Assembly: GCA_964035575.1 (NCBI GenBank)
Contig: OZ037833.1
Span: 1,426,001-1,490,000 of the forward strand
Length of the DNA: 64,000 nucleotides
Source of the DNA: Rhynchopus sp. YZ270_cl-10
Taxonomy: Eukaryota
Direction of reading: 5' to 3'
This document shows, in pieces, positions 1 to 64,000 of the stretch. Both the position numbers and the translations under genes were made by a program. The notes beneath the pieces are model-generated. The model saw only the letters and a list, made by a program, of their open reading frames with translations. It was not told where the DNA came from and searched no databases. Position 1 is the stretch's first letter. The number at the start of each line of letters is the position of its first letter.

Positions 1-74
1 ACAAAACAAAAACAAACATACCATACATACCATACATACACAGTGGTTACCACTGTGATGTGGGTTATTAAAAA

Positions 75-205
75 CAGAGGTCGGAGCGAGCCTCTCAATG
101 TCAGAGGCTTCAAAGCATTTCACGAGAAAACTCGCCCCTGTCCTTCTTCATCACTATCACTTGACCGAACACTCCCTGCAAGGAAGCCTGTAAAAGGCGA
201 TGCTT
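75..205 (-). ncRNA. Unknown ~130-nt structured snRNA-like RNA (RNA-3), copy 1
   Basis: AAGCAU/AUGCUU closing helix, CGCCUUU/AGGGGCG stem, AGCCUCU/AGAGGCU hairpin; ends in the TGTTTTTA seen after U3/U4/U5; 5' end uncertain. Confidence 0.45.
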
Positions 206-255
206 AGGCAACAACACAGACACAGGGGGGGTGCTGGGTGGGAAAATATAAAAAA

Positions 256-580
256 GGGTGCTTGCGTTGTGTGCTGGATCGGGACCACCAGTAAACTGGC
301 AGCCCCACATCCAGTTCTAATATTTGAAGTGTGAAATAGAACGCAGTCAGAATTAGTGTTACACGCTAATGTAAGAATAATCATCATGGGTAATATTCTG
401 TACGAACGTACGGGATTTACATCATATGAAAGTAGTTCCGCCTTGGGCCATATCAGGCCCAACAGCAGGACCGCATCATAAAAATTGTAAAGAATTTTCT
501 TAAATAGAAAGGTCTTTTCAAGTTTTAGCTGTTGCTGAACGAGTTGTTTGGTTTCGAAGTAGCACACTAACTTAGCACCC
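256..580 (-). ncRNA. Unknown ~325-nt RNA (RNA-1 variant A), copy 1
   Basis: Starts 24 nt after the U6/SRP-type upstream element; 5' GGGUGCU..GUGUGCU pairs with 3' AGCACAC..AGCACCC; T6 follows. Confidence 0.7.
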
Positions 581-604
581 AAACATAGGGAGAGTATGGG
601 AAAA

Positions 605-640
605 CAAGACAGGGTTGTCTTGTTGGAGGTGGGTCAGGGT
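605..640 (-). promoter_or_regulatory. Upstream element shared by U6, SRP and RNA-1 (CCTGACCCAMCTCCAAC...CCCTGTCTTG, ending at -25)
   Basis: Same motif at 8265, 15540, 16251, 16840, 17572, 18161, 43042, 45492 (-) and 21805, 53568 (+), at fixed spacing from RNA starts. Confidence 0.75.
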
Positions 641-701
641 GACACACACTTTGTACATGCATCATATGTGTGAATGTTTTTTCTCATGGTGACGTAAAAA
701 A

Positions 702-814
702 GGCCAGTCTCTTTCGAGGCTGGCCATGTTTGACAAAGTTGTGTGAGAAGAATATAATCTTCATGCTTCCATACCAATGAAGTACAGAAACTGTAGCTTT
801 AGAAATCGTTGGTT
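702..814 (-). ncRNA. SL RNA: Spliced leader RNA
   Basis: Exon AACCAACGATTTCTAAAGCTACAGTTTCTGTACTTCATTG|GTATG, euglenozoan ACAGTTTCTGTACT core, Sm-like AACTTTG, 3' hairpin, T6. Confidence 0.95.
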
Positions 815-1137
815 GCCCTTTTTCTCTACAATGTTCTAGGTACCCACTTGTTCTGGGAAGCCTTCTGCCAATGTCTATAATACGGTTGCTTTTTCGTACC
901 TGACATCTTGGTCACTGTGAAGGTTCTACATAAAAATATCCTTAAGTGTGATCCTACAGAAGGATATTCGACAGAGTCAACAGTGGCTTCTGAAGGGGAA
1001 CAAGTGTCACAAATATGGTTTTGCAGGCGATATAAAAATGGGGTGCAGTAAGCACTTGTGCATTAGGTCAGGTGTGAATTGGGTGTGTTTTTGGGTTTGC
1101 TTCTTGTGCACAAAGACAATCGTGCTAACGTAAAAAA

Positions 1138-1250
1138 GGCCAGTCTCTTTCGAGGCTGGCCATGTTTGACAAAGTTGTGTGAGAAGAATATAATCTTCAT
1201 GCTTCCATACCAATGAAGTACAGAAACTGTAGCTTTAGAAATCGTTGGTT
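1138..1250 (-). ncRNA. SL RNA: Spliced leader RNA
   Basis: Same 40-nt exon and GTATG donor. Confidence 0.95.
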
Positions 1251-4200
1251 GCCTTTTTTCTCTACAACGTTCTGAGTACAGACGTGTCCTGGGAAGCATG
1301 CCAGTAGTGTAAAAAATATGATGGTTTTTTTGTACCTAACATCTTGTACACTGAGAAGGTTCTGCACAAGTGGAAGCCTATATAAGGATATTCATAAGAG
1401 TCAAAAGGGGCTTCTGAAGGGGTATATGGGTAGTATGAGCTCATATGAATCCATTAAAAGCGTCTATGGCATGATCTAAGCATCACATAATTTCTGAAAT
1501 CAATACCAACCACAATTTACGGCTATTTTTCCAGCAATAGCCGTATCATGGCTTATAACCATACCTAAGGATGTCCAATATGCTGGAAAAGTTAATAATC
1601 TTGGGTATATAGGGTTTTTGGGCACATTTGAGTCAATTGCGGGGTCTTACGATTTAATCTGAGCATCACACATATCCTAATCACCTATATAATCGAAAAA
1701 CACATACAAAATGACCTACATAGCCGTAAAATGACCCAAATGTGCATATTCGGGTTGAAATTTCATTTTTTCGGAAAGTTTTTTTTTCTCACCAATTACA
1801 TGGGTGAGTTCCGAGTACATTATGGGGTCGTAAGTTTTTATTCAAGCATCACACATTATGTAGAATAATTTATGCCATACAATGTTACCAAAAAAAGTCG
1901 ATTTTTGGTCACTTTTTCAAAAATATGAAAATTCGATTTTTGGGTACTAGATAGGTCTTTCCGGTGCAAAAACGACCGTTAAATGGATTCTCCGGGGTCC
2001 TAAGGCCCCAAAAATCACTTTTGGACACACGGGCAATATCCCAGTATACCCTAGGAAATTGGTGGGAACCCAAAAATTGGCCTCAAAATCCGACCAAAAC
2101 CAAGGTTTCTGTAGAGGTACATGTGAACCTCATGTGTGTTCTGGAGACCCATTTTGTTTTTAAAAGTGAATCTAAATAGCCAAAAATTTAAAACTCTTGT
2201 AGCGCATTCGGAATAGAGGGGGTATTCGCGAAAACCTGTGCGAAACATTTATCAATTCAGGTCTGACCCACATGGTCATGACCCCATATTTTGGGTGCGG
2301 AAAACACCCTATCTGTTGACCTACCGGCTTGTATGCCTGTATACCTGGTTGGGTCAACTTTTTGAAAATTTCCTGGGCCATATACCCTATTTGGGCCCCC
2401 TGAATCCATTGCGACATCGTTTTTTCACATCCGAGTGAAAACTAATATATAGGATAACCCATGGGTATGGGTACCTCGCTCAATACCCCTAAAATCAGTG
2501 CTTTTGAAAATGACCCTATGGAAAAATGTATCCAAAATATTGAAACATGTTCTCCTGGCATCTGCAACACGATATTTTGGGCCCCCTGGGCCCCGGGGGC
2601 CCTACGGGCCCCCATATTCGCGAAAAGTTGGGCATCCCAGCTAGTGGGTCGGTACTGGGTATACAAACATCCCCCCAAAAAGTGAGATTTTGACCCCCCA
2701 AAAATGGCCATTTTTTTACTCCCCGGGACCTTCTCAGGTGTGTATTCGGACCCTCTCGTGGTCTTAAACCGGATTTTTGGGGCCCCCACACCCTGGAATA
2801 CCCCCCATAGTGTCGTTTTTTCACCCGCAGGGCCGATTTTTTAGAAAAAATTTGGTTTTTAAGGAACAACATTTACCCTGCGACACCTTGAAAAACAGGT
2901 GATTTTTGCCTTTTTCAGTTGTGTGTGTGCAGTGCCGAATTCCCCAGGCTTGGTGAAAGTTGTGCCTCCAATACCCCTATGTGGGTTGGAAAAATCAAAT
3001 AAAGATAAAATTTTGAGGCAGCCTGGGGGTGTGCTATGGTAAACAATTTGTGTGTGTAAAAATACCCCTAAAAAACACCCTAAAAATGGCTGTTTTTCGC
3101 CTATTTTTGGGGGTCGCCTGAGCTATTTTTTTTATTGTTTTGGCTTTTCCTGGGACCTGAAAATAGGGTCCTGGGCCCAATATGTCCCAATGAGGCCATT
3201 GGAATATCGATATTTTCCAGATATGGGCCTCCTAGACAGAAATTTTTGATTTTGGTGTTGCAAAAATTTTCGAAAATCCTGAAAAGTGCCCAAAAACACG
3301 TAAAAACACGTGTATAGGCACACCCTATCGGCCCCCAGCATTGCCCAGGATTGTTGCAAATTTTCCCTGCATGGGGGCCCTCCGGGCCCCCTGGACCCAT
3401 TGCGACCCGATTGGTTCACATTCCTGGAAAATTTGGTCCCTAAGACACATACGTGGTTAACATACCCCTGAAAAACACCCTATTTTTGACCCTAAAAAAC
3501 ACCCTATTTTTGACCCTGAAAACATGATTTTAGCAAATAGGGCAACTAGTTTGGTGATCCAGCAACCGACTCATGGGCCCAGTATGTCCAACAGGGCCAT
3601 ATGTTTGGTAAATTTTACCGGGGGCAAGGGGATGTACAAAAAAAAGTGGATTTTTTACCTTAAAAAAATGGCCAAAAATAGGCCAAAAATGGCCATTTTT
3701 CGGCCATGTGACCCCCACAGCAACCCTATATAGACCCCCAAAAACCTAATATTTTTTTCCCAGCGATGTGTCCTGGGGGCCCTTCGGGCCCCCAGGACAC
3801 ATCGCAACCCCGTTTTTTGAGGTGGCCTGTAGGGTGACCCCTTCAAAAAGCTGGAACCCGGATTTTGGGGTCAGGGGTCCCTTTATGCACTTTTATGTAT
3901 AAAAAAATGTCTGGGGCGAGAAAATGCAAATTTTTGCCTGCAAACACACTGCATACTACGACAGGACCATATTCCATCTTATCAGGAAAAATTTCGGAGG
4001 TGTTAGTCATAAAAACAATTTAAAATTTTTTGAAAAAACATGAGATCTGGATAAAAGTTTTGACTGTACCTGTGGAAGGTGGGATTTTGCCTGTGTTTTG
4101 ACTTTTTTTTTCAGTAAATAAACTTCTACTCATCTCCGGAGGCCATCCGAGGTCGCAATTAACTCATTTTGACAATTTAGGGCCATATACCGCCCGTTTT

Positions 4201-4881
4201 TTCAAAAAGTTGAAAATTTTGGCCCCCAGGATTGGGTACAGCGTGTACTGAACCCTGATTTTCGAAAAATCTCAACTTTTGAAATTCGTCACTTATGGCA
4301 GCATGTATCTGACACCCGATTTTGACTTTTCCCGTGAATCCATTTTGGTGCATATACACTATCTGGCACCCCTGAGTCCATTGCGGGGTCGTTTTTTCAA
4401 AAAGTCGACCGGACTAATACCTAATATGACCCTGGGTATAGCGTACCGTCTCAGAAACACCCCAAAATCAGTGTTTTTGAAGGGTTGTCACAGCTAAAAT
4501 CGATGAAAAAATGTCAAAATCACTTTCCCGTGACCCAATAGCGTGAAATATGACCCATGTGGGCCCCCAGGACCTATAGCACCCCCAATAGGTCGATTCC
4601 ATGCATATTTCACACCCCCAGATATATGCGCCCATAGGGTGCCACACCCCAAAATCATGATTTTTACATGATTTTTGGCCGGATGCACTGACCAGCAGGG
4701 CCATACCGTCTACCGGGGCAACCATATTTTTGAAACATCGGCCTTGCATAGGGCCCAGTATGTCCCACAGGGTATATTGCCCCAGTATCAGGTCCCCGCA
4801 CAAGCCAAACCAATATTTTAAAATCGCTTTTTTTGAAAAAAATATTTTTCAAAAATAATCGTGATTTTTGGGATTTTGGTG

Positions 4882-6228
4882 ATTTTTACAGTTTTGCACA
4901 CCCTGAAAATCGATTTTTTCGGCTCCGCCGGTGAAATATCGACATAATTTAGGTATGTTATGTGCATAATATACCCATTAGAGCCCATTCAAGTCACATT
5001 CCGACCATTTTTCGTGAAAAAATGCAACTTTTTGTCACCGTGACCCCCAAAAATGACGATTTTTTGGTCGATTTTTTCGGCCAAAAATTTCGTACCACAG
5101 GGCCATACCATATACTGGGATTATCAACTTTTTGAAAATACGGCCTGGTATTCGGGTGTATATGTCCCATGGGGCCCATAGTAACCTTACTGGGTCATGC
5201 CCAAAGCCAATCTTAATAGTAAAATTCGATTTTCTGTGAAAAATATTTTGACCAAAAAATCGTCATTTTTCCGATTTTCGTCATTTTTACAGTTTTGCAC
5301 ACCCTGAAAATCGATTTTTTCGGCTCCGCCGGTGAAATATCGACATAATTTAGGTATGTTATGTGCATAATATACCCATTAGAGCCCATTCAAGTCACAT
5401 TCCGACCATTTTTCGTGAAAAAATGCAACTTTTTGTCACCGTGACCCCCAAAAATGACGATTTTTTGGTCGATTTTTTCGGCCAAAAATTTCGTACCACA
5501 GGGCCATACCATATACTGGGATTATCAACTTTTTGAAAATACGGCCTGGTATTCGGGTGTATATGTCCCATGGGGCCCATAGTAACCTTACTGGGTCATG
5601 CCCAAAGCCAATCTTAATAGTAAAATTCGATTTTCTGTGAAAAATATTTTGACCAAAAAATCGTCATTTTTCCGATTTTCGTCATTTTTACAGTTTTGCA
5701 CACCCTGAAAATCGATTTTTTCGGCTCCGCCGGTGAAATATCGACATAATTTAGGTATGTTATGTGCATAATATACCCATTAGAGCCCATTCAAGTCACA
5801 TTCCGACCATTTTTCGTGAAAAAATGCAACTTTTTGTCACCGTGACCCCCAAAAATGACGATTTTTTGGTCGATTTTTTCGGCCAAAAATTTCGTACCAC
5901 AGGGCCATACCATATACTGGGATTATCAACTTTTTGAAAATACGGCCTGGTATTCGGGTGTATATGTCCCATGGGGCCCATAGTAACCTTACTGGGTCAT
6001 GCCCAAAGCCAATCTTAATAGTAAAATTCGATTTTCTGTGAAAAATATTTTGACCAAAAAATCGTCATTTTTCCGATTTTCGTCATTTTTACAGTTTTGC
6101 ACACCCTGAAAATCGATTTTTTCGGCTCCGCCGGTGAAATATCGACATAATTTAGGTATGTTATGTGCATAATATACCCATTAGAGCCCATTCAAGTCAC
6201 ATTCCGACCATTTTTCGTGAAAAAATGC
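4882..6228. repeat. 401-bp tandem repeat, ~3.4 copies
   Basis: Identical ORF-track hits recur at 4994, 5395, 5796 (period 401). Confidence 0.95.
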
Positions 6229-6590
6229 GTCGGTGAACATGTTGGCGTTGGAGGGGATCGCTGTGAGGTACGCCCCGGACATGGGGAGGAGAAGGGACTT
6301 CATGCGGGCACGGTCCCTCGTGCTCAAGGCCAGCATGAGCTTGTCTGCCTGCGCATCAACAATAGCCGCCGCGAGCTTCTGCTGGAGCGGGAGCTGGGTG
6401 GGCTGGTCTGTGTTGAGCTTGTACTTCAGGTCCACTCGCTCGTTGAAGTCCGTCACAGCATGCTTCCATCTCAGGGCATCCCAGGCGTACAGTGGGTCCA
6501 GGGTTTGCGCCAGCTGGAAGTTCCCAGCTTGGGACGCAAGAGCTGCTGCTGACCAGTGATCCCGGGCTCTGCGTATCCCGAGACCGAGAG
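6229..6590 (-). mobile_element. Fragment of CRE/SLACS-like non-LTR retrotransposon ORF (region C-terminal to RT)
   Basis: GC-rich open frame LGLGIRRARDHWSAAALASQ...QQKLAAAI...DRARMKSLLLPMSGAYLTAIPS resembles GLGIR..AAxLAS and RARLxS....GAWLxAIP motifs; both ends truncated. Confidence 0.7.
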
Positions 6591-6878
6591 TTTTATTGCA
6601 TATGGTGATAATTTTGAGTACTCCTGATTTTTGGAGTTAAATAAAGTGGCTTTATGGGGTGGAATTTTACTTTATGGGGTGGATTCTTTCATTTTATGGT
6701 CAAAAACAGGGTGTATTGGTTGCAATTTTAACTTGTCGATTTTTTTCAAGTTTTTTTTGCATTTTTTGGGCCCAAAGACCCACTCAGGGGTCAAAAATTT
6801 CACGAAAAAAAAATTTTTTTTGTTGAAATTTTTTGACAAGGCGCTGGCCCATACAAAATGTACAGGGTGGGTTTTGTT

Positions 6879-7007
6879 ACAATCATCGCAAGTGCTCATG
6901 CTGCACATGCCCAACCTATGTCATCATCCAGCTTTGGTCTTGTGCCGAAGAAAACAATCTTCAACACGAATGCACTCAAAAACAGATCCTGTGTAGAGTA
7001 CAGTCTT
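6879..7007 (-). pseudogene. U3: U3 snoRNA, 3'-truncated copy
   Basis: AAGACTGTACTCTACACAGGATC 5' end, boxes C'/B/C; diverges from the full copy (44025-44234) just after box C. Confidence 0.8.
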
Positions 7008-7121
7008 GCCCTTGTTTGTTCCACCTATCGGCTGCACAGATGTCTACAGGGAGGCACATTGGTAGTGGTAGTTTTGGTGTGTTAGCTTTACGTGGTGTCT
7101 TTATGTTACCACCCCAACACA

Positions 7122-7136
7122 CTTCCCTGTTGACAT
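7122..7136 (+). promoter_or_regulatory. PSE-like CTTCCCWG..ACA element at about -47..-40
   Basis: Same position before U4 (7122), U2 (7417), U3 (7047-7054,-), SL (853-860,-), U5 (43914-43921,-), U1 (43727-43734,-). Confidence 0.65.
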
Positions 7137-7168
7137 AGCTTTGTGACAGGACTGGGAGAAAAGGAGGT

Positions 7169-7310
7169 ATTCTTGCGCTCGGGATAATTCCATAAGCAAT
7201 GACCAAATAGGGACGCTGTGGAGAGATTGCTGGTTGAAAACTACCCAATTCCCGCCATGGGCCGCTTCGGCGTTGCCACATTGGCAATTTGTGTAGCTGC
7301 TTCGGCGGCC
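7169..7310 (+). ncRNA. U4: U4 snRNA
   Basis: ATTCTTGCGC and TGCTGGTT complementary to local U6, K-turn AATGA..GA, TGAAAACT, Sm site AATTTGTG. Confidence 0.92.
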
Positions 7311-7463
7311 TTGTTTTTACTAATAAGATTGATCATCACCTTCACTTACTTCCCTGTGACATGGGTGTGTAATCTGCTTGCCTTGTTGTTTCCTAGTAAT
7401 ATTGATCATAATCATGCTTCCCTGTACATGGGTGTCGAATTCGGTATGGACTAAAAAGAAGTC

Positions 7464-7652
7464 ATACCTTCTCGGCCTTTTGGCTAAGATCAAGTGTATT
7501 ATCTGTTCTTATCAGCTTAATATCTGATACAGTGCCTTGTGCACTGATGATATTAACGCAATTTCTCATTGGGGTGACGGGTCGCCAGGGCAACCTGGTC
7601 CGTTCACACATGTTGCCCTGGAGCTGCACAACATCCAGGAGTGGCATACCCT
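7464..7652 (+). ncRNA. U2: U2 snRNA
   Basis: ATACCTTCTCGGCCTTTTGGCTAAGATCAAGTGTATTATCTGTTCTTATCAG. Confidence 0.96.
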
Positions 7653-7734
7653 CTTTTTTAACAAAACAAAAACAAACATACCATACATACCATACATACA
7701 CAGTGGTTACCACTGTGATGTGGGTTATTAAAAA

Positions 7735-7865
7735 CAGAGGTCGGAGCGAGCCTCTCAATGTCAGAGGCTTCAAAGCATTTCACGAGAAAACTCGCCCCTG
7801 TCCTTCTTCATCACTATCACTTGACCGAACACTCCCTGCAAGGAAGCCTGTAAAAGGCGATGCTT
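7735..7865 (-). ncRNA. Unknown RNA-3, copy 2
   Basis: Same sequence as 75-205. Confidence 0.45.
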
Positions 7866-7915
7866 AGGCAACAACACAGACACAGGGGGGGTGCTGGGTG
7901 GGAAAATATAAAAAA

Positions 7916-8240
7916 GGGTGCTTGCGTTGTGTGCTGGATCGGGACCACCAGTAAACTGGCAGCCCCACATCCAGTTCTAATATTTGAAGTGTGAAATAGA
8001 ACGCAGTCAGAATTAGTGTTACACGCTAATGTAAGAATAATCATCATGGGTAATATTCTGTACGAACGTACGGGATTTACATCATATGAAAGTAGTTCCG
8101 CCTTGGGCCATATCAGGCCCAACAGCAGGACCGCATCATAAAAATTGTAAAGAATTTTCTTAAATAGAAAGGTCTTTTCAAGTTTTAGCTGTTGCTGAAC
8201 GAGTTGTTTGGTTTCGAAGTAGCACACTAACTTAGCACCC
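7916..8240 (-). ncRNA. Unknown RNA-1 variant A, copy 2
   Basis: Same sequence as 256-580 with upstream element. Confidence 0.7.
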
Positions 8241-8361
8241 AAACATAGGGAGAGTATGGGAAAACAAGACAGGGTTGTCTTGTTGGAGGTGGGTCAGGGT
8301 GACACACACTTTGTACATGCATCATATGTGTGAATGTTTTTTCTCATGGTGACGTAAAAAA

Positions 8362-8474
8362 GGCCAGTCTCTTTCGAGGCTGGCCATGTTTGACAAAGTT
8401 GTGTGAGAAGAATATAATCTTCATGCTTCCATACCAATGAAGTACAGAAACTGTAGCTTTAGAAATCGTTGGTT
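8362..8474 (-). ncRNA. SL RNA: Spliced leader RNA
   Basis: 40-nt exon + GTATG. Confidence 0.95.
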
Positions 8475-8781
8475 GCCCTTTTTCTCTACAATGTTCTAAG
8501 TGCCAACATGTTCTGGGAATCATGCCATATGTATCATTATTATGGTGGGTTTTTTTTCTAACATAGCCGTAGAGTGGCTTATAAACATACCTAAGGATGC
8601 CCAATGTGCTCGAAAGTCCAAAAATCTTGGGAATACGGGATATTTGGGCTCATTTGAGTCAATTGCGTGGTCGTACAATTTAATCTGAGCATTACACATA
8701 TCCTAATCACCAAAATATTCGAAGAACATGGGAATCATGTGTGTTTTTTGGGTTTGCACAAGGTGATGTTAACGTAAAAAA

Positions 8782-8893
8782 GGCCAGTCTCTTTCGAAAC
8801 TGGCCATGTTTTGACAAAGTTGTGTGAAGAATATAATCTTCATGCTTCCATACCAATGAAGTACAGAAACTGTAGCTTTAGAAATCGTTGGTT
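8782..8893 (-). ncRNA. SL RNA: Spliced leader RNA
   Basis: 40-nt exon + GTATG. Confidence 0.95.
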
Positions 8894-9215
8894 GCCCTTT
8901 TTCTCTACAATGTTCTAGGTACCCACTTGTTCTGGGAAGCCTTCTGCCAATGTCTATAATACGGTTGCTTTTTCGTACCTGACATCTTGGTCACTGTGAA
9001 GGTTCTACATAAAAATATCCTTAAGTGTGATCCTACAGAAGGATATTCGACAGAGTCAACAGTGGCTTCTGAAGGGGAACAAGTGTCACAAATATGGTTT
9101 TGCAGGCGATATAAAAATGGGGTGCAGTAAGCACTTGTGTGTTATGTCATGTGTGAATCGTGTGTGTTTTTGGGTTTGCTTCTTGTGCACAAGACGATCA
9201 TGCTAACGTAAAAAA

Positions 9216-9327
9216 GGCCAGTCTCTTTCGAGACTGGCCATGTTTGACAAAGTTGTGTGAGAAGATATAATCTTCATGCTTCCATACCAATGAAGTACAG
9301 AAACTGTAGCTTTAGAAATCGTTGGTT
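9216..9327 (-). ncRNA. SL RNA: Spliced leader RNA
   Basis: 40-nt exon + GTATG. Confidence 0.95.
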
Positions 9328-12300
9328 GCCTTTTTTCTCTACAACGTTCTGAGTACAGACGTGTCCTGGGAAGCATGCCAGTAGTGTAAAAAATATGATG
9401 GTTTTTTTGTACCTAACATCTTGTACACTGAGAAGGTTCTGCACAAGTGGAAGCCTATATAAGGATATTCATAAGAGTCAAAAGGGGCTTCTGAAGGGGT
9501 ATATGGGTAGTATGAGCTCATATGAATCCATTAAAAGCGTCTATGGCATGATCTAAGCATCACATAATTTCTGAAATCAATACCAACCACAATTTACGGC
9601 TATTTTTCCAGCAATAGCCGTATCATGGCTTATAACCATACCTAAGGATGTCCAATATGCTGGAAAAGTTAATAATCTTGGGTATATAGGGTTTTTGGGC
9701 ACATTTGAGTCAATTGCGGGGTCTTACGATTTAATCTGAGCATCACACATATCCTAATCACCTATATAATCGAAAAACACATACAAAATGACCTACATAG
9801 CCGTAAAATGACCCAAATGTGCATATTCGGGTTGAAATTTCATTTTTTCGGAAAGTTTTTTTTTCTCACCAATTACATGGGTGAGTTCCGAGTACATTAT
9901 GGGGTCGTAAGTTTTTATTCAAGCATCACACATTATGTAGAATAATTTATGCCATACAATGTTACCAAAAAAAGTCGATTTTTGGTCACTTTTTCAAAAA
10001 TATGAAAATTCGATTTTTGGGTACTAGATAGGTCTTTCCGGTGCAAAAACGACCGTTAAATGGATTCTCCGGGGTCCTAAGGCCCCAAAAATCACTTTTG
10101 GACACACGGGCAATATCCCAGTATACCCTAGGAAATTGGTGGGAACCCAAAAATTGGCCTCAAAATCCGACCAAAACCAAGGTTTCTGTAGAGGTACATG
10201 TGAACCTCATGTGTGTTCTGGAGACCCATTTTGTTTTTAAAAGTGAATCTAAATAGCCAAAAATTTAAAACTCTTGTAGCGCATTCGGAATAGAGGGGGT
10301 ATTCGCGAAAACCTGTGCGAAACATTTATCAATTCAGGTCTGACCCACATGGTCATGACCCCATATTTTGGGTGCGGAAAACACCCTATCTGTTGACCTA
10401 CCGGCTTGTATGCCTGTATACCTGGTTGGGTCAACTTTTTGAAAATTTCCTGGGCCATATACCCTATTTGGGCCCCCTGAATCCATTGCGACATCGTTTT
10501 TTCACATCCGAGTGAAAACTAATATATAGGATAACCCATGGGTATGGGTACCTCGCTCAATACCCCTAAAATCAGTGCTTTTGAAAATGACCCTATGGAA
10601 AAATGTATCCAAAATATTGAAACATGTTCTCCTGGCATCTGCAACACGATATTTTGGGCCCCCTGGGCCCCGGGGGCCCTACGGGCCCCCATATTCGCGA
10701 AAAGTTGGGCATCCCAGCTAGTGGGTCGGTACTGGGTATACAAACATCCCCCCAAAAAGTGAGATTTTGACCCCCCAAAAATGGCCATTTTTTTACTCCC
10801 CGGGACCTTCTCAGGTGTGTATTCGGACCCTCTCGTGGTCTTAAACCGGATTTTTGGGGCCCCCACACCCTGGAATACCCCCCATAGTGTCGTTTTTTCA
10901 CCCGCAGGGCCGATTTTTTAGAAAAAATTTGGTTTTTAAGGAACAACATTTACCCTGCGACACCTTGAAAAACAGGTGATTTTTGCCTTTTTCAGTTGTG
11001 TGTGTGCAGTGCCGAATTCCCCAGGCTTGGTGAAAGTTGTGCCTCCAATACCCCTATGTGGGTTGGAAAAATCAAATAAAGATAAAATTTTGAGGCAGCC
11101 TGGGGGTGTGCTATGGTAAACAATTTGTGTGTGTAAAAATACCCCTAAAAAACACCCTAAAAATGGCTGTTTTTCGCCTATTTTTGGGGGTCGCCTGAGC
11201 TATTTTTTTTATTGTTTTGGCTTTTCCTGGGACCTGAAAATAGGGTCCTGGGCCCAATATGTCCCAATGAGGCCATTGGAATATCGATATTTTCCAGATA
11301 TGGGCCTCCTAGACAGAAATTTTTGATTTTGGTGTTGCAAAAATTTTCGAAAATCCTGAAAAGTGCCCAAAAACACGTAAAAACACGTGTATAGGCACAC
11401 CCTATCGGCCCCCAGCATTGCCCAGGATTGTTGCAAATTTTCCCTGCATGGGGGCCCTCCGGGCCCCCTGGACCCATTGCGACCCGATTGGTTCACATTC
11501 CTGGAAAATTTGGTCCCTAAGACACATACGTGGTTAACATACCCCTGAAAAACACCCTATTTTTGACCCTAAAAAACACCCTATTTTTGACCCTGAAAAC
11601 ATGATTTTAGCAAATAGGGCAACTAGTTTGGTGATCCAGCAACCGACTCATGGGCCCAGTATGTCCAACAGGGCCATATGTTTGGTAAATTTTACCGGGG
11701 GCAAGGGGATGTACAAAAAAAAGTGGATTTTTTACCTTAAAAAAATGGCCAAAAATAGGCCAAAAATGGCCATTTTTCGGCCATGTGACCCCCACAGCAA
11801 CCCTATATAGACCCCCAAAAACCTAATATTTTTTTCCCAGCGATGTGTCCTGGGGGCCCTTCGGGCCCCCAGGACACATCGCAACCCCGTTTTTTGAGGT
11901 GGCCTGTAGGGTGACCCCTTCAAAAAGCTGGAACCCGGATTTTGGGGTCAGGGGTCCCTTTATGCACTTTTATGTATAAAAAAATGTCTGGGGCGAGAAA
12001 ATGCAAATTTTTGCCTGCAAACACACTGCATACTACGACAGGACCATATTCCATCTTATCAGGAAAAATTTCGGAGGTGTTAGTCATAAAAACAATTTAA
12101 AATTTTTTGAAAAAACATGAGATCTGGATAAAAGTTTTGACTGTACCTGTGGAAGGTGGGATTTTGCCTGTGTTTTGACTTTTTTTTTCAGTAAATAAAC
12201 TTCTACTCATCTCCGGAGGCCATCCGAGGTCGCAATTAACTCATTTTGACAATTTAGGGCCATATACCGCCCGTTTTTTCAAAAAGTTGAAAATTTTGGC

Positions 12301-12958
12301 CCCCAGGATTGGGTACAGCGTGTACTGAACCCTGATTTTCGAAAAATCTCAACTTTTGAAATTCGTCACTTATGGCAGCATGTATCTGACACCCGATTTT
12401 GACTTTTCCCGTGAATCCATTTTGGTGCATATACACTATCTGGCACCCCTGAGTCCATTGCGGGGTCGTTTTTTCAAAAAGTCGACCGGACTAATACCTA
12501 ATATGACCCTGGGTATAGCGTACCGTCTCAGAAACACCCCAAAATCAGTGTTTTTGAAGGGTTGTCACAGCTAAAATCGATGAAAAAATGTCAAAATCAC
12601 TTTCCCGTGACCCAATAGCGTGAAATATGACCCATGTGGGCCCCCAGGACCTATAGCACCCCCAATAGGTCGATTCCATGCATATTTCACACCCCCAGAT
12701 ATATGCGCCCATAGGGTGCCACACCCCAAAATCATGATTTTTACATGATTTTTGGCCGGATGCACTGACCAGCAGGGCCATACCGTCTACCGGGGCAACC
12801 ATATTTTTGAAACATCGGCCTTGCATAGGGCCCAGTATGTCCCACAGGGTATATTGCCCCAGTATCAGGTCCCCGCACAAGCCAAACCAATATTTTAAAA
12901 TCGCTTTTTTTGAAAAAAATATTTTTCAAAAATAATCGTGATTTTTGGGATTTTGGTG

Positions 12959-13503
12959 ATTTTTACAGTTTTGCACACCCTGAAAATCGATTTTTTCGGC
13001 TCCGCCGGTGAAATATCGACATAATTTAGGTATGTTATGTGCATAATATACCCATTAGAGCCCATTCAAGTCACATTCCGACCATTTTTCGTGAAAAAAT
13101 GCAACTTTTTGTCACCGTGACCCCCAAAAATGACGATTTTTTGGTCGATTTTTTCGGCCAAAAATTTCGTACCACAGGGCCATACCATATACTGGGATTA
13201 TCAACTTTTTGAAAATACGGCCTGGTATTCGGGTGTATATGTCCCATGGGGCCCATAGTAACCTTACTGGGTCATGCCCAAAGCCAATCTTAATAGTAAA
13301 ATTCGATTTTCTGTGAAAAATATTTTGACCAAAAAATCGTCATTTTTCCGATTTTCGTCATTTTTACAGTTTTGCACACCCTGAAAATCGATTTTTTCGG
13401 CTCCGCCGGTGAAATATCGACATAATTTAGGTATGTTATGTGCATAATATACCCATTAGAGCCCATTCAAGTCACATTCCGACCATTTTTCGTGAAAAAA
13501 TGC
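12959..13503. repeat. 401-bp repeat, ~1.4 copies
   Basis: Same unit as 4882-6228. Confidence 0.9.
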
Positions 13504-13865
13504 GTCGGTGAACATGTTGGCGTTGGAGGGGATCGCTGTGAGGTACGCCCCGGACATGGGGAGGAGAAGGGACTTCATGCGGGCACGGTCCCTCGTGCTC
13601 AAGGCCAGCATGAGCTTGTCTGCCTGCGCATCAACAATAGCCGCCGCGAGCTTCTGCTGGAGCGGGAGCTGGGTGGGCTGGTCTGTGTTGAGCTTGTACT
13701 TCAGGTCCACTCGCTCGTTGAAGTCCGTCACAGCATGCTTCCATCTCAGGGCATCCCAGGCGTACAGTGGGTCCAGGGTTTGCGCCAGCTGGAAGTTCCC
13801 AGCTTGGGACGCAAGAGCTGCTGCTGACCAGTGATCCCGGGCTCTGCGTATCCCGAGACCGAGAG
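13504..13865 (-). mobile_element. CRE/SLACS-like retrotransposon fragment, copy 2
   Basis: Same sequence as 6229-6590. Confidence 0.7.
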
Positions 13866-14153
13866 TTTTATTGCATATGGTGATAATTTTGAGTACTCCT
13901 GATTTTTGGAGTTAAATAAAGTGGCTTTATGGGGTGGAATTTTACTTTATGGGGTGGATTCTTTCATTTTATGGTCAAAAACAGGGTGTATTGGTTGCAA
14001 TTTTAACTTGTCGATTTTTTTCAAGTTTTTTTTGCATTTTTTGGGCCCAAAGACCCACTCAGGGGTCAAAAATTTCACGAAAAAAAAATTTTTTTTGTTG
14101 AAATTTTTTGACAAGGCGCTGGCCCATACAAAATGTACAGGGTGGGTTTTGTT

Positions 14154-14282
14154 ACAATCATCGCAAGTGCTCATGCTGCACATGCCCAACCTATGTCATC
14201 ATCCAGCTTTGGTCTTGTGCCGAAGAAAACAATCTTCAACACGAATGCACTCAAAAACAGATCCTGTGTAGAGTACAGTCTT
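14154..14282 (-). pseudogene. U3: U3 snoRNA, 3'-truncated copy
   Basis: Same as 6879-7007. Confidence 0.8.
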
Positions 14283-14443
14283 GCCCTTGTTTGTTCCACC
14301 TATCGGCTGCACAGATGTCTACAGGGAGGCACATTGGTAGTGGTAGTTTTGGTGTGTTAGCTTTACGTGGTGTCTTTATGTTACCACCCCAACACACTTC
14401 CCTGTTGACATAGCTTTGTGACAGGACTGGGAGAAAAGGAGGT

Positions 14444-14585
14444 ATTCTTGCGCTCGGGATAATTCCATAAGCAATGACCAAATAGGGACGCTGTGGAGAG
14501 ATTGCTGGTTGAAAACTACCCAATTCCCGCCATGGGCCGCTTCGGCGTTGCCACATTGGCAATTTGTGTAGCTGCTTCGGCGGCC
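14444..14585 (+). ncRNA. U4: U4 snRNA
   Basis: Same as 7169-7310. Confidence 0.92.
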
Positions 14586-14738
14586 TTGTTTTTACTAATA
14601 AGATTGATCATCACCTTCACTTACTTCCCTGTGACATGGGTGTGTAATCTGCTTGCCTTGTTGTTTCCTAGTAATATTGATCATAATCATGCTTCCCTGT
14701 ACATGGGTGTCGAATTCGGTATGGACTAAAAAGAAGTC

Positions 14739-14927
14739 ATACCTTCTCGGCCTTTTGGCTAAGATCAAGTGTATTATCTGTTCTTATCAGCTTAATATCT
14801 GATACAGTGCCTTGTGCACTGATGATATTAACGCAATTTCTCATTGGGGTGACGGGTCGCCAGGGCAACCTGGTCCGTTCACACATGTTGCCCTGGAGCT
14901 GCACAACATCCAGGAGTGGCATACCCT
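14739..14927 (+). ncRNA. U2: U2 snRNA
   Basis: Same as 7464-7652. Confidence 0.96.
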
Positions 14928-15009
14928 CTTTTTTAACAAAACAAAAACAAACATACCATACATACCATACATACACAGTGGTTACCACTGTGATGTGGGT
15001 TATTAAAAA

Positions 15010-15140
15010 CAGAGGTCGGAGCGAGCCTCTCAATGTCAGAGGCTTCAAAGCATTTCACGAGAAAACTCGCCCCTGTCCTTCTTCATCACTATCACTTGAC
15101 CGAACACTCCCTGCAAGGAAGCCTGTAAAAGGCGATGCTT
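15010..15140 (-). ncRNA. Unknown RNA-3, copy 3
   Basis: Same as 75-205. Confidence 0.45.
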
Positions 15141-15190
15141 AGGCAACAACACAGACACAGGGGGGGTGCTGGGTGGGAAAATATAAAAAA

Positions 15191-15515
15191 GGGTGCTTGC
15201 GTTGTGTGCTGGATCGGGACCACCAGTAAACTGGCAGCCCCACATCCAGTTCTAATATTTGAAGTGTGAAATAGAACGCAGTCAGAATTAGTGTTACACG
15301 CTAATGTAAGAATAATCATCATGGGTAATATTCTGTACGAACGTACGGGATTTACATCATATGAAAGTAGTTCCGCCTTGGGCCATATCAGGCCCAACAG
15401 CAGGACCGCATCATAAAAATTGTAAAGAATTTTCTTAAATAGAAAGGTCTTTTCAAGTTTTAGCTGTTGCTGAACGAGTTGTTTGGTTTCGAAGTAGCAC
15501 ACTAACTTAGCACCC
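15191..15515 (-). ncRNA. Unknown RNA-1 variant A, copy 3
   Basis: Same as 256-580. Confidence 0.7.
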
Positions 15516-15636
15516 AAACATAGGGAGAGTATGGGAAAACAAGACAGGGTTGTCTTGTTGGAGGTGGGTCAGGGTGACACACACTTTGTACATGCATCAT
15601 ATGTGTGAATGTTTTTTCTCATGGTGACGTAAAAAA

Positions 15637-15749
15637 GGCCAGTCTCTTTCGAGGCTGGCCATGTTTGACAAAGTTGTGTGAGAAGAATATAATCTTCATG
15701 CTTCCATACCAATGAAGTACAGAAACTGTAGCTTTAGAAATCGTTGGTT
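15637..15749 (-). ncRNA. SL RNA: Spliced leader RNA
   Basis: 40-nt exon + GTATG. Confidence 0.95.
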
Positions 15750-15917
15750 GCCCTTTTTCTTAACATTGCTCTAAGCACCAACATGTACTGGTAAACATGC
15801 CACTTGTGGTGAATAATGTGGGTAGGAATGGTCTGGGCAACGTGGTGGGGTGTATCAACAACACATGTGTATGGTGATGTGGAAACAATGTTCACATGGA
15901 AAAATGTAAAAAAGAAA

Positions 15918-16226
15918 CGCTTCTCCAGTTCAAGCCATTGAGTTGGAAACACCCTCACTCTGCTCTGTGCTGCGATCCTTGAACTGTCCACTGCAGGAGT
16001 TATGAGCTGCTCTGTGAGACCAGCCTGGCCCGGTTCACCCCATTTCACTCTGATTGTTGCCCTGGTTTACACCAAGGCCGCAAACAGGACAGTAGACTAA
16101 CACGGACAACACATCAACACAGAAGTTGAAGGTGCCTTTGGTCCACCTCAAAGAGTGCCCAGTTCTGGAGAAGCTTGCCCCCCCAGAAGCTAGGGGTTTC
16201 AGGATGCAGCCAACACATCCCGGCTC
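15918..16226 (-). ncRNA. 7SL: SRP (7SL) RNA
   Basis: ~308 nt, Alu-like GCCGGG 5' end, helix-8 motif CCAGGCTG-GTCTCA-CAGAGCAG, T-run terminator. Confidence 0.88.
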
Positions 16227-16379
16227 AATAGATACCATATTGTCGGAATACAAGACAGGGTTGTCTAGTTGGAGGTGGGTCAGGTCAAAAACGTGGTTTT
16301 GAAGATCCTCACTTCTTGTGTGTGTTTTTTTTTTGCTTTGCACAAAGACACACAAAGACAATCATGCTAACGTAAAAAA

Positions 16380-16491
16380 GGCCAGTCTCTTTCGAAACCG
16401 GCCATGTTTTGACAAAGTTGTGTGAGAAGAGTAATCTTCATGCTTCCATACCAATGAAGTACAGAAACTGTAGCTTTAGAAATCGTTGGTT
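16380..16491 (-). ncRNA. SL RNA: Spliced leader RNA
   Basis: 40-nt exon + GTATG. Confidence 0.95.
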
Positions 16492-16709
16492 GCTCTTTTT
16501 CTCTACACAGCTTTCGACATGTATGTGCTCAGGGAAGCATGCCAGTAGCATAAACCATATGGTCGTTTTTTGAAACCAATATTTCAATGGGTTACTGCAG
16601 CCTGCCACTTGCCACCTGTGGGTGATGGGTATGTCTGCACATATGTGTTGGTCTGGGAAGCATGAAGAAGACACCAGTGTAAAAAATACGTGTGATCCGG
16701 GGGACAAAA

Positions 16710-16815
16710 AAAAAGTTGATACTTTCTCGATTAATGCGTGTCATCCTTGCGCAGGGACCATGCTAATCTTCTCTGTATCGATCCAATTTTAACGGATGTC
16801 CCATTTCTGGGGTCC
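16710..16815 (-). ncRNA. U6: U6 snRNA
   Basis: ACAGAGAAGATTAGCATGGTCCCTGCGCAAGGATGACACGCA, T9 end. Confidence 0.97.
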
Positions 16816-16958
16816 AGTATATATGCACAAGGTGGTTGACAAGACAGGGGCCCCTTGTTGGAGTTGGGTCAGGGTCTGAATGTGGTTCTAAACTTCTGCT
16901 GTTGTTGTGTGGGTTTTTTTGCTTCTTGTGCACAAGACGATCGTGTTAACGTAAAAAA

Positions 16959-17070
16959 GGCCAGTCTCTTTCGAAACTGGCCATGTTTTGACAAAGTTGT
17001 GTGAAGAATATAATCTTCATGCTTCCATACCAATGAAGTACAGAAACTGTAGCTTTAGAAATCGTTGGTT
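16959..17070 (-). ncRNA. SL RNA: Spliced leader RNA
   Basis: 40-nt exon + GTATG. Confidence 0.95.
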
Positions 17071-17238
17071 GCCCTTTTTCTTAACATTGCTCTAAGCACC
17101 AACATGTACTGGTAAACATGCCACTTGTGGTGAATAATGTGGGTAGGAATGGTCTGGGCAACGTGGTGGGGTGTATCAACAACACATGTGTATGGTGATG
17201 TGGAAACAATGTTCACATGGAAAAATGTAAAAAAGAAA

Positions 17239-17547
17239 CGCTTCTCCAGTTCAAGCCATTGAGTTGGAAACACCCTCACTCTGCTCTGTGCTGCGATCCT
17301 TGAACTGTCCACTGCAGGAGTTATGAGCTGCTCTGTGAGACCAGCCTGGCCCGGTTCACCCCATTTCACTCTGATTGTTGCCCTGGTTTACACCAAGGCC
17401 GCAAACAGGACAGTAGACTAACACGGACAACACATCAACACAGAAGTTGAAGGTGCCTTTGGTCCACCTCAAAGAGTGCCCAGTTCTGGAGAAGCTTGCC
17501 CCCCCAGAAGCTAGGGGTTTCAGGATGCAGCCAACACATCCCGGCTC
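17239..17547 (-). ncRNA. 7SL: SRP (7SL) RNA, copy 2
   Basis: 1321-bp tandem duplicate of 15918-16226. Confidence 0.88.
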
Positions 17548-17700
17548 AATAGATACCATATTGTCGGAATACAAGACAGGGTTGTCTAGTTGGAGGTGGG
17601 TCAGGTCAAAAACGTGGTTTTGAAGATCCTCACTTCTTGTGTGTGTTTTTTTTTTGCTTTGCACAAAGACACACAAAGACAATCATGCTAACGTAAAAAA

Positions 17701-17812
17701 GGCCAGTCTCTTTCGAAACCGGCCATGTTTTGACAAAGTTGTGTGAGAAGAGTAATCTTCATGCTTCCATACCAATGAAGTACAGAAACTGTAGCTTTAG
17801 AAATCGTTGGTT
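17701..17812 (-). ncRNA. SL RNA: Spliced leader RNA
   Basis: 40-nt exon + GTATG. Confidence 0.95.
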
Positions 17813-18030
17813 GCTCTTTTTCTCTACACAGCTTTCGACATGTATGTGCTCAGGGAAGCATGCCAGTAGCATAAACCATATGGTCGTTTTTTGAAACCAA
17901 TATTTCAATGGGTTACTGCAGCCTGCCACTTGCCACCTGTGGGTGATGGGTATGTCTGCACATATGTGTTGGTCTGGGAAGCATGAAGAAGACACCAGTG
18001 TAAAAAATACGTGTGATCCGGGGGACAAAA

Positions 18031-18136
18031 AAAAAGTTGATACTTTCTCGATTAATGCGTGTCATCCTTGCGCAGGGACCATGCTAATCTTCTCTGTATC
18101 GATCCAATTTTAACGGATGTCCCATTTCTGGGGTCC
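18031..18136 (-). ncRNA. U6: U6 snRNA, copy 2
   Basis: Same as 16710-16815. Confidence 0.97.
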
Positions 18137-18279
18137 AGTATATATGCACAAGGTGGTTGACAAGACAGGGGCCCCTTGTTGGAGTTGGGTCAGGGTCTGA
18201 ATGTGGTTCTAAACTTCTGCTGTTGTTGTGTGGGTTTTTTTGCTTCTTGTGCACAAGACGATCGTGTTAACGTAAAAAA

Positions 18280-18391
18280 GGCCAGTCTCTTTCGAAACTG
18301 GCCATGTTTTGACAAAGTTGTGTGAAGAATATAATCTTCATGCTTCCATACCAATGAAGTACAGAAACTGTAGCTTTAGAAATCGTTGGTT
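18280..18391 (-). ncRNA. SL RNA: Spliced leader RNA
   Basis: 40-nt exon + GTATG. Confidence 0.95.
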
Positions 18392-18714
18392 GCCTTTTTT
18401 CTCTACAATGTTCTAGGTACCCACTTGTTCTGGGAAGCCTTCTGTCAATGTCTATAATACGGTTGCTTTTTCGTACCTGACATCTTGGTCACTGTGAAGG
18501 TTCTACATAAAAATATCCTTAAGTGTGATCCTACAGAAGGATATTCGACAGAGTCAACAGTGGCTTCTGAAGGGGAACAAGTGTCACAAATATGGTTTTG
18601 CAGGCGATATAAAAATGGGGTGCAGTAAGCACTTGTGCATTAGGTCAGGTGTGAATTGGGTGTGTTTTTGGGTTTGCTTCTTGTGCACAAAGACAATCGT
18701 GCTAACGTAAAAAA

Positions 18715-18827
18715 GGCCAGTCTCTTTCGAGGCTGGCCATGTTTGACAAAGTTGTGTGAGAAGAATATAATCTTCATGCTTCCATACCAATGAAGTACAG
18801 AAACTGTAGCTTTAGAAATCGTTGGTT
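18715..18827 (-). ncRNA. SL RNA: Spliced leader RNA
   Basis: 40-nt exon + GTATG. Confidence 0.95.
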
Positions 18828-19934
18828 GCCTTTTTTCTCTACAACGTTCTGAGTACAGACGTGTCCTGGGAAGCATGCCAGTAGTGTAAAAAATATGATG
18901 GTTTTTTTGTACCTAACATCTTGTACACTGAGAAGGTTCTGCACAAGTGGAAGCCTATATAAGGATATTCATAAGAGTCAAAAGGGGCTTCTGAAGGGGT
19001 ATATGGGTAGTATGAGCTCATATGAATCCATTAAAAGCGTCTATGGCATGATCTAAGCATCACATAATTTCTGAAATCAATACCAACCACAATTTACGGC
19101 TATTTTTCCAGCAATAGCCGTATCATGGCTTATAACCATACCTAAGGATGTCCAATATGCTGGAAAAGTTAATAATCTTGGGTGTATAGGGTTTTTGGGC
19201 ACATTTGAGTCAATTGCGGGGTCTTACGATTTAATCTGAGCATCACACATATCCTAATCACCTATATAATCGAAAAACACATACAAAATGACCTACATAG
19301 CCGTAAAATGACCCAAATGTGCATATTCGGGTTGAAATTTCATTTTTTCGGAAAGTTTTTTTTTCTCAACAATTACATGGGTGAGTTCCGAGTACATTAT
19401 GGGGTCGTAAGTTTTTATTCAAGCATCACACATTATGTAGAATAATTTATGCCATACAATGTTACCAAAAAAAGTCGATTTTTGGTCACTTTTTCAAAAA
19501 TATGAAAATTCGATTTTTGGGTACTAGATAGGTCTTTCCGGTGCAAAAACGACCGTTAAATGGATTCTCCGGGGTCCTAAGGCCCCAAAAATCACTTTTG
19601 GACACACGGGCAATATCCCAGTATACCCTAGGAAATTGGTGGGAACCCAAAAATTGGCCTCAAAATCCGACCAAAACCAAGGTTTCTGTAGAGGTACATG
19701 TGAACCTCATGTGTGTTCTGGAGACCCATTTTGTTTTTAAAAGTGAATCTAAATAGCCAAAAATTTAAAACTCTTGTAGCGCATTCGGAATAGAGGGGGT
19801 ATTCGCGAAAACCTGTGCGAAACATTTATCAATTCAGGTCTGACCCACATGGTCATGACCCCATATTTTGGGTGCGGAAAACACCCTATCTGTTGACCTA
19901 CCGGCTTGTATGCCTGTATACCTGGTTGCAAATT

Positions 19935-21290
19935 GGTTGCAAATTTGAGGTATTTAGATATGGTTATATGCATGTTACACCAAAATACAGGTGTTTGTTG
20001 CACCTGTAAAATTTGAGACATTGTGTGATGCTCTAATCTGATCGTACGACCCCGCAATTGACTCAAAAATGCCCAAAAACCCCATATTCCCAAGATTTTT
20101 GCATTTTCGAGCATATATGAGCCATTTAGATATGATTATTAGCCATTTTACCCAATATACAGGTGTTTGTTGCATAGCTAAAATTCTAGACATTGTCTGA
20201 TGCTCGGATCTGACCGTACGACCCCGCAATTGACTCAGATGTGCCCAAAAACCCTATATATCCAAGATTTCTTCATTTTCATGCGTATTTGAGACATTCA
20301 GATATGGTTATATGCATTTTACACCAAAATACATGTGATTGTTGCTTTTTTGAAATTCTAGACATTGTGTGATACTCGGATCTGATCGTGCGACCCCGCA
20401 ATGAACTCAAATGTGCCCAAAAAACCCATATTCCCAAGATTATTGCATTTTAGAGCATTTTTAAGCTACTTACATGTGGTTATTAGCCATTTTACCCAAA
20501 ATAGACATGTTTATTGCATAGTTGAAATTCTAGGTATTGTGTGATGCTCGGATCTGATCGTGCGACCCCGCAATTGACTCAGATGTGCCCAAAAAACCCA
20601 TATTCCCAAGATTTTTGCATTTTCGTGCAAATTTAAGGTATTCAGATATGGTTATATGCATGTTACACCAAAATACAGGTGTTTGTTGCACCTGTAAAAT
20701 TCTAGACATTATGTGATGCTCAGATCTGATCGTACGACCCCGCAATGAACTCAGATGTGCCCAAAAAACCCATATTCCCAAGATTTTTGCATTTTCGTGC
20801 AAATTTAAGGTATTCAGATATGGTTATATGCATGTTACACCAAAATACAGGTGTTTGTTGCACCTGTAAAATTCTAGACATTATGTGATGCTCAGATCTG
20901 ATCGTACGACCCCGCAATGAACTCAGATGTGCCCAAAAACCCCATATTCCCAAGATTTTTGCATTTTAGAGCACATTCTAATTGCTTAGATAGGGTATAA
21001 AGGCATTTTGCCCATATTTTTGCGACATTTTACCGATTAGGATACTTCTGATGCTCCAATCAAATCGTCCGACCCCGCAATGGATTCAGAATGGCCCAAA
21101 AACCCTATATTCCCAAGATTTTTGCACTTTTAAGGGTTTCTGACATCCTTAGATAGGATAAAGAGGCATTTTCAGGTATTTTGATAAACGGACATTTTGT
21201 CTATTAGGATATGTGTGATGCTCAGATTGATTCATCTGACCTCATAATGGATTCAGGAGCCCCTAAATATGCCATTTTCCCAAAAATTTC
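19935..21290. repeat. ~151-bp degenerate tandem repeat (~9 copies)
   Basis: Recurring gatcgtacgaccccgcaat(t/g)..ctcagatgtgcccaaaaacccatattcccaagatt. Confidence 0.9.
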
Positions 21291-21525
21291 TCACTTTTGA
21301 CAATTTTGAAGATTCTCAGAAAGAGTGAGGAGACAAAAAAATGAGAAAAATCTGGAAAAACCAAAATATATTATTCGTCTCAGGTGTTGAACCCGGGACC
21401 GAAAGAATATCGGACCACAGTACAACACACTAGGATTTTCTGACGCAAGTATTTTTTTAGTTTTTTATGGATGCGCACAGCTAAGAACCGGTCTGACAAT
21501 TTAGATCTATTTTTCGGTGTATTTA

Positions 21526-21580
21526 TCCAGTTGGTCACCCGCGCCAGTACTATCCAGGCTTGGAGGTGTCTAACTTCTCA
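21526..21580 (-). pseudogene. Diverged internal 5S rRNA fragment, inverted
   Basis: ccagttggtcacccgcgccagtactatccaggc..aacttctca is the reverse complement of the 5S internal control region. Confidence 0.7.
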
Positions 21581-21635
21581 GGTAAAAACGGACTGGTAAT
21601 AAGTCTTCCCAGCTTTTCCACCCAGACCTATTATT

Positions 21636-21754
21636 GGATTCGGCCATACTCTGGTGAATACACCTCATCCCGCCTGATTTGAGAAGTTAAGCACCAGCAG
21701 GCCTGGATAGTACTGGCGTGGGTGACCAGCTGGGAAGTCCGGGTGCTTGAATCC
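21636..21754 (+). rRNA. 5S: 5S rRNA
   Basis: 119 nt, GGCCATAC..GAAGTTAAGC..TAGTACT..GGGTGACC..TGGGAA, T-run. Confidence 0.96.
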
Positions 21755-21864
21755 TTTTTCCTTTTCTTCTGTTGTATTAGGTGTGCACATTTGAGGACGT
21801 CCAGACCCTGACCCACCTCCAACAAGACGACCCTGTCTTGTATTCCGATGTTTGCTGTATGTTT

Positions 21865-22194
21865 GGGTGCTAAGTTAGTGTGCTACTTCGAAACCAAACA
21901 ACTCGTTCAGCAACAACAAAAACTTGAAAAAGACATTTCTTCCAAGGAAAATTCTTTTACAATTTTGTGTGAAGACCGGTCATGTTGCGGGCCCGATGTG
22001 GCCTGCGACGGACTACTCTCATATGATAGTAAATCCCGTACAATCTGTACAGAATATTACCATGACGATATTATTCTTACATTCGTGTAAACTAATCTTC
22101 CGATTGCGTTCTATTTCACACTTCAAATATTAGAACTGGATGTGGGGCTGCCAGTATACTGGTGGTCCCGATCCAGCACACAACGCAAGCACCC
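21865..22194 (+). ncRNA. Unknown RNA-1 variant B
   Basis: Diverged paralogue of 256-580 with same promoter spacing, terminal helix and compensatory changes; T8 follows. Confidence 0.7.
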
Positions 22195-22315
22195 AATTTT
22201 TTTTGCCGCCCGTCCACAGTCCATGTGTGCACCAGTGACCACAAAACAAACCCATAAATAAAAGTTAGGCTGGAAAGTCTTGGGGACCATAAAAGGAAAG
22301 CTCAGAAAAAAACCT

Positions 22316-22387
22316 AGGCCGCTGTGGGGATTGAACCCACGACCCCATCATTACGGATGATGTGCTCTACCACTGAGCTAAACAGCC
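22316..22387 (-). tRNA. tRNA-Thr: tRNA-Thr(CGU), C33
   Basis: Cloverleaf, loop TCCGTAA. Confidence 0.9.
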
Positions 22388-22463
22388 ACATTTTAGGGAG
22401 CAAGGTGTGAAAGCTCTGAGAACCAATTTACACAGGAGAAACAAATCAGAAGAAAAAAAACTG

Positions 22464-22535
22464 TGGACCCTGAGAGGTTCGAACTCTCGGCCTCCCGTAT
22501 GCGGAACGGGCGCTCTTCCACTGAGCTAAGAGCCC
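22464..22535 (-). tRNA. tRNA-Ala: tRNA-Ala(CGC), C33
   Basis: Loop TCCGCAT, G3:U70. Confidence 0.92.
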
Positions 22536-22611
22536 CACAATTATGATGATTCTTTAAAACAACAAGCTTTGGGCGAAAATAGTTTTAGATGATCACACAA
22601 CGAAGAAAAAG

Positions 22612-22693
22612 TGACGAGGGTGAGGTTTGAACTCACGCCCCCGAAGAGACTACGACCTGAACGTAGCGCCTTAGACCACTCGGCCACCTCGCC
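22612..22693 (-). tRNA. tRNA-Leu: tRNA-Leu(CAG)
   Basis: Loop TTCAGGT, long variable arm. Confidence 0.95.
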
Positions 22694-22814
22694 TTACTAG
22701 GCTTCTTCGTTAAAAATTTTTTCACCATTGCGGAGGTATGAAGGAAATTTTTGATGCGTGCTCTGTACATTTCAAAAGACCCCCTTCAAAGAAAAGAAGA
22801 TGGAGAGAAAGCAT

Positions 22815-22887
22815 GGCGCTATAGCTCAGTGGTTAGAGCGCTCGCCCAGTAAGCGAGAGGTCGAGGGTTCGATCCCCTCTAGTGCCT
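22815..22887 (+). tRNA. tRNA-Thr: tRNA-Thr(AGU), C33
   Basis: Loop CCAGTAA. Confidence 0.92.
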
Positions 22888-22971
22888 TGTTTTTTGTTCA
22901 CTGTTCTATTTCTAGTCCGTTGTTAGGTCACAAACAACCTGTTCACATGTTGTCCACCATGACTCAGTATT

Positions 22972-23090
22972 GGATTCGGCCATACTCTGGTGAATACACC
23001 TCATCCCGCCTGATTTGAGAAGTTAAGCACCAGCAGGCCTGGATAGTACTGGCGTGGGTGACCAGCTGGGAAGTCCGGGTGCTTGAATCC
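22972..23090 (+). rRNA. 5S: 5S rRNA
   Basis: Same as 21636-21754. Confidence 0.96.
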
Positions 23091-23139
23091 TTTTTACTAT
23101 TTTTTACTGAAGCACAAAGTTGTTCTGGATTGCTCACAC

Positions 23140-23720
23140 AGGATCAAAAACGCGAAAACGTTGGGAATATGTGTTATTTGGGTGCTCCTGAATGCATTAT
23201 GAGGTTGGACGATTTGATTGGAGCATCAGAAGTGCCCTGATCGATTTGGCGAAAATGACCCAGTAAACTGTCTTTTTTGCCTCTATTCTGCAATAGCAAA
23301 AATGGCCAAAAACGCAAAAACGTTGGGAAAATGGGTTATTTGGGCGCTCCTGAATGCATTGTGATGTTGTAACCACAAATTGGAGTATCACACATATCCT
23401 CAGTGAAACATGGAATTTTCCCATTTTTCACCGGATATTTCGTAACAGCAAAAATGGTCAAAAACGCGAAAACGTTGGGATAATGGGTTATTCGGCTGCT
23501 CCTGAATGCATTATGATGTTGTAAACGCAAATTAGAGCATCAGAAGTGTCCTAATCGAGGTGGCTAAAATGACCCAGCAAAATGTCATATTCACCGCTAT
23601 TCTGCAATAGCCAGATCGTCAAAAATGGGAAACTAACGGGAAAATGGGATGTTTGGATGCTCCTGAATCCATTATGAAGTCGTAACCGCAAATTGGAGCA
23701 TCACACATCATGCCCTAATC
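23140..23720. repeat. ~150-bp degenerate repeat related (inverted) to 19935-21290
   Basis: Recurring aacgttggga..tgggttatt..gctcctgaatgcattatga..ggagcatca. Confidence 0.8.
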
Positions 23721-23796
23721 ACTTACTCCCAGTGAAAATTTATTTGGGATGTGTGGAATGTACAGGACTTCCCCCTGCACAGCAAAAAGGCAATAA

Positions 23797-23878
23797 CGCG
23801 GACGGCAGGATTTGAACCTGCGCGGGCAGAGCCCAATGCATTTCGAGTGCACCTCCGTAACCACTTGGATACGTCCGC
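23797..23878 (-). tRNA. tRNA-Ser: tRNA-Ser(CGA)
   Basis: Loop CTCGAAA, long variable arm. Confidence 0.95.
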
Positions 23879-23957
23879 TACTGTTCCTTTGCAACTTCTG
23901 GAGGAGTCACGAAAGACGAGGAGAACTGAACAAGATTCATCGAACAAAAAAAGGCTT

Positions 23958-24030
23958 TGCTCCCGGCGGGGTTTGAACCCGCGATCCCAGGCTCATAAGA
24001 CCTGTGCCTTAACCACTAGGCCACGAGAGC
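23958..24030 (-). tRNA. tRNA-Ile: tRNA-Ile(UAU)
   Basis: Loop CTTATGA. Confidence 0.92.
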
Positions 24031-24056
24031 GTCGAGCCCTTTTATCCCTTGATAAG

Positions 24057-24127
24057 GCGACCGTGGTCTAGTGGCATGATGGACCCCTCCCAAGGGTTCG
24101 ACCCGGGTTCGATTCCCGGCGGTCGCA
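24057..24127 (+). tRNA. tRNA-Gly: tRNA-Gly(CCC)
   Basis: Loop CTCCCAA. Confidence 0.93.
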
Positions 24128-24177
24128 TAGCCTTTTTTAAGCCGGGCATGTAGAAAACATTGTTGGAAGTAATTAGA

Positions 24178-24250
24178 AGCAGAGTGGCGCAGTGGTCAGC
24201 GCGGTGGGCTCATAACCCACAGGTCATAGGATCGAAACCTATCTCTGCTA
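24178..24250 (+). tRNA. tRNA-iMet: Initiator tRNA-Met(CAU)
   Basis: A1:U72, GGG/CCC anticodon stem, ATCGAAA T-loop. Confidence 0.95.
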
Positions 24251-24351
24251 GATAACCTTTTTCGATGAACCCATTTTTTTGACCTGAAAAAAATTTTTTG
24301 CACACCAAAAAAAAGTTGGTCAGACCCTTGCCAACATCTCACTAAGTTTGG

Positions 24352-24424
24352 GCAGCTATCGTCTAGTGGTTAGGACGTCCGCCTTACACGCGGAAGATCG
24401 CTGGTTCAATCCCAGCTAGTTGTA
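24352..24424 (+). tRNA. tRNA-Val: tRNA-Val(UAC)
   Basis: Loop CTTACAC. Confidence 0.94.
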
Positions 24425-24516
24425 CTTTTCATTTTTGAATTTCCTTCACAATTTTTTACAGGTGGTGTTGACTGTGATGGGACACTTCCTTAAAGCGAGA
24501 AAAGAATATGAAACAA

Positions 24517-24589
24517 GCCCCATTGGCGCAATGGATAGCGCGTTGGACTTCTAATCCAAAGGTTGTGGGTTCGAGTCCCACATGGGGTA
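24517..24589 (+). tRNA. tRNA-Arg: tRNA-Arg(UCU)
   Basis: Loop CTTCTAA. Confidence 0.95.
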
Positions 24590-24704
24590 ATTCTTTTCTT
24601 TGTTTTTTATTTTTCAGATTCGGTGCGATTGAAGACTTTCTCTGGACGCATTCTTTTTAAAAACAGGCTTCATTGTATCCTCGGTAGTATAGAGGTCAGT
24701 ATTT

Positions 24705-27133
24705 GGCGACTCACCAGTACAGAATGGTGGAATCCAGCACAGAATGGTGACCCAAAAACCAGCACAGAATGGACGGACTCAGACTTGACCCACTTACAGG
24801 CCAAAAAAAATTTTTCTACACAAAAAATTTTTTTTTTCACAGAGCAAGATTTTTGAGAAAATTTTTCAGGCCAAAACTTTGTCTAACCTGAAAATGACAA
24901 AAAGTTTCACCTACACCAGCCAGTTAACACAACCTAGAACCAGATAACGCTGCCCGAACCCCGCGCACCCGCACAACCACACGAACCAGCTAGTGACCGC
25001 AAACCCGCGCACCCGTCAACCCGCAAACCCGCACAACCACCAGCCAGATAACGCAACCTAGAACCAGTAGGTTCCCGCACACCCGCACCCAAGAGCCAGC
25101 TTATCGACCACACGAACCAGCTAGGGACCGCAAACCCGCGCACCCGTCAACCCGCAAACCCGCACAACCACCAGCCAGATAACGCAACCTAGAACCAGCA
25201 GGGTCCCGTGCACCCGCACCCACCAGCCAGCTTATTAACCACACGAACAACAAAAACTGCACCCTCTGGGGTTTGAACCTCCGACCAGTAGTAATATGTA
25301 GTGTGCGGAACCTGTGTGGTAACCACTAGGACACTATCTCTACTTTAATGGAAATCCTTATTGCTGACGAAGCATCCAAGTGGGCACCACAAGGGTTGTT
25401 CACATTCTATTTTCCCAGTGGTCGGAGGTTCAAACCCCAGAAGCAGCAGTTTTTGTTTCCCCTAACAAATCCTTAAGGAAAAGTGAATTATGGATTGCTA
25501 AGGATTTCCCAGCCATTCCATTCTGTGCTGGTGTTTCAGAAAAGTGCACTTTTTCGTTACGAACCAAAAAAGTGCACTTTTCTGAATCACCAGCACAGAA
25601 TGGAATGGCTGGGAAATCCTTAGCAATCCATAATTCACTTTTCCCTAAGGATTTGTTAGGGGAAACAAAAACTGCTGGTTCTGGGGTTTGAACCTACGAC
25701 ACCGAAGAAACTCTTATGTTTGGAATCTGTGTGCTACACACTGGGACACTTAGTCCGCCTTAGTGAAAATCCTTATGCAAGACAAAGTATCCAAGTGAGT
25801 ACTACACAGGTTCCGTGCACTGTATGAAATTGGTGGTCGGAGGTTCAAACCCCAGAACCAGCAGTTTTTGTTTCCCTTAGCAAATCCTTAAGGAAAAGTG
25901 AATTATGGATTGCTAAGGAGTTCCCAGCCATTCCATTCTGTGCTGGTGTTTCAGAAAAGTGCACTTTTTCGTTACGAACCAAAAAAGTGCACTTTTCTGA
26001 ATCACCAGCACAGAATGGAATGGCTGGGGAATCCTTAAGGATCCATAATTCACTTTTCCCCTAGCAAATCCTTAGGGAAAAGTGAATTATGGATTGCTAA
26101 GGATTTCCCAGCCATTCCATTCTGTGCTGGTGTTTCAGAAAAGTGCACTTTTTTGGTTCGTAACGAAAAAGTGCACTTTTCTGAAACACCAGCACAGAAT
26201 GGAATGGCTGGGAAATCCTTAAGGATCCATAATTCACTTTTCCTTAAGGATTTGTTAGGGGAAACAAAAACTGCTGGTTCTGGGGTTTGAACCTACGACA
26301 CCGAAGAAACTCTTATGTATGAAACCTGTGTGCTACACACTGGGACACTTAGTCCGCCTTAGTGAAAATCCTTATGCAAGACAAAGTATCCAAGTGAGTA
26401 CTACACAGGTTCCGTGCACTGTATGAAATTGGTGGTCGGAGGTTCCAACCCCAGAACCAGCAGTTTTTGTTTCCCTTAGCAAATCCTTAAGGAAAAGTGA
26501 ATTATGGATCACTCAGGATTTCCCAGCCATTCCATTCTGTGCTGGTGTTTCAGAAAAGTGCACTTTTTTGGTTCGGAACGAAAAAGTGCACTTTTTTGAA
26601 ACACCAGCACAGAATGGAATGGCTGGGGAATCCTTAAGGATCCATAATTCACTTTTCCTTAAGGATTTGTTAGGGGAAAAGTGAATTATGGATTGCTAAG
26701 GATTCCCCAGCTATTCCATTCTGTGCTGGTGTTTCAGAAAAGTGCACTTTTTGGTTCGTAACGAAAAAGTGTACTTTTTTGAAACACCAGCACAGAATGG
26801 AATGGCTGCGGAATCCTGAGCAATCCATAATTCACTTTTCCTTAAGGATTTGTTAGGAGAGGAAAAAAAACTCCTGACCCGGGTATTGAATTTCGGATCA
26901 TTTTCTCAGTCAAAATGCCAGCACAGAATGGAAACGAAAAGCCAGTACAGAATGGAAATCAAAAATTTTCTGAAAAACCAGCACAGAATGGAAACGAAAA
27001 GCCAGCACAGAATGGAACACGGCTATAAGGCTCCGACTATTCCATTCTGTGCTGGTTTTTCGTTTCCATTCTGTGCTGGTTTTTTTGGGCCCATTCTGTG
27101 CCAAATTTTGCGGGCCTGTACTGGAGGATGGCC
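24705..27133 (+). mobile_element. Non-autonomous TIR DNA transposon, element A (2429 bp)
   Basis: Ends GGCGACTCACCAGTACAG / CTGTACTGGAGGATGGCC; TSD CAGTATTT at 24697 and 27134; subterminal CCAGCACAGAATGG repeats. Confidence 0.93.
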
Positions 27134-27141
27134 CAGTATTT

Positions 27142-28414
27142 GGCCATACTGACTTACATGGTTATGGGAAAACTTACATGTTTATGGAAAAAACTGACTT
27201 ACATGTTTATGAAAAACATGACTTACATGTTTATTAAGCCGGGGATTTTTGTGTACAAATAAACATGTAAGTCATGTTTTTCATAACCATGTAAGTCATG
27301 TTGAGATTTTTGCCGGTTCATAACCATGTAAGTCATGTTTTTCATAAACATGTAAGTCAGTTTTTTTTTGAGGTCAGGTCGACATTCAATACCCGGGTCG
27401 GGAACATATTTCTGCCACTTAGCCAAAAACTGACTTGTCTCGGGGGTTGAACCCGCTACCATAAGAAAAATTTTACCTGCGTGGTAACCACTCGGCTACA
27501 CTGTCTCATACTTCTCACACAGTTTTTCTGAAGAGGTCCTGACCAAATGCGGGTTCTAGGTTACGTTATCTGACTGGTGGTTGTGCGGGTTTGCGGGTTT
27601 GCGGGTGCGCGGGTTTGCGGGTTCGAGGTTGCGTTATCTGGCTGGTGTGGTAGTGCGGGTGCGCGGGGTTCGGGCAACGTTATCTGGTTCGTGGGTTAAT
27701 AAGCTGGCTGGTGGGTGCGGGTGCGCGGGAACCTGCTGGTTCTAGGTTGCGTTATCTGGCTGGTGTGGTTGTGCGGGTGTGCGGGTTGACGGGTGCGCGG
27801 GTTTGCGGTCCCTAGCTGGTTCGTGTGGTTGTGCGGGTGCGCGGGGTTCGGGCAACGTTATCTGGCTGGTGTGGTTAATAAGCTGGCTGGTGGGTGCGGG
27901 TGCGCGGGAACCTGCTGGTTCTAGGTTGCGTTATCCGGCTGGTGTGGTGGTGCGGGTGCGCGGGGTTCGGGCAACGTTATCTGGTTCGTGGGTTAATAAG
28001 CTGGCTGGTGGGTGCGGGTGCGCGGGAACCTGCTGGTTCTAGGTTGCGTTATCTGGTTCGTGTGGCTGATAGGGTTCTCGGGGGACAGTTACTTAGCTGG
28101 CTCGTGTGCTATGTTATGTGGGTGAACACCATCAGTATCCTTCCCCACGGACTAAGGGTAAAACACTTTGCACACAGACACAAAAATTTTGCCAGAGGTC
28201 TTCATAAGAAATTTTTCACAGGCAAAAAAAAAAATTTTTTTTTCGAACGAGCTTTTTCTGAAGAAAAATTTTTTTTGTGTAGAAAAAATTTTTTGGCCTG
28301 TAAGTGGGTCAACCTGAAAATCCATAAACATGTAAGTTTCCCACCATAAACATGTAAGTCATGTTTTTCCCAAAACATGTAAGTGGATCCCAAAACATGT
28401 AAGTCATGGTCACC
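27142..28414 (-). mobile_element. Non-autonomous TIR DNA transposon, element B (1273 bp)
   Basis: Ends GGCCATACTGACTTACATG / CATGTAAGTCATGGTCACC; TSD CAGTATTT at 27134 and 28415; shares GC-rich repeat module with A in inverted orientation. Confidence 0.9.
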
Positions 28415-28570
28415 CAGTATTTCCGCCTGTCACGCGGAAGACCCGGGTTCAATTCCCGGCCGGGGAACTCTTTTTATGTGTTGTGTTTTCTTCTGTTTCT
28501 CTCTTTTTCTCCGTTTTGGTTGTCCTTTCTCATCGTTCTCATTTCATTTCTAATATAAATCTGTTGGCAA

Positions 28571-28652
28571 GGCAGGATGGCCGAGAGGTCTAAGGCGGAG
28601 GACTCAAGTTCCTTTCTCTTCGGAGGCGTGGGTTCAAACCCCACTCCTGTCA
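28571..28652 (+). tRNA. tRNA-Leu: tRNA-Leu(CAA)
   Basis: Loop CTCAAGT. Confidence 0.95.
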
Positions 28653-28761
28653 CACTTTTTTCCTTCTGTTGTCCAGAATCAATTTTTCAAGGAATCAGTT
28701 TTTTCACAATTTGTTTTTTCTGTCCACATTTTTTTGTGACACAAAATCTCGAAAAAAAGAG

Positions 28762-28833
28762 GGGCTCAGCAGGGAATCGAACCCTGGACCTCTCGCACCC
28801 AAAGCGAGAATCATGCCACTAGACCACTAAGCC
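28762..28833 (-). tRNA. tRNA-Pro: tRNA-Pro(UGG)
   Basis: Loop TTTGGGT. Confidence 0.95.
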
Positions 28834-28954
28834 TTCGTTTTGTACCCATATTCCCATTTTCTTCTGTCCAAAATTTTTTTTATTTTGACACAGTTTTGGA
28901 TTTTGGGCGGTGAATGCACACACCATCTCGTTTCTATGAACCATATAAATGTCA

Positions 28955-29028
28955 GCACCTATGGTCTAGTTGGTTATGACGCCTCGTTAACACCGAGGAG
29001 GTCTCCGGTTCAAACCCGGATAGGTGTA
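28955..29028 (+). tRNA. tRNA-Val: tRNA-Val(AAC)
   Basis: Loop TTAACAC. Confidence 0.94.
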
Positions 29029-29314
29029 CACTTCTTTTTGTGTGTTTGTTTTTTGGCCTTGTATTGCCCATTTTTTTTGGGGGTGAGAGCACATCCGCAA
29101 ACACGTGTCATAATGCTAACGTTTGCGGCTGTGCTACTCTGCCAATTTTTTTGGATTTGGTGAAAAATGGTACCAAAATCAAATCCTGGAGCGATCAGTT
29201 TTTTGTTGCCGGAAGCACATGCGGAAATGGGTGGGAATTCCTTAACATTTCCACATGTGCTTCCTTTTCAGTCCTTTCCATCTCGAACGAACTTTGATCA
29301 GTGGGAACATGAAA

Positions 29315-29620
29315 CAGACTGACTTATGTGTTATGACATAGCATCTCAGCTCAACCTGATTGCAGGCCAAAAAATAATTTTCGGCCAAAATTTTTTTTAA
29401 GTTTTTGTTGCCAGAAGCCATATGCTGAAACTTGCACAACACACAGTGAGCTGTGCGCCCACAACGGAGGGCCTGTTCTGTGCGCCCACAATGGGGGGGT
29501 GTTCTGTGCGCCCATATCGGGGTCTGCGCTGTGCGCCCGACGTACCAAAAAATTTTCGTCCAAAAAATTGGGATGTAGTAGCACAGCGCACTTTTCCAAT
29601 GTAGTAGCACAGCGCACATT
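29315..29620. mobile_element. Decayed relative of elements A/B with TGTGCGCCC repeats
   Basis: ctgactta motif and caggccaaaaaa..tttt module as in A/B; no clear TSD. Confidence 0.45.
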
Positions 29621-29657
29621 GAAAATTGTTATTAGAGTTGAGGGGAAAAAAGAGAAG

Positions 29658-29674
29658 TGCCTCCACCTGGGATT

Positions 29675-29723
<49 letters not shown>

Positions 29724-29730
29724 AAGAGGC
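29658..29730 (-). tRNA. tRNA-Phe: tRNA-Phe(GAA)
   Basis: Loop CTGAAGA. Confidence 0.95.
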
Positions 29731-29808
29731 CTTGTTTTAGGGTATGTATATTTTTTACACGGCCAACATTTTTTGAACAGGCCAAAGCCAAAGTAGTAGA
29801 AAAAGTAT

Positions 29809-29881
29809 TGGTCGTGACAGGGCTCGAACCTGGGACCGTTGGCTTATTAGACCAATGCTCTACCGACTGAGCTACACGACC
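29809..29881 (-). tRNA. tRNA-Ile: tRNA-Ile(AAU)
   Basis: Loop CTAATAA. Confidence 0.95.
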
Positions 29882-29969
29882 GACAATAATGACGAAAGGA
29901 ATCGCCAACCTGGGGTACGCACTATTTTTTTCTATTGTGCACAAAACTGTACATTTTTGCATGACATCA

Positions 29970-30590
29970 TCTTACCGATGTTCCACAATAGCAAAATGGT
30001 CAAAAATGCGAAAACCTTGCGAAAATGGGTTATTTGGGTGCTCTTGAATCCATTATGAGGTTGAACGATGTGATTAGAGCATCAGAAGTACCCTGATCGA
30101 GTTGATGAAAATGACCCAGTAAACTGCCTATTGTACTGCCATTCCACAATGGCAAAAATGGTCAAAAAGGCGAAAACGTTGGGAAAATGGGTTTTTTGAG
30201 CTCTCCTGAATGCATTATGAGGTCAGAATCGCAAATTGGAGCACCAGAAGTGCCCTGATCGAGTTGGCGAAAATGACCCAGTAAAATGACTTTTGTGCCA
30301 CCATTCCACGAATGGCAAAATGTTCAAAAATGTGAAAATATTGGGAAAACGGGTTATTCGGCTGCTCATGAAGCCATTATGAGGTCAGAATCGCCAATTG
30401 GAGCATCAGAAGTGTCCTGATAGAGTTGGTTAAAATGACCCACTAAAATGCCCATTGTACCACTATTGCGCAAGAGCAAAATGCTCAAAAATGTGAAAAC
30501 GTTGGGAAAATGGGTTATTCGGATGTTCCTGAACGCATTATGAGGTCAGACTCGCCAATCGGACCATCACACACATCCTCATCGCTAAAA
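29970..30590. repeat. ~120-bp degenerate tandem repeat of the same family as 23140-23720
   Basis: Recurring cattatgaggtcagaatcgc..ggagcatcagaagtg..aaatgacccagtaaa. Confidence 0.8.
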
Positions 30591-30689
30591 GACCCTCAAA
30601 ATCACAGGTACGACGCAATGGTGTCAGTTCATATTTTTGTGTGTTGACTGTCCCAACCAAAAAATAATCAACAAAATATGGCAAAAAAA

Positions 30690-30761
30690 TGGACATTGAG
30701 GGGTTCGAACCCTCGGCCTCCCGTATGCAGAACGGGCGCTCTACCACTGAGCTAAACGCCC
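30690..30761 (-). tRNA. tRNA-Ala: tRNA-Ala(UGC), C33
   Basis: Loop TCTGCAT, G3:U70. Confidence 0.92.
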
Positions 30762-30874
30762 CTGATAAATGTCCCTCAAGGAGAGGTACTTGGGGCACTT
30801 TCTGTTCGTCTTTTTGTCAATTTTTTTCAAGAACGCAACAAGCCTTGAAATTGACTCTTTCCTTTAAAACGAAT

Positions 30875-30946
30875 GCCCGCCTAGCTCAGCGGTAGAGCGT
30901 TGGACTTTTAATCCAATGGTCGTGGGTTCGATCCCCACGGCGGGTG
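30875..30946 (+). tRNA. tRNA-Lys: tRNA-Lys(UUU)
   Basis: Loop CTTTTAA. Confidence 0.95.
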
Positions 30947-31023
30947 CCTACTTTTTTGGATCAATTGGATTCTCTTTTTTGTGCTCATTTTCAGGATCTG
31001 GGGCGTTGTGCTTCCTCAACTAT

Positions 31024-31105
31024 GCTGACGTATCCAAGTGGTTACGGAGGTGGACTTGAAATCCACTGGGCTCTGCCCGCGCAGGTTCGAACCCTGCCGT
31101 CAGCG
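31024..31105 (+). tRNA. tRNA-Ser: tRNA-Ser(UGA)
   Basis: Loop CTTGAAA. Confidence 0.95.
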
Positions 31106-31219
31106 TTCTTTACCTTTTCGTTTGATTTCTGTGATCTATGTTTTGTCATCAAATGCAGAGATTGAAGATGTGTGTGACAAAGCTCCAAAAAATATTGAAA
31201 ACACTTGGAAAAAGAAAAG

Positions 31220-31291
31220 TTCTCCCACGCGGGTTTGAACCGCGGCTACTGGATTCAAAGTCCAGGGTGCTAACCACTACACCATAGGAGA
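31220..31291 (-). tRNA. tRNA-Gln: tRNA-Gln(UUG)
   Basis: Loop CTTTGAA. Confidence 0.94.
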
Positions 31292-31393
31292 GATAATCCG
31301 GATCCTTTTGTTCACACAACAACGATGGAAAATTTGGTGGTTGCAGGTACACACAAGTACCCCACAATGATTCTTTGATTTAAGTTAATATGA

Positions 31394-31466
31394 GCCTCCC
31401 TAGCTCAGTCGGTAGAGCGCAAGGCCCTTAACCTTGTGGTCGCGGGTTCGAGCCCCGCGGGAGGTG
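31394..31466 (+). tRNA. tRNA-Lys: tRNA-Lys(CUU), C33
   Basis: Loop CCCTTAA. Confidence 0.92.
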
Positions 31467-31692
31467 CTTTTTGTATTGATACCTGAATTTTTCTGAATTT
31501 TTTTTATTTGTTGGAAAACATGGTGTGTTGGTCGTTGTGCAATGAGCCCGCCATCGTGCGAAATCGTGCCCAAAAAAAATTTTTGGTGGTCACAATTGCG
31601 ATGATTTTTGGTGATCCCACCCAGACCAAATCGCACTAACTAAGTTGTTAAGCAAAGTACAAGCTTCGTCCTAAGTACTGACAGGTAATTAA

Positions 31693-31774
31693 GCGGACGT
31701 ACCCAAGTGGTTACGGGGCTCGCCTGCTAAGCGAGTGTGCTCTGCATGCGCAAGTTCGAACCTTGCCGTTCGCG
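31693..31774 (+). tRNA. tRNA-Ser: tRNA-Ser(GCU)
   Basis: Loop CTGCTAA. Confidence 0.95.
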
Positions 31775-32027
31775 TTTTTTATACACTGCATTGATACCTT
31801 TTTTCATTCTTTTCTGAACTTTTTCAAACTCAAAAAAAAACCTGAAAAAATCTGTTTTATCTTCAGGTCAAGAATCTCCAAGTTAGGACAACATTCAAGA
31901 TGTTTGGTTTTTTTGGTGAGACAACCTTGGAAATCCTGAACAATAGTTTCAACATCAAGATGACACACAACTTGGGTTTTTAGCTCAAAATCAAAAATAG
32001 AGTCAAAAACTCAAAAAAATGAAAAAT

Positions 32028-32100
32028 CTCCTCCTGTTGGGTTCGAACCAACGACCTGCAGGTTAACAGCCTGACGCGCTACCGACTGCGCCAAGGAGGA
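32028..32100 (-). tRNA. tRNA-Asn: tRNA-Asn(GUU)
   Basis: Loop CTGTTAA. Confidence 0.95.
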
Positions 32101-32214
32101 TCTGATTGTTAGCGAAGACAGCATTTACATGGGGACCTTATTCAAAACGAAAACACACACAAGGAATGATGGAAACTTATGGCCTTGGTACGAAGAGAAT
32201 GCGAGAGAATTCGT

Positions 32215-32286
32215 GGCTCGGTGGTCTAGTGGCATGATTCTCGCTTAGGGTGCGAGAGGTCCGGGGTTCAATTCCCCGCCGAGCCC
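32215..32286 (+). tRNA. tRNA-Pro: tRNA-Pro(AGG)
   Basis: Loop TTAGGGT. Confidence 0.95.
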
Positions 32287-32383
32287 TTGTCTTTTTGGAT
32301 TTTCATTTTTATTTATTTTTTCGTTTGAAATTCCGTGTTCCTTGCACAAAAGTACCCTTTTTGGATTGTGCCTAAGTATCACC

Positions 32384-32455
32384 TCCCCTTTAGTACAGTG
32401 GTTAGTATACCTGGCTTTCACCCAGGCGACCCGGGTTCAAACCCCGGAGGGGGAA
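32384..32455 (+). tRNA. tRNA-Glu: tRNA-Glu(UUC)
   Basis: Loop CTTTCAC. Confidence 0.95.
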
Positions 32456-32592
32456 TCCTTTTTGATTGCTTTCAAATTTCGGAGCTGTTTTTTGATATTT
32501 TCATATTTCTGAATTTTCAATTTGGCAAAGTTTTGTGACAAGAAATCTCTGAGAAGGAGGAAATCTAAAAATATTTTGGAATGAACAAAAAG

Positions 32593-32664
32593 TACTCGCG
32601 GCGGGGATCGAACCCGCAACCTCCGGCGTCGGGAACCGACGCGCTTCCATTGCGCCACGCGAGC
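32593..32664 (-). tRNA. tRNA-Arg: tRNA-Arg(CCG), C33
   Basis: Loop TCCCGAC. Confidence 0.88.
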
Positions 32665-32889
32665 TTATCTTGTTTCCCAAGATCTCAGATTATGGAGAAG
32701 GTTTGGCAGTGTCTAAAAAAGTTCAAAAAGTGATAAAACAGCCAGTGTCCCTTGGTGCATGACTGGTTGTACTGTGGTGGACCCGTGCACTTTCCATACA
32801 GTCCTATGCCAGAAAACCCACACACAATGGGTTTGTGGGTTTTCTACATCCACTGTACCTGTGCATAAGATAACCCATCGTGAAACTCC

Positions 32890-33655
32890 CTTGTGCACCC
32901 GACATACCACCCCTGGCCATATTGGTCAGGCATATTAGTAAGGGTACCTGGTCAGATCTGACCAGGCACCTGGTCACAGTGACTGGGCACAGTAGGAACC
33001 ACAGCTGAAATGGGTGGGGGCTTAAAGCCGTGTTCCAGCATGTGGTTCCTCTTTAGGTCCCAGCATGTAGTACACCCGACATACCACAGCCCAGGCCATA
33101 TTGGTAAGGCATATTAGTAGGGGCACCTGGTCACAGTGACTAGGTAGGTGCACAGAGTGGTTCCTAATCGGGCGCACAGGGGGATATTCCTAATCGGGCG
33201 CACAGGGGGGTAAAGCTAACCGGGCGCACAGGGGGATTCCTAATCGGGCGCACAGGGGGTCGGCCCGCAAACCTGATGATCATATTACCTCTGACCAGCG
33301 CACCGGCCATACTGACTTACATGTTTATTTACTGGGAATTTTGTGAAGAAATAAACATGTAAGTCAGGTTGGGTTTATGAACCTGTTGTAGTCCTAACCT
33401 GACTTACATGGTTATGAAAAACCTGACTTACATGGTTATTAACCCAGGGAATTTTGTGAACAAATAAACATGTAAGTCAGGTTTTTCATAAACACGTAAG
33501 TCAAGCCAAAAACATGTGGCCATACTGACTTACATGTTTATGAACTGGGATTTTTGTGAATAAATACACATGTAAGTCAGCATGGGTTTATAAACATGAT
33601 CATCAAATTTTTTTTCGATTGTGACGGAAGTTGTGACTGAACTGACTTACCATGT
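32890..33655. mobile_element. Decayed repeat/transposon complex including element-B-type end at 33305
   Basis: GGGCGCACAGGGGG repeats, then GGCCATACTGACTTACATG and multiple TGACTTACATG motifs. Confidence 0.6.
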
Positions 33656-33819
33656 CGAGCAAAAACCCGCATCAGACAAAAAAAAAATTTCTCCACTAAG
33701 AATCCTTACGCAAGAAAGAGTACACATCATTTCCACTTTTTCGTTTTGAACGAGTTTGTGACCGACCTGAAACCGTCCGAAACCATATTGTTTTGCTTTT
33801 TCCAATCGCAAAAAGAGAG

Positions 33820-33890
33820 TGCGTAATCCGGGAATCGAACCCGGGCCGACCCCGTGGCGGGGGGCCATTCTACCACTAGACCAATTACGC
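33820..33890 (-). tRNA. tRNA-Gly: tRNA-Gly(GCC), C33
   Basis: Loop CCGCCAC. Confidence 0.9.
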
Positions 33891-34006
33891 TACGATATTA
33901 GTCGAAATTGTGCTCGAGTTGCCGCTCGTTGCATGGTTGAAAAATATTTCACAATATCCCTCGAAATAAAACCCTTTCTGAGATCCCAATAAGTGGGAAT
34001 ATTCAA

Positions 34007-34078
34007 GCGGTTATGGTTTAGTGGTTAGAACACCCGTTTGTGGCACGGGAGACCCGAGTTCAATTCTCGGTAACCGCT
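34007..34078 (+). tRNA. tRNA-His: tRNA-His(GUG)
   Basis: Loop TTGTGGC. Confidence 0.94.
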
Positions 34079-34166
34079 TTTTTAGCTGTACAATCAACCG
34101 TCTAAATTTTTTTTCAACTCCAAAAATATGCAGGCCACATAAAAAATACTATTGCCTAAAGACATG

Positions 34167-34238
34167 GACCGTGTGGCTCAATGGAAGAGCGCCTGACCAC
34201 GGATCAGGCGGTTGCAGGTTCGAGTCCTGCCACGGTTG
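34167..34238 (+). tRNA. tRNA-Arg: tRNA-Arg(ACG), C33
   Basis: Loop CCACGGA. Confidence 0.92.
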
Positions 34239-34327
34239 CTTCTTTTTTTAGGCAATTTGAAGAATTTGAAATTATTTTCATTTTGAAATCGCCCCTCACA
34301 AAGAAAACACTTTGCATGAAAGTAACA

Positions 34328-34399
34328 GCACTTATGGTATAACGGTTAGTATTCTCGCCTTCCAAGCGAGCGGCCCGGGTTCGACTCCCGGTAAGTGCA
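34328..34399 (+). tRNA. tRNA-Gly: tRNA-Gly(UCC)
   Basis: Loop CTTCCAA. Confidence 0.95.
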
Positions 34400-34687
34400 G
34401 TTCTTTTTTTAAAGGGGGAAGCAAAATTTTCATGTTCAGAAAATTTTTTCTGAAATGTCAGCTTTTCAAAGAATTTCCAGTTTTCAAGTTTTTCCTTCAA
34501 AAATTTTTCAAGGTTCTTATGGGTGGGTTGACTACCAAAAAATCCAAAATCCCGGGGTGACCCCTTCCCACTGGACCCAATGTTTTTATCTGTTGTGACT
34601 GTAACTTGTCACTGTAATTCATTTGACACCAACCTCTCACTTTTTTGTGTTTTCAAAAAAGTTCAAAAAAACAATGTTCAAAAAGTT

Positions 34688-34760
34688 AACCCCGTGCGGG
34701 ACTCGAACCCGCAACCTTTGGATTCGAAGTCCAACGCGCTATCCATTGCGCCAACGGGGC
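34688..34760 (-). tRNA. tRNA-Arg: tRNA-Arg(UCG)
   Basis: Loop CTTCGAA. Confidence 0.95.
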
Positions 34761-34822
34761 CTGATTTGATTTTCATCAGAAAAGAAACGAAACAATGAGT
34801 GGGAGCCCTGTACAAAAAAGAA

Positions 34823-34894
34823 TTCCCCGGCCGGGAATTGAACCCGGGTCTTCCGCGTGACAGGCGGAAATACTGACCTCTATACTACCGAGGA
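34823..34894 (-). tRNA. tRNA-Asp: tRNA-Asp(GUC), intact (empty allele of 62868)
   Basis: Loop CTGTCAC. Confidence 0.95.
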
Positions 34895-34993
34895 TACAAT
34901 CTTCACTCTGATTTATTTTCGCGGATTAAAATGGTCTAAAATGAGCACAGAAATGACGAAAATGCATGAAAATTTGTGAACAAAAAAATGAAT

Positions 34994-35075
34994 CGCAGTC
35001 GGCAGGACTTGAACCTGCGCGGGCAGAGCCCAATGGATTTCTAGTCCACCTCCGTAACCACTTGGATACGACTGC
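34994..35075 (-). tRNA. tRNA-Ser: tRNA-Ser(AGA)
   Basis: Loop CTAGAAA. Confidence 0.95.
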
Positions 35076-35153
35076 TGTAATTCTCACCGTTCTTTGTTTT
35101 TAGGCAGTCATCTGTTTGCAGAAAATAATCTGGAACACGAAAACGAAAAAAAA

Positions 35154-35237
35154 TCCTCTCGGCCGGAATCGAACCAGCGACCGCTCGATAACCGAGTATT
35201 CTACAGTCGAGCGCTCTACCAATTGAGCTACGAGAGG
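35154..35237 (-). tRNA. tRNA-Tyr: tRNA-Tyr(GUA) with 11-nt intron (35190-35200)
   Basis: CTGTAG|AATACTCGGTT|ATCGAG at canonical 37/38 position. Confidence 0.93.
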
Positions 35238-35361
35238 TTCTACAACTGTCATTGTTTTCACAGAAGCCCATAAAATTTTTTGGCTCAAAAAAATTTTTTT
35301 GCCACACAAACCTGTAGAAATTTGCACCCCATGTATTTCTTAATGATACGATAATATCAAG

Positions 35362-35434
35362 GCGAGGTTGGCGCAGTCGGGAGCGCGTAGGTCCCATAAT
35401 CCTAAGGTCGTCAGTTCGATCCTGGCACCTCGCA
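35362..35434 (+). tRNA. tRNA-Met: Elongator tRNA-Met(CAU), C33
   Basis: Loop CCCATAA, TTCGATC T-loop. Confidence 0.9.
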
Positions 35435-35519
35435 CTTTTTTGTGTGTCTTTTTCCTTTGTGTGGGATTTTCAGCAAAATTTCCACCTTCATGCTAAACGC
35501 ATTGAAGCCCTAAATCATG

Positions 35520-35590
35520 GGCCCTATGGTGTAGCGGTAGCACTATGGATTCCAAATCCATCAACGGCGGTTCGATTCCGTCTAGGGTCA
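35520..35590 (+). tRNA. tRNA-Trp: tRNA-Trp(CCA)
   Basis: Loop TTCCAAA, 5-bp anticodon stem. Confidence 0.93.
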
Positions 35591-35672
35591 TTTCTTTTTT
35601 TACACACTTTCCTTTCTGTGTTGTCTTGAAAAACTTCTTCGCAGGAGAAACAGCAAAAGCATCTTAATCAGC

Positions 35673-35744
35673 GGCGATTTAGCTCAGTGGCAGAGCATTG
35701 GTCTTGTAAACCAAGGGTCGGGGGTTCGATCCCCCCAGTTGCCT
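35673..35744 (+). tRNA. tRNA-Thr: tRNA-Thr(UGU)
   Basis: Loop CTTGTAA. Confidence 0.95.
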
Positions 35745-35841
35745 TTCTATTTTTTGGTGATGTGATGTGATGTGGTTGTGCTGAAGAAGCAGCAACTGAG
35801 CACTGGATGTGACAGGCAGGAACGCAGAAGGGAGATGGCCT

Positions 35842-36249
35842 GGCCGTACTCCAGTACAGGCCCGAGCGAGTGCTCACAGAATGGGCTCCAAAAACCAGCA
35901 CAGAATGGAATGGCTGGAGACTTATAGGCTTACTGTAAGGATTTGTTAGGAGTGGAAAAAAAAACTCCTGACCCGGGTATTGAATTTTCAGATCATTTTC
36001 TCAGTCACAATGCAAGCACAGAATGGAAACGAAAAACCAGCACAGAATGGAATGGCTGGAGTCTTATAGCCGTGTTCCATTCTGTGCTTGGTTTTGGTTT
36101 CCATTCTGTGCTTGCATTGTGACTGAGAAAATGATCCGAAAATTCAATAGCCAGGTCAGGAGTTTTTCCATCTGAATTATGGATTGCTAAGGATTTCCCA
36201 GCCATTCCATTCTGTGCTGGATTCCACCATTCTGTACTGGTGAGTCGCC
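35842..36249 (-). mobile_element. 408-bp MITE-like derivative of element A
   Basis: Ends GGCCGTACTCCAGTACAG / CTGTACTGGTGAGTCGCC; no 8-bp TSD, not inside a tRNA. Confidence 0.85.
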
Positions 36250-36559
36250 AAGAAGCGGCAGCTGAGCACACTGGACATGCCCAGAAAGGAGATAAGTTGT
36301 GGGGCTGAAACGTGCTATCCCCAGCAAAAGGGTCTGGCACTTTTCGCGAGTGGAAGCAGTTCACACCTGGTTGAACGCAAAACCTACACCGGTCGGTGGG
36401 AGTCCTGTGTTGGTTCGGAAAACACATATTTTCACCCAAATTCCACTCTCAACTTGCCAACGAAACAGAACTGAGATCAAGTGGAGGAAATATTTTTTGG
36501 TTTTCATTTGCCTCAAAATCTCAGAAACCTGCAAAATCGTAAACATTCAAAAAGAAAAG

Positions 36560-36632
36560 CACCTCCCGCGGGGCTCGAACCCGCGACCACAAGGTTAAGG
36601 GCCTTGCGCTCTACCGACTGAGCTAGGGAGGC
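36560..36632 (-). tRNA. tRNA-Lys: tRNA-Lys(CUU), C33
   Basis: Loop CCCTTAA. Confidence 0.92.
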
Positions 36633-36740
36633 TCACATTCATTTAAACCAAAGAATCATTGTGGGGGGTGGTCATGCAGAAAAGTCTCTTGTCCTAAATT
36701 TGACCACCCCAGAGAAAAGGAAAGAAGGTAAAACTATTAG

Positions 36741-36813
36741 GCCCGTGTAGCCCAATGGATAAGGCGTTCGCTTCCTAAGCGAAAGATTGTGGGTTCGATC
36801 CCCACCATGGGTA
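36741..36813 (+). tRNA. tRNA-Arg: tRNA-Arg(CCU)
   Basis: Loop TTCCTAA. Confidence 0.94.
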
Positions 36814-37027
36814 TTCTCTTTTTCACTGGGAAGTGAAAATATGGAAAATGATTTTTCAAGATTCTCTCACCATCTTGGGATTTTGGTGACAACAAAGATA
36901 TGGCAAAATACTTTCACAAAAATGCACTTTTCCAAACTTCCTCATCTTGGGATTTTGGTGGTCGAAAAGATGTGGAAATAATTTTTCTAAACAATTCCCA
37001 AGCAAGAAACTACCTAAATAAAAAGAG

Positions 37028-39536
37028 GGGCTCAGCAGGGAATCGAACCCTGGACCTCTCGCACCCGAAGCGAGAATCATGGCGACTCACCAGTACAGAA
37101 TGGTGGAATCCAGCACAGAATGGTGACCCAAAAACCAGCACAGAATGGACGGACTCAGACTTGACCCACTTACAGGCCAAAAAAAATTTTTCTACACAAA
37201 AAATTTTTTTTTTCACAGAGCAAGATTTTTGAGAAAATTTTTCAGGCCAAAACTTTGTCTAACCTGAAAATGACAAAAAGTTTCACCTACACCAGCCAGT
37301 TAACACAACCTAGAACCAGATAACGCTGCCCGAACCCCGCGCACCCGCACAACCACACGAACCAGCTAGTGACCGCAAACCCGCGCACCCGTCAACCCGC
37401 AAACCCGCACAACCACCAGCCAGATAACGCAACCTAGAACCAGTAGGTTCCCGCACACCCGCACCCAAGAGCCAGCTTATCGACCACACGAACCAGCTAG
37501 GGACCGCAAACCCGCGCACCCGTCAACCCGCAAACCCGCACAACCACCAGCCAGATAACGCAACCTAGAACCAGCAGGGTCCCGTGCACCCGCACCCACC
37601 AGCCAGCTTATTAACCACACGAACAACAAAAACTGCACCCTCTGGGGTTTGAACCTCCGACCAGTAGTAATATGTAGTGTGCGGAACCTGTGTGGTAACC
37701 ACTAGGACACTATCTCTACTTTAATGGAAATCCTTATTGCTGACGAAGCATCCAAGTGGGCACCACAAGGGTTGTTCACATTCTATTTTCCCAGTGGTCG
37801 GAGGTTCAAACCCCAGAAGCAGCAGTTTTTGTTTCCCCTAACAAATCCTTAAGGAAAAGTGAATTATGGATTGCTAAGGATTTCCCAGCCATTCCATTCT
37901 GTGCTGGTGTTTCAGAAAAGTGCACTTTTTCGTTACGAACCAAAAAAGTGCACTTTTCTGAATCACCAGCACAGAATGGAATGGCTGGGAAATCCTTAGC
38001 AATCCATAATTCACTTTTCCCTAAGGATTTGTTAGGGGAAACAAAAACTGCTGGTTCTGGGGTTTGAACCTACGACACCGAAGAAACTCTTATGTTTGGA
38101 ATCTGTGTGCTACACACTGGGACACTTAGTCCGCCTTAGTGAAAATCCTTATGCAAGACAAAGTATCCAAGTGAGTACTACACAGGTTCCGTGCACTGTA
38201 TGAAATTGGTGGTCGGAGGTTCAAACCCCAGAACCAGCAGTTTTTGTTTCCCTTAGCAAATCCTTAAGGAAAAGTGAATTATGGATTGCTAAGGAGTTCC
38301 CAGCCATTCCATTCTGTGCTGGTGTTTCAGAAAAGTGCACTTTTTCGTTACGAACCAAAAAAGTGCACTTTTCTGAATCACCAGCACAGAATGGAATGGC
38401 TGGGGAATCCTTAAGGATCCATAATTCACTTTTCCCCTAGCAAATCCTTAGGGAAAAGTGAATTATGGATTGCTAAGGATTTCCCAGCCATTCCATTCTG
38501 TGCTGGTGTTTCAGAAAAGTGCACTTTTTTGGTTCGTAACGAAAAAGTGCACTTTTCTGAAACACCAGCACAGAATGGAATGGCTGGGAAATCCTTAAGG
38601 ATCCATAATTCACTTTTCCTTAAGGATTTGTTAGGGGAAACAAAAACTGCTGGTTCTGGGGTTTGAACCTACGACACCGAAGAAACTCTTATGTATGAAA
38701 CCTGTGTGCTACACACTGGGACACTTAGTCCGCCTTAGTGAAAATCCTTATGCAAGACAAAGTATCCAAGTGAGTACTACACAGGTTCCGTGCACTGTAT
38801 GAAATTGGTGGTCGGAGGTTCCAACCCCAGAACCAGCAGTTTTTGTTTCCCTTAGCAAATCCTTAAGGAAAAGTGAATTATGGATCACTCAGGATTTCCC
38901 AGCCATTCCATTCTGTGCTGGTGTTTCAGAAAAGTGCACTTTTTTGGTTCGGAACGAAAAAGTGCACTTTTTTGAAACACCAGCACAGAATGGAATGGCT
39001 GGGGAATCCTTAAGGATCCATAATTCACTTTTCCTTAAGGATTTGTTAGGGGAAAAGTGAATTATGGATTGCTAAGGATTCCCCAGCTATTCCATTCTGT
39101 GCTGGTGTTTCAGAAAAGTGCACTTTTTGGTTCGTAACGAAAAAGTGTACTTTTTTGAAACACCAGCACAGAATGGAATGGCTGCGGAATCCTGAGCAAT
39201 CCATAATTCACTTTTCCTTAAGGATTTGTTAGGAGAGGAAAAAAAACTCCTGACCCGGGTATTGAATTTCGGATCATTTTCTCAGTCAAAATGCCAGCAC
39301 AGAATGGAAACGAAAAGCCAGTACAGAATGGAAATCAAAAATTTTCTGAAAAACCAGCACAGAATGGAAACGAAAAGCCAGCACAGAATGGAACACGGCT
39401 ATAAGGCTCCGACTATTCCATTCTGTGCTGGTTTTTCGTTTCCATTCTGTGCTGGTTTTTTTGGGCCCATTCTGTGCCAAATTTTGCGGGCCTGTACTGG
39501 AGGATGGCCAGAATCATGCCACTAGACCACTAAGCC
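37028..39536 (-). pseudogene. tRNA-Pro: tRNA-Pro(CGG) split by element A
   Basis: 3' part 37028-37080, 5' part 39510-39536; loop TTCGGGT. Confidence 0.94.
37081..39509 (+). mobile_element. Element A, copy 2 (2429 bp)
   Basis: Same ends as 24705-27133; TSD AGAATCAT at 37073 and 39510. Confidence 0.94.
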
Positions 39537-39630
39537 ACTGATTATTTTCTTCATCCAGATTTACATGATGGCGTTAATATTCAAAAGTCAGAAATTCTTC
39601 TCTCCAAAACTTGGTCTAAAAAAAGGTATT

Positions 39631-41177
39631 TTCCGCTGCGGGGAATTGGCGACTCACCAGTACAGAATGGTGGAATCCAGCACAGAATGGTGACCCAAAA
39701 ACCAGCACAGAATGGACGGACTCAGACTTGACCCACTTACAGGCCAAAAAAAATTTTTCTACACAAAAAATTTTTTTTTTCACAGAGCAAGATTTTTGAG
39801 AAAATTTTTCAGGCCAAAACTTTGTCTCACCTGAAAATGACAAAAAGTTTCACCTACACCAGCCAGTTAACACAACCTAGAACCAGATAACGCTGCCCGA
39901 ACCCCGCGCACCCGCACAACCACACGAACCAGCTAGTGACCGCAAACCCGCGCACCCGTCAACCCGCAAACCCGCACAACCACCAGCCAGATAACGCAAC
40001 CTAGAACCAGCAGGGTCCCGTGCACCCGCACCCACCAGCCAGCTTATTAACCACACGAACAACAAAAACTGCACCCTCTGGGGTTTGAACCTCCGACCAG
40101 TAGTAATATGTAGTGTGCGGAACCTGTGTGGTAACCACTAGGACACTATCTCTACTTTAATGGAAATCCTTATTGCTGACGAAGCATCCAAGTGGGCACC
40201 ACAAGGGTTGTTCACATTCTATTTTCCCAGTGGTCGGAGGTTCAAACCCCAGAAGCAGCAGTTTTTGTTTCCCCTAACAAATCCTTAAGGAAAAGTGAAT
40301 TATGGATTGCTAAGGATTTCCCAGCCATTCCATTCTGTGCTGGTGTTTCAGAAAAGTGCACTTTTTCGTTACGAACCAAAAAAGTGCACTTTTCTGAATC
40401 ACCAGCACAGAATGGAATGGCTGGGAAATCCTTAGCAATCCATAATTCACTTTTCCTTAAGGATTTGTTAGGGGAAAATTGAATTATGGATTGCTAAGGA
40501 TTCCCCAGCTATTCCATTCTGTGCTGGTGTTTCAGAAAAGTGCACTTTTTGGTTCGTAACGAAAAAGTGTACTTTTTTGAAACACCAGCACAGAATGGAA
40601 TGGCTGCGGAATCCTGAGCAATCCATAATTCACTTTTCCTTAAGGATTTGTTAGGGGAAAAGTGAATTATGGATTGCTAAGGATTCCCCAGCTATTCCAT
40701 TCTGTGCTGGTGTTTCAGAAAAGTGCACTTTTTGGTTCGTAACGAAAAAGTGTACTTTTTTGAAACACCAGCACAGAATGGAATGGCTGCGGAATCCTGA
40801 GCAATCCATAATTCACTTTTCCTTAAGGATTTGTTAGGAGAGGAAAAAAAGCTCCTGACCCGGGTATTGAATTTCGGATCATTTTCTCAGTCAAAATGCC
40901 AGCACAGAATGGAAACGAAAAGCCAGTACAGAATGGAAATCAAAAATTTTCTGAAAAACCAGCACAGAATGGAAACGAAAAGCCAGCACAGAATGGAACA
41001 CGGCTATAAGGCTCCGACTATTCCATTCTGTGCTGGTTTTTCGTTTCCATTCTGTGCTGGTTTTTTTGGGCCCATTCTGTGCCAAATTTTGCGGGCCTGT
41101 ACTGGAGGATGGCCGGGGAATTGAACCCCGGTCTGCCGGGTGAGAGCCGGCTGTTCTAACCACTATACTACAGCGGA
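39631..41177 (-). pseudogene. tRNA-Glu: tRNA-Glu(CUC) split by element A in the B box
   Basis: 3' part 39631-39647, 5' part 41115-41177; loop CTCTCAC. Confidence 0.93.
39648..41114 (+). mobile_element. Element A, shorter copy (1467 bp)
   Basis: Same ends; TSD GGGGAATT at 39640 and 41115; fewer internal modules. Confidence 0.93.
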
Positions 41178-41267
41178 TCTGATAGTAGGCAAAACTATTA
41201 TCTGCATGGGGACATCTTTTCGATCGTTGCATTGAACGAAAATGTGAAGGAAAGTTCAAAAAGAAAT

Positions 41268-41340
41268 TACAGCTAGTCGGGATTGAACCGACGATCTCTC
41301 GCGTGTGAGGCGAGCGTCCTAACCACTAGACGATAGCTGC
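41268..41340 (-). tRNA. tRNA-Val: tRNA-Val(CAC)
   Basis: Loop CTCACAC. Confidence 0.95.
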
Positions 41341-41404
41341 TACAATAATGACCGGAACTGTTTTCCACAAGAGGTGGGTTTTCTGCGGAAAAATGGTAAT
41401 AACG

Positions 41405-41486
41405 TGACGAGAGTGGGGTTTGAACCCACGCCTCCGAAGAGACCAGGGCCTAAACCTGGCGCCTTAGACCGCTCGGCCATCTCGCC
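41405..41486 (-). tRNA. tRNA-Leu: tRNA-Leu(UAG)
   Basis: Loop TTTAGGC. Confidence 0.95.
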
Positions 41487-41545
41487 TTCCCAGTTTTTTC
41501 TGACTTTTGCAAAGAACAGAAAATGGTTTGAGAAGGGAAAAAAGT

Positions 41546-41618
41546 CTCCTCCTGTTGGGTTCGAACCAACGACCTGCAGGTTAACAGCCTGACGCGCTAC
41601 CGACTGCGCCAAGGAGGA
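41546..41618 (-). tRNA. tRNA-Asn: tRNA-Asn(GUU)
   Basis: Loop CTGTTAA. Confidence 0.95.
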
Positions 41619-41707
41619 CCTGACAAGTGTGCTTTTTGTGTTTTGCACAATCTTGAAAACAAAACAAAAGGGATAGATTGAAAATGAAAATGAAAAAGAA
41701 TAACAAG

Positions 41708-41789
41708 TGACGAGAGTGGGGTTTGAACCCACGCCCCCGAAGGGACCAGGGCCTTAACCTGGCGCCTTAGACCACTCGGCCATCTCGCC
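41708..41789 (-). tRNA. tRNA-Leu: tRNA-Leu(AAG)
   Basis: Loop TTAAGGC. Confidence 0.95.
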
Positions 41790-41882
41790 TTCAATAAAAG
41801 CCAACAAGAATATGGAAGTGGGAATGCGTTTCAACCAGTCACAGAGGAGAATAACAAGGGACGAAACGGAGAAAAAGGAAAG

Positions 41883-41954
41883 TTCTCCTACGCGGATTCG
41901 AACCGCGGTCGCGAGATTCAGAGTCTCGAGTGCTAACCACTACACCATAGGAGA
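41883..41954 (-). tRNA. tRNA-Gln: tRNA-Gln(CUG)
   Basis: Loop CTCTGAA. Confidence 0.94.
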
Positions 41955-42045
41955 TACAATTCTGTCGCTTCCTTCTTTTTCTTTGGTACCAAAAAGAATT
42001 GAGATCTGGAAATATCACAACAGTGTTTCCAAGCCAAAAAATGTT

Positions 42046-42118
42046 TGGAGATTGAGGGTATCGATCCCTCTACCTCTCGCATGCTGAGCGAGCGCTCTAC
42101 CATTTGAGCTAAACCCCC
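42046..42118 (-). tRNA. tRNA-Ala: tRNA-Ala(AGC), C33
   Basis: Loop TCAGCAT, G3:U70. Confidence 0.92.
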
Positions 42119-42212
42119 TTACATTTCTTAAACGAATCTTTACAAGGTGGGGATGAAATTCAAAACCAAAAGGGGAAAAGTAACACACAGAAAATCTTGA
42201 AACAAAAAAGAG

Positions 42213-42284
42213 AGGGCACACCCGGGTTCGAACCAGGGACCGTTCGGACTGCAGCCGAATGCTCTACCACTGAGCTATATACCC
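42213..42284 (-). tRNA. tRNA-Cys: tRNA-Cys(GCA)
   Basis: Loop CTGCAGT, U73. Confidence 0.95.
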
Positions 42285-42367
42285 TTCAATAATCATGCTT
42301 TGCGCTGAATACTATCAGTTCACTTTTCAACCAACTTCTGTGTGTTACACCACAAATAAGGAAAAAA

Positions 42368-42486
42368 GGATTCAAGCACCCGGACTTCCCAGCTGGTCAC
42401 CCACGCCAGTACTATCCAGGCCTGCTGGTGCTTAACTTCTCAAATCAGGCGGGATGAGGTGTATTCACCAGAGTATGGCCGAATCC
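42368..42486 (-). rRNA. 5S: 5S rRNA
   Basis: Reverse complement of 21636-21754. Confidence 0.96.
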
Positions 42487-42633
42487 AATAATGGGTCTGG
42501 GTGGAAAACCTTTGAAGAGCTTTATATTTCTGAGCTTGTTTTTGCTTCACTTGTGCAAAAGGTCTTGGGTGTTGCATGGTACAGGAAACTTTATTTGTCT
42601 CCCCTGTTCCGCTGCACTCTGCATTAGGTCATT

Positions 42634-43005
42634 TCACCTAAAATAAGGCCAGTTTGCGATCTTCTTGGAGTATCTTGGTGTCCAGTACAGTGTTTCTGGC
42701 ATTGTGGACTTGCATGTTGTACAGGGCAACTGCCTGGGAATTAGTCCCACTTCTTGCAACAGTTTAGCTATTTCGGCATCCCCAGCGCGCATGATATTAA
42801 GCACAGGAGAATTTTTGGCTGCAGGTGCGCACGTCCCTTCTGGGGAGTATGGATGCCTCTTCCTCAGTTTTTGTTGTGCATTTTTGCACCTTTGCGCTCA
42901 TCTCCATCTCACCAAAGGTGAAATTGTGAATGCTGTCATGCAGCATTCACATTCCAGCATGCTCCTGTAGGCTGAAGCACCGTCGGTGGTGTAGTCTCCC
43001 CTCAT
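42634..43005 (-). pseudogene. Possible decayed Zn-ribbon transposase fragment (Merlin/IS1595-like)
   Basis: Frame MRGDYTTDGASAY..CECC..RWR*AQRC..AKLLQEVGLIPRQLPCTTCKSTM..WPYFR*; two TGA stops. Confidence 0.35.
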
Positions 43006-43122
43006 TTCTGCTCTCTGGATAGTGCAACAAACACAGGGATACAAGACAGGGTTGTCTTGTTGGAGGTGGGTCAGGGTCTGGATGTCCTAAAACCACACAC
43101 CAACACGGAAGAAAAGCAAAAA

Positions 43123-43241
43123 GGATTCAAGCACCCGGACTTCCCAGCTGGTCACCCACGCCAGTACTATCCAGGCCTGCTGGTGCTTAACTTCTCAAAT
43201 CAGGCGGGATGAGGTGCATTCACCAGAGTATGGCCGAATCC
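43123..43241 (-). rRNA. 5S: 5S rRNA
   Basis: One substitution relative to other copies. Confidence 0.95.
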
Positions 43242-43526
43242 AATACTGAGTCAGGTTCGAAAACCTTTGAAGAGCTTTTTATTTCTGAGCTTGTTTTTGC
43301 TTCGGTTGTGAAAACCGGTTTGTGGGTCAGCAGGTTTAACAAGTTTGGCCAGTCCTTAGCACAGCACTTAGTGCGCTGCACTACTGCATCGGAGCAGGTG
43401 CCTGTGTGCTCACAGGTCACCACTCAGTGGTCGATCCCTCTAGACCAGTGTGCTGGGTTTACTGGGTTTACTGGGTAACATGATGGTTTGTGTGATCACG
43501 TTTGTTTTGGTTTGTTTGTTTAAAAA

Positions 43527-43688
43527 GGCGGGTTTGTGCAAAGCACAGCACCGCCGCTGTCAAAAATTTCACTGTGCAAGCCAGCCGAAGCTAGTGCCAC
43601 CAGTATCCCCTGCGCAGTGCAATGCAAGGGCCACTGGTGTGTCGACGCCCTTGTTGATCAGGTCAGACACCAGTAAGGTATGTAACCT
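43527..43688 (-). ncRNA. U1: U1 snRNA with variant 5' arm
   Basis: Loop I GATCAACAAG, loop II ATTGCAC, helix H TTACTG/CAGTGA, Sm site AATTTTTG; start 43681-43688. Confidence 0.9.
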
Positions 43689-43759
43689 CTAGCTGAGTTT
43701 AACAACATGCGAAACTCCAACACCTTCAGGGAAGCGTAGTGGTTGTCAAGACTTAAAAA

Positions 43760-43874
43760 CAGATGAGACACAAAGGCCCCTTCAAAAATTATGCTTTCAC
43801 ATAGTGGCTCTTACCCACGGTCATCTTTAGTAAAAGGCGAAAGATGAGTTCGATATGGGCAAGAACCGTGATAT
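43760..43874 (-). ncRNA. U5: U5 snRNA
   Basis: CATCTTT-CGCCTTTTACT-AAAGATG loop I, Sm site AATTTTTG. Confidence 0.94.
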
Positions 43875-44024
43875 GGCTCTGTTTTGTTCTATTGCTGTGT
43901 GCACTTTGCTACACATGGAAGCATGTTGAGAGCGAGGATAGTGTGGTAACTTCTTGATTGATCAAGATGTCCTTGAAGGTGAAAAAAGTAATGTGAAGCC
44001 TTTTTTGAGGTTTTTCTTAAAAAC

Positions 44025-44234
44025 AAGCTGTAAGTGGAAGGGCTGTGCCTGGTACTCTTCCCTGCGCCATACAGGGGAGAGACAAAACAATACAAGAAGT
44101 ATGTGACAATCATCGCAAGTGCTCATGCTGCACATGCCCAACCTATGTCATCATCCAGCTTTGGTCTTGTGCCGAAGAAAACAATCTTCAACACGAATGC
44201 ACTCAAAAACAGATCCTGTGTAGAGTACAGTCTT
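44025..44234 (-). ncRNA. U3: U3 snoRNA, full length
   Basis: AAGACTGTACT..AGGATC, GATGATGA, GAGC, CGATGA, terminal stem AAGCTG/CAGCTT. Confidence 0.88.
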
Positions 44235-44395
44235 GCCCTTGTTTGTTCCACCTATCGGCTGCACAGATGTCTATAGGGAGGCACATTGGCGGTGGTAGTT
44301 TTGGTGTGTTAACTTTACGTGGTGTCTATATGTTACCACCCCAACACACTTCCCTGTGGACATAGCTTTGTGACACGACTGGGAGAAAAGGAGGT

Positions 44396-44537
44396 ATTCT
44401 TGCGCTCGGGATAATTCCATAAGCAATGACCAAATAGGGACGCTGTGGAGAGATTGCTGGTTGAAAACTACCCAATTCCCGCCATGGGCCGCTTCGGCGT
44501 TGCCACATTGGCAATTTGTGTAGCTGCTTCGGCGGCC
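44396..44537 (+). ncRNA. U4: U4 snRNA
   Basis: Same as 7169-7310. Confidence 0.92.
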
Positions 44538-44690
44538 TTGTTTTTACTAATAAGATTGATCATCACCTTCACTTACTTCCCTGTGACATGGGTGTGTAAT
44601 CTGCTTGCCTTGTTGTTTCCTAGTAATATTGATCATAATCATGCTTCCCTGTACATGGGTGTCGAATTCGGTATGGACTAAAAAGAAGTC

Positions 44691-44879
44691 ATACCTTCTC
44701 GGCCTTTTGGCTAAGATCAAGTGTATTATCTGTTCTTATCAGCTTAATATCTGATACAGTGCCTTGTGCACTGATGATATTAACGCAATTTCTCATTGGG
44801 GTGACGGGTCGCCAGGGCAACCTGGTCCGTTCACACATGTTGCCCTGGAGCTGCACAACATCCAGGAGTGGCATACCCT
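44691..44879 (+). ncRNA. U2: U2 snRNA
   Basis: Same as 7464-7652. Confidence 0.96.
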
Positions 44880-44961
44880 CTTTTTTAACAAAACAAAAAC
44901 AAACATACCATACATACCATACATACACAGTGGTTACCACTGTGATGTGGGTTATTAAAAA

Positions 44962-45092
44962 CAGAGGTCGGAGCGAGCCTCTCAATGTCAGAGGCTTCAA
45001 AGCATTTCACGAGAAAACTCGCCCCTGTCCTTCTTCATCACTATCACTTGACCGAACACTCCCTGCAAGGAAGCCTGTAAAAGGCGATGCTT
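44962..45092 (-). ncRNA. Unknown RNA-3, copy 4
   Basis: Same as 75-205. Confidence 0.45.
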
Positions 45093-45142
45093 AGGCAACA
45101 ACACAGACACAGGGGGGGTGCTGGGTGGGAAAATATAAAAAA

Positions 45143-45467
45143 GGGTGCTTGCGTTGTGTGCTGGATCGGGACCACCAGTAAACTGGCAGCCCCACATCCA
45201 GTTCTAATATTTGAAGTGTGAAATAGAACGCAGTCAGAATTAGTGTTACACGCTAATGTAAGAATAATCATCATGGGTAATATTCTGTACGAACGTACGG
45301 GATTTACATCATATGAAAGTAGTTCCGCCTTGGGCCATATCAGGCCCAACAGCAGGACCGCATCATAAAAATTGTAAAGAATTTTCTTAAATAGAAAGGT
45401 CTTTTCAAGTTTTAGCTGTTGCTGAACGAGTTGTTTGGTTTCGAAGTAGCACACTAACTTAGCACCC
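45143..45467 (-). ncRNA. Unknown RNA-1 variant A, copy 4
   Basis: Same as 256-580. Confidence 0.7.
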
Positions 45468-45588
45468 AAACATAGGGAGAGTATGGGAAAACAAGACAGG
45501 GTTGTCTTGTTGGAGGTGGGTCAGGGTGACACACACTTTGTACATGCATCATATGTGTGAATGTTTTTTCTCATGGTGACGTAAAAAA

Positions 45589-45701
45589 GGCCAGTCTCTT
45601 TCGAGGCTGGCCATGTTTGACAAAGTTGTGTGAGAAGAATATAATCTTCATGCTTCCATACCAATGAAGTACAGAAACTGTAGCTTTAGAAATCGTTGGT
45701 T
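45589..45701 (-). ncRNA. SL RNA: Spliced leader RNA
   Basis: 40-nt exon + GTATG. Confidence 0.95.
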
Positions 45702-46008
45702 GCCCTTTTTCTCTACAATGTTCTAAGTGCCAACATGTTCTGGGAATCATGCCATATGTATCATTATTATGGTGGGTTTTTTTTCTAACATAGCCGTAGA
45801 GTGGCTTATAAACATACCTAAGGATGCCCAATGTGCTCGAAAGTCCAAAAATCTTGGGAATACGGGATATTTGGGCTCATTTGAGTCAATTGCGTGGTCG
45901 TACAATTTAATCTGAGCATTACACATATCCTAATCACCAAAATATTCGAAGAACATGGGAATCATGTGTGTTTTTTGGGTTTGCACAAGGTGATGTTAAC
46001 GTAAAAAA

Positions 46009-46120
46009 GGCCAGTCTCTTTCGAAACTGGCCATGTTTTGACAAAGTTGTGTGAAGAATATAATCTTCATGCTTCCATACCAATGAAGTACAGAAACTGT
46101 AGCTTTAGAAATCGTTGGTT
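46009..46120 (-). ncRNA. SL RNA: Spliced leader RNA
   Basis: 40-nt exon + GTATG. Confidence 0.95.
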
Positions 46121-46442
46121 GCCCTTTTTCTCTACAATGTTCTAGGTACCCACTTGTTCTGGGAAGCCTTCTGCCAATGTCTATAATACGGTTGCTTTTT
46201 CGTACCTGACATCTTGGTCACTGTGAAGGTTCTACATAAAAATATCCTTAAGTGTGATCCTACAGAAGGATATTCGACAGAGTCAACAGTGGCTTCTGAA
46301 GGGGAACAAGTGTCACAAATATGGTTTTGCAGGCGATATAAAAATGGGGTGCAGTAAGCACTTGTGTGTTATGTCATGTGTGAATCGTGTGTGTTTTTGG
46401 GTTTGCTTCTTGTGCACAAGACGATCATGCTAACGTAAAAAA

Positions 46443-46554
46443 GGCCAGTCTCTTTCGAGACTGGCCATGTTTGACAAAGTTGTGTGAGAAGATATAATCT
46501 TCATGCTTCCATACCAATGAAGTACAGAAACTGTAGCTTTAGAAATCGTTGGTT
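46443..46554 (-). ncRNA. SL RNA: Spliced leader RNA
   Basis: 40-nt exon + GTATG. Confidence 0.95.
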
Positions 46555-49500
46555 GCCTTTTTTCTCTACAACGTTCTGAGTACAGACGTGTCCTGGGAAG
46601 CATGCCAGTAGTGTAAAAAATATGATGGTTTTTTTGTACCTAACATCTTGTACACTGAGAAGGTTCTGCACAAGTGGAAGCCTATATAAGGATATTCATA
46701 AGAGTCAAAAGGGGCTTCTGAAGGGGTATATGGGTAGTATGAGCTCATATGAATCCATTAAAAGCGTCTATGGCATGATCTAAGCATCACATAATTTCTG
46801 AAATCAATACCAACCACAATTTACGGCTATTTTTCCAGCAATAGCCGTATCATGGCTTATAACCATACCTAAGGATGTCCAATATGCTGGAAAAGTTAAT
46901 AATCTTGGGTGTATAGGGTTTTTGGGCACATTTGAGTCAATTGCGGGGTCTTACGATTTAATCTGAGCATCACACATATCCTAATCACCTATATAATCGA
47001 AAAACACATACAAAATGACCTACATAGCCGTAAAATGACCCAAATGTGCATATTCGGGTTGAAATTTCATTTTTTCGGAAAGTTTTTTTTTCTCAACAAT
47101 TACATGGGTGAGTTCCGAGTACATTATGGGGTCGTAAGTTTTTATTCAAGCATCACACATTATGTAGAATAATTTATGCCATACAATGTTACCAAAAAAA
47201 GTCGATTTTTGGTCACTTTTTCAAAAATATGAAAATTCGATTTTTGGGTACTAGATAGGTCTTTCCGGTGCAAAAACGACCGTTAAATGGATTCTCCGGG
47301 GTCCTAAGGCCCCAAAAATCACTTTTGGACACACGGGCAATATCCCAGTATACCCTAGGAAATTGGTGGGAACCCAAAAATTGGCCTCAAAATCCGACCA
47401 AAACCAAGGTTTCTGTAGAGGTACATGTGAACCTCATGTGTGTTCTGGAGACCCATTTTGTTTTTAAAAGTGAATCTAAATAGCCAAAAATTTAAAACTC
47501 TTGTAGCGCATTCGGAATAGAGGGGGTATTCGCGAAAACCTGTGCGAAACATTTATCAATTCAGGTCTGACCCACATGGTCATGACCCCATATTTTGGGT
47601 GCGGAAAACACCCTATCTGTTGACCTACCGGCTTGTATGCCTGTATACCTGGTTGGGTCAACTTTTTGAAAATTTCCTGGGCCATATACCCTATTTGGGC
47701 CCCCTGAATCCATTGCGACATCGTTTTTTCACATCCGAGTGAAAACTAATATATAGGATAACCCATGGGTATGGGTACCTCGCTCAATACCCCTAAAATC
47801 AGTGCTTTTGAAAATGACCCTATGGAAAAATGTATCCAAAATATTGAAACATGTTCTCCTGGCATCTGCAACACGATATTTTGGGCCCCCTGGGCCCCGG
47901 GGGCCCTACGGGCCCCCATATTCGCGAAAAGTTGGGCATCCCAGCTAGTGGGTCGGTACTGGGTATACAAACATCCCCCCAAAAAGTGAGATTTTGACCC
48001 CCCAAAAATGGCCATTTTTTTACTCCCCGGGACCTTCTCAGGTGTGTATTCGGACCCTCTCGTGGTCTTAAACCGGATTTTTGGGGCCCCCACACCCTGG
48101 AATACCCCCCATAGTGTCGTTTTTTCACCCGCAGGGCCGATTTTTTAGAAAAAATTTGGTTTTTAAGGAACAACATTTACCCTGCGACACCTTGAAAAAC
48201 AGGTGATTTTTGCCTTTTTCAGTTGTGTGTGTGCAGTGCCGAATTCCCCAGGCTTGGTGAAAGTTGTGCCTCCAATACCCCTATGTGGGTTGGAAAAATC
48301 AAATAAAGATAAAATTTTGAGGCAGCCTGGGGGTGTGCTATGGTAAACAATTTGTGTGTGTAAAAATACCCCTAAAAAACACCCTAAAAATGGCTGTTTT
48401 TGGCCTATTTTTGGGGGTCGCCTGAGCTATTTTTTTTATTGTTTTGGCTTTTCCTGGGACCTGAAAATAGGGTCCTGGGCCCAATATGTCCCAATGAGGC
48501 CATTGGAATATCGATTTTTTCCAGATATGGGCCTCCTAGACCGAAATTTTTGATTTTGGTGTTGCAAAAATTTTCGAAAATCCTGAAAAGTGCCCAAAAA
48601 CACGTAAAAACACGTGTATAGGCACACCCTATCGGCCCCCAGCATTGCCCAGGATTGTTGCAAATTTTCCCTGCATGGGGGCCCTCCGGGCCCCCTGGAC
48701 CCATTGCGACCCGATTGGTTCACATTCCTGGGAAATTTGGTCCCTAAGACACATACGTGGTTAACATACCCCTGAAAAACACCCTATTTTTGACCCTAAA
48801 AAACACCCTATTTTTGACCCTGAAAACATGATTTTAGCAAATAGGGCAACTAGTTTGGTGATCCAGCGACCGACTCATGGGCCCAGTATGTCCAACAGGG
48901 CCATATGTTTGGTAAATTTTACCGGGGGCAAGGGGATGTACAAAAAAAAAGTGGATTTTTTACCTTAAAAAAATGGCCAAAAATAGGCCAAAAATGGCCA
49001 TTTTTCGGCCATGTGACCCCCACAGCAACCCTATATAGACCCCAAAAAACCTAATATTTTTTTCCCAGCGATGTGTCCTGGGGGCCCTTCGGGCCCCCAG
49101 GACACATCGCAACCCCGTTTTTTCAAAAAGTTGGCCCTACGGGCCAACTTTTTGAGGTGGCCTGTAGGGTGACCCCTTCAAAAAGCTGGAACCCGGATTT
49201 TGGGGTCAGGGGTCCCTTTATGCACTTTTATGTATAAAAAAATGTCTGGGGCGAGAAAATGCAAATTTTTGCCTGCAAACACACTGCATACTACTACAGG
49301 ACCATATTCCATCTTATCAGGAAAAATTTCGGAGGTGTTAGTCATAAAAACAATTTAAAATTTTTTGAAAAAACATGAGATCTGGATAAAAGTTTTGACT
49401 GTACCTGTGGAAGGTGGGATTTTGCCTGTGTTTTGACTTTTTTTTTCAGTAAATAAACTTCTACTCATCTCCGGAGGCCGTCCGAGGTCGCAATTAACTC

Positions 49501-50216
49501 ATTTTGACACTTTAGGGCCATATACCGCCCGTTTTTTCAAAAAGTTGAAAATTTTGGCCCCCAGGATTGGGTACAGCGTGTACTGAACCCTGATTTTCGA
49601 AAAATCTCAACTTTTGAAATTCGTCACTTATGGCAGCATGTATCTGACACCCAATTTTGACTTTTCCCGTGAATCCATTCTGGTGCATATACACTATCTG
49701 GCACCCCTGAGTCCATTGCGGGGTCGTTTTTTCAAAAAGTCGACCGGACTAATACCTAATATGACCCTGGGTATAGCGTACCGTCTCAGAAACACCCCAA
49801 AATCAGTGTTTTTGAAGGGTTCTCACAGCTAAAATCGATGAAAAAATGTCAAAATCACTTTCCCGTGACCCAATAGCGTGAAATATGGCCCATGTGGGCC
49901 CCCAGGACCTATAACACCCCCAATCGGTCGATTCCATGCATATTTCACACCCCCAGATATATGTGCCCATGGGGTGCCAGACCCCAAAATCATGATTTTT
50001 TCATGATTTTTGGCCCGATGCACTGACCTGCAGGGCCATACCGTCTACCGGGGCAACCATATTTTTGAAAAATCGGCCTTGCATCGGGCCCAGTATGTCC
50101 CACAGGGTATGTTGCCCCAAATTCAGGTCCCCGCACAAGCCAAACCAATATTTTAAAATCGATTTTTTTGAAAAAAATATTTTTGAAAAAAAATCGTGAT
50201 TTTTGGGATTTTGGTG

Positions 50217-51398
50217 ATTTTTACAGTTTTGCACACCCTGAAAATCGATTTTTTCGGCTCCGCCGGTGAAATATCGACATAATTTAGGTATGTTATGTGC
50301 ATAATATACCCATTAGAGCCCATTCAAGTCACATTCCGACCATTTTTCGTGAAAAAATGCAACTTTTTGTCACCGTGACCCCCAAAAATGACGATTTTTT
50401 GGTCGATTTTTTCGGCCAAAAATTTCGTACCACAGGGCCATACCATATACTGGGATTATCAACTTTTTGAAAATACGGCCTGGTATTCGGGTGTATATGT
50501 CCCATGGGGCCCATAGTAACCTTACTGGGTCATGCCCAAAGCCAATCTTAATAGTAAAATTCGATTTTCTGTGAAAAATATTTTCACCAAAAAATCGTCA
50601 TTTTTCCGATTTTCGTCATTTTTACAGTTTTGCACACCCTGAAAATCGATTTTTTCGGCTCCGCCGGTGAAATATCGACATAATTTAGGTATGTTATGTG
50701 CATAATATACCCATTAGAGCCCATTCAAGTCACATTCCGACCATTTTTCGTGAAAAAATGCAACTTTTTGTCACCGTGACCCCCAAAAATGACGATTTTT
50801 TGGTCGATTTTTTCGGCCAAAAATTTCGTACCACAGGGCCATACCATATACTGGGATTATCAACTTTTTGAAAATACGGCCTGGTATTCGGGTGTATATG
50901 TCCCATGGGGCCCATAGTAACCTTACTGGGTCATGCCCAAAGCCAATCTTAATAGTAAAATTCGATTTTCTGTGAAAAATATTTTCACCAAAAAATCGTC
51001 ATTTTTCCGATTTTCGTCATTTTTACAGTTTTGCACACCCTGAAAATCGATTTTTTCGGCTCCGCCGGTGAAATATCGACATAATTTAGGTATGTTATGT
51101 GCATAATATACCCATTAGAGCCCATTCAAGTCACATTCCGACCATTTTTCGTGAAAAAATGCAACTTTTTGTCACCGTGACCCCCAAAAATGACGATTTT
51201 TTGGTCGATTTTTTCGGCCAAAAATTTCGTACCACAGGGCCATACCATATACTGGGATTATCAACTTTTTGAAAATACGGCCTGGTATTCGGGTGTATAT
51301 GTCCCATGGGGCCCATAGTAACCTTACTGGGTCATGCCCAAAGCCAATCTTAATAGTAAAATTCGATTTTCTGTGAAAAATATTTTCACCAAAAAATC
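50217..51398. repeat. 401-bp tandem repeat, ~3 copies
   Basis: Period 401 (50329, 50730, 51131). Confidence 0.95.
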
Positions 51399-51424
51399 GA
51401 CTTTTTTCAAAATATTTCTCAGTT

Positions 51425-53053
51425 AGACAGTGTGTGATGCTCGGATCTGAGCGTACGACCCCGCAATTGACTCAGATGTGCTCAAATACCCCATATACCC
51501 AAGATTTTTGCATTTTCGAGTGAAAAGAAGGTTCGTACAGAGGTCATATGCCTGTGTACAGGTTTATTTGCCTGTAACCCCTATGTTTGAGCACCGGCTA
51601 AGTTGTAGAGAGGGCCTGATACTCGGAATTGACCGTGCGACCCCGCAATTGACTCAGATTGGCCCAAAAACCCTATATACCCAAGATTTCTTCATTTTCG
51701 TGCAAATTTGAGGTATTTAGATATGGTTATATGCATGTTACACCAAAATACAGGTGTTTGTTGCACCTGTAAAATTTGAGACATTGTGTGATGCTCTAAT
51801 CTGATCGTACGACCCCGCAATTGACTCAAAAATGCCCAAAAACCCCATATTCCCAAGATTTTTGCATTTTCGAGCATATATGAGCCATTTAGATATGATT
51901 ATTAGCCATTTTACCCAATATACAGGTGTTTGTTGCATAGCTAAAATTCTAGACATTGTCTGATGCTCGGATCTGACCGTACGACCCCGCAATTGACTCA
52001 GATGTGCCCAAAAACCCTATATATCCAAGATTTCTTCATTTTCATGCGTATTTGAGACATTCAGATATGGTTATATGCATTTTACACCAAAATACATGTG
52101 ATTGTTGCTTTTTTGAAATTCTAGACATTGTGTGATACTCGGATCTGATCGTGCGACCCCGCAATGAACTCAAATGTGCCCAAAAAACCCATATTCCCAA
52201 GATTATTGCATTTTAGAGCATTTTTAAGCTACTTACATGTGGTTATTAGCCATTTTACCCAAAATAGACATGTTTATTGCATAGTTGAAATTCTAGGTAT
52301 TGTGTGATGCTCGGATCTGATCGTGCGACCCCGCAATTGACTCAGATGTGCCCAAAAAACCCATATTCCCAAGATTTTTGCATTTTCGTGCAAATTTAAG
52401 GTATTCAGATATGGTTATATGCATGTTACACCAAAATACAGGTGTTTGTTGCACCTGTAAAATTCTAGACATTATGTGATGCTCAGATCTGATCGTACGA
52501 CCCCGCAATGAACTCAGATGTGCCCAAAAAACCCATATTCCCAAGATTTTTGCATTTTCGTGCAAATTTAAGGTATTCAGATATGGTTATATGCATGTTA
52601 CACCAAAATACAGGTGTTTGTTGCACCTGTAAAATTCTAGACATTATGTGATGCTCAGATCTGATCGTACGACCCCGCAATGAACTCAGATGTGCCCAAA
52701 AACCCCATATTCCCAAGATTTTTGCATTTTAGAGCACATTCTAATTGCTTAGATAGGGTATAAAGGCATTTTGCCCATATTTTTGCGACATTTTACCGAT
52801 TAGGATACTTCTGATGCTCCAATCAAATCGTCCGACCCCGCAATGGATTCAGAATGGCCCAAAAACCCTATATTCCCAAGATTTTTGCACTTTTAAGGGT
52901 TTCTGACATCCTTAGATAGGATAAAGAGGCATTTTCAGGTATTTTGATAAACGGACATTTTGTCTATTAGGATATGTGTGATGCTCAGATTGATTCATCT
53001 GACCTCATAATGGATTCAGGAGCCCCTAAATATGCCATTTTCCCAAAAATTTC
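51425..53053. repeat. ~151-bp degenerate tandem repeat
   Basis: Longer version of 19935-21290. Confidence 0.9.
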
Positions 53054-53398
53054 TCACTTTTGACAATTTTGAAGATTCTCAGAAAGAGTGAGGAGACAAA
53101 AAAATGAGAAAAATCTGGAAAAACCAAAATATATTATTCGTCTCAGGTGTTGAACCCGGGACCGAAAGAATATCGGACCACAGTACAACACACTAGGATT
53201 TTCTGACGCAAGTATTTTTTTAGTTTTTTATGGATGCGCACAGCTAAGAACCGGTCTGACAATTTAGATCTATTTTTCGGTGTATTTATCCAGTTGGTCA
53301 CCCGCGCCAGTACTATCCAGGCTTGGAGGTGTCTAACTTCTCAGGTAAAAACGGACTGGTAATAAGTCTTCCCAGCTTTTCCACCCAGACCTATTATT

Positions 53399-53517
53399 GG
53401 ATTCGGCCATACTCTGGTGAATACACCTCATCCCGCCTGATTTGAGAAGTTAAGCACCAGCAGGCCTGGATAGTACTGGCGTGGGTGACCAGCTGGGAAG
53501 TCCGGGTGCTTGAATCC
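53399..53517 (+). rRNA. 5S: 5S rRNA
   Basis: Copy of 21636-21754 (+31763). Confidence 0.96.
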
Positions 53518-53627
53518 TTTTTCCTTTTCTTCTGTTGTATTAGGTGTGCACATTTGAGGACGTCCAGACCCTGACCCACCTCCAACAAGACGACCCTGTC
53601 TTGTATTCCGATGTTTGCTGTATGTTT

Positions 53628-53957
53628 GGGTGCTAAGTTAGTGTGCTACTTCGAAACCAAACAACTCGTTCAGCAACAACAAAAACTTGAAAAAGACATT
53701 TCTTCCAAGGAAAATTCTTTTACAATTTTGTGTGAAGACCGGTCATGTTGCGGGCCCGATGTGGCCTGCGACGGACTACTCTCATATGATAGTAAATCCC
53801 GTACAATCTGTACAGAATATTACCATGACGATATTATTCTTACATTCGTGTAAACTAATCTTCCGATTGCGTTCTATTTCACACTTCAAATATTAGAACT
53901 GGATGTGGGGCTGCCAGTATACTGGTGGTCCCGATCCAGCACACAACGCAAGCACCC
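53628..53957 (+). ncRNA. Unknown RNA-1 variant B, copy 2
   Basis: Copy of 21865-22194. Confidence 0.7.
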
Positions 53958-54078
53958 AATTTTTTTTGCCGCCCGTCCACAGTCCATGTGTGCACCAGTG
54001 ACCACAAAACAAACCCATAAATAAAAGTTAGGCTGGAAAGTCTTGGGGACCATAAAAGGAAAGCTCAGAAAAAAACCT

Positions 54079-54150
54079 AGGCCGCTGTGGGGATTGAACC
54101 CACGACCCCATCATTACGGATGATGTGCTCTACCACTGAGCTAAACAGCC
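54079..54150 (-). tRNA. tRNA-Thr: tRNA-Thr(CGU)
   Basis: Copy of 22316. Confidence 0.9.
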
Positions 54151-54226
54151 ACATTTTAGGGAGCAAGGTGTGAAAGCTCTGAGAACCAATTTACACAGGA
54201 GAAACAAATCAGAAGAAAAAAAACTG

Positions 54227-54298
54227 TGGACCCTGAGAGGTTCGAACTCTCGGCCTCCCGTATGCGGAACGGGCGCTCTTCCACTGAGCTAAGAGCCC
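54227..54298 (-). tRNA. tRNA-Ala: tRNA-Ala(CGC)
   Basis: Copy of 22464. Confidence 0.92.
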
Positions 54299-54374
54299 CA
54301 CAATTATGATGATTCTTTAAAACAACAAGCTTTGGGCGAAAATAGTTTTAGATGATCACACAACGAAGAAAAAG

Positions 54375-54456
54375 TGACGAGGGTGAGGTTTGAACTCACG
54401 CCCCCGAAGAGACTACGACCTGAACGTAGCGCCTTAGACCACTCGGCCACCTCGCC
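54375..54456 (-). tRNA. tRNA-Leu: tRNA-Leu(CAG)
   Basis: Copy of 22612. Confidence 0.95.
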
Positions 54457-54577
54457 TTACTAGGCTTCTTCGTTAAAAATTTTTTCACCATTGCGGAGGT
54501 ATGAAGGAAATTTTTGATGCGTGCTCTGTACATTTCAAAAGACCCCCTTCAAAGAAAAGAAGATGGAGAGAAAGCAT

Positions 54578-54650
54578 GGCGCTATAGCTCAGTGGTTAGA
54601 GCGCTCGCCCAGTAAGCGAGAGGTCGAGGGTTCGATCCCCTCTAGTGCCT
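54578..54650 (+). tRNA. tRNA-Thr: tRNA-Thr(AGU)
   Basis: Copy of 22815. Confidence 0.92.
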
Positions 54651-54734
54651 TGTTTTTTGTTCACTGTTCTATTTCTAGTCCGTTGTTAGGTCACAAACAA
54701 CCTGTTCACATGTTGTCCACCATGACTCAGTATT

Positions 54735-54853
54735 GGATTCGGCCATACTCTGGTGAATACACCTCATCCCGCCTGATTTGAGAAGTTAAGCACCAGCAGG
54801 CCTGGATAGTACTGGCGTGGGTGACCAGCTGGGAAGTCCGGGTGCTTGAATCC
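54735..54853 (+). rRNA. 5S: 5S rRNA
   Basis: Copy of 22972. Confidence 0.96.
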
Positions 54854-55559
54854 TTTTTACTATTTTTTACTGAAGCACAAAGTTGTTCTGGATTGCTCAC
54901 ACAGGATCAAAAACGCGAAAACGTTGGGAATATGTGTTATTTGGGTGCTCCTGAATGCATTATGAGGTTGGACGATTTGATTGGAGCATCAGAAGTGCCC
55001 TGATCGATTTGGCGAAAATGACCCAGTAAACTGTCTTTTTTGCCTCTATTCTGCAATAGCAAAAATGGCCAAAAACGCAAAAACGTTGGGAAAATGGGTT
55101 ATTTGGGCGCTCCTGAATGCATTGTGATGTTGTAACCACAAATTGGAGTATCACACATATCCTCAGTGAAACATGGAATTTTCCCATTTTTCACCGGATA
55201 TTTCGTAACAGCAAAAATGGTCAAAAACGCGAAAACGTTGGGATAATGGGTTATTCGGCTGCTCCTGAATGCATTATGATGTTGTAAACGCAAATTAGAG
55301 CATCAGAAGTGTCCTAATCGAGGTGGCTAAAATGACCCAGCAAAATGTCATATTCACCGCTATTCTGCAATAGCCAGATCGTCAAAAATGGGAAACTAAC
55401 GGGAAAATGGGATGTTTGGATGCTCCTGAATCCATTATGAAGTCGTAACCGCAAATTGGAGCATCACACATCATGCCCTAATCACTTACTCCCAGTGAAA
55501 ATTTATTTGGGATGTGTGGAATGTACAGGACTTCCCCCTGCACAGCAAAAAGGCAATAA

Positions 55560-55641
55560 CGCGGACGGCAGGATTTGAACCTGCGCGGGCAGAGCCCAAT
55601 GCATTTCGAGTGCACCTCCGTAACCACTTGGATACGTCCGC
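55560..55641 (-). tRNA. tRNA-Ser: tRNA-Ser(CGA)
   Basis: Copy of 23797. Confidence 0.95.
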
Positions 55642-55720
55642 TACTGTTCCTTTGCAACTTCTGGAGGAGTCACGAAAGACGAGGAGAACTGAACAAGATT
55701 CATCGAACAAAAAAAGGCTT

Positions 55721-55793
55721 TGCTCCCGGCGGGGTTTGAACCCGCGATCCCAGGCTCATAAGACCTGTGCCTTAACCACTAGGCCACGAGAGC
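55721..55793 (-). tRNA. tRNA-Ile: tRNA-Ile(UAU)
   Basis: Copy of 23958. Confidence 0.92.
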
Positions 55794-55819
55794 GTCGAGC
55801 CCTTTTATCCCTTGATAAG

Positions 55820-55890
55820 GCGACCGTGGTCTAGTGGCATGATGGACCCCTCCCAAGGGTTCGACCCGGGTTCGATTCCCGGCGGTCGCA
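55820..55890 (+). tRNA. tRNA-Gly: tRNA-Gly(CCC)
   Basis: Copy of 24057. Confidence 0.93.
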
Positions 55891-55940
55891 TAGCCTTTTT
55901 TAAGCCGGGCATGTAGAAAACATTGTTGGAAGTAATTAGA

Positions 55941-56013
55941 AGCAGAGTGGCGCAGTGGTCAGCGCGGTGGGCTCATAACCCACAGGTCATAGGATCGAAA
56001 CCTATCTCTGCTA
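55941..56013 (+). tRNA. tRNA-iMet: Initiator tRNA-Met(CAU)
   Basis: Copy of 24178. Confidence 0.95.
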
Positions 56014-56114
56014 GATAACCTTTTTCGATGAACCCATTTTTTTGACCTGAAAAAAATTTTTTGCACACCAAAAAAAAGTTGGTCAGACCCTTGCCAACAT
56101 CTCACTAAGTTTGG

Positions 56115-56187
56115 GCAGCTATCGTCTAGTGGTTAGGACGTCCGCCTTACACGCGGAAGATCGCTGGTTCAATCCCAGCTAGTTGTA
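56115..56187 (+). tRNA. tRNA-Val: tRNA-Val(UAC)
   Basis: Copy of 24352. Confidence 0.94.
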
Positions 56188-56279
56188 CTTTTCATTTTTG
56201 AATTTCCTTCACAATTTTTTACAGGTGGTGTTGACTGTGATGGGACACTTCCTTAAAGCGAGAAAAGAATATGAAACAA

Positions 56280-56352
56280 GCCCCATTGGCGCAATGGATA
56301 GCGCGTTGGACTTCTAATCCAAAGGTTGTGGGTTCGAGTCCCACATGGGGTA
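56280..56352 (+). tRNA. tRNA-Arg: tRNA-Arg(UCU)
   Basis: Copy of 24517. Confidence 0.95.
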
Positions 56353-56440
56353 ATTCTTTTCTTTGTTTTTTATTTTTCAGATTCGGTGCGATTGAAGACT
56401 TTCTCTGGACGCATTCTTTTTAAAAACAGGCTTCATTGTA

Positions 56441-56512
56441 TCCTCGGTAGTATAGAGGTCAGTATTTCCGCCTGTCACGCGGAAGACCCGGGTTCAATTC
56501 CCGGCCGGGGAA
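56441..56512 (+). tRNA. tRNA-Asp: tRNA-Asp(GUC), intact (empty allele of 24678-28467)
   Basis: Single CAGTATTT, complete cloverleaf. Confidence 0.96.
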
Positions 56513-56615
56513 CTCTTTTTATGTGTTGTGTTTTCTTCTGTTTCTCTCTTTTTCTCCGTTTTGGTTGTCCTTTCTCATCGTTCTCATTTCATTTCTAATA
56601 TAAATCTGTTGGCAA

Positions 56616-56697
56616 GGCAGGATGGCCGAGAGGTCTAAGGCGGAGGACTCAAGTTCCTTTCTCTTCGGAGGCGTGGGTTCAAACCCCACTCCTGTCA
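56616..56697 (+). tRNA. tRNA-Leu: tRNA-Leu(CAA)
   Basis: Copy of 28571 (+28045). Confidence 0.95.
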
Positions 56698-56806
56698 CAC
56701 TTTTTTCCTTCTGTTGTCCAGAATCAATTTTTCAAGGAATCAGTTTTTTCACAATTTGTTTTTTCTGTCCACATTTTTTTGTGACACAAAATCTCGAAAA
56801 AAAGAG

Positions 56807-56878
56807 GGGCTCAGCAGGGAATCGAACCCTGGACCTCTCGCACCCAAAGCGAGAATCATGCCACTAGACCACTAAGCC
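56807..56878 (-). tRNA. tRNA-Pro: tRNA-Pro(UGG)
   Basis: Copy of 28762. Confidence 0.95.
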
Positions 56879-56999
56879 TTCGTTTTGTACCCATATTCCC
56901 ATTTTCTTCTGTCCAAAATTTTTTTTATTTTGACACAGTTTTGGATTTTGGGCGGTGAATGCACACACCATCTCGTTTCTATGAACCATATAAATGTCA

Positions 57000-57073
57000 G
57001 CACCTATGGTCTAGTTGGTTATGACGCCTCGTTAACACCGAGGAGGTCTCCGGTTCAAACCCGGATAGGTGTA
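57000..57073 (+). tRNA. tRNA-Val: tRNA-Val(AAC)
   Basis: Copy of 28955. Confidence 0.94.
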
Positions 57074-57702
57074 CACTTCTTTTTGTGTGTTTGTTTTTTG
57101 GCCTTGTATTGCCCATTTTTTTTGGGGGTGAGAGCACATCCGCAAACACGTGTCATAATGCTAACGTTTGCGGCTGTGCTACTCTGCCAATTTTTTTGGA
57201 TTTGGTGAAAAATGGTACCAAAATCAAATCCTGGAGCGATCAGTTTTTTGTTGCCGGAAGCACATGCGGAAATGGGTGGGAATTCCTTAACATTTCCACA
57301 TGTGCTTCCTTTTCAGTCCTTTCCATCTCGAACGAACTTTGATCAGTGGGAACATGAAACAGACTGACTTATGTGTTATGACATAGCATCTCAGCTCAAC
57401 CTGATTGCAGGCCAAAAAATAATTTTCGGCCAAAATTTTTTTTAAGTTTTTGTTGCCAGAAGCCATATGCTGAAACTTGCACAACACACAGTGAGCTGTG
57501 CGCCCACAACGGAGGGCCTGTTCTGTGCGCCCACAATGGGGGGGTGTTCTGTGCGCCCATATCGGGGTCTGCGCTGTGCGCCCGACGTACCAAAAAATTT
57601 TCGTCCAAAAAATTGGGATGTAGTAGCACAGCGCACTTTTCCAATGTAGTAGCACAGCGCACATTGAAAATTGTTATTAGAGTTGAGGGGAAAAAAGAGA
57701 AG

Positions 57703-57719
57703 TGCCTCCACCTGGGATT

Positions 57720-57768
<49 letters not shown>

Positions 57769-57775
57769 AAGAGGC
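57703..57775 (-). tRNA. tRNA-Phe: tRNA-Phe(GAA)
   Basis: Copy of 29658. Confidence 0.95.
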
Positions 57776-57853
57776 CTTGTTTTAGGGTATGTATATTTTT
57801 TACACGGCCAACATTTTTTGAACAGGCCAAAGCCAAAGTAGTAGAAAAAGTAT

Positions 57854-57926
57854 TGGTCGTGACAGGGCTCGAACCTGGGACCGTTGGCTTATTAGACCAA
57901 TGCTCTACCGACTGAGCTACACGACC
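57854..57926 (-). tRNA. tRNA-Ile: tRNA-Ile(AAU)
   Basis: Copy of 29809. Confidence 0.95.
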
Positions 57927-58734
57927 GACAATAATGACGAAAGGAATCGCCAACCTGGGGTACGCACTATTTTTTTCTATTGTGCACAAAACTGTACATT
58001 TTTGCATGACATCATCTTACCGATGTTCCACAATAGCAAAATGGTCAAAAATGCGAAAACCTTGCGAAAATGGGTTATTTGGGTGCTCTTGAATCCATTA
58101 TGAGGTTGAACGATGTGATTAGAGCATCAGAAGTACCCTGATCGAGTTGATGAAAATGACCCAGTAAACTGCCTATTGTACTGCCATTCCACAATGGCAA
58201 AAATGGTCAAAAAGGCGAAAACGTTGGGAAAATGGGTTTTTTGAGCTCTCCTGAATGCATTATGAGGTCAGAATCGCAAATTGGAGCACCAGAAGTGCCC
58301 TGATCGAGTTGGCGAAAATGACCCAGTAAAATGACTTTTGTGCCACCATTCCACGAATGGCAAAATGTTCAAAAATGTGAAAATATTGGGAAAACGGGTT
58401 ATTCGGCTGCTCATGAAGCCATTATGAGGTCAGAATCGCCAATTGGAGCATCAGAAGTGTCCTGATAGAGTTGGTTAAAATGACCCACTAAAATGCCCAT
58501 TGTACCACTATTGCGCAAGAGCAAAATGCTCAAAAATGTGAAAACGTTGGGAAAATGGGTTATTCGGATGTTCCTGAACGCATTATGAGGTCAGACTCGC
58601 CAATCGGACCATCACACACATCCTCATCGCTAAAAGACCCTCAAAATCACAGGTACGACGCAATGGTGTCAGTTCATATTTTTGTGTGTTGACTGTCCCA
58701 ACCAAAAAATAATCAACAAAATATGGCAAAAAAA

Positions 58735-58806
58735 TGGACATTGAGGGGTTCGAACCCTCGGCCTCCCGTATGCAGAACGGGCGCTCTACCACTGAGCTAA
58801 ACGCCC
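58735..58806 (-). tRNA. tRNA-Ala: tRNA-Ala(UGC)
   Basis: Copy of 30690. Confidence 0.92.
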
Positions 58807-58919
58807 CTGATAAATGTCCCTCAAGGAGAGGTACTTGGGGCACTTTCTGTTCGTCTTTTTGTCAATTTTTTTCAAGAACGCAACAAGCCTTGAAATTGAC
58901 TCTTTCCTTTAAAACGAAT

Positions 58920-58991
58920 GCCCGCCTAGCTCAGCGGTAGAGCGTTGGACTTTTAATCCAATGGTCGTGGGTTCGATCCCCACGGCGGGTG
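58920..58991 (+). tRNA. tRNA-Lys: tRNA-Lys(UUU)
   Basis: Copy of 30875. Confidence 0.95.
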
Positions 58992-59068
58992 CCTACTTTT
59001 TTGGATCAATTGGATTCTCTTTTTTGTGCTCATTTTCAGGATCTGGGGCGTTGTGCTTCCTCAACTAT

Positions 59069-59150
59069 GCTGACGTATCCAAGTGGTTACGGAGGTGGAC
59101 TTGAAATCCACTGGGCTCTGCCCGCGCAGGTTCGAACCCTGCCGTCAGCG
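59069..59150 (+). tRNA. tRNA-Ser: tRNA-Ser(UGA)
   Basis: Copy of 31024. Confidence 0.95.
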
Positions 59151-59264
59151 TTCTTTACCTTTTCGTTTGATTTCTGTGATCTATGTTTTGTCATCAAATG
59201 CAGAGATTGAAGATGTGTGTGACAAAGCTCCAAAAAATATTGAAAACACTTGGAAAAAGAAAAG

Positions 59265-59336
59265 TTCTCCCACGCGGGTTTGAACCGCGGCTACTGGATT
59301 CAAAGTCCAGGGTGCTAACCACTACACCATAGGAGA
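59265..59336 (-). tRNA. tRNA-Gln: tRNA-Gln(UUG)
   Basis: Copy of 31220. Confidence 0.94.
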
Positions 59337-59438
59337 GATAATCCGGATCCTTTTGTTCACACAACAACGATGGAAAATTTGGTGGTTGCAGGTACACACA
59401 AGTACCCCACAATGATTCTTTGATTTAAGTTAATATGA

Positions 59439-59511
59439 GCCTCCCTAGCTCAGTCGGTAGAGCGCAAGGCCCTTAACCTTGTGGTCGCGGGTTCGAGCCC
59501 CGCGGGAGGTG
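59439..59511 (+). tRNA. tRNA-Lys: tRNA-Lys(CUU)
   Basis: Copy of 31394. Confidence 0.92.
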
Positions 59512-59737
59512 CTTTTTGTATTGATACCTGAATTTTTCTGAATTTTTTTTATTTGTTGGAAAACATGGTGTGTTGGTCGTTGTGCAATGAGCCCGCCATC
59601 GTGCGAAATCGTGCCCAAAAAAAATTTTTGGTGGTCACAATTGCGATGATTTTTGGTGATCCCACCCAGACCAAATCGCACTAACTAAGTTGTTAAGCAA
59701 AGTACAAGCTTCGTCCTAAGTACTGACAGGTAATTAA

Positions 59738-59819
59738 GCGGACGTACCCAAGTGGTTACGGGGCTCGCCTGCTAAGCGAGTGTGCTCTGCATGCGCAAGT
59801 TCGAACCTTGCCGTTCGCG
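59738..59819 (+). tRNA. tRNA-Ser: tRNA-Ser(GCU)
   Basis: Copy of 31693. Confidence 0.95.
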
Positions 59820-60072
59820 TTTTTTATACACTGCATTGATACCTTTTTTCATTCTTTTCTGAACTTTTTCAAACTCAAAAAAAAACCTGAAAAAATCTGT
59901 TTTATCTTCAGGTCAAGAATCTCCAAGTTAGGACAACATTCAAGATGTTTGGTTTTTTTGGTGAGACAACCTTGGAAATCCTGAACAATAGTTTCAACAT
60001 CAAGATGACACACAACTTGGGTTTTTAGCTCAAAATCAAAAATAGAGTCAAAAACTCAAAAAAATGAAAAAT

Positions 60073-60145
60073 CTCCTCCTGTTGGGTTCGAACCAACGAC
60101 CTGCAGGTTAACAGCCTGACGCGCTACCGACTGCGCCAAGGAGGA
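60073..60145 (-). tRNA. tRNA-Asn: tRNA-Asn(GUU)
   Basis: Copy of 32028. Confidence 0.95.
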
Positions 60146-60259
60146 TCTGATTGTTAGCGAAGACAGCATTTACATGGGGACCTTATTCAAAACGAAAACA
60201 CACACAAGGAATGATGGAAACTTATGGCCTTGGTACGAAGAGAATGCGAGAGAATTCGT

Positions 60260-60331
60260 GGCTCGGTGGTCTAGTGGCATGATTCTCGCTTAGGGTGCGA
60301 GAGGTCCGGGGTTCAATTCCCCGCCGAGCCC
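60260..60331 (+). tRNA. tRNA-Pro: tRNA-Pro(AGG)
   Basis: Copy of 32215. Confidence 0.95.
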
Positions 60332-60428
60332 TTGTCTTTTTGGATTTTCATTTTTATTTATTTTTTCGTTTGAAATTCCGTGTTCCTTGCACAAAAGTAC
60401 CCTTTTTGGATTGTGCCTAAGTATCACC

Positions 60429-60500
60429 TCCCCTTTAGTACAGTGGTTAGTATACCTGGCTTTCACCCAGGCGACCCGGGTTCAAACCCCGGAGGGGGAA
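60429..60500 (+). tRNA. tRNA-Glu: tRNA-Glu(UUC)
   Basis: Copy of 32384. Confidence 0.95.
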
Positions 60501-60637
60501 TCCTTTTTGATTGCTTTCAAATTTCGGAGCTGTTTTTTGATATTTTCATATTTCTGAATTTTCAATTTGGCAAAGTTTTGTGACAAGAAATCTCTGAGAA
60601 GGAGGAAATCTAAAAATATTTTGGAATGAACAAAAAG

Positions 60638-60709
60638 TACTCGCGGCGGGGATCGAACCCGCAACCTCCGGCGTCGGGAACCGACGCGCTTCCATTGCGC
60701 CACGCGAGC
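60638..60709 (-). tRNA. tRNA-Arg: tRNA-Arg(CCG)
   Basis: Copy of 32593. Confidence 0.88.
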
Positions 60710-61864
60710 TTATCTTGTTTCCCAAGATCTCAGATTATGGAGAAGGTTTGGCAGTGTCTAAAAAAGTTCAAAAAGTGATAAAACAGCCAGTGTCCCTTGG
60801 TGCATGACTGGTTGTACTGTGGTGGACCCGTGCACTTTCCATACAGTCCTATGCCAGAAAACCCACACACAATGGGTTTGTGGGTTTTCTACATCCACTG
60901 TACCTGTGCATAAGATAACCCATCGTGAAACTCCCTTGTGCACCCGACATACCACCCCTGGCCATATTGGTCAGGCATATTAGTAAGGGTACCTGGTCAG
61001 ATCTGACCAGGCACCTGGTCACAGTGACTGGGCACAGTAGGAACCACAGCTGAAATGGGTGGGGGCTTAAAGCCGTGTTCCAGCATGTGGTTCCTCTTTA
61101 GGTCCCAGCATGTAGTACACCCGACATACCACAGCCCAGGCCATATTGGTAAGGCATATTAGTAGGGGCACCTGGTCACAGTGACTAGGTAGGTGCACAG
61201 AGTGGTTCCTAATCGGGCGCACAGGGGGATATTCCTAATCGGGCGCACAGGGGGGTAAAGCTAACCGGGCGCACAGGGGGATTCCTAATCGGGCGCACAG
61301 GGGGTCGGCCCGCAAACCTGATGATCATATTACCTCTGACCAGCGCACCGGCCATACTGACTTACATGTTTATTTACTGGGAATTTTGTGAAGAAATAAA
61401 CATGTAAGTCAGGTTGGGTTTATGAACCTGTTGTAGTCCTAACCTGACTTACATGGTTATGAAAAACCTGACTTACATGGTTATTAACCCAGGGAATTTT
61501 GTGAACAAATAAACATGTAAGTCAGGTTTTTCATAAACACGTAAGTCAAGCCAAAAACATGTGGCCATACTGACTTACATGTTTATGAACTGGGATTTTT
61601 GTGAATAAATACACATGTAAGTCAGCATGGGTTTATAAACATGATCATCAAATTTTTTTTCGATTGTGACGGAAGTTGTGACTGAACTGACTTACCATGT
61701 CGAGCAAAAACCCGCATCAGACAAAAAAAAAATTTCTCCACTAAGAATCCTTACGCAAGAAAGAGTACACATCATTTCCACTTTTTCGTTTTGAACGAGT
61801 TTGTGACCGACCTGAAACCGTCCGAAACCATATTGTTTTGCTTTTTCCAATCGCAAAAAGAGAG

Positions 61865-61935
61865 TGCGTAATCCGGGAATCGAACCCGGGCCGACCCCGT
61901 GGCGGGGGGCCATTCTACCACTAGACCAATTACGC
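61865..61935 (-). tRNA. tRNA-Gly: tRNA-Gly(GCC)
   Basis: Copy of 33820. Confidence 0.9.
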
Positions 61936-62051
61936 TACGATATTAGTCGAAATTGTGCTCGAGTTGCCGCTCGTTGCATGGTTGAAAAATATTTCACAAT
62001 ATCCCTCGAAATAAAACCCTTTCTGAGATCCCAATAAGTGGGAATATTCAA

Positions 62052-62123
62052 GCGGTTATGGTTTAGTGGTTAGAACACCCGTTTGTGGCACGGGAGACCC
62101 GAGTTCAATTCTCGGTAACCGCT
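62052..62123 (+). tRNA. tRNA-His: tRNA-His(GUG)
   Basis: Copy of 34007. Confidence 0.94.
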
Positions 62124-62211
62124 TTTTTAGCTGTACAATCAACCGTCTAAATTTTTTTTCAACTCCAAAAATATGCAGGCCACATAAAAAATACTATTGC
62201 CTAAAGACATG

Positions 62212-62283
62212 GACCGTGTGGCTCAATGGAAGAGCGCCTGACCACGGATCAGGCGGTTGCAGGTTCGAGTCCTGCCACGGTTG
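62212..62283 (+). tRNA. tRNA-Arg: tRNA-Arg(ACG)
   Basis: Copy of 34167. Confidence 0.92.
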
Positions 62284-62372
62284 CTTCTTTTTTTAGGCAA
62301 TTTGAAGAATTTGAAATTATTTTCATTTTGAAATCGCCCCTCACAAAGAAAACACTTTGCATGAAAGTAACA

Positions 62373-62444
62373 GCACTTATGGTATAACGGTTAGTATTCT
62401 CGCCTTCCAAGCGAGCGGCCCGGGTTCGACTCCCGGTAAGTGCA
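62373..62444 (+). tRNA. tRNA-Gly: tRNA-Gly(UCC)
   Basis: Copy of 34328. Confidence 0.95.
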
Positions 62445-62732
62445 GTTCTTTTTTTAAAGGGGGAAGCAAAATTTTCATGTTCAGAAAATTTTTTCTGAAA
62501 TGTCAGCTTTTCAAAGAATTTCCAGTTTTCAAGTTTTTCCTTCAAAAATTTTTCAAGGTTCTTATGGGTGGGTTGACTACCAAAAAATCCAAAATCCCGG
62601 GGTGACCCCTTCCCACTGGACCCAATGTTTTTATCTGTTGTGACTGTAACTTGTCACTGTAATTCATTTGACACCAACCTCTCACTTTTTTGTGTTTTCA
62701 AAAAAGTTCAAAAAAACAATGTTCAAAAAGTT

Positions 62733-62805
62733 AACCCCGTGCGGGACTCGAACCCGCAACCTTTGGATTCGAAGTCCAACGCGCTATCCATTGCGCCAAC
62801 GGGGC
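62733..62805 (-). tRNA. tRNA-Arg: tRNA-Arg(UCG)
   Basis: Copy of 34688. Confidence 0.95.
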
Positions 62806-62867
62806 CTGATTTGATTTTCATCAGAAAAGAAACGAAACAATGAGTGGGAGCCCTGTACAAAAAAGAA

Positions 62868-62920
62868 TTCCCCGGCCGGGAATTGAACCCGGGTCTTCCG
62901 CGTGACAGGCGGAAATACTG
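62868..62920 (-). pseudogene. tRNA-Asp: 3' part of tRNA-Asp(GUC) interrupted by element A
   Basis: Matches 34823-34875, then switches to the element end at 62921. Confidence 0.93.
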
Positions 62921-64000
62921 GGCCATCCTCCAGTACAGGCCCGCAAAATTTGGCACAGAATGGGCCCAAAAAAACCAGCACAGAATGGAAACGAAAAACC
63001 AGCACAGAATGGAATAGTCGGAGCCTTATAGCCGTGTTCCATTCTGTGCTGGCTTTTCGTTTCCATTCTGTGCTGGTTTTTCAGAAAATTTTTGATTTCC
63101 ATTCTGTACTGGCTTTTCGTTTCCATTCTGTGCTGGCATTTTGACTGAGAAAATGATCCGAAATTCAATACCCGGGTCAGGAGTTTTTTTTCCTCTCCTA
63201 ACAAATCCTTAAGGAAAAGTGAATTATGGATTGCTCAGGATTCCGCAGCCATTCCATTCTGTGCTGGTGTTTCAAAAAAGTACACTTTTTCGTTACGAAC
63301 CAAAAAGTGCACTTTTCTGAAACACCAGCACAGAATGGAATAGCTGGGGAATCCTTAGCAATCCATAATTCACTCTTCCCCTAACAAATCCTTAAGGAAA
63401 AGTGAATTATGGATCACTCAGGATTTCCCAGCCATTCCATTCTGTGCTGGTGTTTCAGAAAAGTGCACTTTTTCGTTACGAACCAAAAAAGTGCACTTTT
63501 CTGAAACACCAGCACAGAATGGAATGGCTGGGAAATCCTGAGTGATCCATAATTCACTTTTCCTTAAGGATTTGCTAAGGGAAACAAAAACTGCTGGTTC
63601 TGGGGTTGGAACCTCCGACCACCAATTTCATACAGTGCACGGAACCTGTGTAGTACTCACTTGGATACTTTGTCTTGCATAAGGATTTTCACCAAGGCGG
63701 ACTAAGTGTCCCAGTGTGTAGCACAGGTTTCATACATAAGAGTTTCTTCGGTGTCGTAGGTTCAAACCCCAGAACCAGCAGTTTTTGTTTCCCCTAACAA
63801 ATCCTTAGGGAAAAGTGAATTATGGATTGCTAAGGATTTCCCAGCCATTCCATTCTGTGCTGGTGATTCAGAAAAGTGCACTTTTTTGGTTCGTAACGAA
63901 AAAGTGCACTTTTCTGAAACACCAGCACAGAATGGAATGGCTGGGAAATCCTGAGTGATCCATAATTCACTTTTCCTTAAGGATTTGCTAAGGGAAACAA
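62921..64000 (-). mobile_element. Element A, copy 4 (runs off window)
   Basis: Starts GGCCATCCTCCAGTACAG directly after AAATACTG (rc of CAGTATTT); far end not visible. Confidence 0.9.

Follow-up and report, generated by a model that had tools for sequence, protein, structure and literature searches.

Gene content of the repeat unit

Within the window, the whole 64-kb stretch of DNA that was analysed, we identified a macro-repeat whose period runs from 21636 to 53399. One period and the sub-array upstream of it contain the following features.

1..19946, no strand: upstream sub-array without tRNAs (spacer, retroelement fragment, truncated U3, U4, U2, RNA X and spliced-leader (SL) repeats)
15917..18135, minus: SRP RNA - SL - U6, present twice within the upstream run of SL genes (Rfam, SRP twice and U6 twice)
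21527-21580, minus: 5S fragment
21636..53398, no strand: one macro-repeat period, 31,763 bp in all and 24,133 bp once the three blocks inserted in tRNA genes are subtracted
21636..21755, plus: 5S rRNA (Rfam)
21860..22194, plus: putative RNA X paralog 2, roughly 335 nt long, preceded by motif B; its fold z is -6.6
22316..42284, no strand: tRNA block, 48 genes of 45 types, 12.3 kb without insertions
22972-23091, plus: 5S rRNA (Rfam)
42367-42486, minus: 5S rRNA (Rfam)
42556..43032, minus: putative RNA Y of roughly 470 nt, preceded by motif B, with a T-run; its fold z is only -1.7
43122-43241, minus: 5S rRNA (Rfam)
43527..43685, minus: U1 snRNA (Rfam, 68 bits against a gathering threshold of 69.5, E 1e-15)
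43763..43873, minus: U5 snRNA (Rfam)
44025..44234, minus: U3 snoRNA (Rfam, E 1e-6, below gathering)
44396..44535, plus: U4 snRNA (Rfam)
44691..44881, plus: U2 snRNA (Rfam)
45139..45472, minus: putative RNA X paralog 1
45590..46554, minus: three SL RNA genes with a 40-nt exon
46760..53061, no strand: non-coding spacer closing the unit, with 401-bp and 172-bp tandem repeats

Besides tRNAs, the unit thus encodes four 5S rRNAs, U1, U5, U3, U4, U2, three SL RNAs, RNA X and RNA Y, and the Rfam matches bear out the small-RNA content proposed in the first-pass annotation. The sole protein-like open reading frame that we recognised is the retroelement fragment. The two RNA X paralogs share 87% identity. 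Neither RNA X nor RNA Y gave anything past chance matches in Rfam at E values up to 10, nor a match among the 64 loci of the metagenome scan. By eye they show no conserved RNase P/MRP regions and no TTAGGG telomerase template.

The region 42300-44670 is covered in four of four sequencing runs from four studies (30, 30, 27 and 24 of 30 bins), one of which may be the window's own source; in the run search, shares below 0.2 were left unused, and no RNA run was listed, which has no bearing on expression. One contig from these runs spans U1-U5-U3 with 2 differences, and none spans the entire snRNA stretch. Variant sites occur in the deep runs and could be alleles instead of paralogs. In one run the 5S contig has a depth of 37.8 versus 9.5-14.4 for four neighbours, and in another single contigs exceed a depth of 20,000; these values fit a multi-copy array and are not copy numbers.

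The tRNA set, its transcription and the host

ARAGORN identified 45 intact tRNA genes of 43 types within 21636-53398. After in silico removal of the three insertion blocks, and with iMet and eMet counted apart, the block contains 48 genes of 45 types, with only Asn, Asp and Lys-CUU present twice. These are the numbers and duplicates first claimed; the total is confirmed, although not all genes are intact, as Asp, Pro-CGG and Glu-CUC genes are interrupted in this copy. A second ARAGORN 'Ser-AGA' is Tyr-GUA with an 11-nt intron, and relaxed calls with long introns were discarded as spurious. C33 replaces U33 in ten tRNA types.

Leu-UAA is the only standard anticodon missing (45 of 46 types are present), and under standard wobble TTA alone has no tRNA to read it. 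We found no hidden Leu-UAA gene in the window and no tRNA-Sec within its 64 kb. The low redundancy of this set is far beyond chance: in a random draw of 48 genes over 46 types, the probability of obtaining at least 45 types is 1.7e-14, and none of 200,000 simulated draws reached 45 (maximum 39). In Diplonema papillatum, which has 211 tRNA genes with Lys-CUU the most copied, Leu-UAA is missing genome-wide according to the main text of PMC10161547. The lone gap in the unit matches this genome-wide gap, as it should if the unit makes up the entire repertoire. It is highly unlikely that the locus is instead a minor amplified island, with most working tRNA and snRNA genes dispersed elsewhere. The lack of U6, SRP and tRNA-Sec from the flagged unit would suit such an island. 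However, nothing would lead an island to carry each type exactly once, or to be short of just the type that, according to that text, a relative lacks genome-wide, and all genes score intact, with terminators.

The tRNA block is of mixed orientation (27 genes on the minus and 21 on the plus strand) with a median gap of 97 bp between genes. A run of at least four T's lies downstream of all 48 tRNA genes, versus upstream of 8 of 48. Mixed strands and individual terminators speak against a polycistronic operon. All five U genes (U1, U2, U3, U4 and U5) have motif A at -48 to -51; the motif, which was derived from these same genes, occurs in shuffled sequence at 0.005 per 95 nt. Variants of motif A precede the SL genes, and a second motif (B) precedes U6, SRP, RNA X and RNA Y. 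Judging from these signals, the genes in this unit are likely transcribed singly, each from its own promoter, and the unit would thus be no operon. The tRNAs and 5S would use internal Pol III promoters, and the remaining genes their upstream motifs.

Three features support the earlier guess of a euglenozoan source: the SL exon, the 5' end of U1 and the lack of Leu-UAA. The 40-nt SL exon differs by about three changes from the 'Euglenozoa 14' leader (PMC3795323), which we take to be that of Diplonema, and is of diplonemid type. The U1 5' end is complementary to G/GTATGT donor sites, which fits the (G)/GTATG donors of Diplonemidae as given in the available text of PMC12621601. Neither an 18S rRNA gene nor a protein gene suited to phylogeny lies within the window. 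On these sequence features, the host protist is likely a diplonemid.

Tandem recurrence, dosage and inserted elements

The unit recurs head to tail, and tRNA genes in both copies are interrupted.

24705..27133, plus: element A, non-coding, 2,429 bp, in tRNA-Asp at position 20-27
27142..28414, plus: element B, non-coding, 1,273 bp, in tandem with A at the same tRNA-Asp site
37081..39509, plus: element A, identical to 24705-27133, in tRNA-Pro(CGG) at position 20-27
39648..41114, plus: shorter element A, 1,467 bp, in tRNA-Glu(CUC) at position 57-64
53399..64000, no strand: next unit, truncated where the window stops, with 0 differences across 4,767 + 6,461 bp

Element A has 18-bp imperfect inverted ends (14 of 18 matching) and an 8-bp target duplication, or 7 bp if the last T, which is shared, is counted with the element; the same 8-bp duplication separates A from B at tRNA-Asp. 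All four recent A insertions lie within tRNA genes, three of them at position 20-27, and one older short copy lies outside tRNA genes. The inserted elements contain no transposase-sized open reading frame, and no transposase is in view in the window. Matches to miRNAs were discarded as hairpins of these elements.

The window shows a single tandem junction and some 1.5 tRNA blocks. The next unit shows 0 differences from the first over 11,228 bp, yet their transposon insertions differ, with exact target duplications: in the next unit the first Asp gene is intact and the second is struck by element A from 62921. The perfect 11.2-kb identity is equally expected from a recent single duplication or a mis-joined haplotype. 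An assembly artefact, in which two haplotypes or repeat copies were joined in tandem, would account for the lack of any difference over 11.2 kb and suits the repeat-rich junction spacers. We judge it very improbable: clean insertions flanked by target duplications distinguish the copies, the gene content of the cluster would stand even without the junction, and four runs contain part of the cluster. An extrachromosomal multi-copy circle assembled as a concatemer, like the rDNA of Euglena or Entamoeba, is just as improbable. Euglena rDNA does lie on plasmid-like circles, according to the available text of PMC2784804, and a self-contained unit would suit an episome, but the insertion differences from unit to unit and the rearranged upstream modules are unlike the re-reading of one circle.

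The upstream sub-array has 11 SL genes and a U4-U2-SL module repeated at least three times. The placement of U6 and SRP within an SL sub-array, as first annotated, is correct. The label "previous unit" is not, because these 20 kb have no tRNA genes and form a separate sub-array. Nor does the window support the near 1:1 dosage proposed for the whole toolkit: it contains 14 SL genes, three each of U2 and U4, two each of U6 and SRP, and one each of U1 and U5; the flagged unit itself lacks U6 and SRP, and individual tRNA genes are lost to insertions that differ from one copy to the next. Only for the tRNAs does a dosage near 1:1 hold.

A real, single-copy all-in-one cluster, duplicated recently once or twice in place of a large homogenised array, would fit the two tRNA blocks, identical outside insertions, and the absence of a tRNA block from the left 20 kb. 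We consider this unlikely. With four tRNA genes disrupted over some 1.5 units, two copies would be heavily burdened; the adjacent U4-U2-SL module is itself amplified; and the dinoflagellate-like cassette L009 ends in a 96% copy of its own first kilobase, giving a 7.9-kb period. The breakage of two essential-looking types (Pro-CGG and Glu-CUC) in the first unit fits redundancy between units. It is no proof of it, because their codons are readable via wobble by Pro-UGG and Glu-UUC. Such redundancy would let tRNA-targeting transposons persist.

Overall, the locus is probably a head-to-tail 24-kb cassette of nearly every tRNA type plus 5S, U1-U5, U3 and SL, likely the main multi-copy small-RNA locus of a likely diplonemid, and likely homogenised by unequal crossing-over and gene conversion like rDNA. 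Array copy number would scale all tRNAs together. Selection would forbid the loss of any type from the homogenising unit and keep no spare copies, giving one of each. Higher demand would be met by extra in-unit copies (Asn, Asp, Lys-CUU and the four 5S genes) and by separate sub-arrays (U4-U2-X-SL and SRP-SL-U6).

Related cassettes and comparison with known systems

We did not find a cassette of this kind in the literature searched. The claim of an unusual single cassette stands for the near-complete decoding set with spliceosomal RNAs and for its tandem recurrence. It does not stand as a peculiarity of this organism, because one-of-each cassettes also occur in a relative and in dinoflagellate-like contigs. 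In our metagenome scan, the relative's contig (L032) is a compact version, with 27 tRNAs and U2 in 2.9 kb, that keeps the one-of-each plan with Lys-CUU twice. Its order is scrambled, sharing 1 adjacency with the unit where 1.4 are expected, which rules out conserved gene order; the order therefore carries no function. Three further cassettes (L013, L009 and L063), likely from dinoflagellates, have 36-39 tRNAs with U snRNAs, 5S and SL. Their second 'Asp' is Tyr with a 12-nt intron, so the Asp duplication is not common to them. A U1-based pattern gave 0 matches in the metagenomes.

Most eukaryotes have dispersed tRNA genes or small clusters of them, in copy numbers that track codon demand. Euglenozoans and dinoflagellates are known to have converged, and the cassettes are a candidate further case. 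We tentatively propose, as a possibility, that they represent an undescribed design, a single 'small-RNA super-locus' in which genes for the whole decoding set, 5S, the spliceosomal RNAs and SL are amplified together in one tandem unit, as rDNA is. The two large groups of protists with SL trans-splicing, diplonemids and dinoflagellates, would have reached it independently. Equal dosage of tRNA genes may then uncouple gene number from codon usage, to which it is usually tied, and the shifting C33 sets would be repaired by a C33-to-U editing enzyme. Where a one-of-each block is amplified as a whole, gene dosage would be nearly equal for all tRNAs. This offers a natural experiment on what determines tRNA supply, gene number or else promoter strength and turnover. 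The cassette is a natural counterpart of the synthetic yeast tRNA neochromosome, as far as the available description of the latter goes. The locus also reveals two putative RNAs with a promoter of the U6/SRP type, a family of transposons that target tRNA genes, and C33 in many tRNAs. High-copy units of this kind could be used to mark lineages in metagenomes.

The inserted elements resemble Dada DNA transposons, as far as the latter are described in the available text of PMC3706591 and PMC8869645, in inserting in tRNA genes near the A box with a short duplication and in two families being stacked at one site; like Dada, they lie inside multicopy small-RNA genes. Dada elements have a 6-7 bp target duplication, no terminal inverted repeats and a DDE transposase with DxxH. 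The elements here have a duplication of 8 bp (7 bp on the other reading of the shared T) and imperfect terminal inverted repeats, and occupy three tRNA types at two sites.

Dense near-complete tRNA sets are described for bacteria and phages (20-43 genes; available text of PMC4758250 and PMC8421152), but these arrays are prokaryotic and accessory, without snRNA, SL or tandem amplification. In Symbiodinium, U1, U2, U4, U5 and U6 form one cluster, likewise an snRNA cluster in an SL trans-splicing protist, and no tRNA set is mentioned in the available text of PMC4083563. The dinoflagellate-like contigs carry similar snRNA clusters, embedded among their tRNA genes.

Trypanosomatid Pol III clusters (available text of PMC2695483 and PMC2784804) share with the unit mixed orientation, tRNA, 5S and U snRNA genes and short spacers, and theirs include 7SL. 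They contain 2-10 tRNAs each at 26-31 loci and are not tandem. Unlike these single loci between protein-coding units, the present block of 48 genes is repeated. Trypanosomatid U3 depends on a head-to-head tRNA gene, whereas no tRNA gene lies in 42285-54078 and the U genes here have their own motif at -48 to -51.

In Entamoeba, 20-26 separate arrays, with 1-6 tRNA genes each and the set split among them, hold almost all tRNA genes of the genome (available text of PMC2652664). They are like the unit in their tandem tRNA units and homogeneous copies, and some include 5S and one small RNA. In contrast, one unit here combines 48 genes of 45 types with five U RNAs and SL.

A further likeness is to D. 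papillatum, likely of the same protist group, which has an SL-5S-U2 tandem repeat (three genes alternating, 39-nt exon; main text of PMC10161547). Both have SL, 5S and U2 in tandem repeats and lack Leu-UAA. The main text describes no tRNA cassette. Unlike that three-gene unit, the sub-array here is truncated U3-U4-U2-X-SL, and 5S lies with the tRNA block. A 48-gene unit present in 4-5 copies would, by our own arithmetic, give the number of tRNA genes in D. papillatum (211).

Gene content of the repeat unit

Over the whole window ARAGORN called 76 tRNA genes, and 45 lie within one macro-repeat period (the unit, 21636-53398); a second Ser-AGA call was rejected, being Tyr-GUA once introns are allowed. 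Insertions split three further tRNA genes (Asp, Pro-CGG and Glu-CUC), and scripted excision of the insertions leaves a unit of 24,133 bp with 48 tRNA genes of 45 types. Both gene and type counts agree with the first-pass annotation, as does the presence of Asn, Asp and Lys-CUU in two copies. The standard eukaryotic tRNA set has 46 types, and at least 45 would be reached by 48 random draws from it with P = 1.7e-14. Every standard type except Leu-UAA is represented among the 48 genes, and no tRNA of the set reads TTA, whereas all other codons have a reader.

Rfam matches in the unit include four 5S genes, U5, U4 and U2, together with U1 and U3 at scores just or well below gathering; with the SL (spliced leader) genes, this bears out the small-RNA content first proposed. 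U6 and SRP, also as proposed, lie outside the unit in the upstream SL sub-array, twice each at 15917-18135 (Rfam). The expectation of near 1:1 dosage holds for tRNA types but fails for the whole toolkit: the window has 14 SL genes (3 in the unit), 6 5S, 3 U2, 3 U4, 2 U6, 2 SRP, 1 U1 and 1 U5. Given these unequal counts, the array is modular, with near-equal dosage for tRNA types only.

Several features point to a diplonemid, likely one other than Diplonema papillatum. We take the leader listed as 'Euglenozoa 14' to be that of Diplonema. The 40-nt SL exon has about three differences from it (PMC3795323, in the part available). The 5' end of U1 (43527-43685, minus strand) pairs with the (G)/GTATG donor, fitting GTATGT; the accessible text of PMC12621601 gives this donor for three Diplonemidae. 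In D. papillatum, according to the available portion of PMC10161547, tRNA-Leu-UAA is absent genome-wide, Lys-CUU is the most copied tRNA and the leader is 39 nt; the unit likewise lacks Leu-UAA and has two Lys-CUU genes, with a leader of 40 nt. In U2 (44691-44881, plus strand) the branch-point pairing motif is one change off its usual form, a change not present in the U2 of the metagenome locus L032.

Eleven of the 48 tRNA genes (10 types) have C instead of U at position 33 (C33), with intact anticodon stems; the initiator Met tRNA has U33.

22316-42118, C33 genes: Thr-CGU, Ala-CGC, Thr-AGU, Ala-UGC, Lys-CUU (two), Arg-CCG, Gly-GCC, Arg-ACG, elongator Met, Ala-AGC

The part of PMC9023262 that is available notes C33 for the initiator tRNA only.

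Repeat structure, putative promoters and insertions

The next unit, starting at 53399, shows no differences across 4,767 and 6,461 bp and is distinguished by its insertions, its first Asp gene being whole and its second interrupted. Only one tandem junction of the tRNA block (22316-42284) is visible in the window. We consider a recent low-copy duplication unlikely. The upstream 20 kb, initially read as the previous unit, turned out to be a sub-array in which spacer, a retroelement fragment of 372 bp, truncated U3, U4, U2, the putative RNA X and SL recur, with SRP-SL-U6 twice within one SL run.

6875-7007 and 14150-14282, upstream U3 copies with the 3' third absent
6229-6600 and 13504-13875, minus strand, retroelement fragment, 94% identity to P0004 residues 859-963
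19938-21300, 23144-23708, 29981-30569 and 4838-6228, two related satellites (172 bp and 162 bp) and a 401-bp repeat, which punctuate the unit
24705-28414, 37081-39509, 39648-41114 and 62921-64000, insertions in tRNA genes (elements A and B)

The truncated U3 copies are probably pseudogenes that travel with U4-U2. P0004 is a reverse transcriptase protein of 2,138 aa that has an endonuclease-like motif downstream, and the matching fragment in the SL sub-array is presumably a remnant of a CRE/SLACS-type retroelement. Positions 19938-19946 are the site of a rearrangement junction.

The tRNA genes of the unit (27 minus, 21 plus) are separated by a median of 97 bp, and a T4 run lies within 25 nt downstream of all 48 and upstream of 8. 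U1, U2, U3, U4 and U5 all share a motif at -48 to -51, matched strictly before two of five SL genes examined and by variants before the other three; another motif lies upstream of U6, SRP, the two RNA X paralogs (45139-45472, minus; 21860-22194, plus) and the putative RNA Y (42556-43032, minus). Both motifs were derived from the very genes they precede, and their constant position alone is independent evidence. The genes probably have separate promoters. Extra copies of the U-gene motif lie between U6 and the next SL (16540-16663 and 17861-17984, minus), with no recognised RNA behind them. RNA X (~335 nt) folds far more strongly than shuffled sequences (z -6.6), and 2 of 86 pairs are altered on both sides between paralogs; RNA Y folds less strongly (z -1.7). 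Rfam has no family for either RNA.

Non-coding and hairpin-rich, element A (2,429 bp) has inverted ends that match imperfectly over 18 bp, and its target duplications are 8 bp long. All four recent copies, the fourth cut by the window end, lie in tRNA genes, at position 20-27 in Asp (twice) and Pro-CGG and at 57-64 in Glu-CUC; two are identical to each other. As tRNA genes make up 14.9% of the unit, the chance of four in four is 5e-4, or 7e-3 if restricted to the tRNA block. An older short copy (35842-36249) is not in a tRNA gene and has no duplication. Element B stands in tandem with element A at one Asp site. Both elements contain tRNA fragments resembling a B-box. These non-coding elements behave like Dada as described in the available parts of PMC3706591 and PMC8869645, and are possible members of that group.

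From the gene content, orientation, motifs, single junction and insertions, we infer a model for copy number, homogenisation, expression and selection in which the unit is probably the main small-RNA locus. The array would be amplified and kept uniform as rDNA is, with each gene driven by its own promoter. Selection would act against losing any type from the homogenising unit, and spare copies would not be kept, giving one of each; in-unit duplicates and sub-arrays would supply extra demand.

Occurrence in sequencing runs and metagenomes

For one stretch of the tRNA block, 7 of the 24 runs listed contain at least half of the words sampled from it. Positions 42300-44670 are covered in 30, 30, 27 and 24 of 30 bins in four runs from four studies, one of which may be the window's own source. 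No contig of these runs spans that interval whole; in one run a 778-nt contig spans U1-U5-U3 with two differences and a 508-nt contig covers RNA Y with none. Mixed sites near U5 in two deep runs, absent from the window, may reflect paralogs or alleles. We regard a minor island as improbable, and an assembly artefact or an episome as slightly more so.

A U1-based pattern had no match in the metagenome scan. A second query, tRNA-Lys-CUU with C33, returned 64 loci on unbinned contigs (L012 and L013 being one contig), with at least two tRNA genes in 49 and at least eight in 16; since it selected for C33, the scan gives no measure of cassette frequency. Three of the loci resemble the window, at a tRNA identity of 0.87-0.91: L032 packs U2 and 27 tRNA genes of 26 types, Lys-CUU being present twice, into 2.9 kb; in L059, 5S, U3 and tRNAs are linked; and L027 has six tRNAs. 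Gene order is not common to L032 and the window (1 adjacency, 1.4 expected).

Most remaining loci form a second group (~0.73 tRNA identity to the window) bearing the dinoflagellate leader given in the accessible part of PMC7245778. L013 (1-14071) carries 39 tRNA genes that represent 38 types, Sec among them, together with SRP, three 5S genes, U6, U1, U5, U2, U4 and SL. L009 (1-10267; with L008 and L016) and L063 (1-16266; with L026 and L050) each carry 36 tRNA genes of 36 types, U1, U2, U4, U5, 5S and SL. The three are dinoflagellate-like one-of-each cassettes joining tRNAs with U snRNAs, 5S and SL. The end of L009 is a 96% copy of its own first kilobase (period 7.9 kb), consistent with a tandem unit or with satellite flanks. 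Nine U34 anticodons (UAC, UAG, UCC, UGA, UGC, UGG, UUC, UUG and UUU) are absent from all three, and GAA, CAA, AAA and GGA have no obvious reader inside these cassettes. C33 occurs in 17/27 (L032), 5/39 (L013), 9/36 (L009) and 10/36 (L063) genes, the Lys genes among them being chosen by the query itself; the differing sets would fit either tolerance or C-to-U editing.

Comparison with known small-RNA gene clusters

In the available portions of the sources, Entamoeba has 20-26 arrays with 1-6 tRNA genes per unit (PMC2652664) and trypanosomatid clusters hold 2-10 (PMC2695483), in contrast to 48 in one unit here. Linked small-RNA genes are reported for Euglena (U3-U5, U3-tRNA, SL-5S; PMC2784804) and Symbiodinium (five clustered snRNAs; PMC4083563), and the accessible parts of two surveys (PMC2888827, PMC13578239) describe mixed islands and no one-of-each tandem unit. 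The first-pass view that a single co-amplified cassette is unusual stands in part: we found none comparable in the literature, covered largely through open access, so that an earlier description is possible, but the dinoflagellate-like cassettes and L032 share the one-of-each plan.

Follow-up and report, generated by a model that had tools for sequence, protein, structure and literature searches.

Why U33 is conserved in tRNAs is debated, with U-turn geometry and recognition by enzymes as the contending causes. U33 is near-invariant in elongator tRNAs (PMC5041475, PMC9023262), and a tandem array in which many tRNA genes carry C at this position raises the question of whether these genes are genuine, how widespread the trait is and what becomes of C33 in the transcript. 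The array lies in a 64-kb window, the whole stretch of DNA that was analysed. Its full unit (unit 1, 22316..54078, no strand assigned; 31,763 bp from one tRNA-Thr(CGU) gene to the next) encodes 45 tRNA species along with 5S, spliced-leader (SL) RNA, U1, U2, U4, U5 and a U3-like gene. These 31.8 kb comprise almost the whole tRNA set of a eukaryotic nucleus; no tRNA-Leu(UAA) or tRNA-Sec gene was found across the full unit. A partial second unit (54079..62806, likewise without assigned strand) contains 31 tRNA genes.

Some tRNA genes of the window have been struck by insertion elements, and those for tRNA-Pro(CGG) and tRNA-Glu(CUC) are split in this way. The insertions have 8-bp target duplications and imperfect inverted ends, features that do not fit Dada transposons, which make 6-7-bp duplications and are without terminal inverted repeats (PMC3706591). 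The open reading frame at 6184-6636 has no Pfam match.

According to ARAGORN calls, C33 is present in 11 of the 45 tRNA genes of unit 1, corresponding to 10 of 43 distinct intact species; both insertion-split genes have T33, bringing the total to 10 of 45 species, against a non-U33 background of 3% taken from PMC11096365 (p = 7e-7). On the minus strand these are the genes for tRNA-Thr(CGU) (22316..22387, C33 at 22356), tRNA-Ala(CGC) (22463..22535, C33 at 22504), tRNA-Ala(UGC) (30690..30761, C33 at 30730; the only U34 tRNA of this species with C33), tRNA-Arg(CCG) (32592..32664, C33 at 32633), tRNA-Gly(GCC) (33819..33890, C33 at 33859), the second copy of tRNA-Lys(CUU) (36559..36632, C33 at 36600) and tRNA-Ala(AGC) (42046..42118, C33 at 42086). 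On the plus strand they are tRNA-Thr(AGU) (22815..22887, C33 at 22847), the first copy of tRNA-Lys(CUU) (31394..31467, C33 at 31426), tRNA-Arg(ACG) (34167..34239, C33 at 34198) and the elongator tRNA-Met(CAU) (35362..35435, C33 at 35394). The first-pass annotation had quoted ten such loops, and all were found as 7-nt loops on anticodon stems of 4-5 pairs. It had also reported that the same bases recur in unit 2 and that initiator tRNA-Met keeps U33; eight C33 species are covered in unit 2, by letter-identical copies of the unit 1 genes (C33 at 54119, 54267, 54610, 58775, 59471, 60678, 61904 and 62243), and the initiator gene (24178..24250, plus strand, with A1:U72 and A54) provides an internal control with T33 at 24210.

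The C33 genes could be pseudogenes or sequencing errors, with U33 copies elsewhere doing the work. However, A and B boxes are present in all ten, a T-run terminator is found at 11 of 11 loci, Rfam scores of 53.8-67.1 bits fall inside the range of the T33 genes, and the unit has no other genes for these anticodons. Misfolded arms are common for unmodified tRNA sequences; among the minimum-energy structures of the ten genes several arms misfolded, and the acceptor stem formed in 10 of 10. Contigs of the public run X3, possibly the window's own source, cover 30 of 30 bins of 22230-22960, and position 33 is invariant in three C33 genes, with no U33 variant at or above 5%. In run X17, from a different organism with different flanks, the Thr-CGU gene shows 0 other letters; runs X10 (short pieces, 5-7 other letters) and X11 (short, with foreign flanks and low-depth matches) were excluded. 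This search for U33 paralogues took in three of the ten genes, and some relatives carry both position-33 versions of one anticodon (three cases), which leaves the pseudogene explanation a little room. With promoters and terminators intact, unit 2 copies identical and the bodies of C33 genes conserved across lineages, the earlier judgement that pseudogenes are unlikely is borne out, and we regard this explanation as highly improbable.

The spliced leader speaks to the host. One of 14 SL RNA genes (45575..45701, minus strand, ends approximate), a lineage marker, has an exon of 40 nt, with a GT donor after it; relative to the 'Diplonema sp' consensus (PMC3795323, supplement file 1) the exon has one extra base and one substitution, and the SLs of two related arrays (L021, L028) fit that consensus. 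Because this spliced leader is of the Diplonema type, the host is likely a diplonemid, and a euglenid affiliation was dropped; no 18S rRNA match was found within the 64-kb window.

A metagenome scan yielded 15 related arrays in 10 lineage groups, selected by their C33-Ala pattern. In these arrays 102 of 223 genes carry C33, which per lineage, the present one included, makes up 22 to 62% of tRNA genes; C33 is seen somewhere in 36 of 47 tRNA species, and the C33 set is different in every lineage. The proposal of a lineage-wide trait, for which a check of related genomes had been suggested, is thus upheld, while the focus on ten special species proves too narrow. A pyrimidine occupies position 33 in 221 of 223 genes; the two genes with a purine (L015 Arg-UCU and L024 Thr-UGU) may be errors or decaying copies, and were left out of the per-position variation and scored as missing in the fit of changes. 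No C33 was seen in eight families sampled in 3-8 groups (Asn, Gly-CCC, Phe, Pro-UGG, Sec, Ser-GCU, Trp and Tyr), and tRNA-Leu(UAA) is absent among 229 relative genes from the 10 groups. A general T-to-C shift of tRNA genes is ruled out by T55 in 221 of 221 resolved genes. Position 8 is T in all 40 resolved genes of the window (three unresolved) and in all 188 of the relatives (35 unresolved).

Of 42 tRNA families compared among the relatives, 30 vary at position 33, with a pairwise difference of 0.361 against 0.082 for the next highest of 46 positions; positions 32, 37, 38, 53-56, 58 and 61 are variable in none of the 42. Where syntenic stretches were aligned, position 33 differs at 12 of 48 sites, 11 by transition, the spacer at 321 of 1636 and the remaining tRNA positions at 59 of 3621 (one of eight locus pairs gave no 200-base alignment); the corresponding figures for three disjoint pairs are 6/38, 263/1442 and 25/2876. 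Position 33 evolves about as fast as spacer DNA, nearly all of its changes being between T and C, and this wide variation at a near-spacer rate marks the trait as lineage-wide rather than as a quirk of ten genes. At least 54 changes occurred in 33 of 41 non-Ala families on a tree that is itself weakly supported (40-93%); adding an invariant class of families left the fit unchanged (lnL -130.47 both ways), and neither such a class nor between-family rate variation was retained, as the fit was no better. C33 is nevertheless less frequent than spacer GC would give, at 7/40 against 0.35 in the window (p = 0.03) and 83/202 against 0.52 in the relatives, which may reflect residual selection for T.

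The fast turnover might alternatively be adaptive, if C33 protected anticodon loops from tRNA-cutting nucleases, or guarded against elements aimed at tRNA genes, in an arms race that drove the exchange of T and C. The transition rate at position 33 equals or exceeds that of the spacer (11/48 against 144/1636), and insertion elements do strike tRNA genes in the window. However, the excess is small in the three disjoint pairs (5/38 against 127/1442), and a single rate over all families fits the changes, which counts against this scenario since tRNA-cutting nucleases are usually anticodon-specific. We know of no attacker of this kind and consider an adaptive C33 improbable.

Two explanations carry more weight, and the first-pass annotation had left the choice between them open: systematic C33-to-U editing, or a lineage-wide tolerance of C33. 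The comparative data lean towards editing and do not settle the choice. Among public runs recorded as RNA none contained this stretch, a result that favours neither reading. On the reading that we favour, if by no great measure, the DNA can carry either T or C at position 33, probably because a tRNA-wide deaminase changes C33 to U once the gene has been transcribed. The enzyme would act on the anticodon loop of the pre-tRNA, ahead of wobble modification; candidates are a deaminase like ADAT2/3-Trm140, a THUMP-domain cytidine deaminase and an editor that, like TrcP, turns C into pseudouridine. In this way both the U-turn and the U33 recognition element would be retained in the mature tRNA, and T-to-C mutations at the masked site would drift in and out of each family, giving lineage-specific C33 sets. 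Since the release is family-wide, a single masking step is simpler than separate relaxations, and a swap confined to pyrimidines fits editing because C is the sole base that a deaminase makes into U; such a restriction would also be allowed by loop geometry, which counts against editing. The position-specific release, the neutral-like rate and the frequency of C33 before U34 in the relatives tilt the balance towards editing. The eight families without C33 and the deficit relative to spacer GC speak against it. In D. papillatum, ADAT2/3 homologs are present and Leu-UAA is absent, and C34-to-U editing has been proposed to supply it (PMC10161547); among eight 'deaminase' matches in the gain/loss table for this species, which has 211 tRNA genes, no tRNA deaminase gain was found.

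If instead there were no editing, mature tRNAs would keep C33, the ribosome as well as ELP3, KEOPS and TGT would be indifferent to it, and T and C would simply drift. Tolerance has precedent, since natural C33 in yeast tRNA-Leu(GAG) costs little function (bioRxiv 10.64898/2026.02.20.707122) and KEOPS tolerates C33 in human and nematode, whereas the t6A enzymes of yeast and E. coli refuse it (PMC8887486). Several C33 genes also occur in phage tRNA arrays (L003 and L050, the same contigs being present in a viral collection), and the slight C deficit at position 33 points the same way. A scarcity of C33 in U34 and GUN tRNAs is what tolerance predicts, and the window shows it as a trend (1/17 against 9/28 others, p = 0.064). 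In the relatives, C33 is low in GUN tRNAs (4/20) and is found in 28 of 45 non-Ala U34 genes, reaching 4/4 groups for Glu-UUC, 4/4 for Lys-UUU and 5/6 for Gln-UUG; the idea that C33 avoids U34 and GUN tRNAs because their modifiers need U33 was therefore dropped. TGT requires U33. This need is not documented in PMC10639084. With C in place of U33, human Elongator is no longer activated and yeast forms no mcm5U34 (PMC11096365), which makes the 28 U34 genes with C33 hard to reconcile with tolerance. Several independent relaxations would also be required simultaneously, and the spacer-like rate at position 33 would imply almost no fitness cost. Tolerance is a serious possibility, though we would not expect it to be the answer.

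Known systems offer partial parallels. Initiator tRNA-Met of animals and plants has a natural C33; like yeast tRNA-Leu(GAG), it is a working gene with C33, as here, but a single species per organism, whereas in this lineage C33 extends to elongator tRNAs of most families and the initiator in the window keeps U33. In Methanopyrus kandleri, CDAT8 converts C8 to U8 in 30 of 34 tRNAs (Randau 2009, via the review PMC6382703). There too, many tRNA genes within a single lineage have C where a structurally near-invariant U is expected; the present case differs in being eukaryotic, in concerning position 33 rather than position 8 (T8 throughout resolved genes), in its share of 22-62% of genes per lineage with fast T/C turnover, and in that both the editing and its enzyme are predictions. 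Trypanosomes edit C32 to U32 in tRNA-Thr by ADAT2/3 with Trm140 (review PMC6382703). This precedent, which the first-pass annotation had invoked, holds insofar as it is a euglenozoan C-to-U change in the anticodon loop, as predicted here; it fails in that it involves one family and a position where either C or U is usual, whereas here position 32 is invariant in 42 families and C33 reaches 36 of 47 species. No report of C33 in diplonemid tRNAs was found in the literature searched, and two papers on trypanosomatid tRNA genes (PMC2695483, PMC12204681) have no passage on position 33.

We give even chances to the fuller proposal that diplonemids possess an enzyme which edits C33 to U across their tRNAs. 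It would be the counterpart of CDAT8 in eukaryotes and the first case of editing at this position, and would have made the most conserved base of the anticodon loop the fastest-evolving site of diplonemid tRNA genes. The same predicted activity may also create the missing tRNA-Leu(UAA) from tRNA-Leu(CAA). C33 is unsuitable as a pseudogene criterion in these protists, a eukaryotic lineage that has been freed of the U33 constraint at the DNA level in most tRNA families. If the mature tRNAs have U33, a previously undescribed nuclear pathway of tRNA editing would be at work, along with a site-specific deaminase that is also new; if they have C33, the ribosome and the modification machinery would be working without U33, a natural test of the role of this nucleotide.

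In the window ARAGORN identifies 76 tRNA genes: 45 belong to the complete tandem unit at 22316-54078 (unit 1) and 31 to the partial copy that starts at 54079 (unit 2). When introns are permitted, one gene called as 'Ser' resolves to Tyr-GUA carrying an intron of 11 nt. The first-pass annotation had listed ten species that encode C rather than U at position 33, and its list is reproduced exactly: eleven unit 1 genes carry C33, representing Thr-CGU, Thr-AGU, Ala-CGC, Ala-UGC, Ala-AGC, Lys-CUU, Arg-CCG, Arg-ACG, Gly-GCC and elongator Met. Initiator Met has T33, as had been claimed, and so do all other unit 1 genes; recurrence in unit 2 is likewise borne out, the 8 C33 species covered there being identical. 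Since the unit (31,763 bp from Thr-CGU to the next Thr-CGU) holds 43 intact tRNA species plus two split by insertions, the C33 genes are the sole unit genes for their anticodons. A and B boxes are present in 10/10 C33 species, a T run follows 11/11 loci, and Rfam scores of 53.8-67.1 bits lie within the range of the T33 genes. Against a background of 3%, a figure from PMC11096365, C33 in 10/45 species yields p = 7e-7. The observation is real, and it is very improbable that these genes are pseudogenes or errors.

Public runs were searched for the same genes. Part of 28500-36400 is carried by 20 of the 24 listed runs, with at least half of its words in 7, and none is recorded as RNA. Four runs were compared with 22230-22960, a stretch covering 3/10 C33 genes, using contigs, which lose rare variants. 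Run X3, which may be the window's own source, covers 30/30 bins; the U33 paralogues whose existence had been raised as a counter-argument did not appear there: at 22356, 22504 and 22847 its contigs carry only the window's base (5% level, 80% likeness allowed). Its single listed change, at 22503, affects the first anticodon base, retains C33 and fits Ala-UGC contigs aligned to Ala-CGC. The flanks in run X17 differ from the window, so X17 represents another organism; its Thr-CGU shows 0 other letters and its Ala pieces are unchanged at position 33.

The unit also contains 5S, U2, U4 and U5 (Rfam), along with U1 and a U3-like match scoring under Rfam cut-offs, and U6 and SRP RNA lie further left in the window. 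Almost the entire tRNA set is gathered with 5S, spliced-leader (SL) RNA and snRNAs in a single tandem unit at 22316-54078; in relatives (metagenome loci L021, L037, L040) 45 tRNA genes lie with 5S, U6 and SL within 5.5 kb, and trypanosomatid clusters are described with 2-10 genes (PMC12204681, in part). The host is likely a diplonemid, because the 14 spliced-leader genes in the window encode a leader similar to that of 'Diplonema sp' (PMC3795323 supplement), from which it differs by one extra base and a single substitution. Leu-UAA, reported as lacking in D. papillatum (PMC10161547), was not found in the window unit. In U2 snRNA (7464-7654, 14739-14929, 44691-44881) the branch-point-pairing region reads GUAUUA where GUAGUA is usual; GUAGUA is kept in 7/7 U2 copies of relatives. 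A short reversed 5S-like fragment (21490-21560) precedes the 5S gene at 21636. A 151-aa open frame at 6184-6636 and 13456-13911 (-), resembling a retroelement remnant, had no match in a Pfam search (6184-6636).

Insertion elements flanked by 8-bp target duplications, their inverted ends imperfect, occupy 24705-27133, 27142-28414, 37081-39509, 39648-41114 and 62921 onwards, with a short copy at 35842-36250. Inside tRNA genes lie 4/5 copies of the main element. Unit 1 has tRNA-Asp, Pro-CGG and Glu-CUC split, tRNA-Asp by two elements in tandem at a single site, and in unit 2 the other tRNA-Asp copy is split; the two units thus differ in which gene is broken. The ends do not match those of Dada transposons.

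A C33 Ala-arm pattern retrieved 59 metagenome loci: 15 dense eukaryote-type arrays, in which tRNAs are interspersed with 5S, snRNAs and SRP RNA, 37 prokaryote-type Ala-GGC genes with C33, and 7 without a matching tRNA call. Two arrays (L021, L028) bear a leader fitting the Diplonema consensus, and their 5S is just 77-82% like that of the window. Merging the 15 arrays by shared spacers gave 10 groups with 229 distinct genes. C33 recurs in all these relatives, position 33 in 223 non-Sec genes being C in 102, T in 119, A in 1 and G in 1 (C33 share per group 22-62%; 83/202 without the pattern-selected Ala families); as the loci were picked for C33, the share of diplonemids with the trait is not derivable from these arrays. 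The purine-33 genes, Arg-UCU with A33 (L015, 95-167) and Thr-UGU with G33 and G38 (L024, 785-856), each occur on one contig only and may be errors or decaying copies. Relatives carry Ile-GAU and the window Ile-AAU. Leu-UAA was not found in the window or the 10 groups (L007-L058), nor were Leu-UAG and Val-UAC among the relatives' 229 genes, the arrays being incomplete; such gaps may reflect unusual wobble decoding or C34 editing.

Position 33 is variable in 30 of the 42 tRNA families present in at least three groups, compared with 0/42 for positions 32, 37 and 38, and accounts for 180/561 pairwise differences across 46 positions. In syntenic alignments, 12/48 position-33 sites differ, against 0.196 in spacers and 0.016 at other tRNA sites; these pairs share loci, and the three disjoint pairs give 6/38, 0.182 and 0.009. 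On a weakly supported tree, at least 54 changes fall in 33/41 families. Adding an invariant class did not improve the model fit; eight families lack any C33 across 3-8 groups, and the C33 level is lower than spacer GC. From this variability, rate and number of changes, position 33 in DNA evolves as if almost neutral between T and C, with purines nearly excluded. That C33 is explained by adaptive escape appears unlikely.

U33 forms U-turn contacts (PMC5041475), human and yeast Elongator require it (PMC11096365), and t6A enzymes need it in yeast and E. coli, not in human or nematode (PMC8887486). The counts above are direct observations, and what removed the constraint is inferred from them. Most likely C33 is masked by editing: one enzyme turning C33 back to U33 would release all tRNA families together, and we lean towards such a single enzyme. 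Comparable enzymes are described in related protists for positions 32 and 34 (PMC6382703; PMC12699882, in part). That unedited C33 is instead tolerated by the ribosome and the anticodon-loop enzymes is a possible but less probable reading; it has a precedent in yeast Leu-GAG (bioRxiv 10.64898/2026.02.20.707122, in part) and fits a trend in the window (C33 in 1/17 U34/GUN tRNAs versus 9/28 others, p = 0.064), but calls for several relaxations. Among the relatives' non-Ala U34 genes, C33 occurs in 28/45. In its putative mode of action the system most resembles CDAT8 editing, but it does not belong to that class, since CDAT8 edits a different position. CDAT8 carries a THUMP domain; the THUMPD3-like family recorded as expanded in diplonemids in the D. 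papillatum gain/loss table may be a lead, and only that. No candidate deaminase was among 8 matches in that table, and Elongator and queuine terms had no match there.

In metagenomes, a prokaryote-type tRNA-Ala(GGC) whose loop has U32-C33 is seen repeatedly (37 of L001-L059), some copies in phage arrays with more C33 genes (L003 and L050, the same contigs as L060 and L061). The Ala-arm pattern also matched 2 viral contigs and, among 185,579 prokaryote genomes, 16 stretches (L062-L077) spread over unrelated MAGs.

In their accessible parts, reviews give C33 for initiator tRNAs only and G33 for Candida (PMC9023262, PMC5041475), and PMC7694415 mentions diplonemids on other matters than C33. A prior report of diplonemid C33 was not found in the literature searched, mostly without subscription journals; the structural-RNA section in Additional file 1 of PMC10161547 may mention it. 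The C33 genes first annotated are confirmed, and the trait is wider than the ten species then listed: throughout the lineage, U33 is no longer invariant in nuclear tRNA genes.

Follow-up and report, generated by a model that had tools for sequence, protein, structure and literature searches.

Two related gene-less transposons, likely of the Merlin type, inside tRNA genes of a Rhynchopus RNA-gene array

Introduction

How do several copies of a mobile element come to lie inside tRNA genes, and what sets the spot at which they enter them? The question is raised by 64,000 nucleotides of contig OZ037833.1 of Rhynchopus sp. YZ270_cl-10 (hereafter the window), in which a preliminary description had placed copies of a GG-ended element with terminal inverted repeats (TIRs) and 8-bp target site duplications (TSDs) inside four tRNA genes. 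To our knowledge, strict targeting is rare among eukaryotic DNA transposons, the examples being Dada and, more loosely, Pokey. The answer favored here, to which slightly less than an even chance is given, is that gene-less TIR transposons of two families (A and B), likely of the Merlin type, recently jumped into tRNA genes of a tandem RNA-gene array, the spot probably being set by position.

Insertions in tRNA Genes

The young copies of transposons A and B, which are related and encode no gene, number five, and every one lies inside a tRNA gene:

24697..24704, plus strand: upstream TSD of A1, CAGTATTT, end of the tRNA-Asp 5' part (24678-24704)
24705..27133, plus strand: element A1, 2429 bp, non-coding, in tRNA-Asp(GTC) at nt 20-27
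27134..27141, plus strand: second copy of CAGTATTT, at the A1/B boundary
27142..28414, minus strand: sister element B, 1273 bp, in the target 8-mer of A1, orientation opposite to A1
28415..28422, plus strand: third copy of CAGTATTT, start of the tRNA-Asp 3' part (28415-28468)
37081..39509, plus strand: element A2, in tRNA-Pro(CGG) (minus strand, 37027-39536) at nt 20-27
37073-37080 and 39510-39517: TSD of A2, AGAATCAT
39648..41114, plus strand: element A3, 1467 bp, internally shorter, in tRNA-Glu(CTC) at nt 56-63, B box
about 39631-41177, minus strand: tRNA-Glu(CTC), host gene of A3
39640-39647 and 41115-41122: TSD of A3, GGGGAATT
62921..64000, minus strand: element A4, in a second tRNA-Asp gene at nt 20-27, running past the window end

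The four host genes reported earlier for element A, namely tRNA-Asp, tRNA-Pro(CGG), tRNA-Glu(CUC) and the second tRNA-Asp, were all recovered with their coordinates, as were the target positions (nt 20-27 in Asp, Pro and the second Asp; nt 56-63, in the B box, in Glu). The proposed 8-bp TSDs proved exact at the three complete A copies and, with B included, at all four complete young copies, the length being set by four different junctions. Removal of the insert together with one TSD restored tRNA-Asp(GTC), tRNA-Pro(CGG) and tRNA-Glu(CTC) in 3 of 3 cases (ARAGORN). For A4, a single TSD copy is visible (62913-62920), the window ending inside this element.

Sister element B, missing from the preliminary description, adjoins A1, and a third CAGTATTT follows at 28415-28422; the insert in the first tRNA-Asp gene therefore extends to 28414 and consists of A1, then B, with three copies of the 8-mer. 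Both elements used this one 8-mer in opposite orientations, and their subterminal motifs differ. Relative to the host gene, A1 and A4 point one way and A2 and B the opposite way, and the Asp and Pro 8-mers differ in sequence, in agreement with what had been noted for element A. A2 is 100% identical to A1; A4 shows 24 base differences and two small gaps relative to A1, with three alleles in common with A3, and was therefore not copied from A1. A1, A2, A3 and B all lie within 17 kb.

The RNA-Gene Array and the Age of the Insertions

The repeat unit of the host array brings together nearly all tRNA genes and the 5S, U2, U4, U5, U6 and SRP genes; no description of an array of this kind was found in the mostly open-access main texts searched. 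Insertions aside, the two array copies show no difference across 11,211 bp, yet they carry different insertions at both tRNA-Asp genes; the insertions are therefore very young. For each of the two genes, the other array copy provides an empty allele as a control:

56441..56513, plus strand: empty allele of the first tRNA-Asp gene, array copy 2
34823..34894, minus strand: empty allele of the second tRNA-Asp gene, array copy 1

The Glu site without insert was bridged by contigs in three of four sequencing runs, which came from three studies. At the Pro site, contigs of other runs end 3-5 letters beyond the TSD, too short for calling an empty allele. The right end of element A (39464-39509) had zero contig cover in four runs, which was not counted as evidence.

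Older traces of both families reside in the spacers:

35842..36249, minus strand: mini-A, 408 bp, fifth A copy, with both ends, without TSD
33305..33600, plus strand: two truncated B-type end remnants, starting at 33305 and 33518

The left junction of mini-A is common to other sequenced samples, and the B-type end remnants were found in both array copies. Remnants of other repeat-ended families are held by the spacers as well.

Element Anatomy and Superfamily

All six ends of A, mini-A and B start with 5'-GG. The TIRs are imperfect, matching at 14 of the 18 terminal nucleotides in A and at 14 of 19 in B; beyond this match, repeats at mirrored positions continue to about +65. In both families, a subterminal repeat stands at +10, +30 and +55 counted from either end; its spacing is identical in A and B, and its motif differs between them. 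No transposase-like ORF was present among the open reading frames of either element.

The ends of hAT and P elements start with CA or TA, and MuDR elements start with G and mostly have 9-bp TSDs. By this end rule, the GG ends of A and B exclude hAT and P; an 8-bp-TSD MuDR lineage may still be their identity, the transposase being absent. A and B are likely Merlin-type elements whose transposase is supplied from elsewhere, because GG ends, 8-bp TSDs, imperfect TIRs and internal repeats fit this superfamily. In the accessible part of its description, Merlin, which comprises eukaryotic relatives of IS1016/IS1595, is characterized by terminal GG, 8- or 9-bp TSDs of variable sequence, TIRs of 24-462 bp that are at times very imperfect, and internal tandem and inverted repeats, and one genome may hold several families with different TIRs (PMC8101967). 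The Merlin/IS1016-like anatomy suggested before for element A (GG ends, 8-bp TSD and internal repeats) thus agrees with what this source gives.

Within both elements, cassettes consisting of an A box, a B box and a T-run were found, which the preliminary description likewise lacked:

25250..25333, minus strand: cassette t1, A box/B box/T5, in A1; also in A2 and A3
25373..25455, plus strand: cassette t2, perfect B box and weak A box, in A1, divergent from t1
25665..25870: divergent pair t3 (minus strand) and t4 (plus strand), in A1
about 26264-26469: second t3/t4 pair, one variant B box, in A1
27425..27498, minus strand: cassette of element B, A box/B box/T5

Five pairs of A and B boxes scoring at least 15 occur in A1 against a random expectation of 0.055, and one in element B against 0.03 (200 random sequences for each element); none was found in the rest of the window with tRNA genes masked, and a cassette scan of mini-A yielded none. 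The two boxes are spaced 45-54 nt apart (tRNA range, 42-55) and conserved, the sequence separating them is divergent, and T5 follows about 12 nt past the B box. Two cassettes have poor A-box scores (-2.3 and 1.9), and cloverleaf folding of the cassettes was not seen. Judged by boxes, spacing and T-run, the cassettes resemble type 2 Pol III transcription units and may be regarded as SINE-like. Both elements are also rich in strong hairpins and contain no nested copies; sub-threshold Rfam matches of these hairpins to microRNAs were taken as generic hairpin similarity, and a microRNA identity was rejected.

Search for a Transposase Source

One candidate trace of a transposase lies in the same array, between two 5S genes:

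42637..42897, minus strand: decayed Merlin/IS1595-like transposase N-terminal piece

The piece reached an atlas score of 0.97 to a eukaryote cluster, with 19 atlas matches of at least 0.9 carrying PF12760, and a longer query scored just 0.83-0.89, all of these values coming from one language-model tool whose error rates for protein parts have not been measured. It had no match in Pfam, two weak and irrelevant rows in NCBIfam (read-through form only) and an empty tblastn result against plasmids. Its phmmer matches were discarded, P0010 and P0012 being unrelated repeat proteins and P0011 the same locus. Recoding of TGA as Trp was also rejected, since the ENA proteins read in this way extend into the 5S gene and were ascribed to errors of the gene caller. 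At the DNA level, the piece does not resemble A or B, and an autonomous A or B element was not found in the 64-kb window. The element ends and the 5S gene had no match in metagenome or viral contigs.

Target Choice: Position, Sequence or Neighborhood

Each of the five young insertions interrupts a tRNA gene, four of them at nt 20-27. The Asp and Pro TSDs begin 1 nt past the D-loop GG and 23 nt before GGTTC, and the Glu TSD falls within the B-box core. The shared offset rests on two different target sequences only (Asp and Pro), Glu being the exception, and three of the four events at nt 20-27 sit in tRNA-Asp and are perhaps not independent of one another.

All chance figures were computed after the fact on a window chosen from a very large scan. 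Transfer RNA genes occupy 10.7% of the whole window and 29.1% of the tRNA block. Counted by gene type, three of three targets in tRNA genes correspond, post hoc, to p=0.0012 against the window and 0.025 against the block; with the shared offset included, these post hoc figures become about 5e-5 and 1e-3, respectively. If the three spacer remnants are added as events, five of eight lie in tRNA genes (p=0.0006 for the window, 0.05 for the block). A preference of A and B for tRNA genes is likely. The earlier claim of position-specific insertion stood in part: hits in tRNA genes exceed chance, whereas a fixed position is backed by two agreeing target sequences and departed from at Glu.

As to the sequence, the mutual likeness of the three targets is at the level of random sites (p 0.41, 0.43 and 0.21 with flanks of 0, 4 and 8 nt), in keeping with the view that A is a cut-and-paste-type TIR element without a shared target sequence. 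The Asp and Pro 8-mers belong to the 7 of 48 that are most AT-rich at nt 20-27 (post hoc). What determines the insertion point is probably its place within the Pol III gene, not the target sequence.

The strongest competing explanation, doubtful in our judgment although to be taken seriously, is local hopping of ordinary Merlin-type non-autonomous elements in an open, tRNA-dense array, the Asp site being partly one event, copied by recombination from one of the two identical Asp genes to the other, B having entered at the end of A, and Pro being luck. It draws on the tRNA share, already 29% of the block, on the family remnants in the spacers, on the identity of A1 and A2 together with the 17-kb span of the copy-1 insertions, and on the deviating Glu offset in a window picked from so large a scan. 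A single Asp event is countered by the differences of A4 from A1, by the absence of B there, and by the homology between the two Asp genes, which is limited to the 72-nt gene. Luck is countered by the p of about 1e-3 that is obtained, even with three events, for the joint outcome of tRNA-only insertion and a common offset. Selection would be expected to deplete rather than enrich gene insertions, and maize Mu and fly P hit tRNA genes at a rate not above that of random loci, as far as the available text of the source states (PMC7337890). The internal B-box cassettes are left unexplained by local hopping.

Sequence reading in the manner of Dada appears improbable: a transposase would recognize the A-box subclass T.GT.TAG and cut 1 nt past the GG, with no host factor. 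The subclass common to Asp, Pro and Glu points in this direction, and Dada is argued, in the part of the source at hand, to read primary sequence (PMC8869645). Of 43 gene types, 14 fall into the subclass (p=0.03), and the summed A-box identity of 20/24 is attained by 7.7% of triples; both figures are weak and post hoc, the overall signal ranging between p 0.03 and 0.08. The Glu A box, yet, is nearly that of Asp, with the insertion 36 nt further along; moreover, both orientations occur, and one site was used by two families with different end motifs. A-box types outside this subclass include the TAGCTCAG- and TGGCGCA-types.

Slightly less credible still is targeting of DNA structure, with hairpins extruded from transcribed tRNA genes as the target. 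All three TSDs start towards the 3' side of a cloverleaf loop (the D loop twice and the T loop once, read directly from the gene sequences) and cross the 3' strand of the stem, and no other reading also covers Glu; yet these are three sites, considered post hoc and without a control, and the strong hairpins abounding in A and B have received no nested copy. An assembly artefact of the repetitive array, suggested by the 100% identity of two 2429-bp copies and likewise of the array copies, is very improbable, because the exact 8-bp duplication flanking each copy stems from that copy's host gene, A3 and A4 are not identical to A1, and mini-A and the internal repeats of A were also present in independent sequencing runs.

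A Possible Mechanism and Its Significance

Under the favored reading of recent, position-guided insertion, the subterminal repeat of each family, present at +10, +30 and +55 from either end, would serve as the binding site of that family's transposase. TFIIIC sitting on the internal B boxes might then carry the excised element to the tRNA array, by analogy with the role proposed for the rDNA-derived repeats of Pokey. Insertion would mostly follow in the exposed AT-rich stretch directly 3' of the A box (nt 20-27), in both orientations, and now and then at other points of the tRNA gene. The Glu site speaks against TFIIIC tethering, since TFIIIC occupying the gene should cover the B-box core. As the array is multicopy, disrupted genes would presumably cost little and be purged by array turnover, so that only spacer remnants would become fixed. 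More tentatively, it is proposed that a Merlin-type lineage independently evolved sequence-independent, positional tRNA-gene targeting, with the putative TFIIIC-binding cassettes of the sister families as the homing signal.

If true, positional finding of tRNA genes by a TIR superfamily without a known target rule would represent a third route into the niche of multicopy RNA genes and the first TIR cut-and-paste system guided into a gene body by the Pol III machinery. With A and B, one could then examine directly if promoter boxes on the donor side guide a transposon, which was left undecided for Pokey, and a cut-and-paste integrase guided by a host factor might be obtained. If local hopping alone is responsible, the insertions would amount to an ordinary burst of MITEs, set in an array that is itself unusual.

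Comparison with Known Systems

The LTR retrotransposon Ty3 of yeast inserts at Pol III starts. For the bacterial p-MULT transposons TnGBS and ISLre2, promoter distance rather than sequence sets the site, and contact with the transcription machinery was proposed in the accessible text (PMC3942029). These systems, as described there for the bacterial ones, insert upstream and spare the gene, whereas A and B break it. In the mostly open-access main texts searched, no TIR transposon aimed at the bodies of tRNA genes was found.

A and B share with Merlin the terminal GG, the 8-bp TSD and internal repeats, probably the imperfect TIRs, and the occurrence of families with different TIRs in one genome; they differ in having no transposase and in their internal Pol III boxes, which the portion of the Merlin account at hand does not mention, and a tRNA preference is not described in its main text, where the word tRNA is absent (PMC8101967).

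The statement that the system was not recognized as described went too far, because Dada already inserts into tRNA genes of several isotypes at one orthologous position (nt 8-13, A box), according to the available sections (PMC8869645). The sites used by Dada are nt 8-13 or, alternatively, the anticodon arm, with a target sequence common to related families (PMC3706591, PMC8869645). Both systems enter multicopy small-RNA genes, at a position that is conserved in Dada and common to four of the five young copies here, with tandem inserts at one site and non-autonomous derivatives. As had been argued before, Dada is nevertheless distinct, having no TIRs and a 6-7-bp TSD in the consulted part of its description (PMC3706591), whereas A and B have TIRs and an 8-bp TSD, lie at nt 20-27 or 56-63 in both orientations without a common target sequence, and differ in superfamily and in their internal Pol III boxes.

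Pokey and mPok (piggyBac) of Daphnia 28S rDNA, a TIR element with MITEs located in the multicopy array and outside it, offer a parallel to the cassettes: Pokey contains repeats of the host array, proposed in the accessible text as a possible guide to the nucleolus (PMC3849761). Like A and B, it is a TIR element in a multicopy RNA-gene array; it carries DNA of its own target locus. As far as that text goes, Pokey enters one sequence in a Pol I gene, whereas the targets of A and B are Pol III genes, and its MITEs are without captured repeats, whereas the gene-less A and B do carry boxes.

The Tandem RNA-Gene Array

The eukaryotic DNA of the window is a cluster in which non-coding RNA genes are repeated in tandem; it comprises 76 intact tRNA calls, six 5S genes, and genes for U2, U4, U5, U6, and SRP, and no U1 gene was found in it. 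Once inserts are cut out, one block of 12,339 bp carries 48 tRNA genes representing 29.1% of its length (10.7% for the whole window, inserts likewise removed), and block copies 1 and 2 are identical across 11,211 bp, insertions excluded. Among the ARAGORN calls of the block, one Ser call is an intron-bearing Tyr gene, and Leu-TAA is absent. Eight public sequencing runs (five studies) contain 66–78% of the words taken from a 3.1-kb segment. No comparable tRNA/5S/snRNA/SRP array was found in a literature search.

Features of the array (positions within the window)
7169–62806: tandem non-coding RNA supercluster, 48 tRNA genes of 43 types in one block after insert removal (ARAGORN)
43041–43078 with 42560–43020: U6/SRP-type upstream element with transposase piece, sense orientation
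250–640 (−), 7910–8300 (−), 15185–15575 (−), 21805–22202 (+): unit of ~330–400 nt behind a U6/SRP-type upstream element
6228–6636 (−), 13503–13911 (−): open frame of ~135 aa breaking into a 401-bp tandem repeat
21375–21450 (−), 53140–53215 (−): free-standing degenerate A-box/B-box module resembling the cassettes of elements A and B

The upstream element that U6 and SRP genes have ~25 nt ahead of them also directly precedes, in sense direction, a decayed Merlin-like transposase piece, an arrangement possibly giving rise to a host Pol III transcript built of transposon sequence. The 330–400-nt unit exists in two versions (87% alike) and had no match in Rfam (one copy tested), representing a candidate unannotated Pol III RNA. 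The ~135-aa frame, which gave no match in Pfam and sequence searches, presumably resembles the segment that follows the reverse transcriptase of site-specific non-LTR elements. The free-standing modules lie near a partial inverted 5S piece and score below the cassette-scan threshold. All three U2 genes (7494, 14769, and 44721) contain GTGTATTATCTG, with GUAUUA as the branch-point-pairing stretch. The U2 consensus pairing with the branch point is GUAGUA, and the deviation may signal a changed branch-point rule.

Insertions of Elements A and B

Four copies of the gene-less transposon A were confirmed inside tRNA genes at the locations noted in the preliminary description. The first tRNA-Asp gene additionally harbors the sister element B, its insert being arranged as A1, 8-bp target site duplication (TSD), B, and TSD, with one 8-mer used by both elements.

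Element copies and remnants (positions within the window)
24705–27133: A1, 2429 bp, in tRNA-Asp
27142–28414: B, own pair of ends, facing opposite to A1
37081–39509: A2, identical to A1 across 2429 bp, in tRNA-Pro(CGG)
39648–41114: A3, internally shorter form of A, in tRNA-Glu(CTC)
From 62921, running past the window end: A4, in the second tRNA-Asp
35842–36249: mini-A, in a spacer, without TSD and internal promoter cassette
33305 and 33518: two truncated B ends, in spacers
33147–33265 and 29442–29545: remnants of a third repeat-ended family, in tRNA-block spacers

Excision of the insert together with one 8-bp copy restored the Asp, Pro(CGG), and Glu(CTC) genes (3/3), and A and B are almost certainly real elements. 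The duplicated 8-mer corresponds to nt 20–27 in Asp and Pro, 1 nt past the D-loop GG and 23 nt ahead of GGTTC. In Glu, it comprises nt 56–63.

Both elements share internal repeats and an end plan of nine variable terminal bases beginning with GG, after which a repeat particular to each family recurs at +10, +30, and +55 (A, CCAGCACAGAATGG; B, ACTTACATG); judged from these ends, they appear to be sister families whose binding sites for the transposase have diverged. The third-family remnants carry a CTGTGCGCCC motif at intervals of ~25 nt and include one end that starts with GGCC. The two B ends (27142–27150 and 28407–28414) match a 5S rRNA gene (21636–21755) over the initial 9 bp and 8 bp, respectively (background for GG-starting words: 0.5% and 1.4%), and the right end of A matches the 5′ end of tRNA-Leu(CAA) over 9 bases; both matches may be due to chance.

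Each Asp gene carries an insertion in just one of the two array copies, an empty Glu site was bridged by contigs from three of the four sequencing runs compared (three studies), and the left junction of mini-A was present in all four, although one run covered it by no more than 8 nt. Therefore, mini-A predates the in-gene insertions, which are young and polymorphic. A4 probably did not arise as a recent copy of A1, because it differs by 24 bases and two small gaps, has three alleles in common with A3, and, unlike A1, is not followed by B. Since the 25-mers of A4 absent from A1 arise at three spots only (the last 454 bp being identical), much of this divergence could stem from shuffled internal repeats.

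Internal Promoter Cassettes and Superfamily Assignment

Using A-box/B-box matrices for which two of the 48 tRNA genes were skipped and 46 used (pair score of 15 or more), five tRNA-type cassettes were detected in A1 and one in B, compared to random-sequence expectations of 0.055 and 0.03, and none in the non-tRNA rest of the masked window. A further A1 cassette has a variant B box. The B box is perfect in all five scored A1 cassettes and off by one base in B, and a T5 run follows ~12 nt past it. The A box is weak in two cassettes, the sequence between the boxes varies among cassette types, and no cloverleaf fold is formed by the cassettes.

Neither element encodes a transposase. GG termini, 8-bp TSDs, and internal tandem repeats, as the preliminary description had recognized, and also the imperfect TIRs agree with Merlin as characterized in PMC8101967, and A and B are probably Merlin-type. 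Flanked by two 5S genes, a decayed reading frame (42637–42897) resembles, by model-based comparison, the zinc-ribbon region at the N-terminus of Merlin/IS1595 transposases: its residues 30–87 scored 0.97 to a eukaryote protein cluster, with 19 matches of 0.9 or more carrying PF12760, and a longer query scored lower (0.83–0.89). Because Pfam and sequence searches yielded no true relative and DNA comparison showed no link to A or B, this frame would at most indicate the presence of the superfamily in this genome.

Target Preference and Proposed Mechanism

With only the three gene types counted, the probability that all hits lie in tRNA genes was 0.0012 against the window and 0.025 against the block; including one shared offset lowered these values to 5e-5 and 1e-3. 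For five events all in tRNA genes, offsets ignored, the values were 1.4e-5 and 0.002; adding the three spacer remnants (5/8 in tRNA) gave 0.0006 and 0.05, fixed remnants being survival-filtered. Of the position-specific interpretation, a preference for tRNA genes is likely; a strictly fixed position is conjectural.

The best overall reading, held at slightly less than even confidence, is that Merlin-type elements mobilized in trans are drawn in via TFIIIC and land 3′ of the A box. TFIIIC occupying the internal B boxes of the non-autonomous elements would attract them to the array, where they would insert, in either orientation, mostly into the segment immediately 3′ of the A box; broken tRNA genes would be tolerated and later purged by the multicopy array. 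A role of the Pol III machinery in setting the insertion site is a more tentative proposition, and a Merlin lineage homing to tRNA genes by way of carried TFIIIC-binding cassettes is rather doubtful.

Local hopping within open, tRNA-dense chromatin, with the Asp event partly copied, is an unlikely but serious alternative. Dada-like recognition of an A-box subclass is considerably less probable. Asp, Pro, and Glu all fall into one such subclass (14/43 types, p = 0.03), a weak, after-the-fact result. The three target sites are not more alike than random sites. Hairpin-directed insertion, improbable to a slightly greater degree, is the sole reading also accounting for Glu. The Asp and Pro 8-mers are within the seven most AT-rich of 48 at nt 20–27 (again weak and after the fact). 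An assembly artefact is hardly credible.

Comparison with Known Systems

In a literature search of mainly openly available papers, no TIR transposon targeting tRNA gene bodies was found. The earlier suggestion of an undescribed system is overstated: Dada, a DNA transposon, already occupies one orthologous position inside tRNA genes across several isotypes (PMC3706591; PMC8869645). However, Dada elements are described there as sequence-reading and lacking TIRs, with 6–7-bp TSDs at nt 8–13 or the anticodon arm, whereas A and B, which resemble Dada in their niche but do not qualify as members, possess TIRs and 8-bp TSDs at nt 20–27 or 56–63. TnGBS/ISLre2 target sites lie at a set distance from promoters (PMC3942029), and tRNA genes are not enriched for maize Mu or fly P insertions (PMC7337890). 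Pokey, a TIR element living in the rDNA array, carries spacer-derived repeats that possibly guide it to the nucleolus (PMC3849761); these repeats are the nearest counterpart of the internal boxes in A and B.
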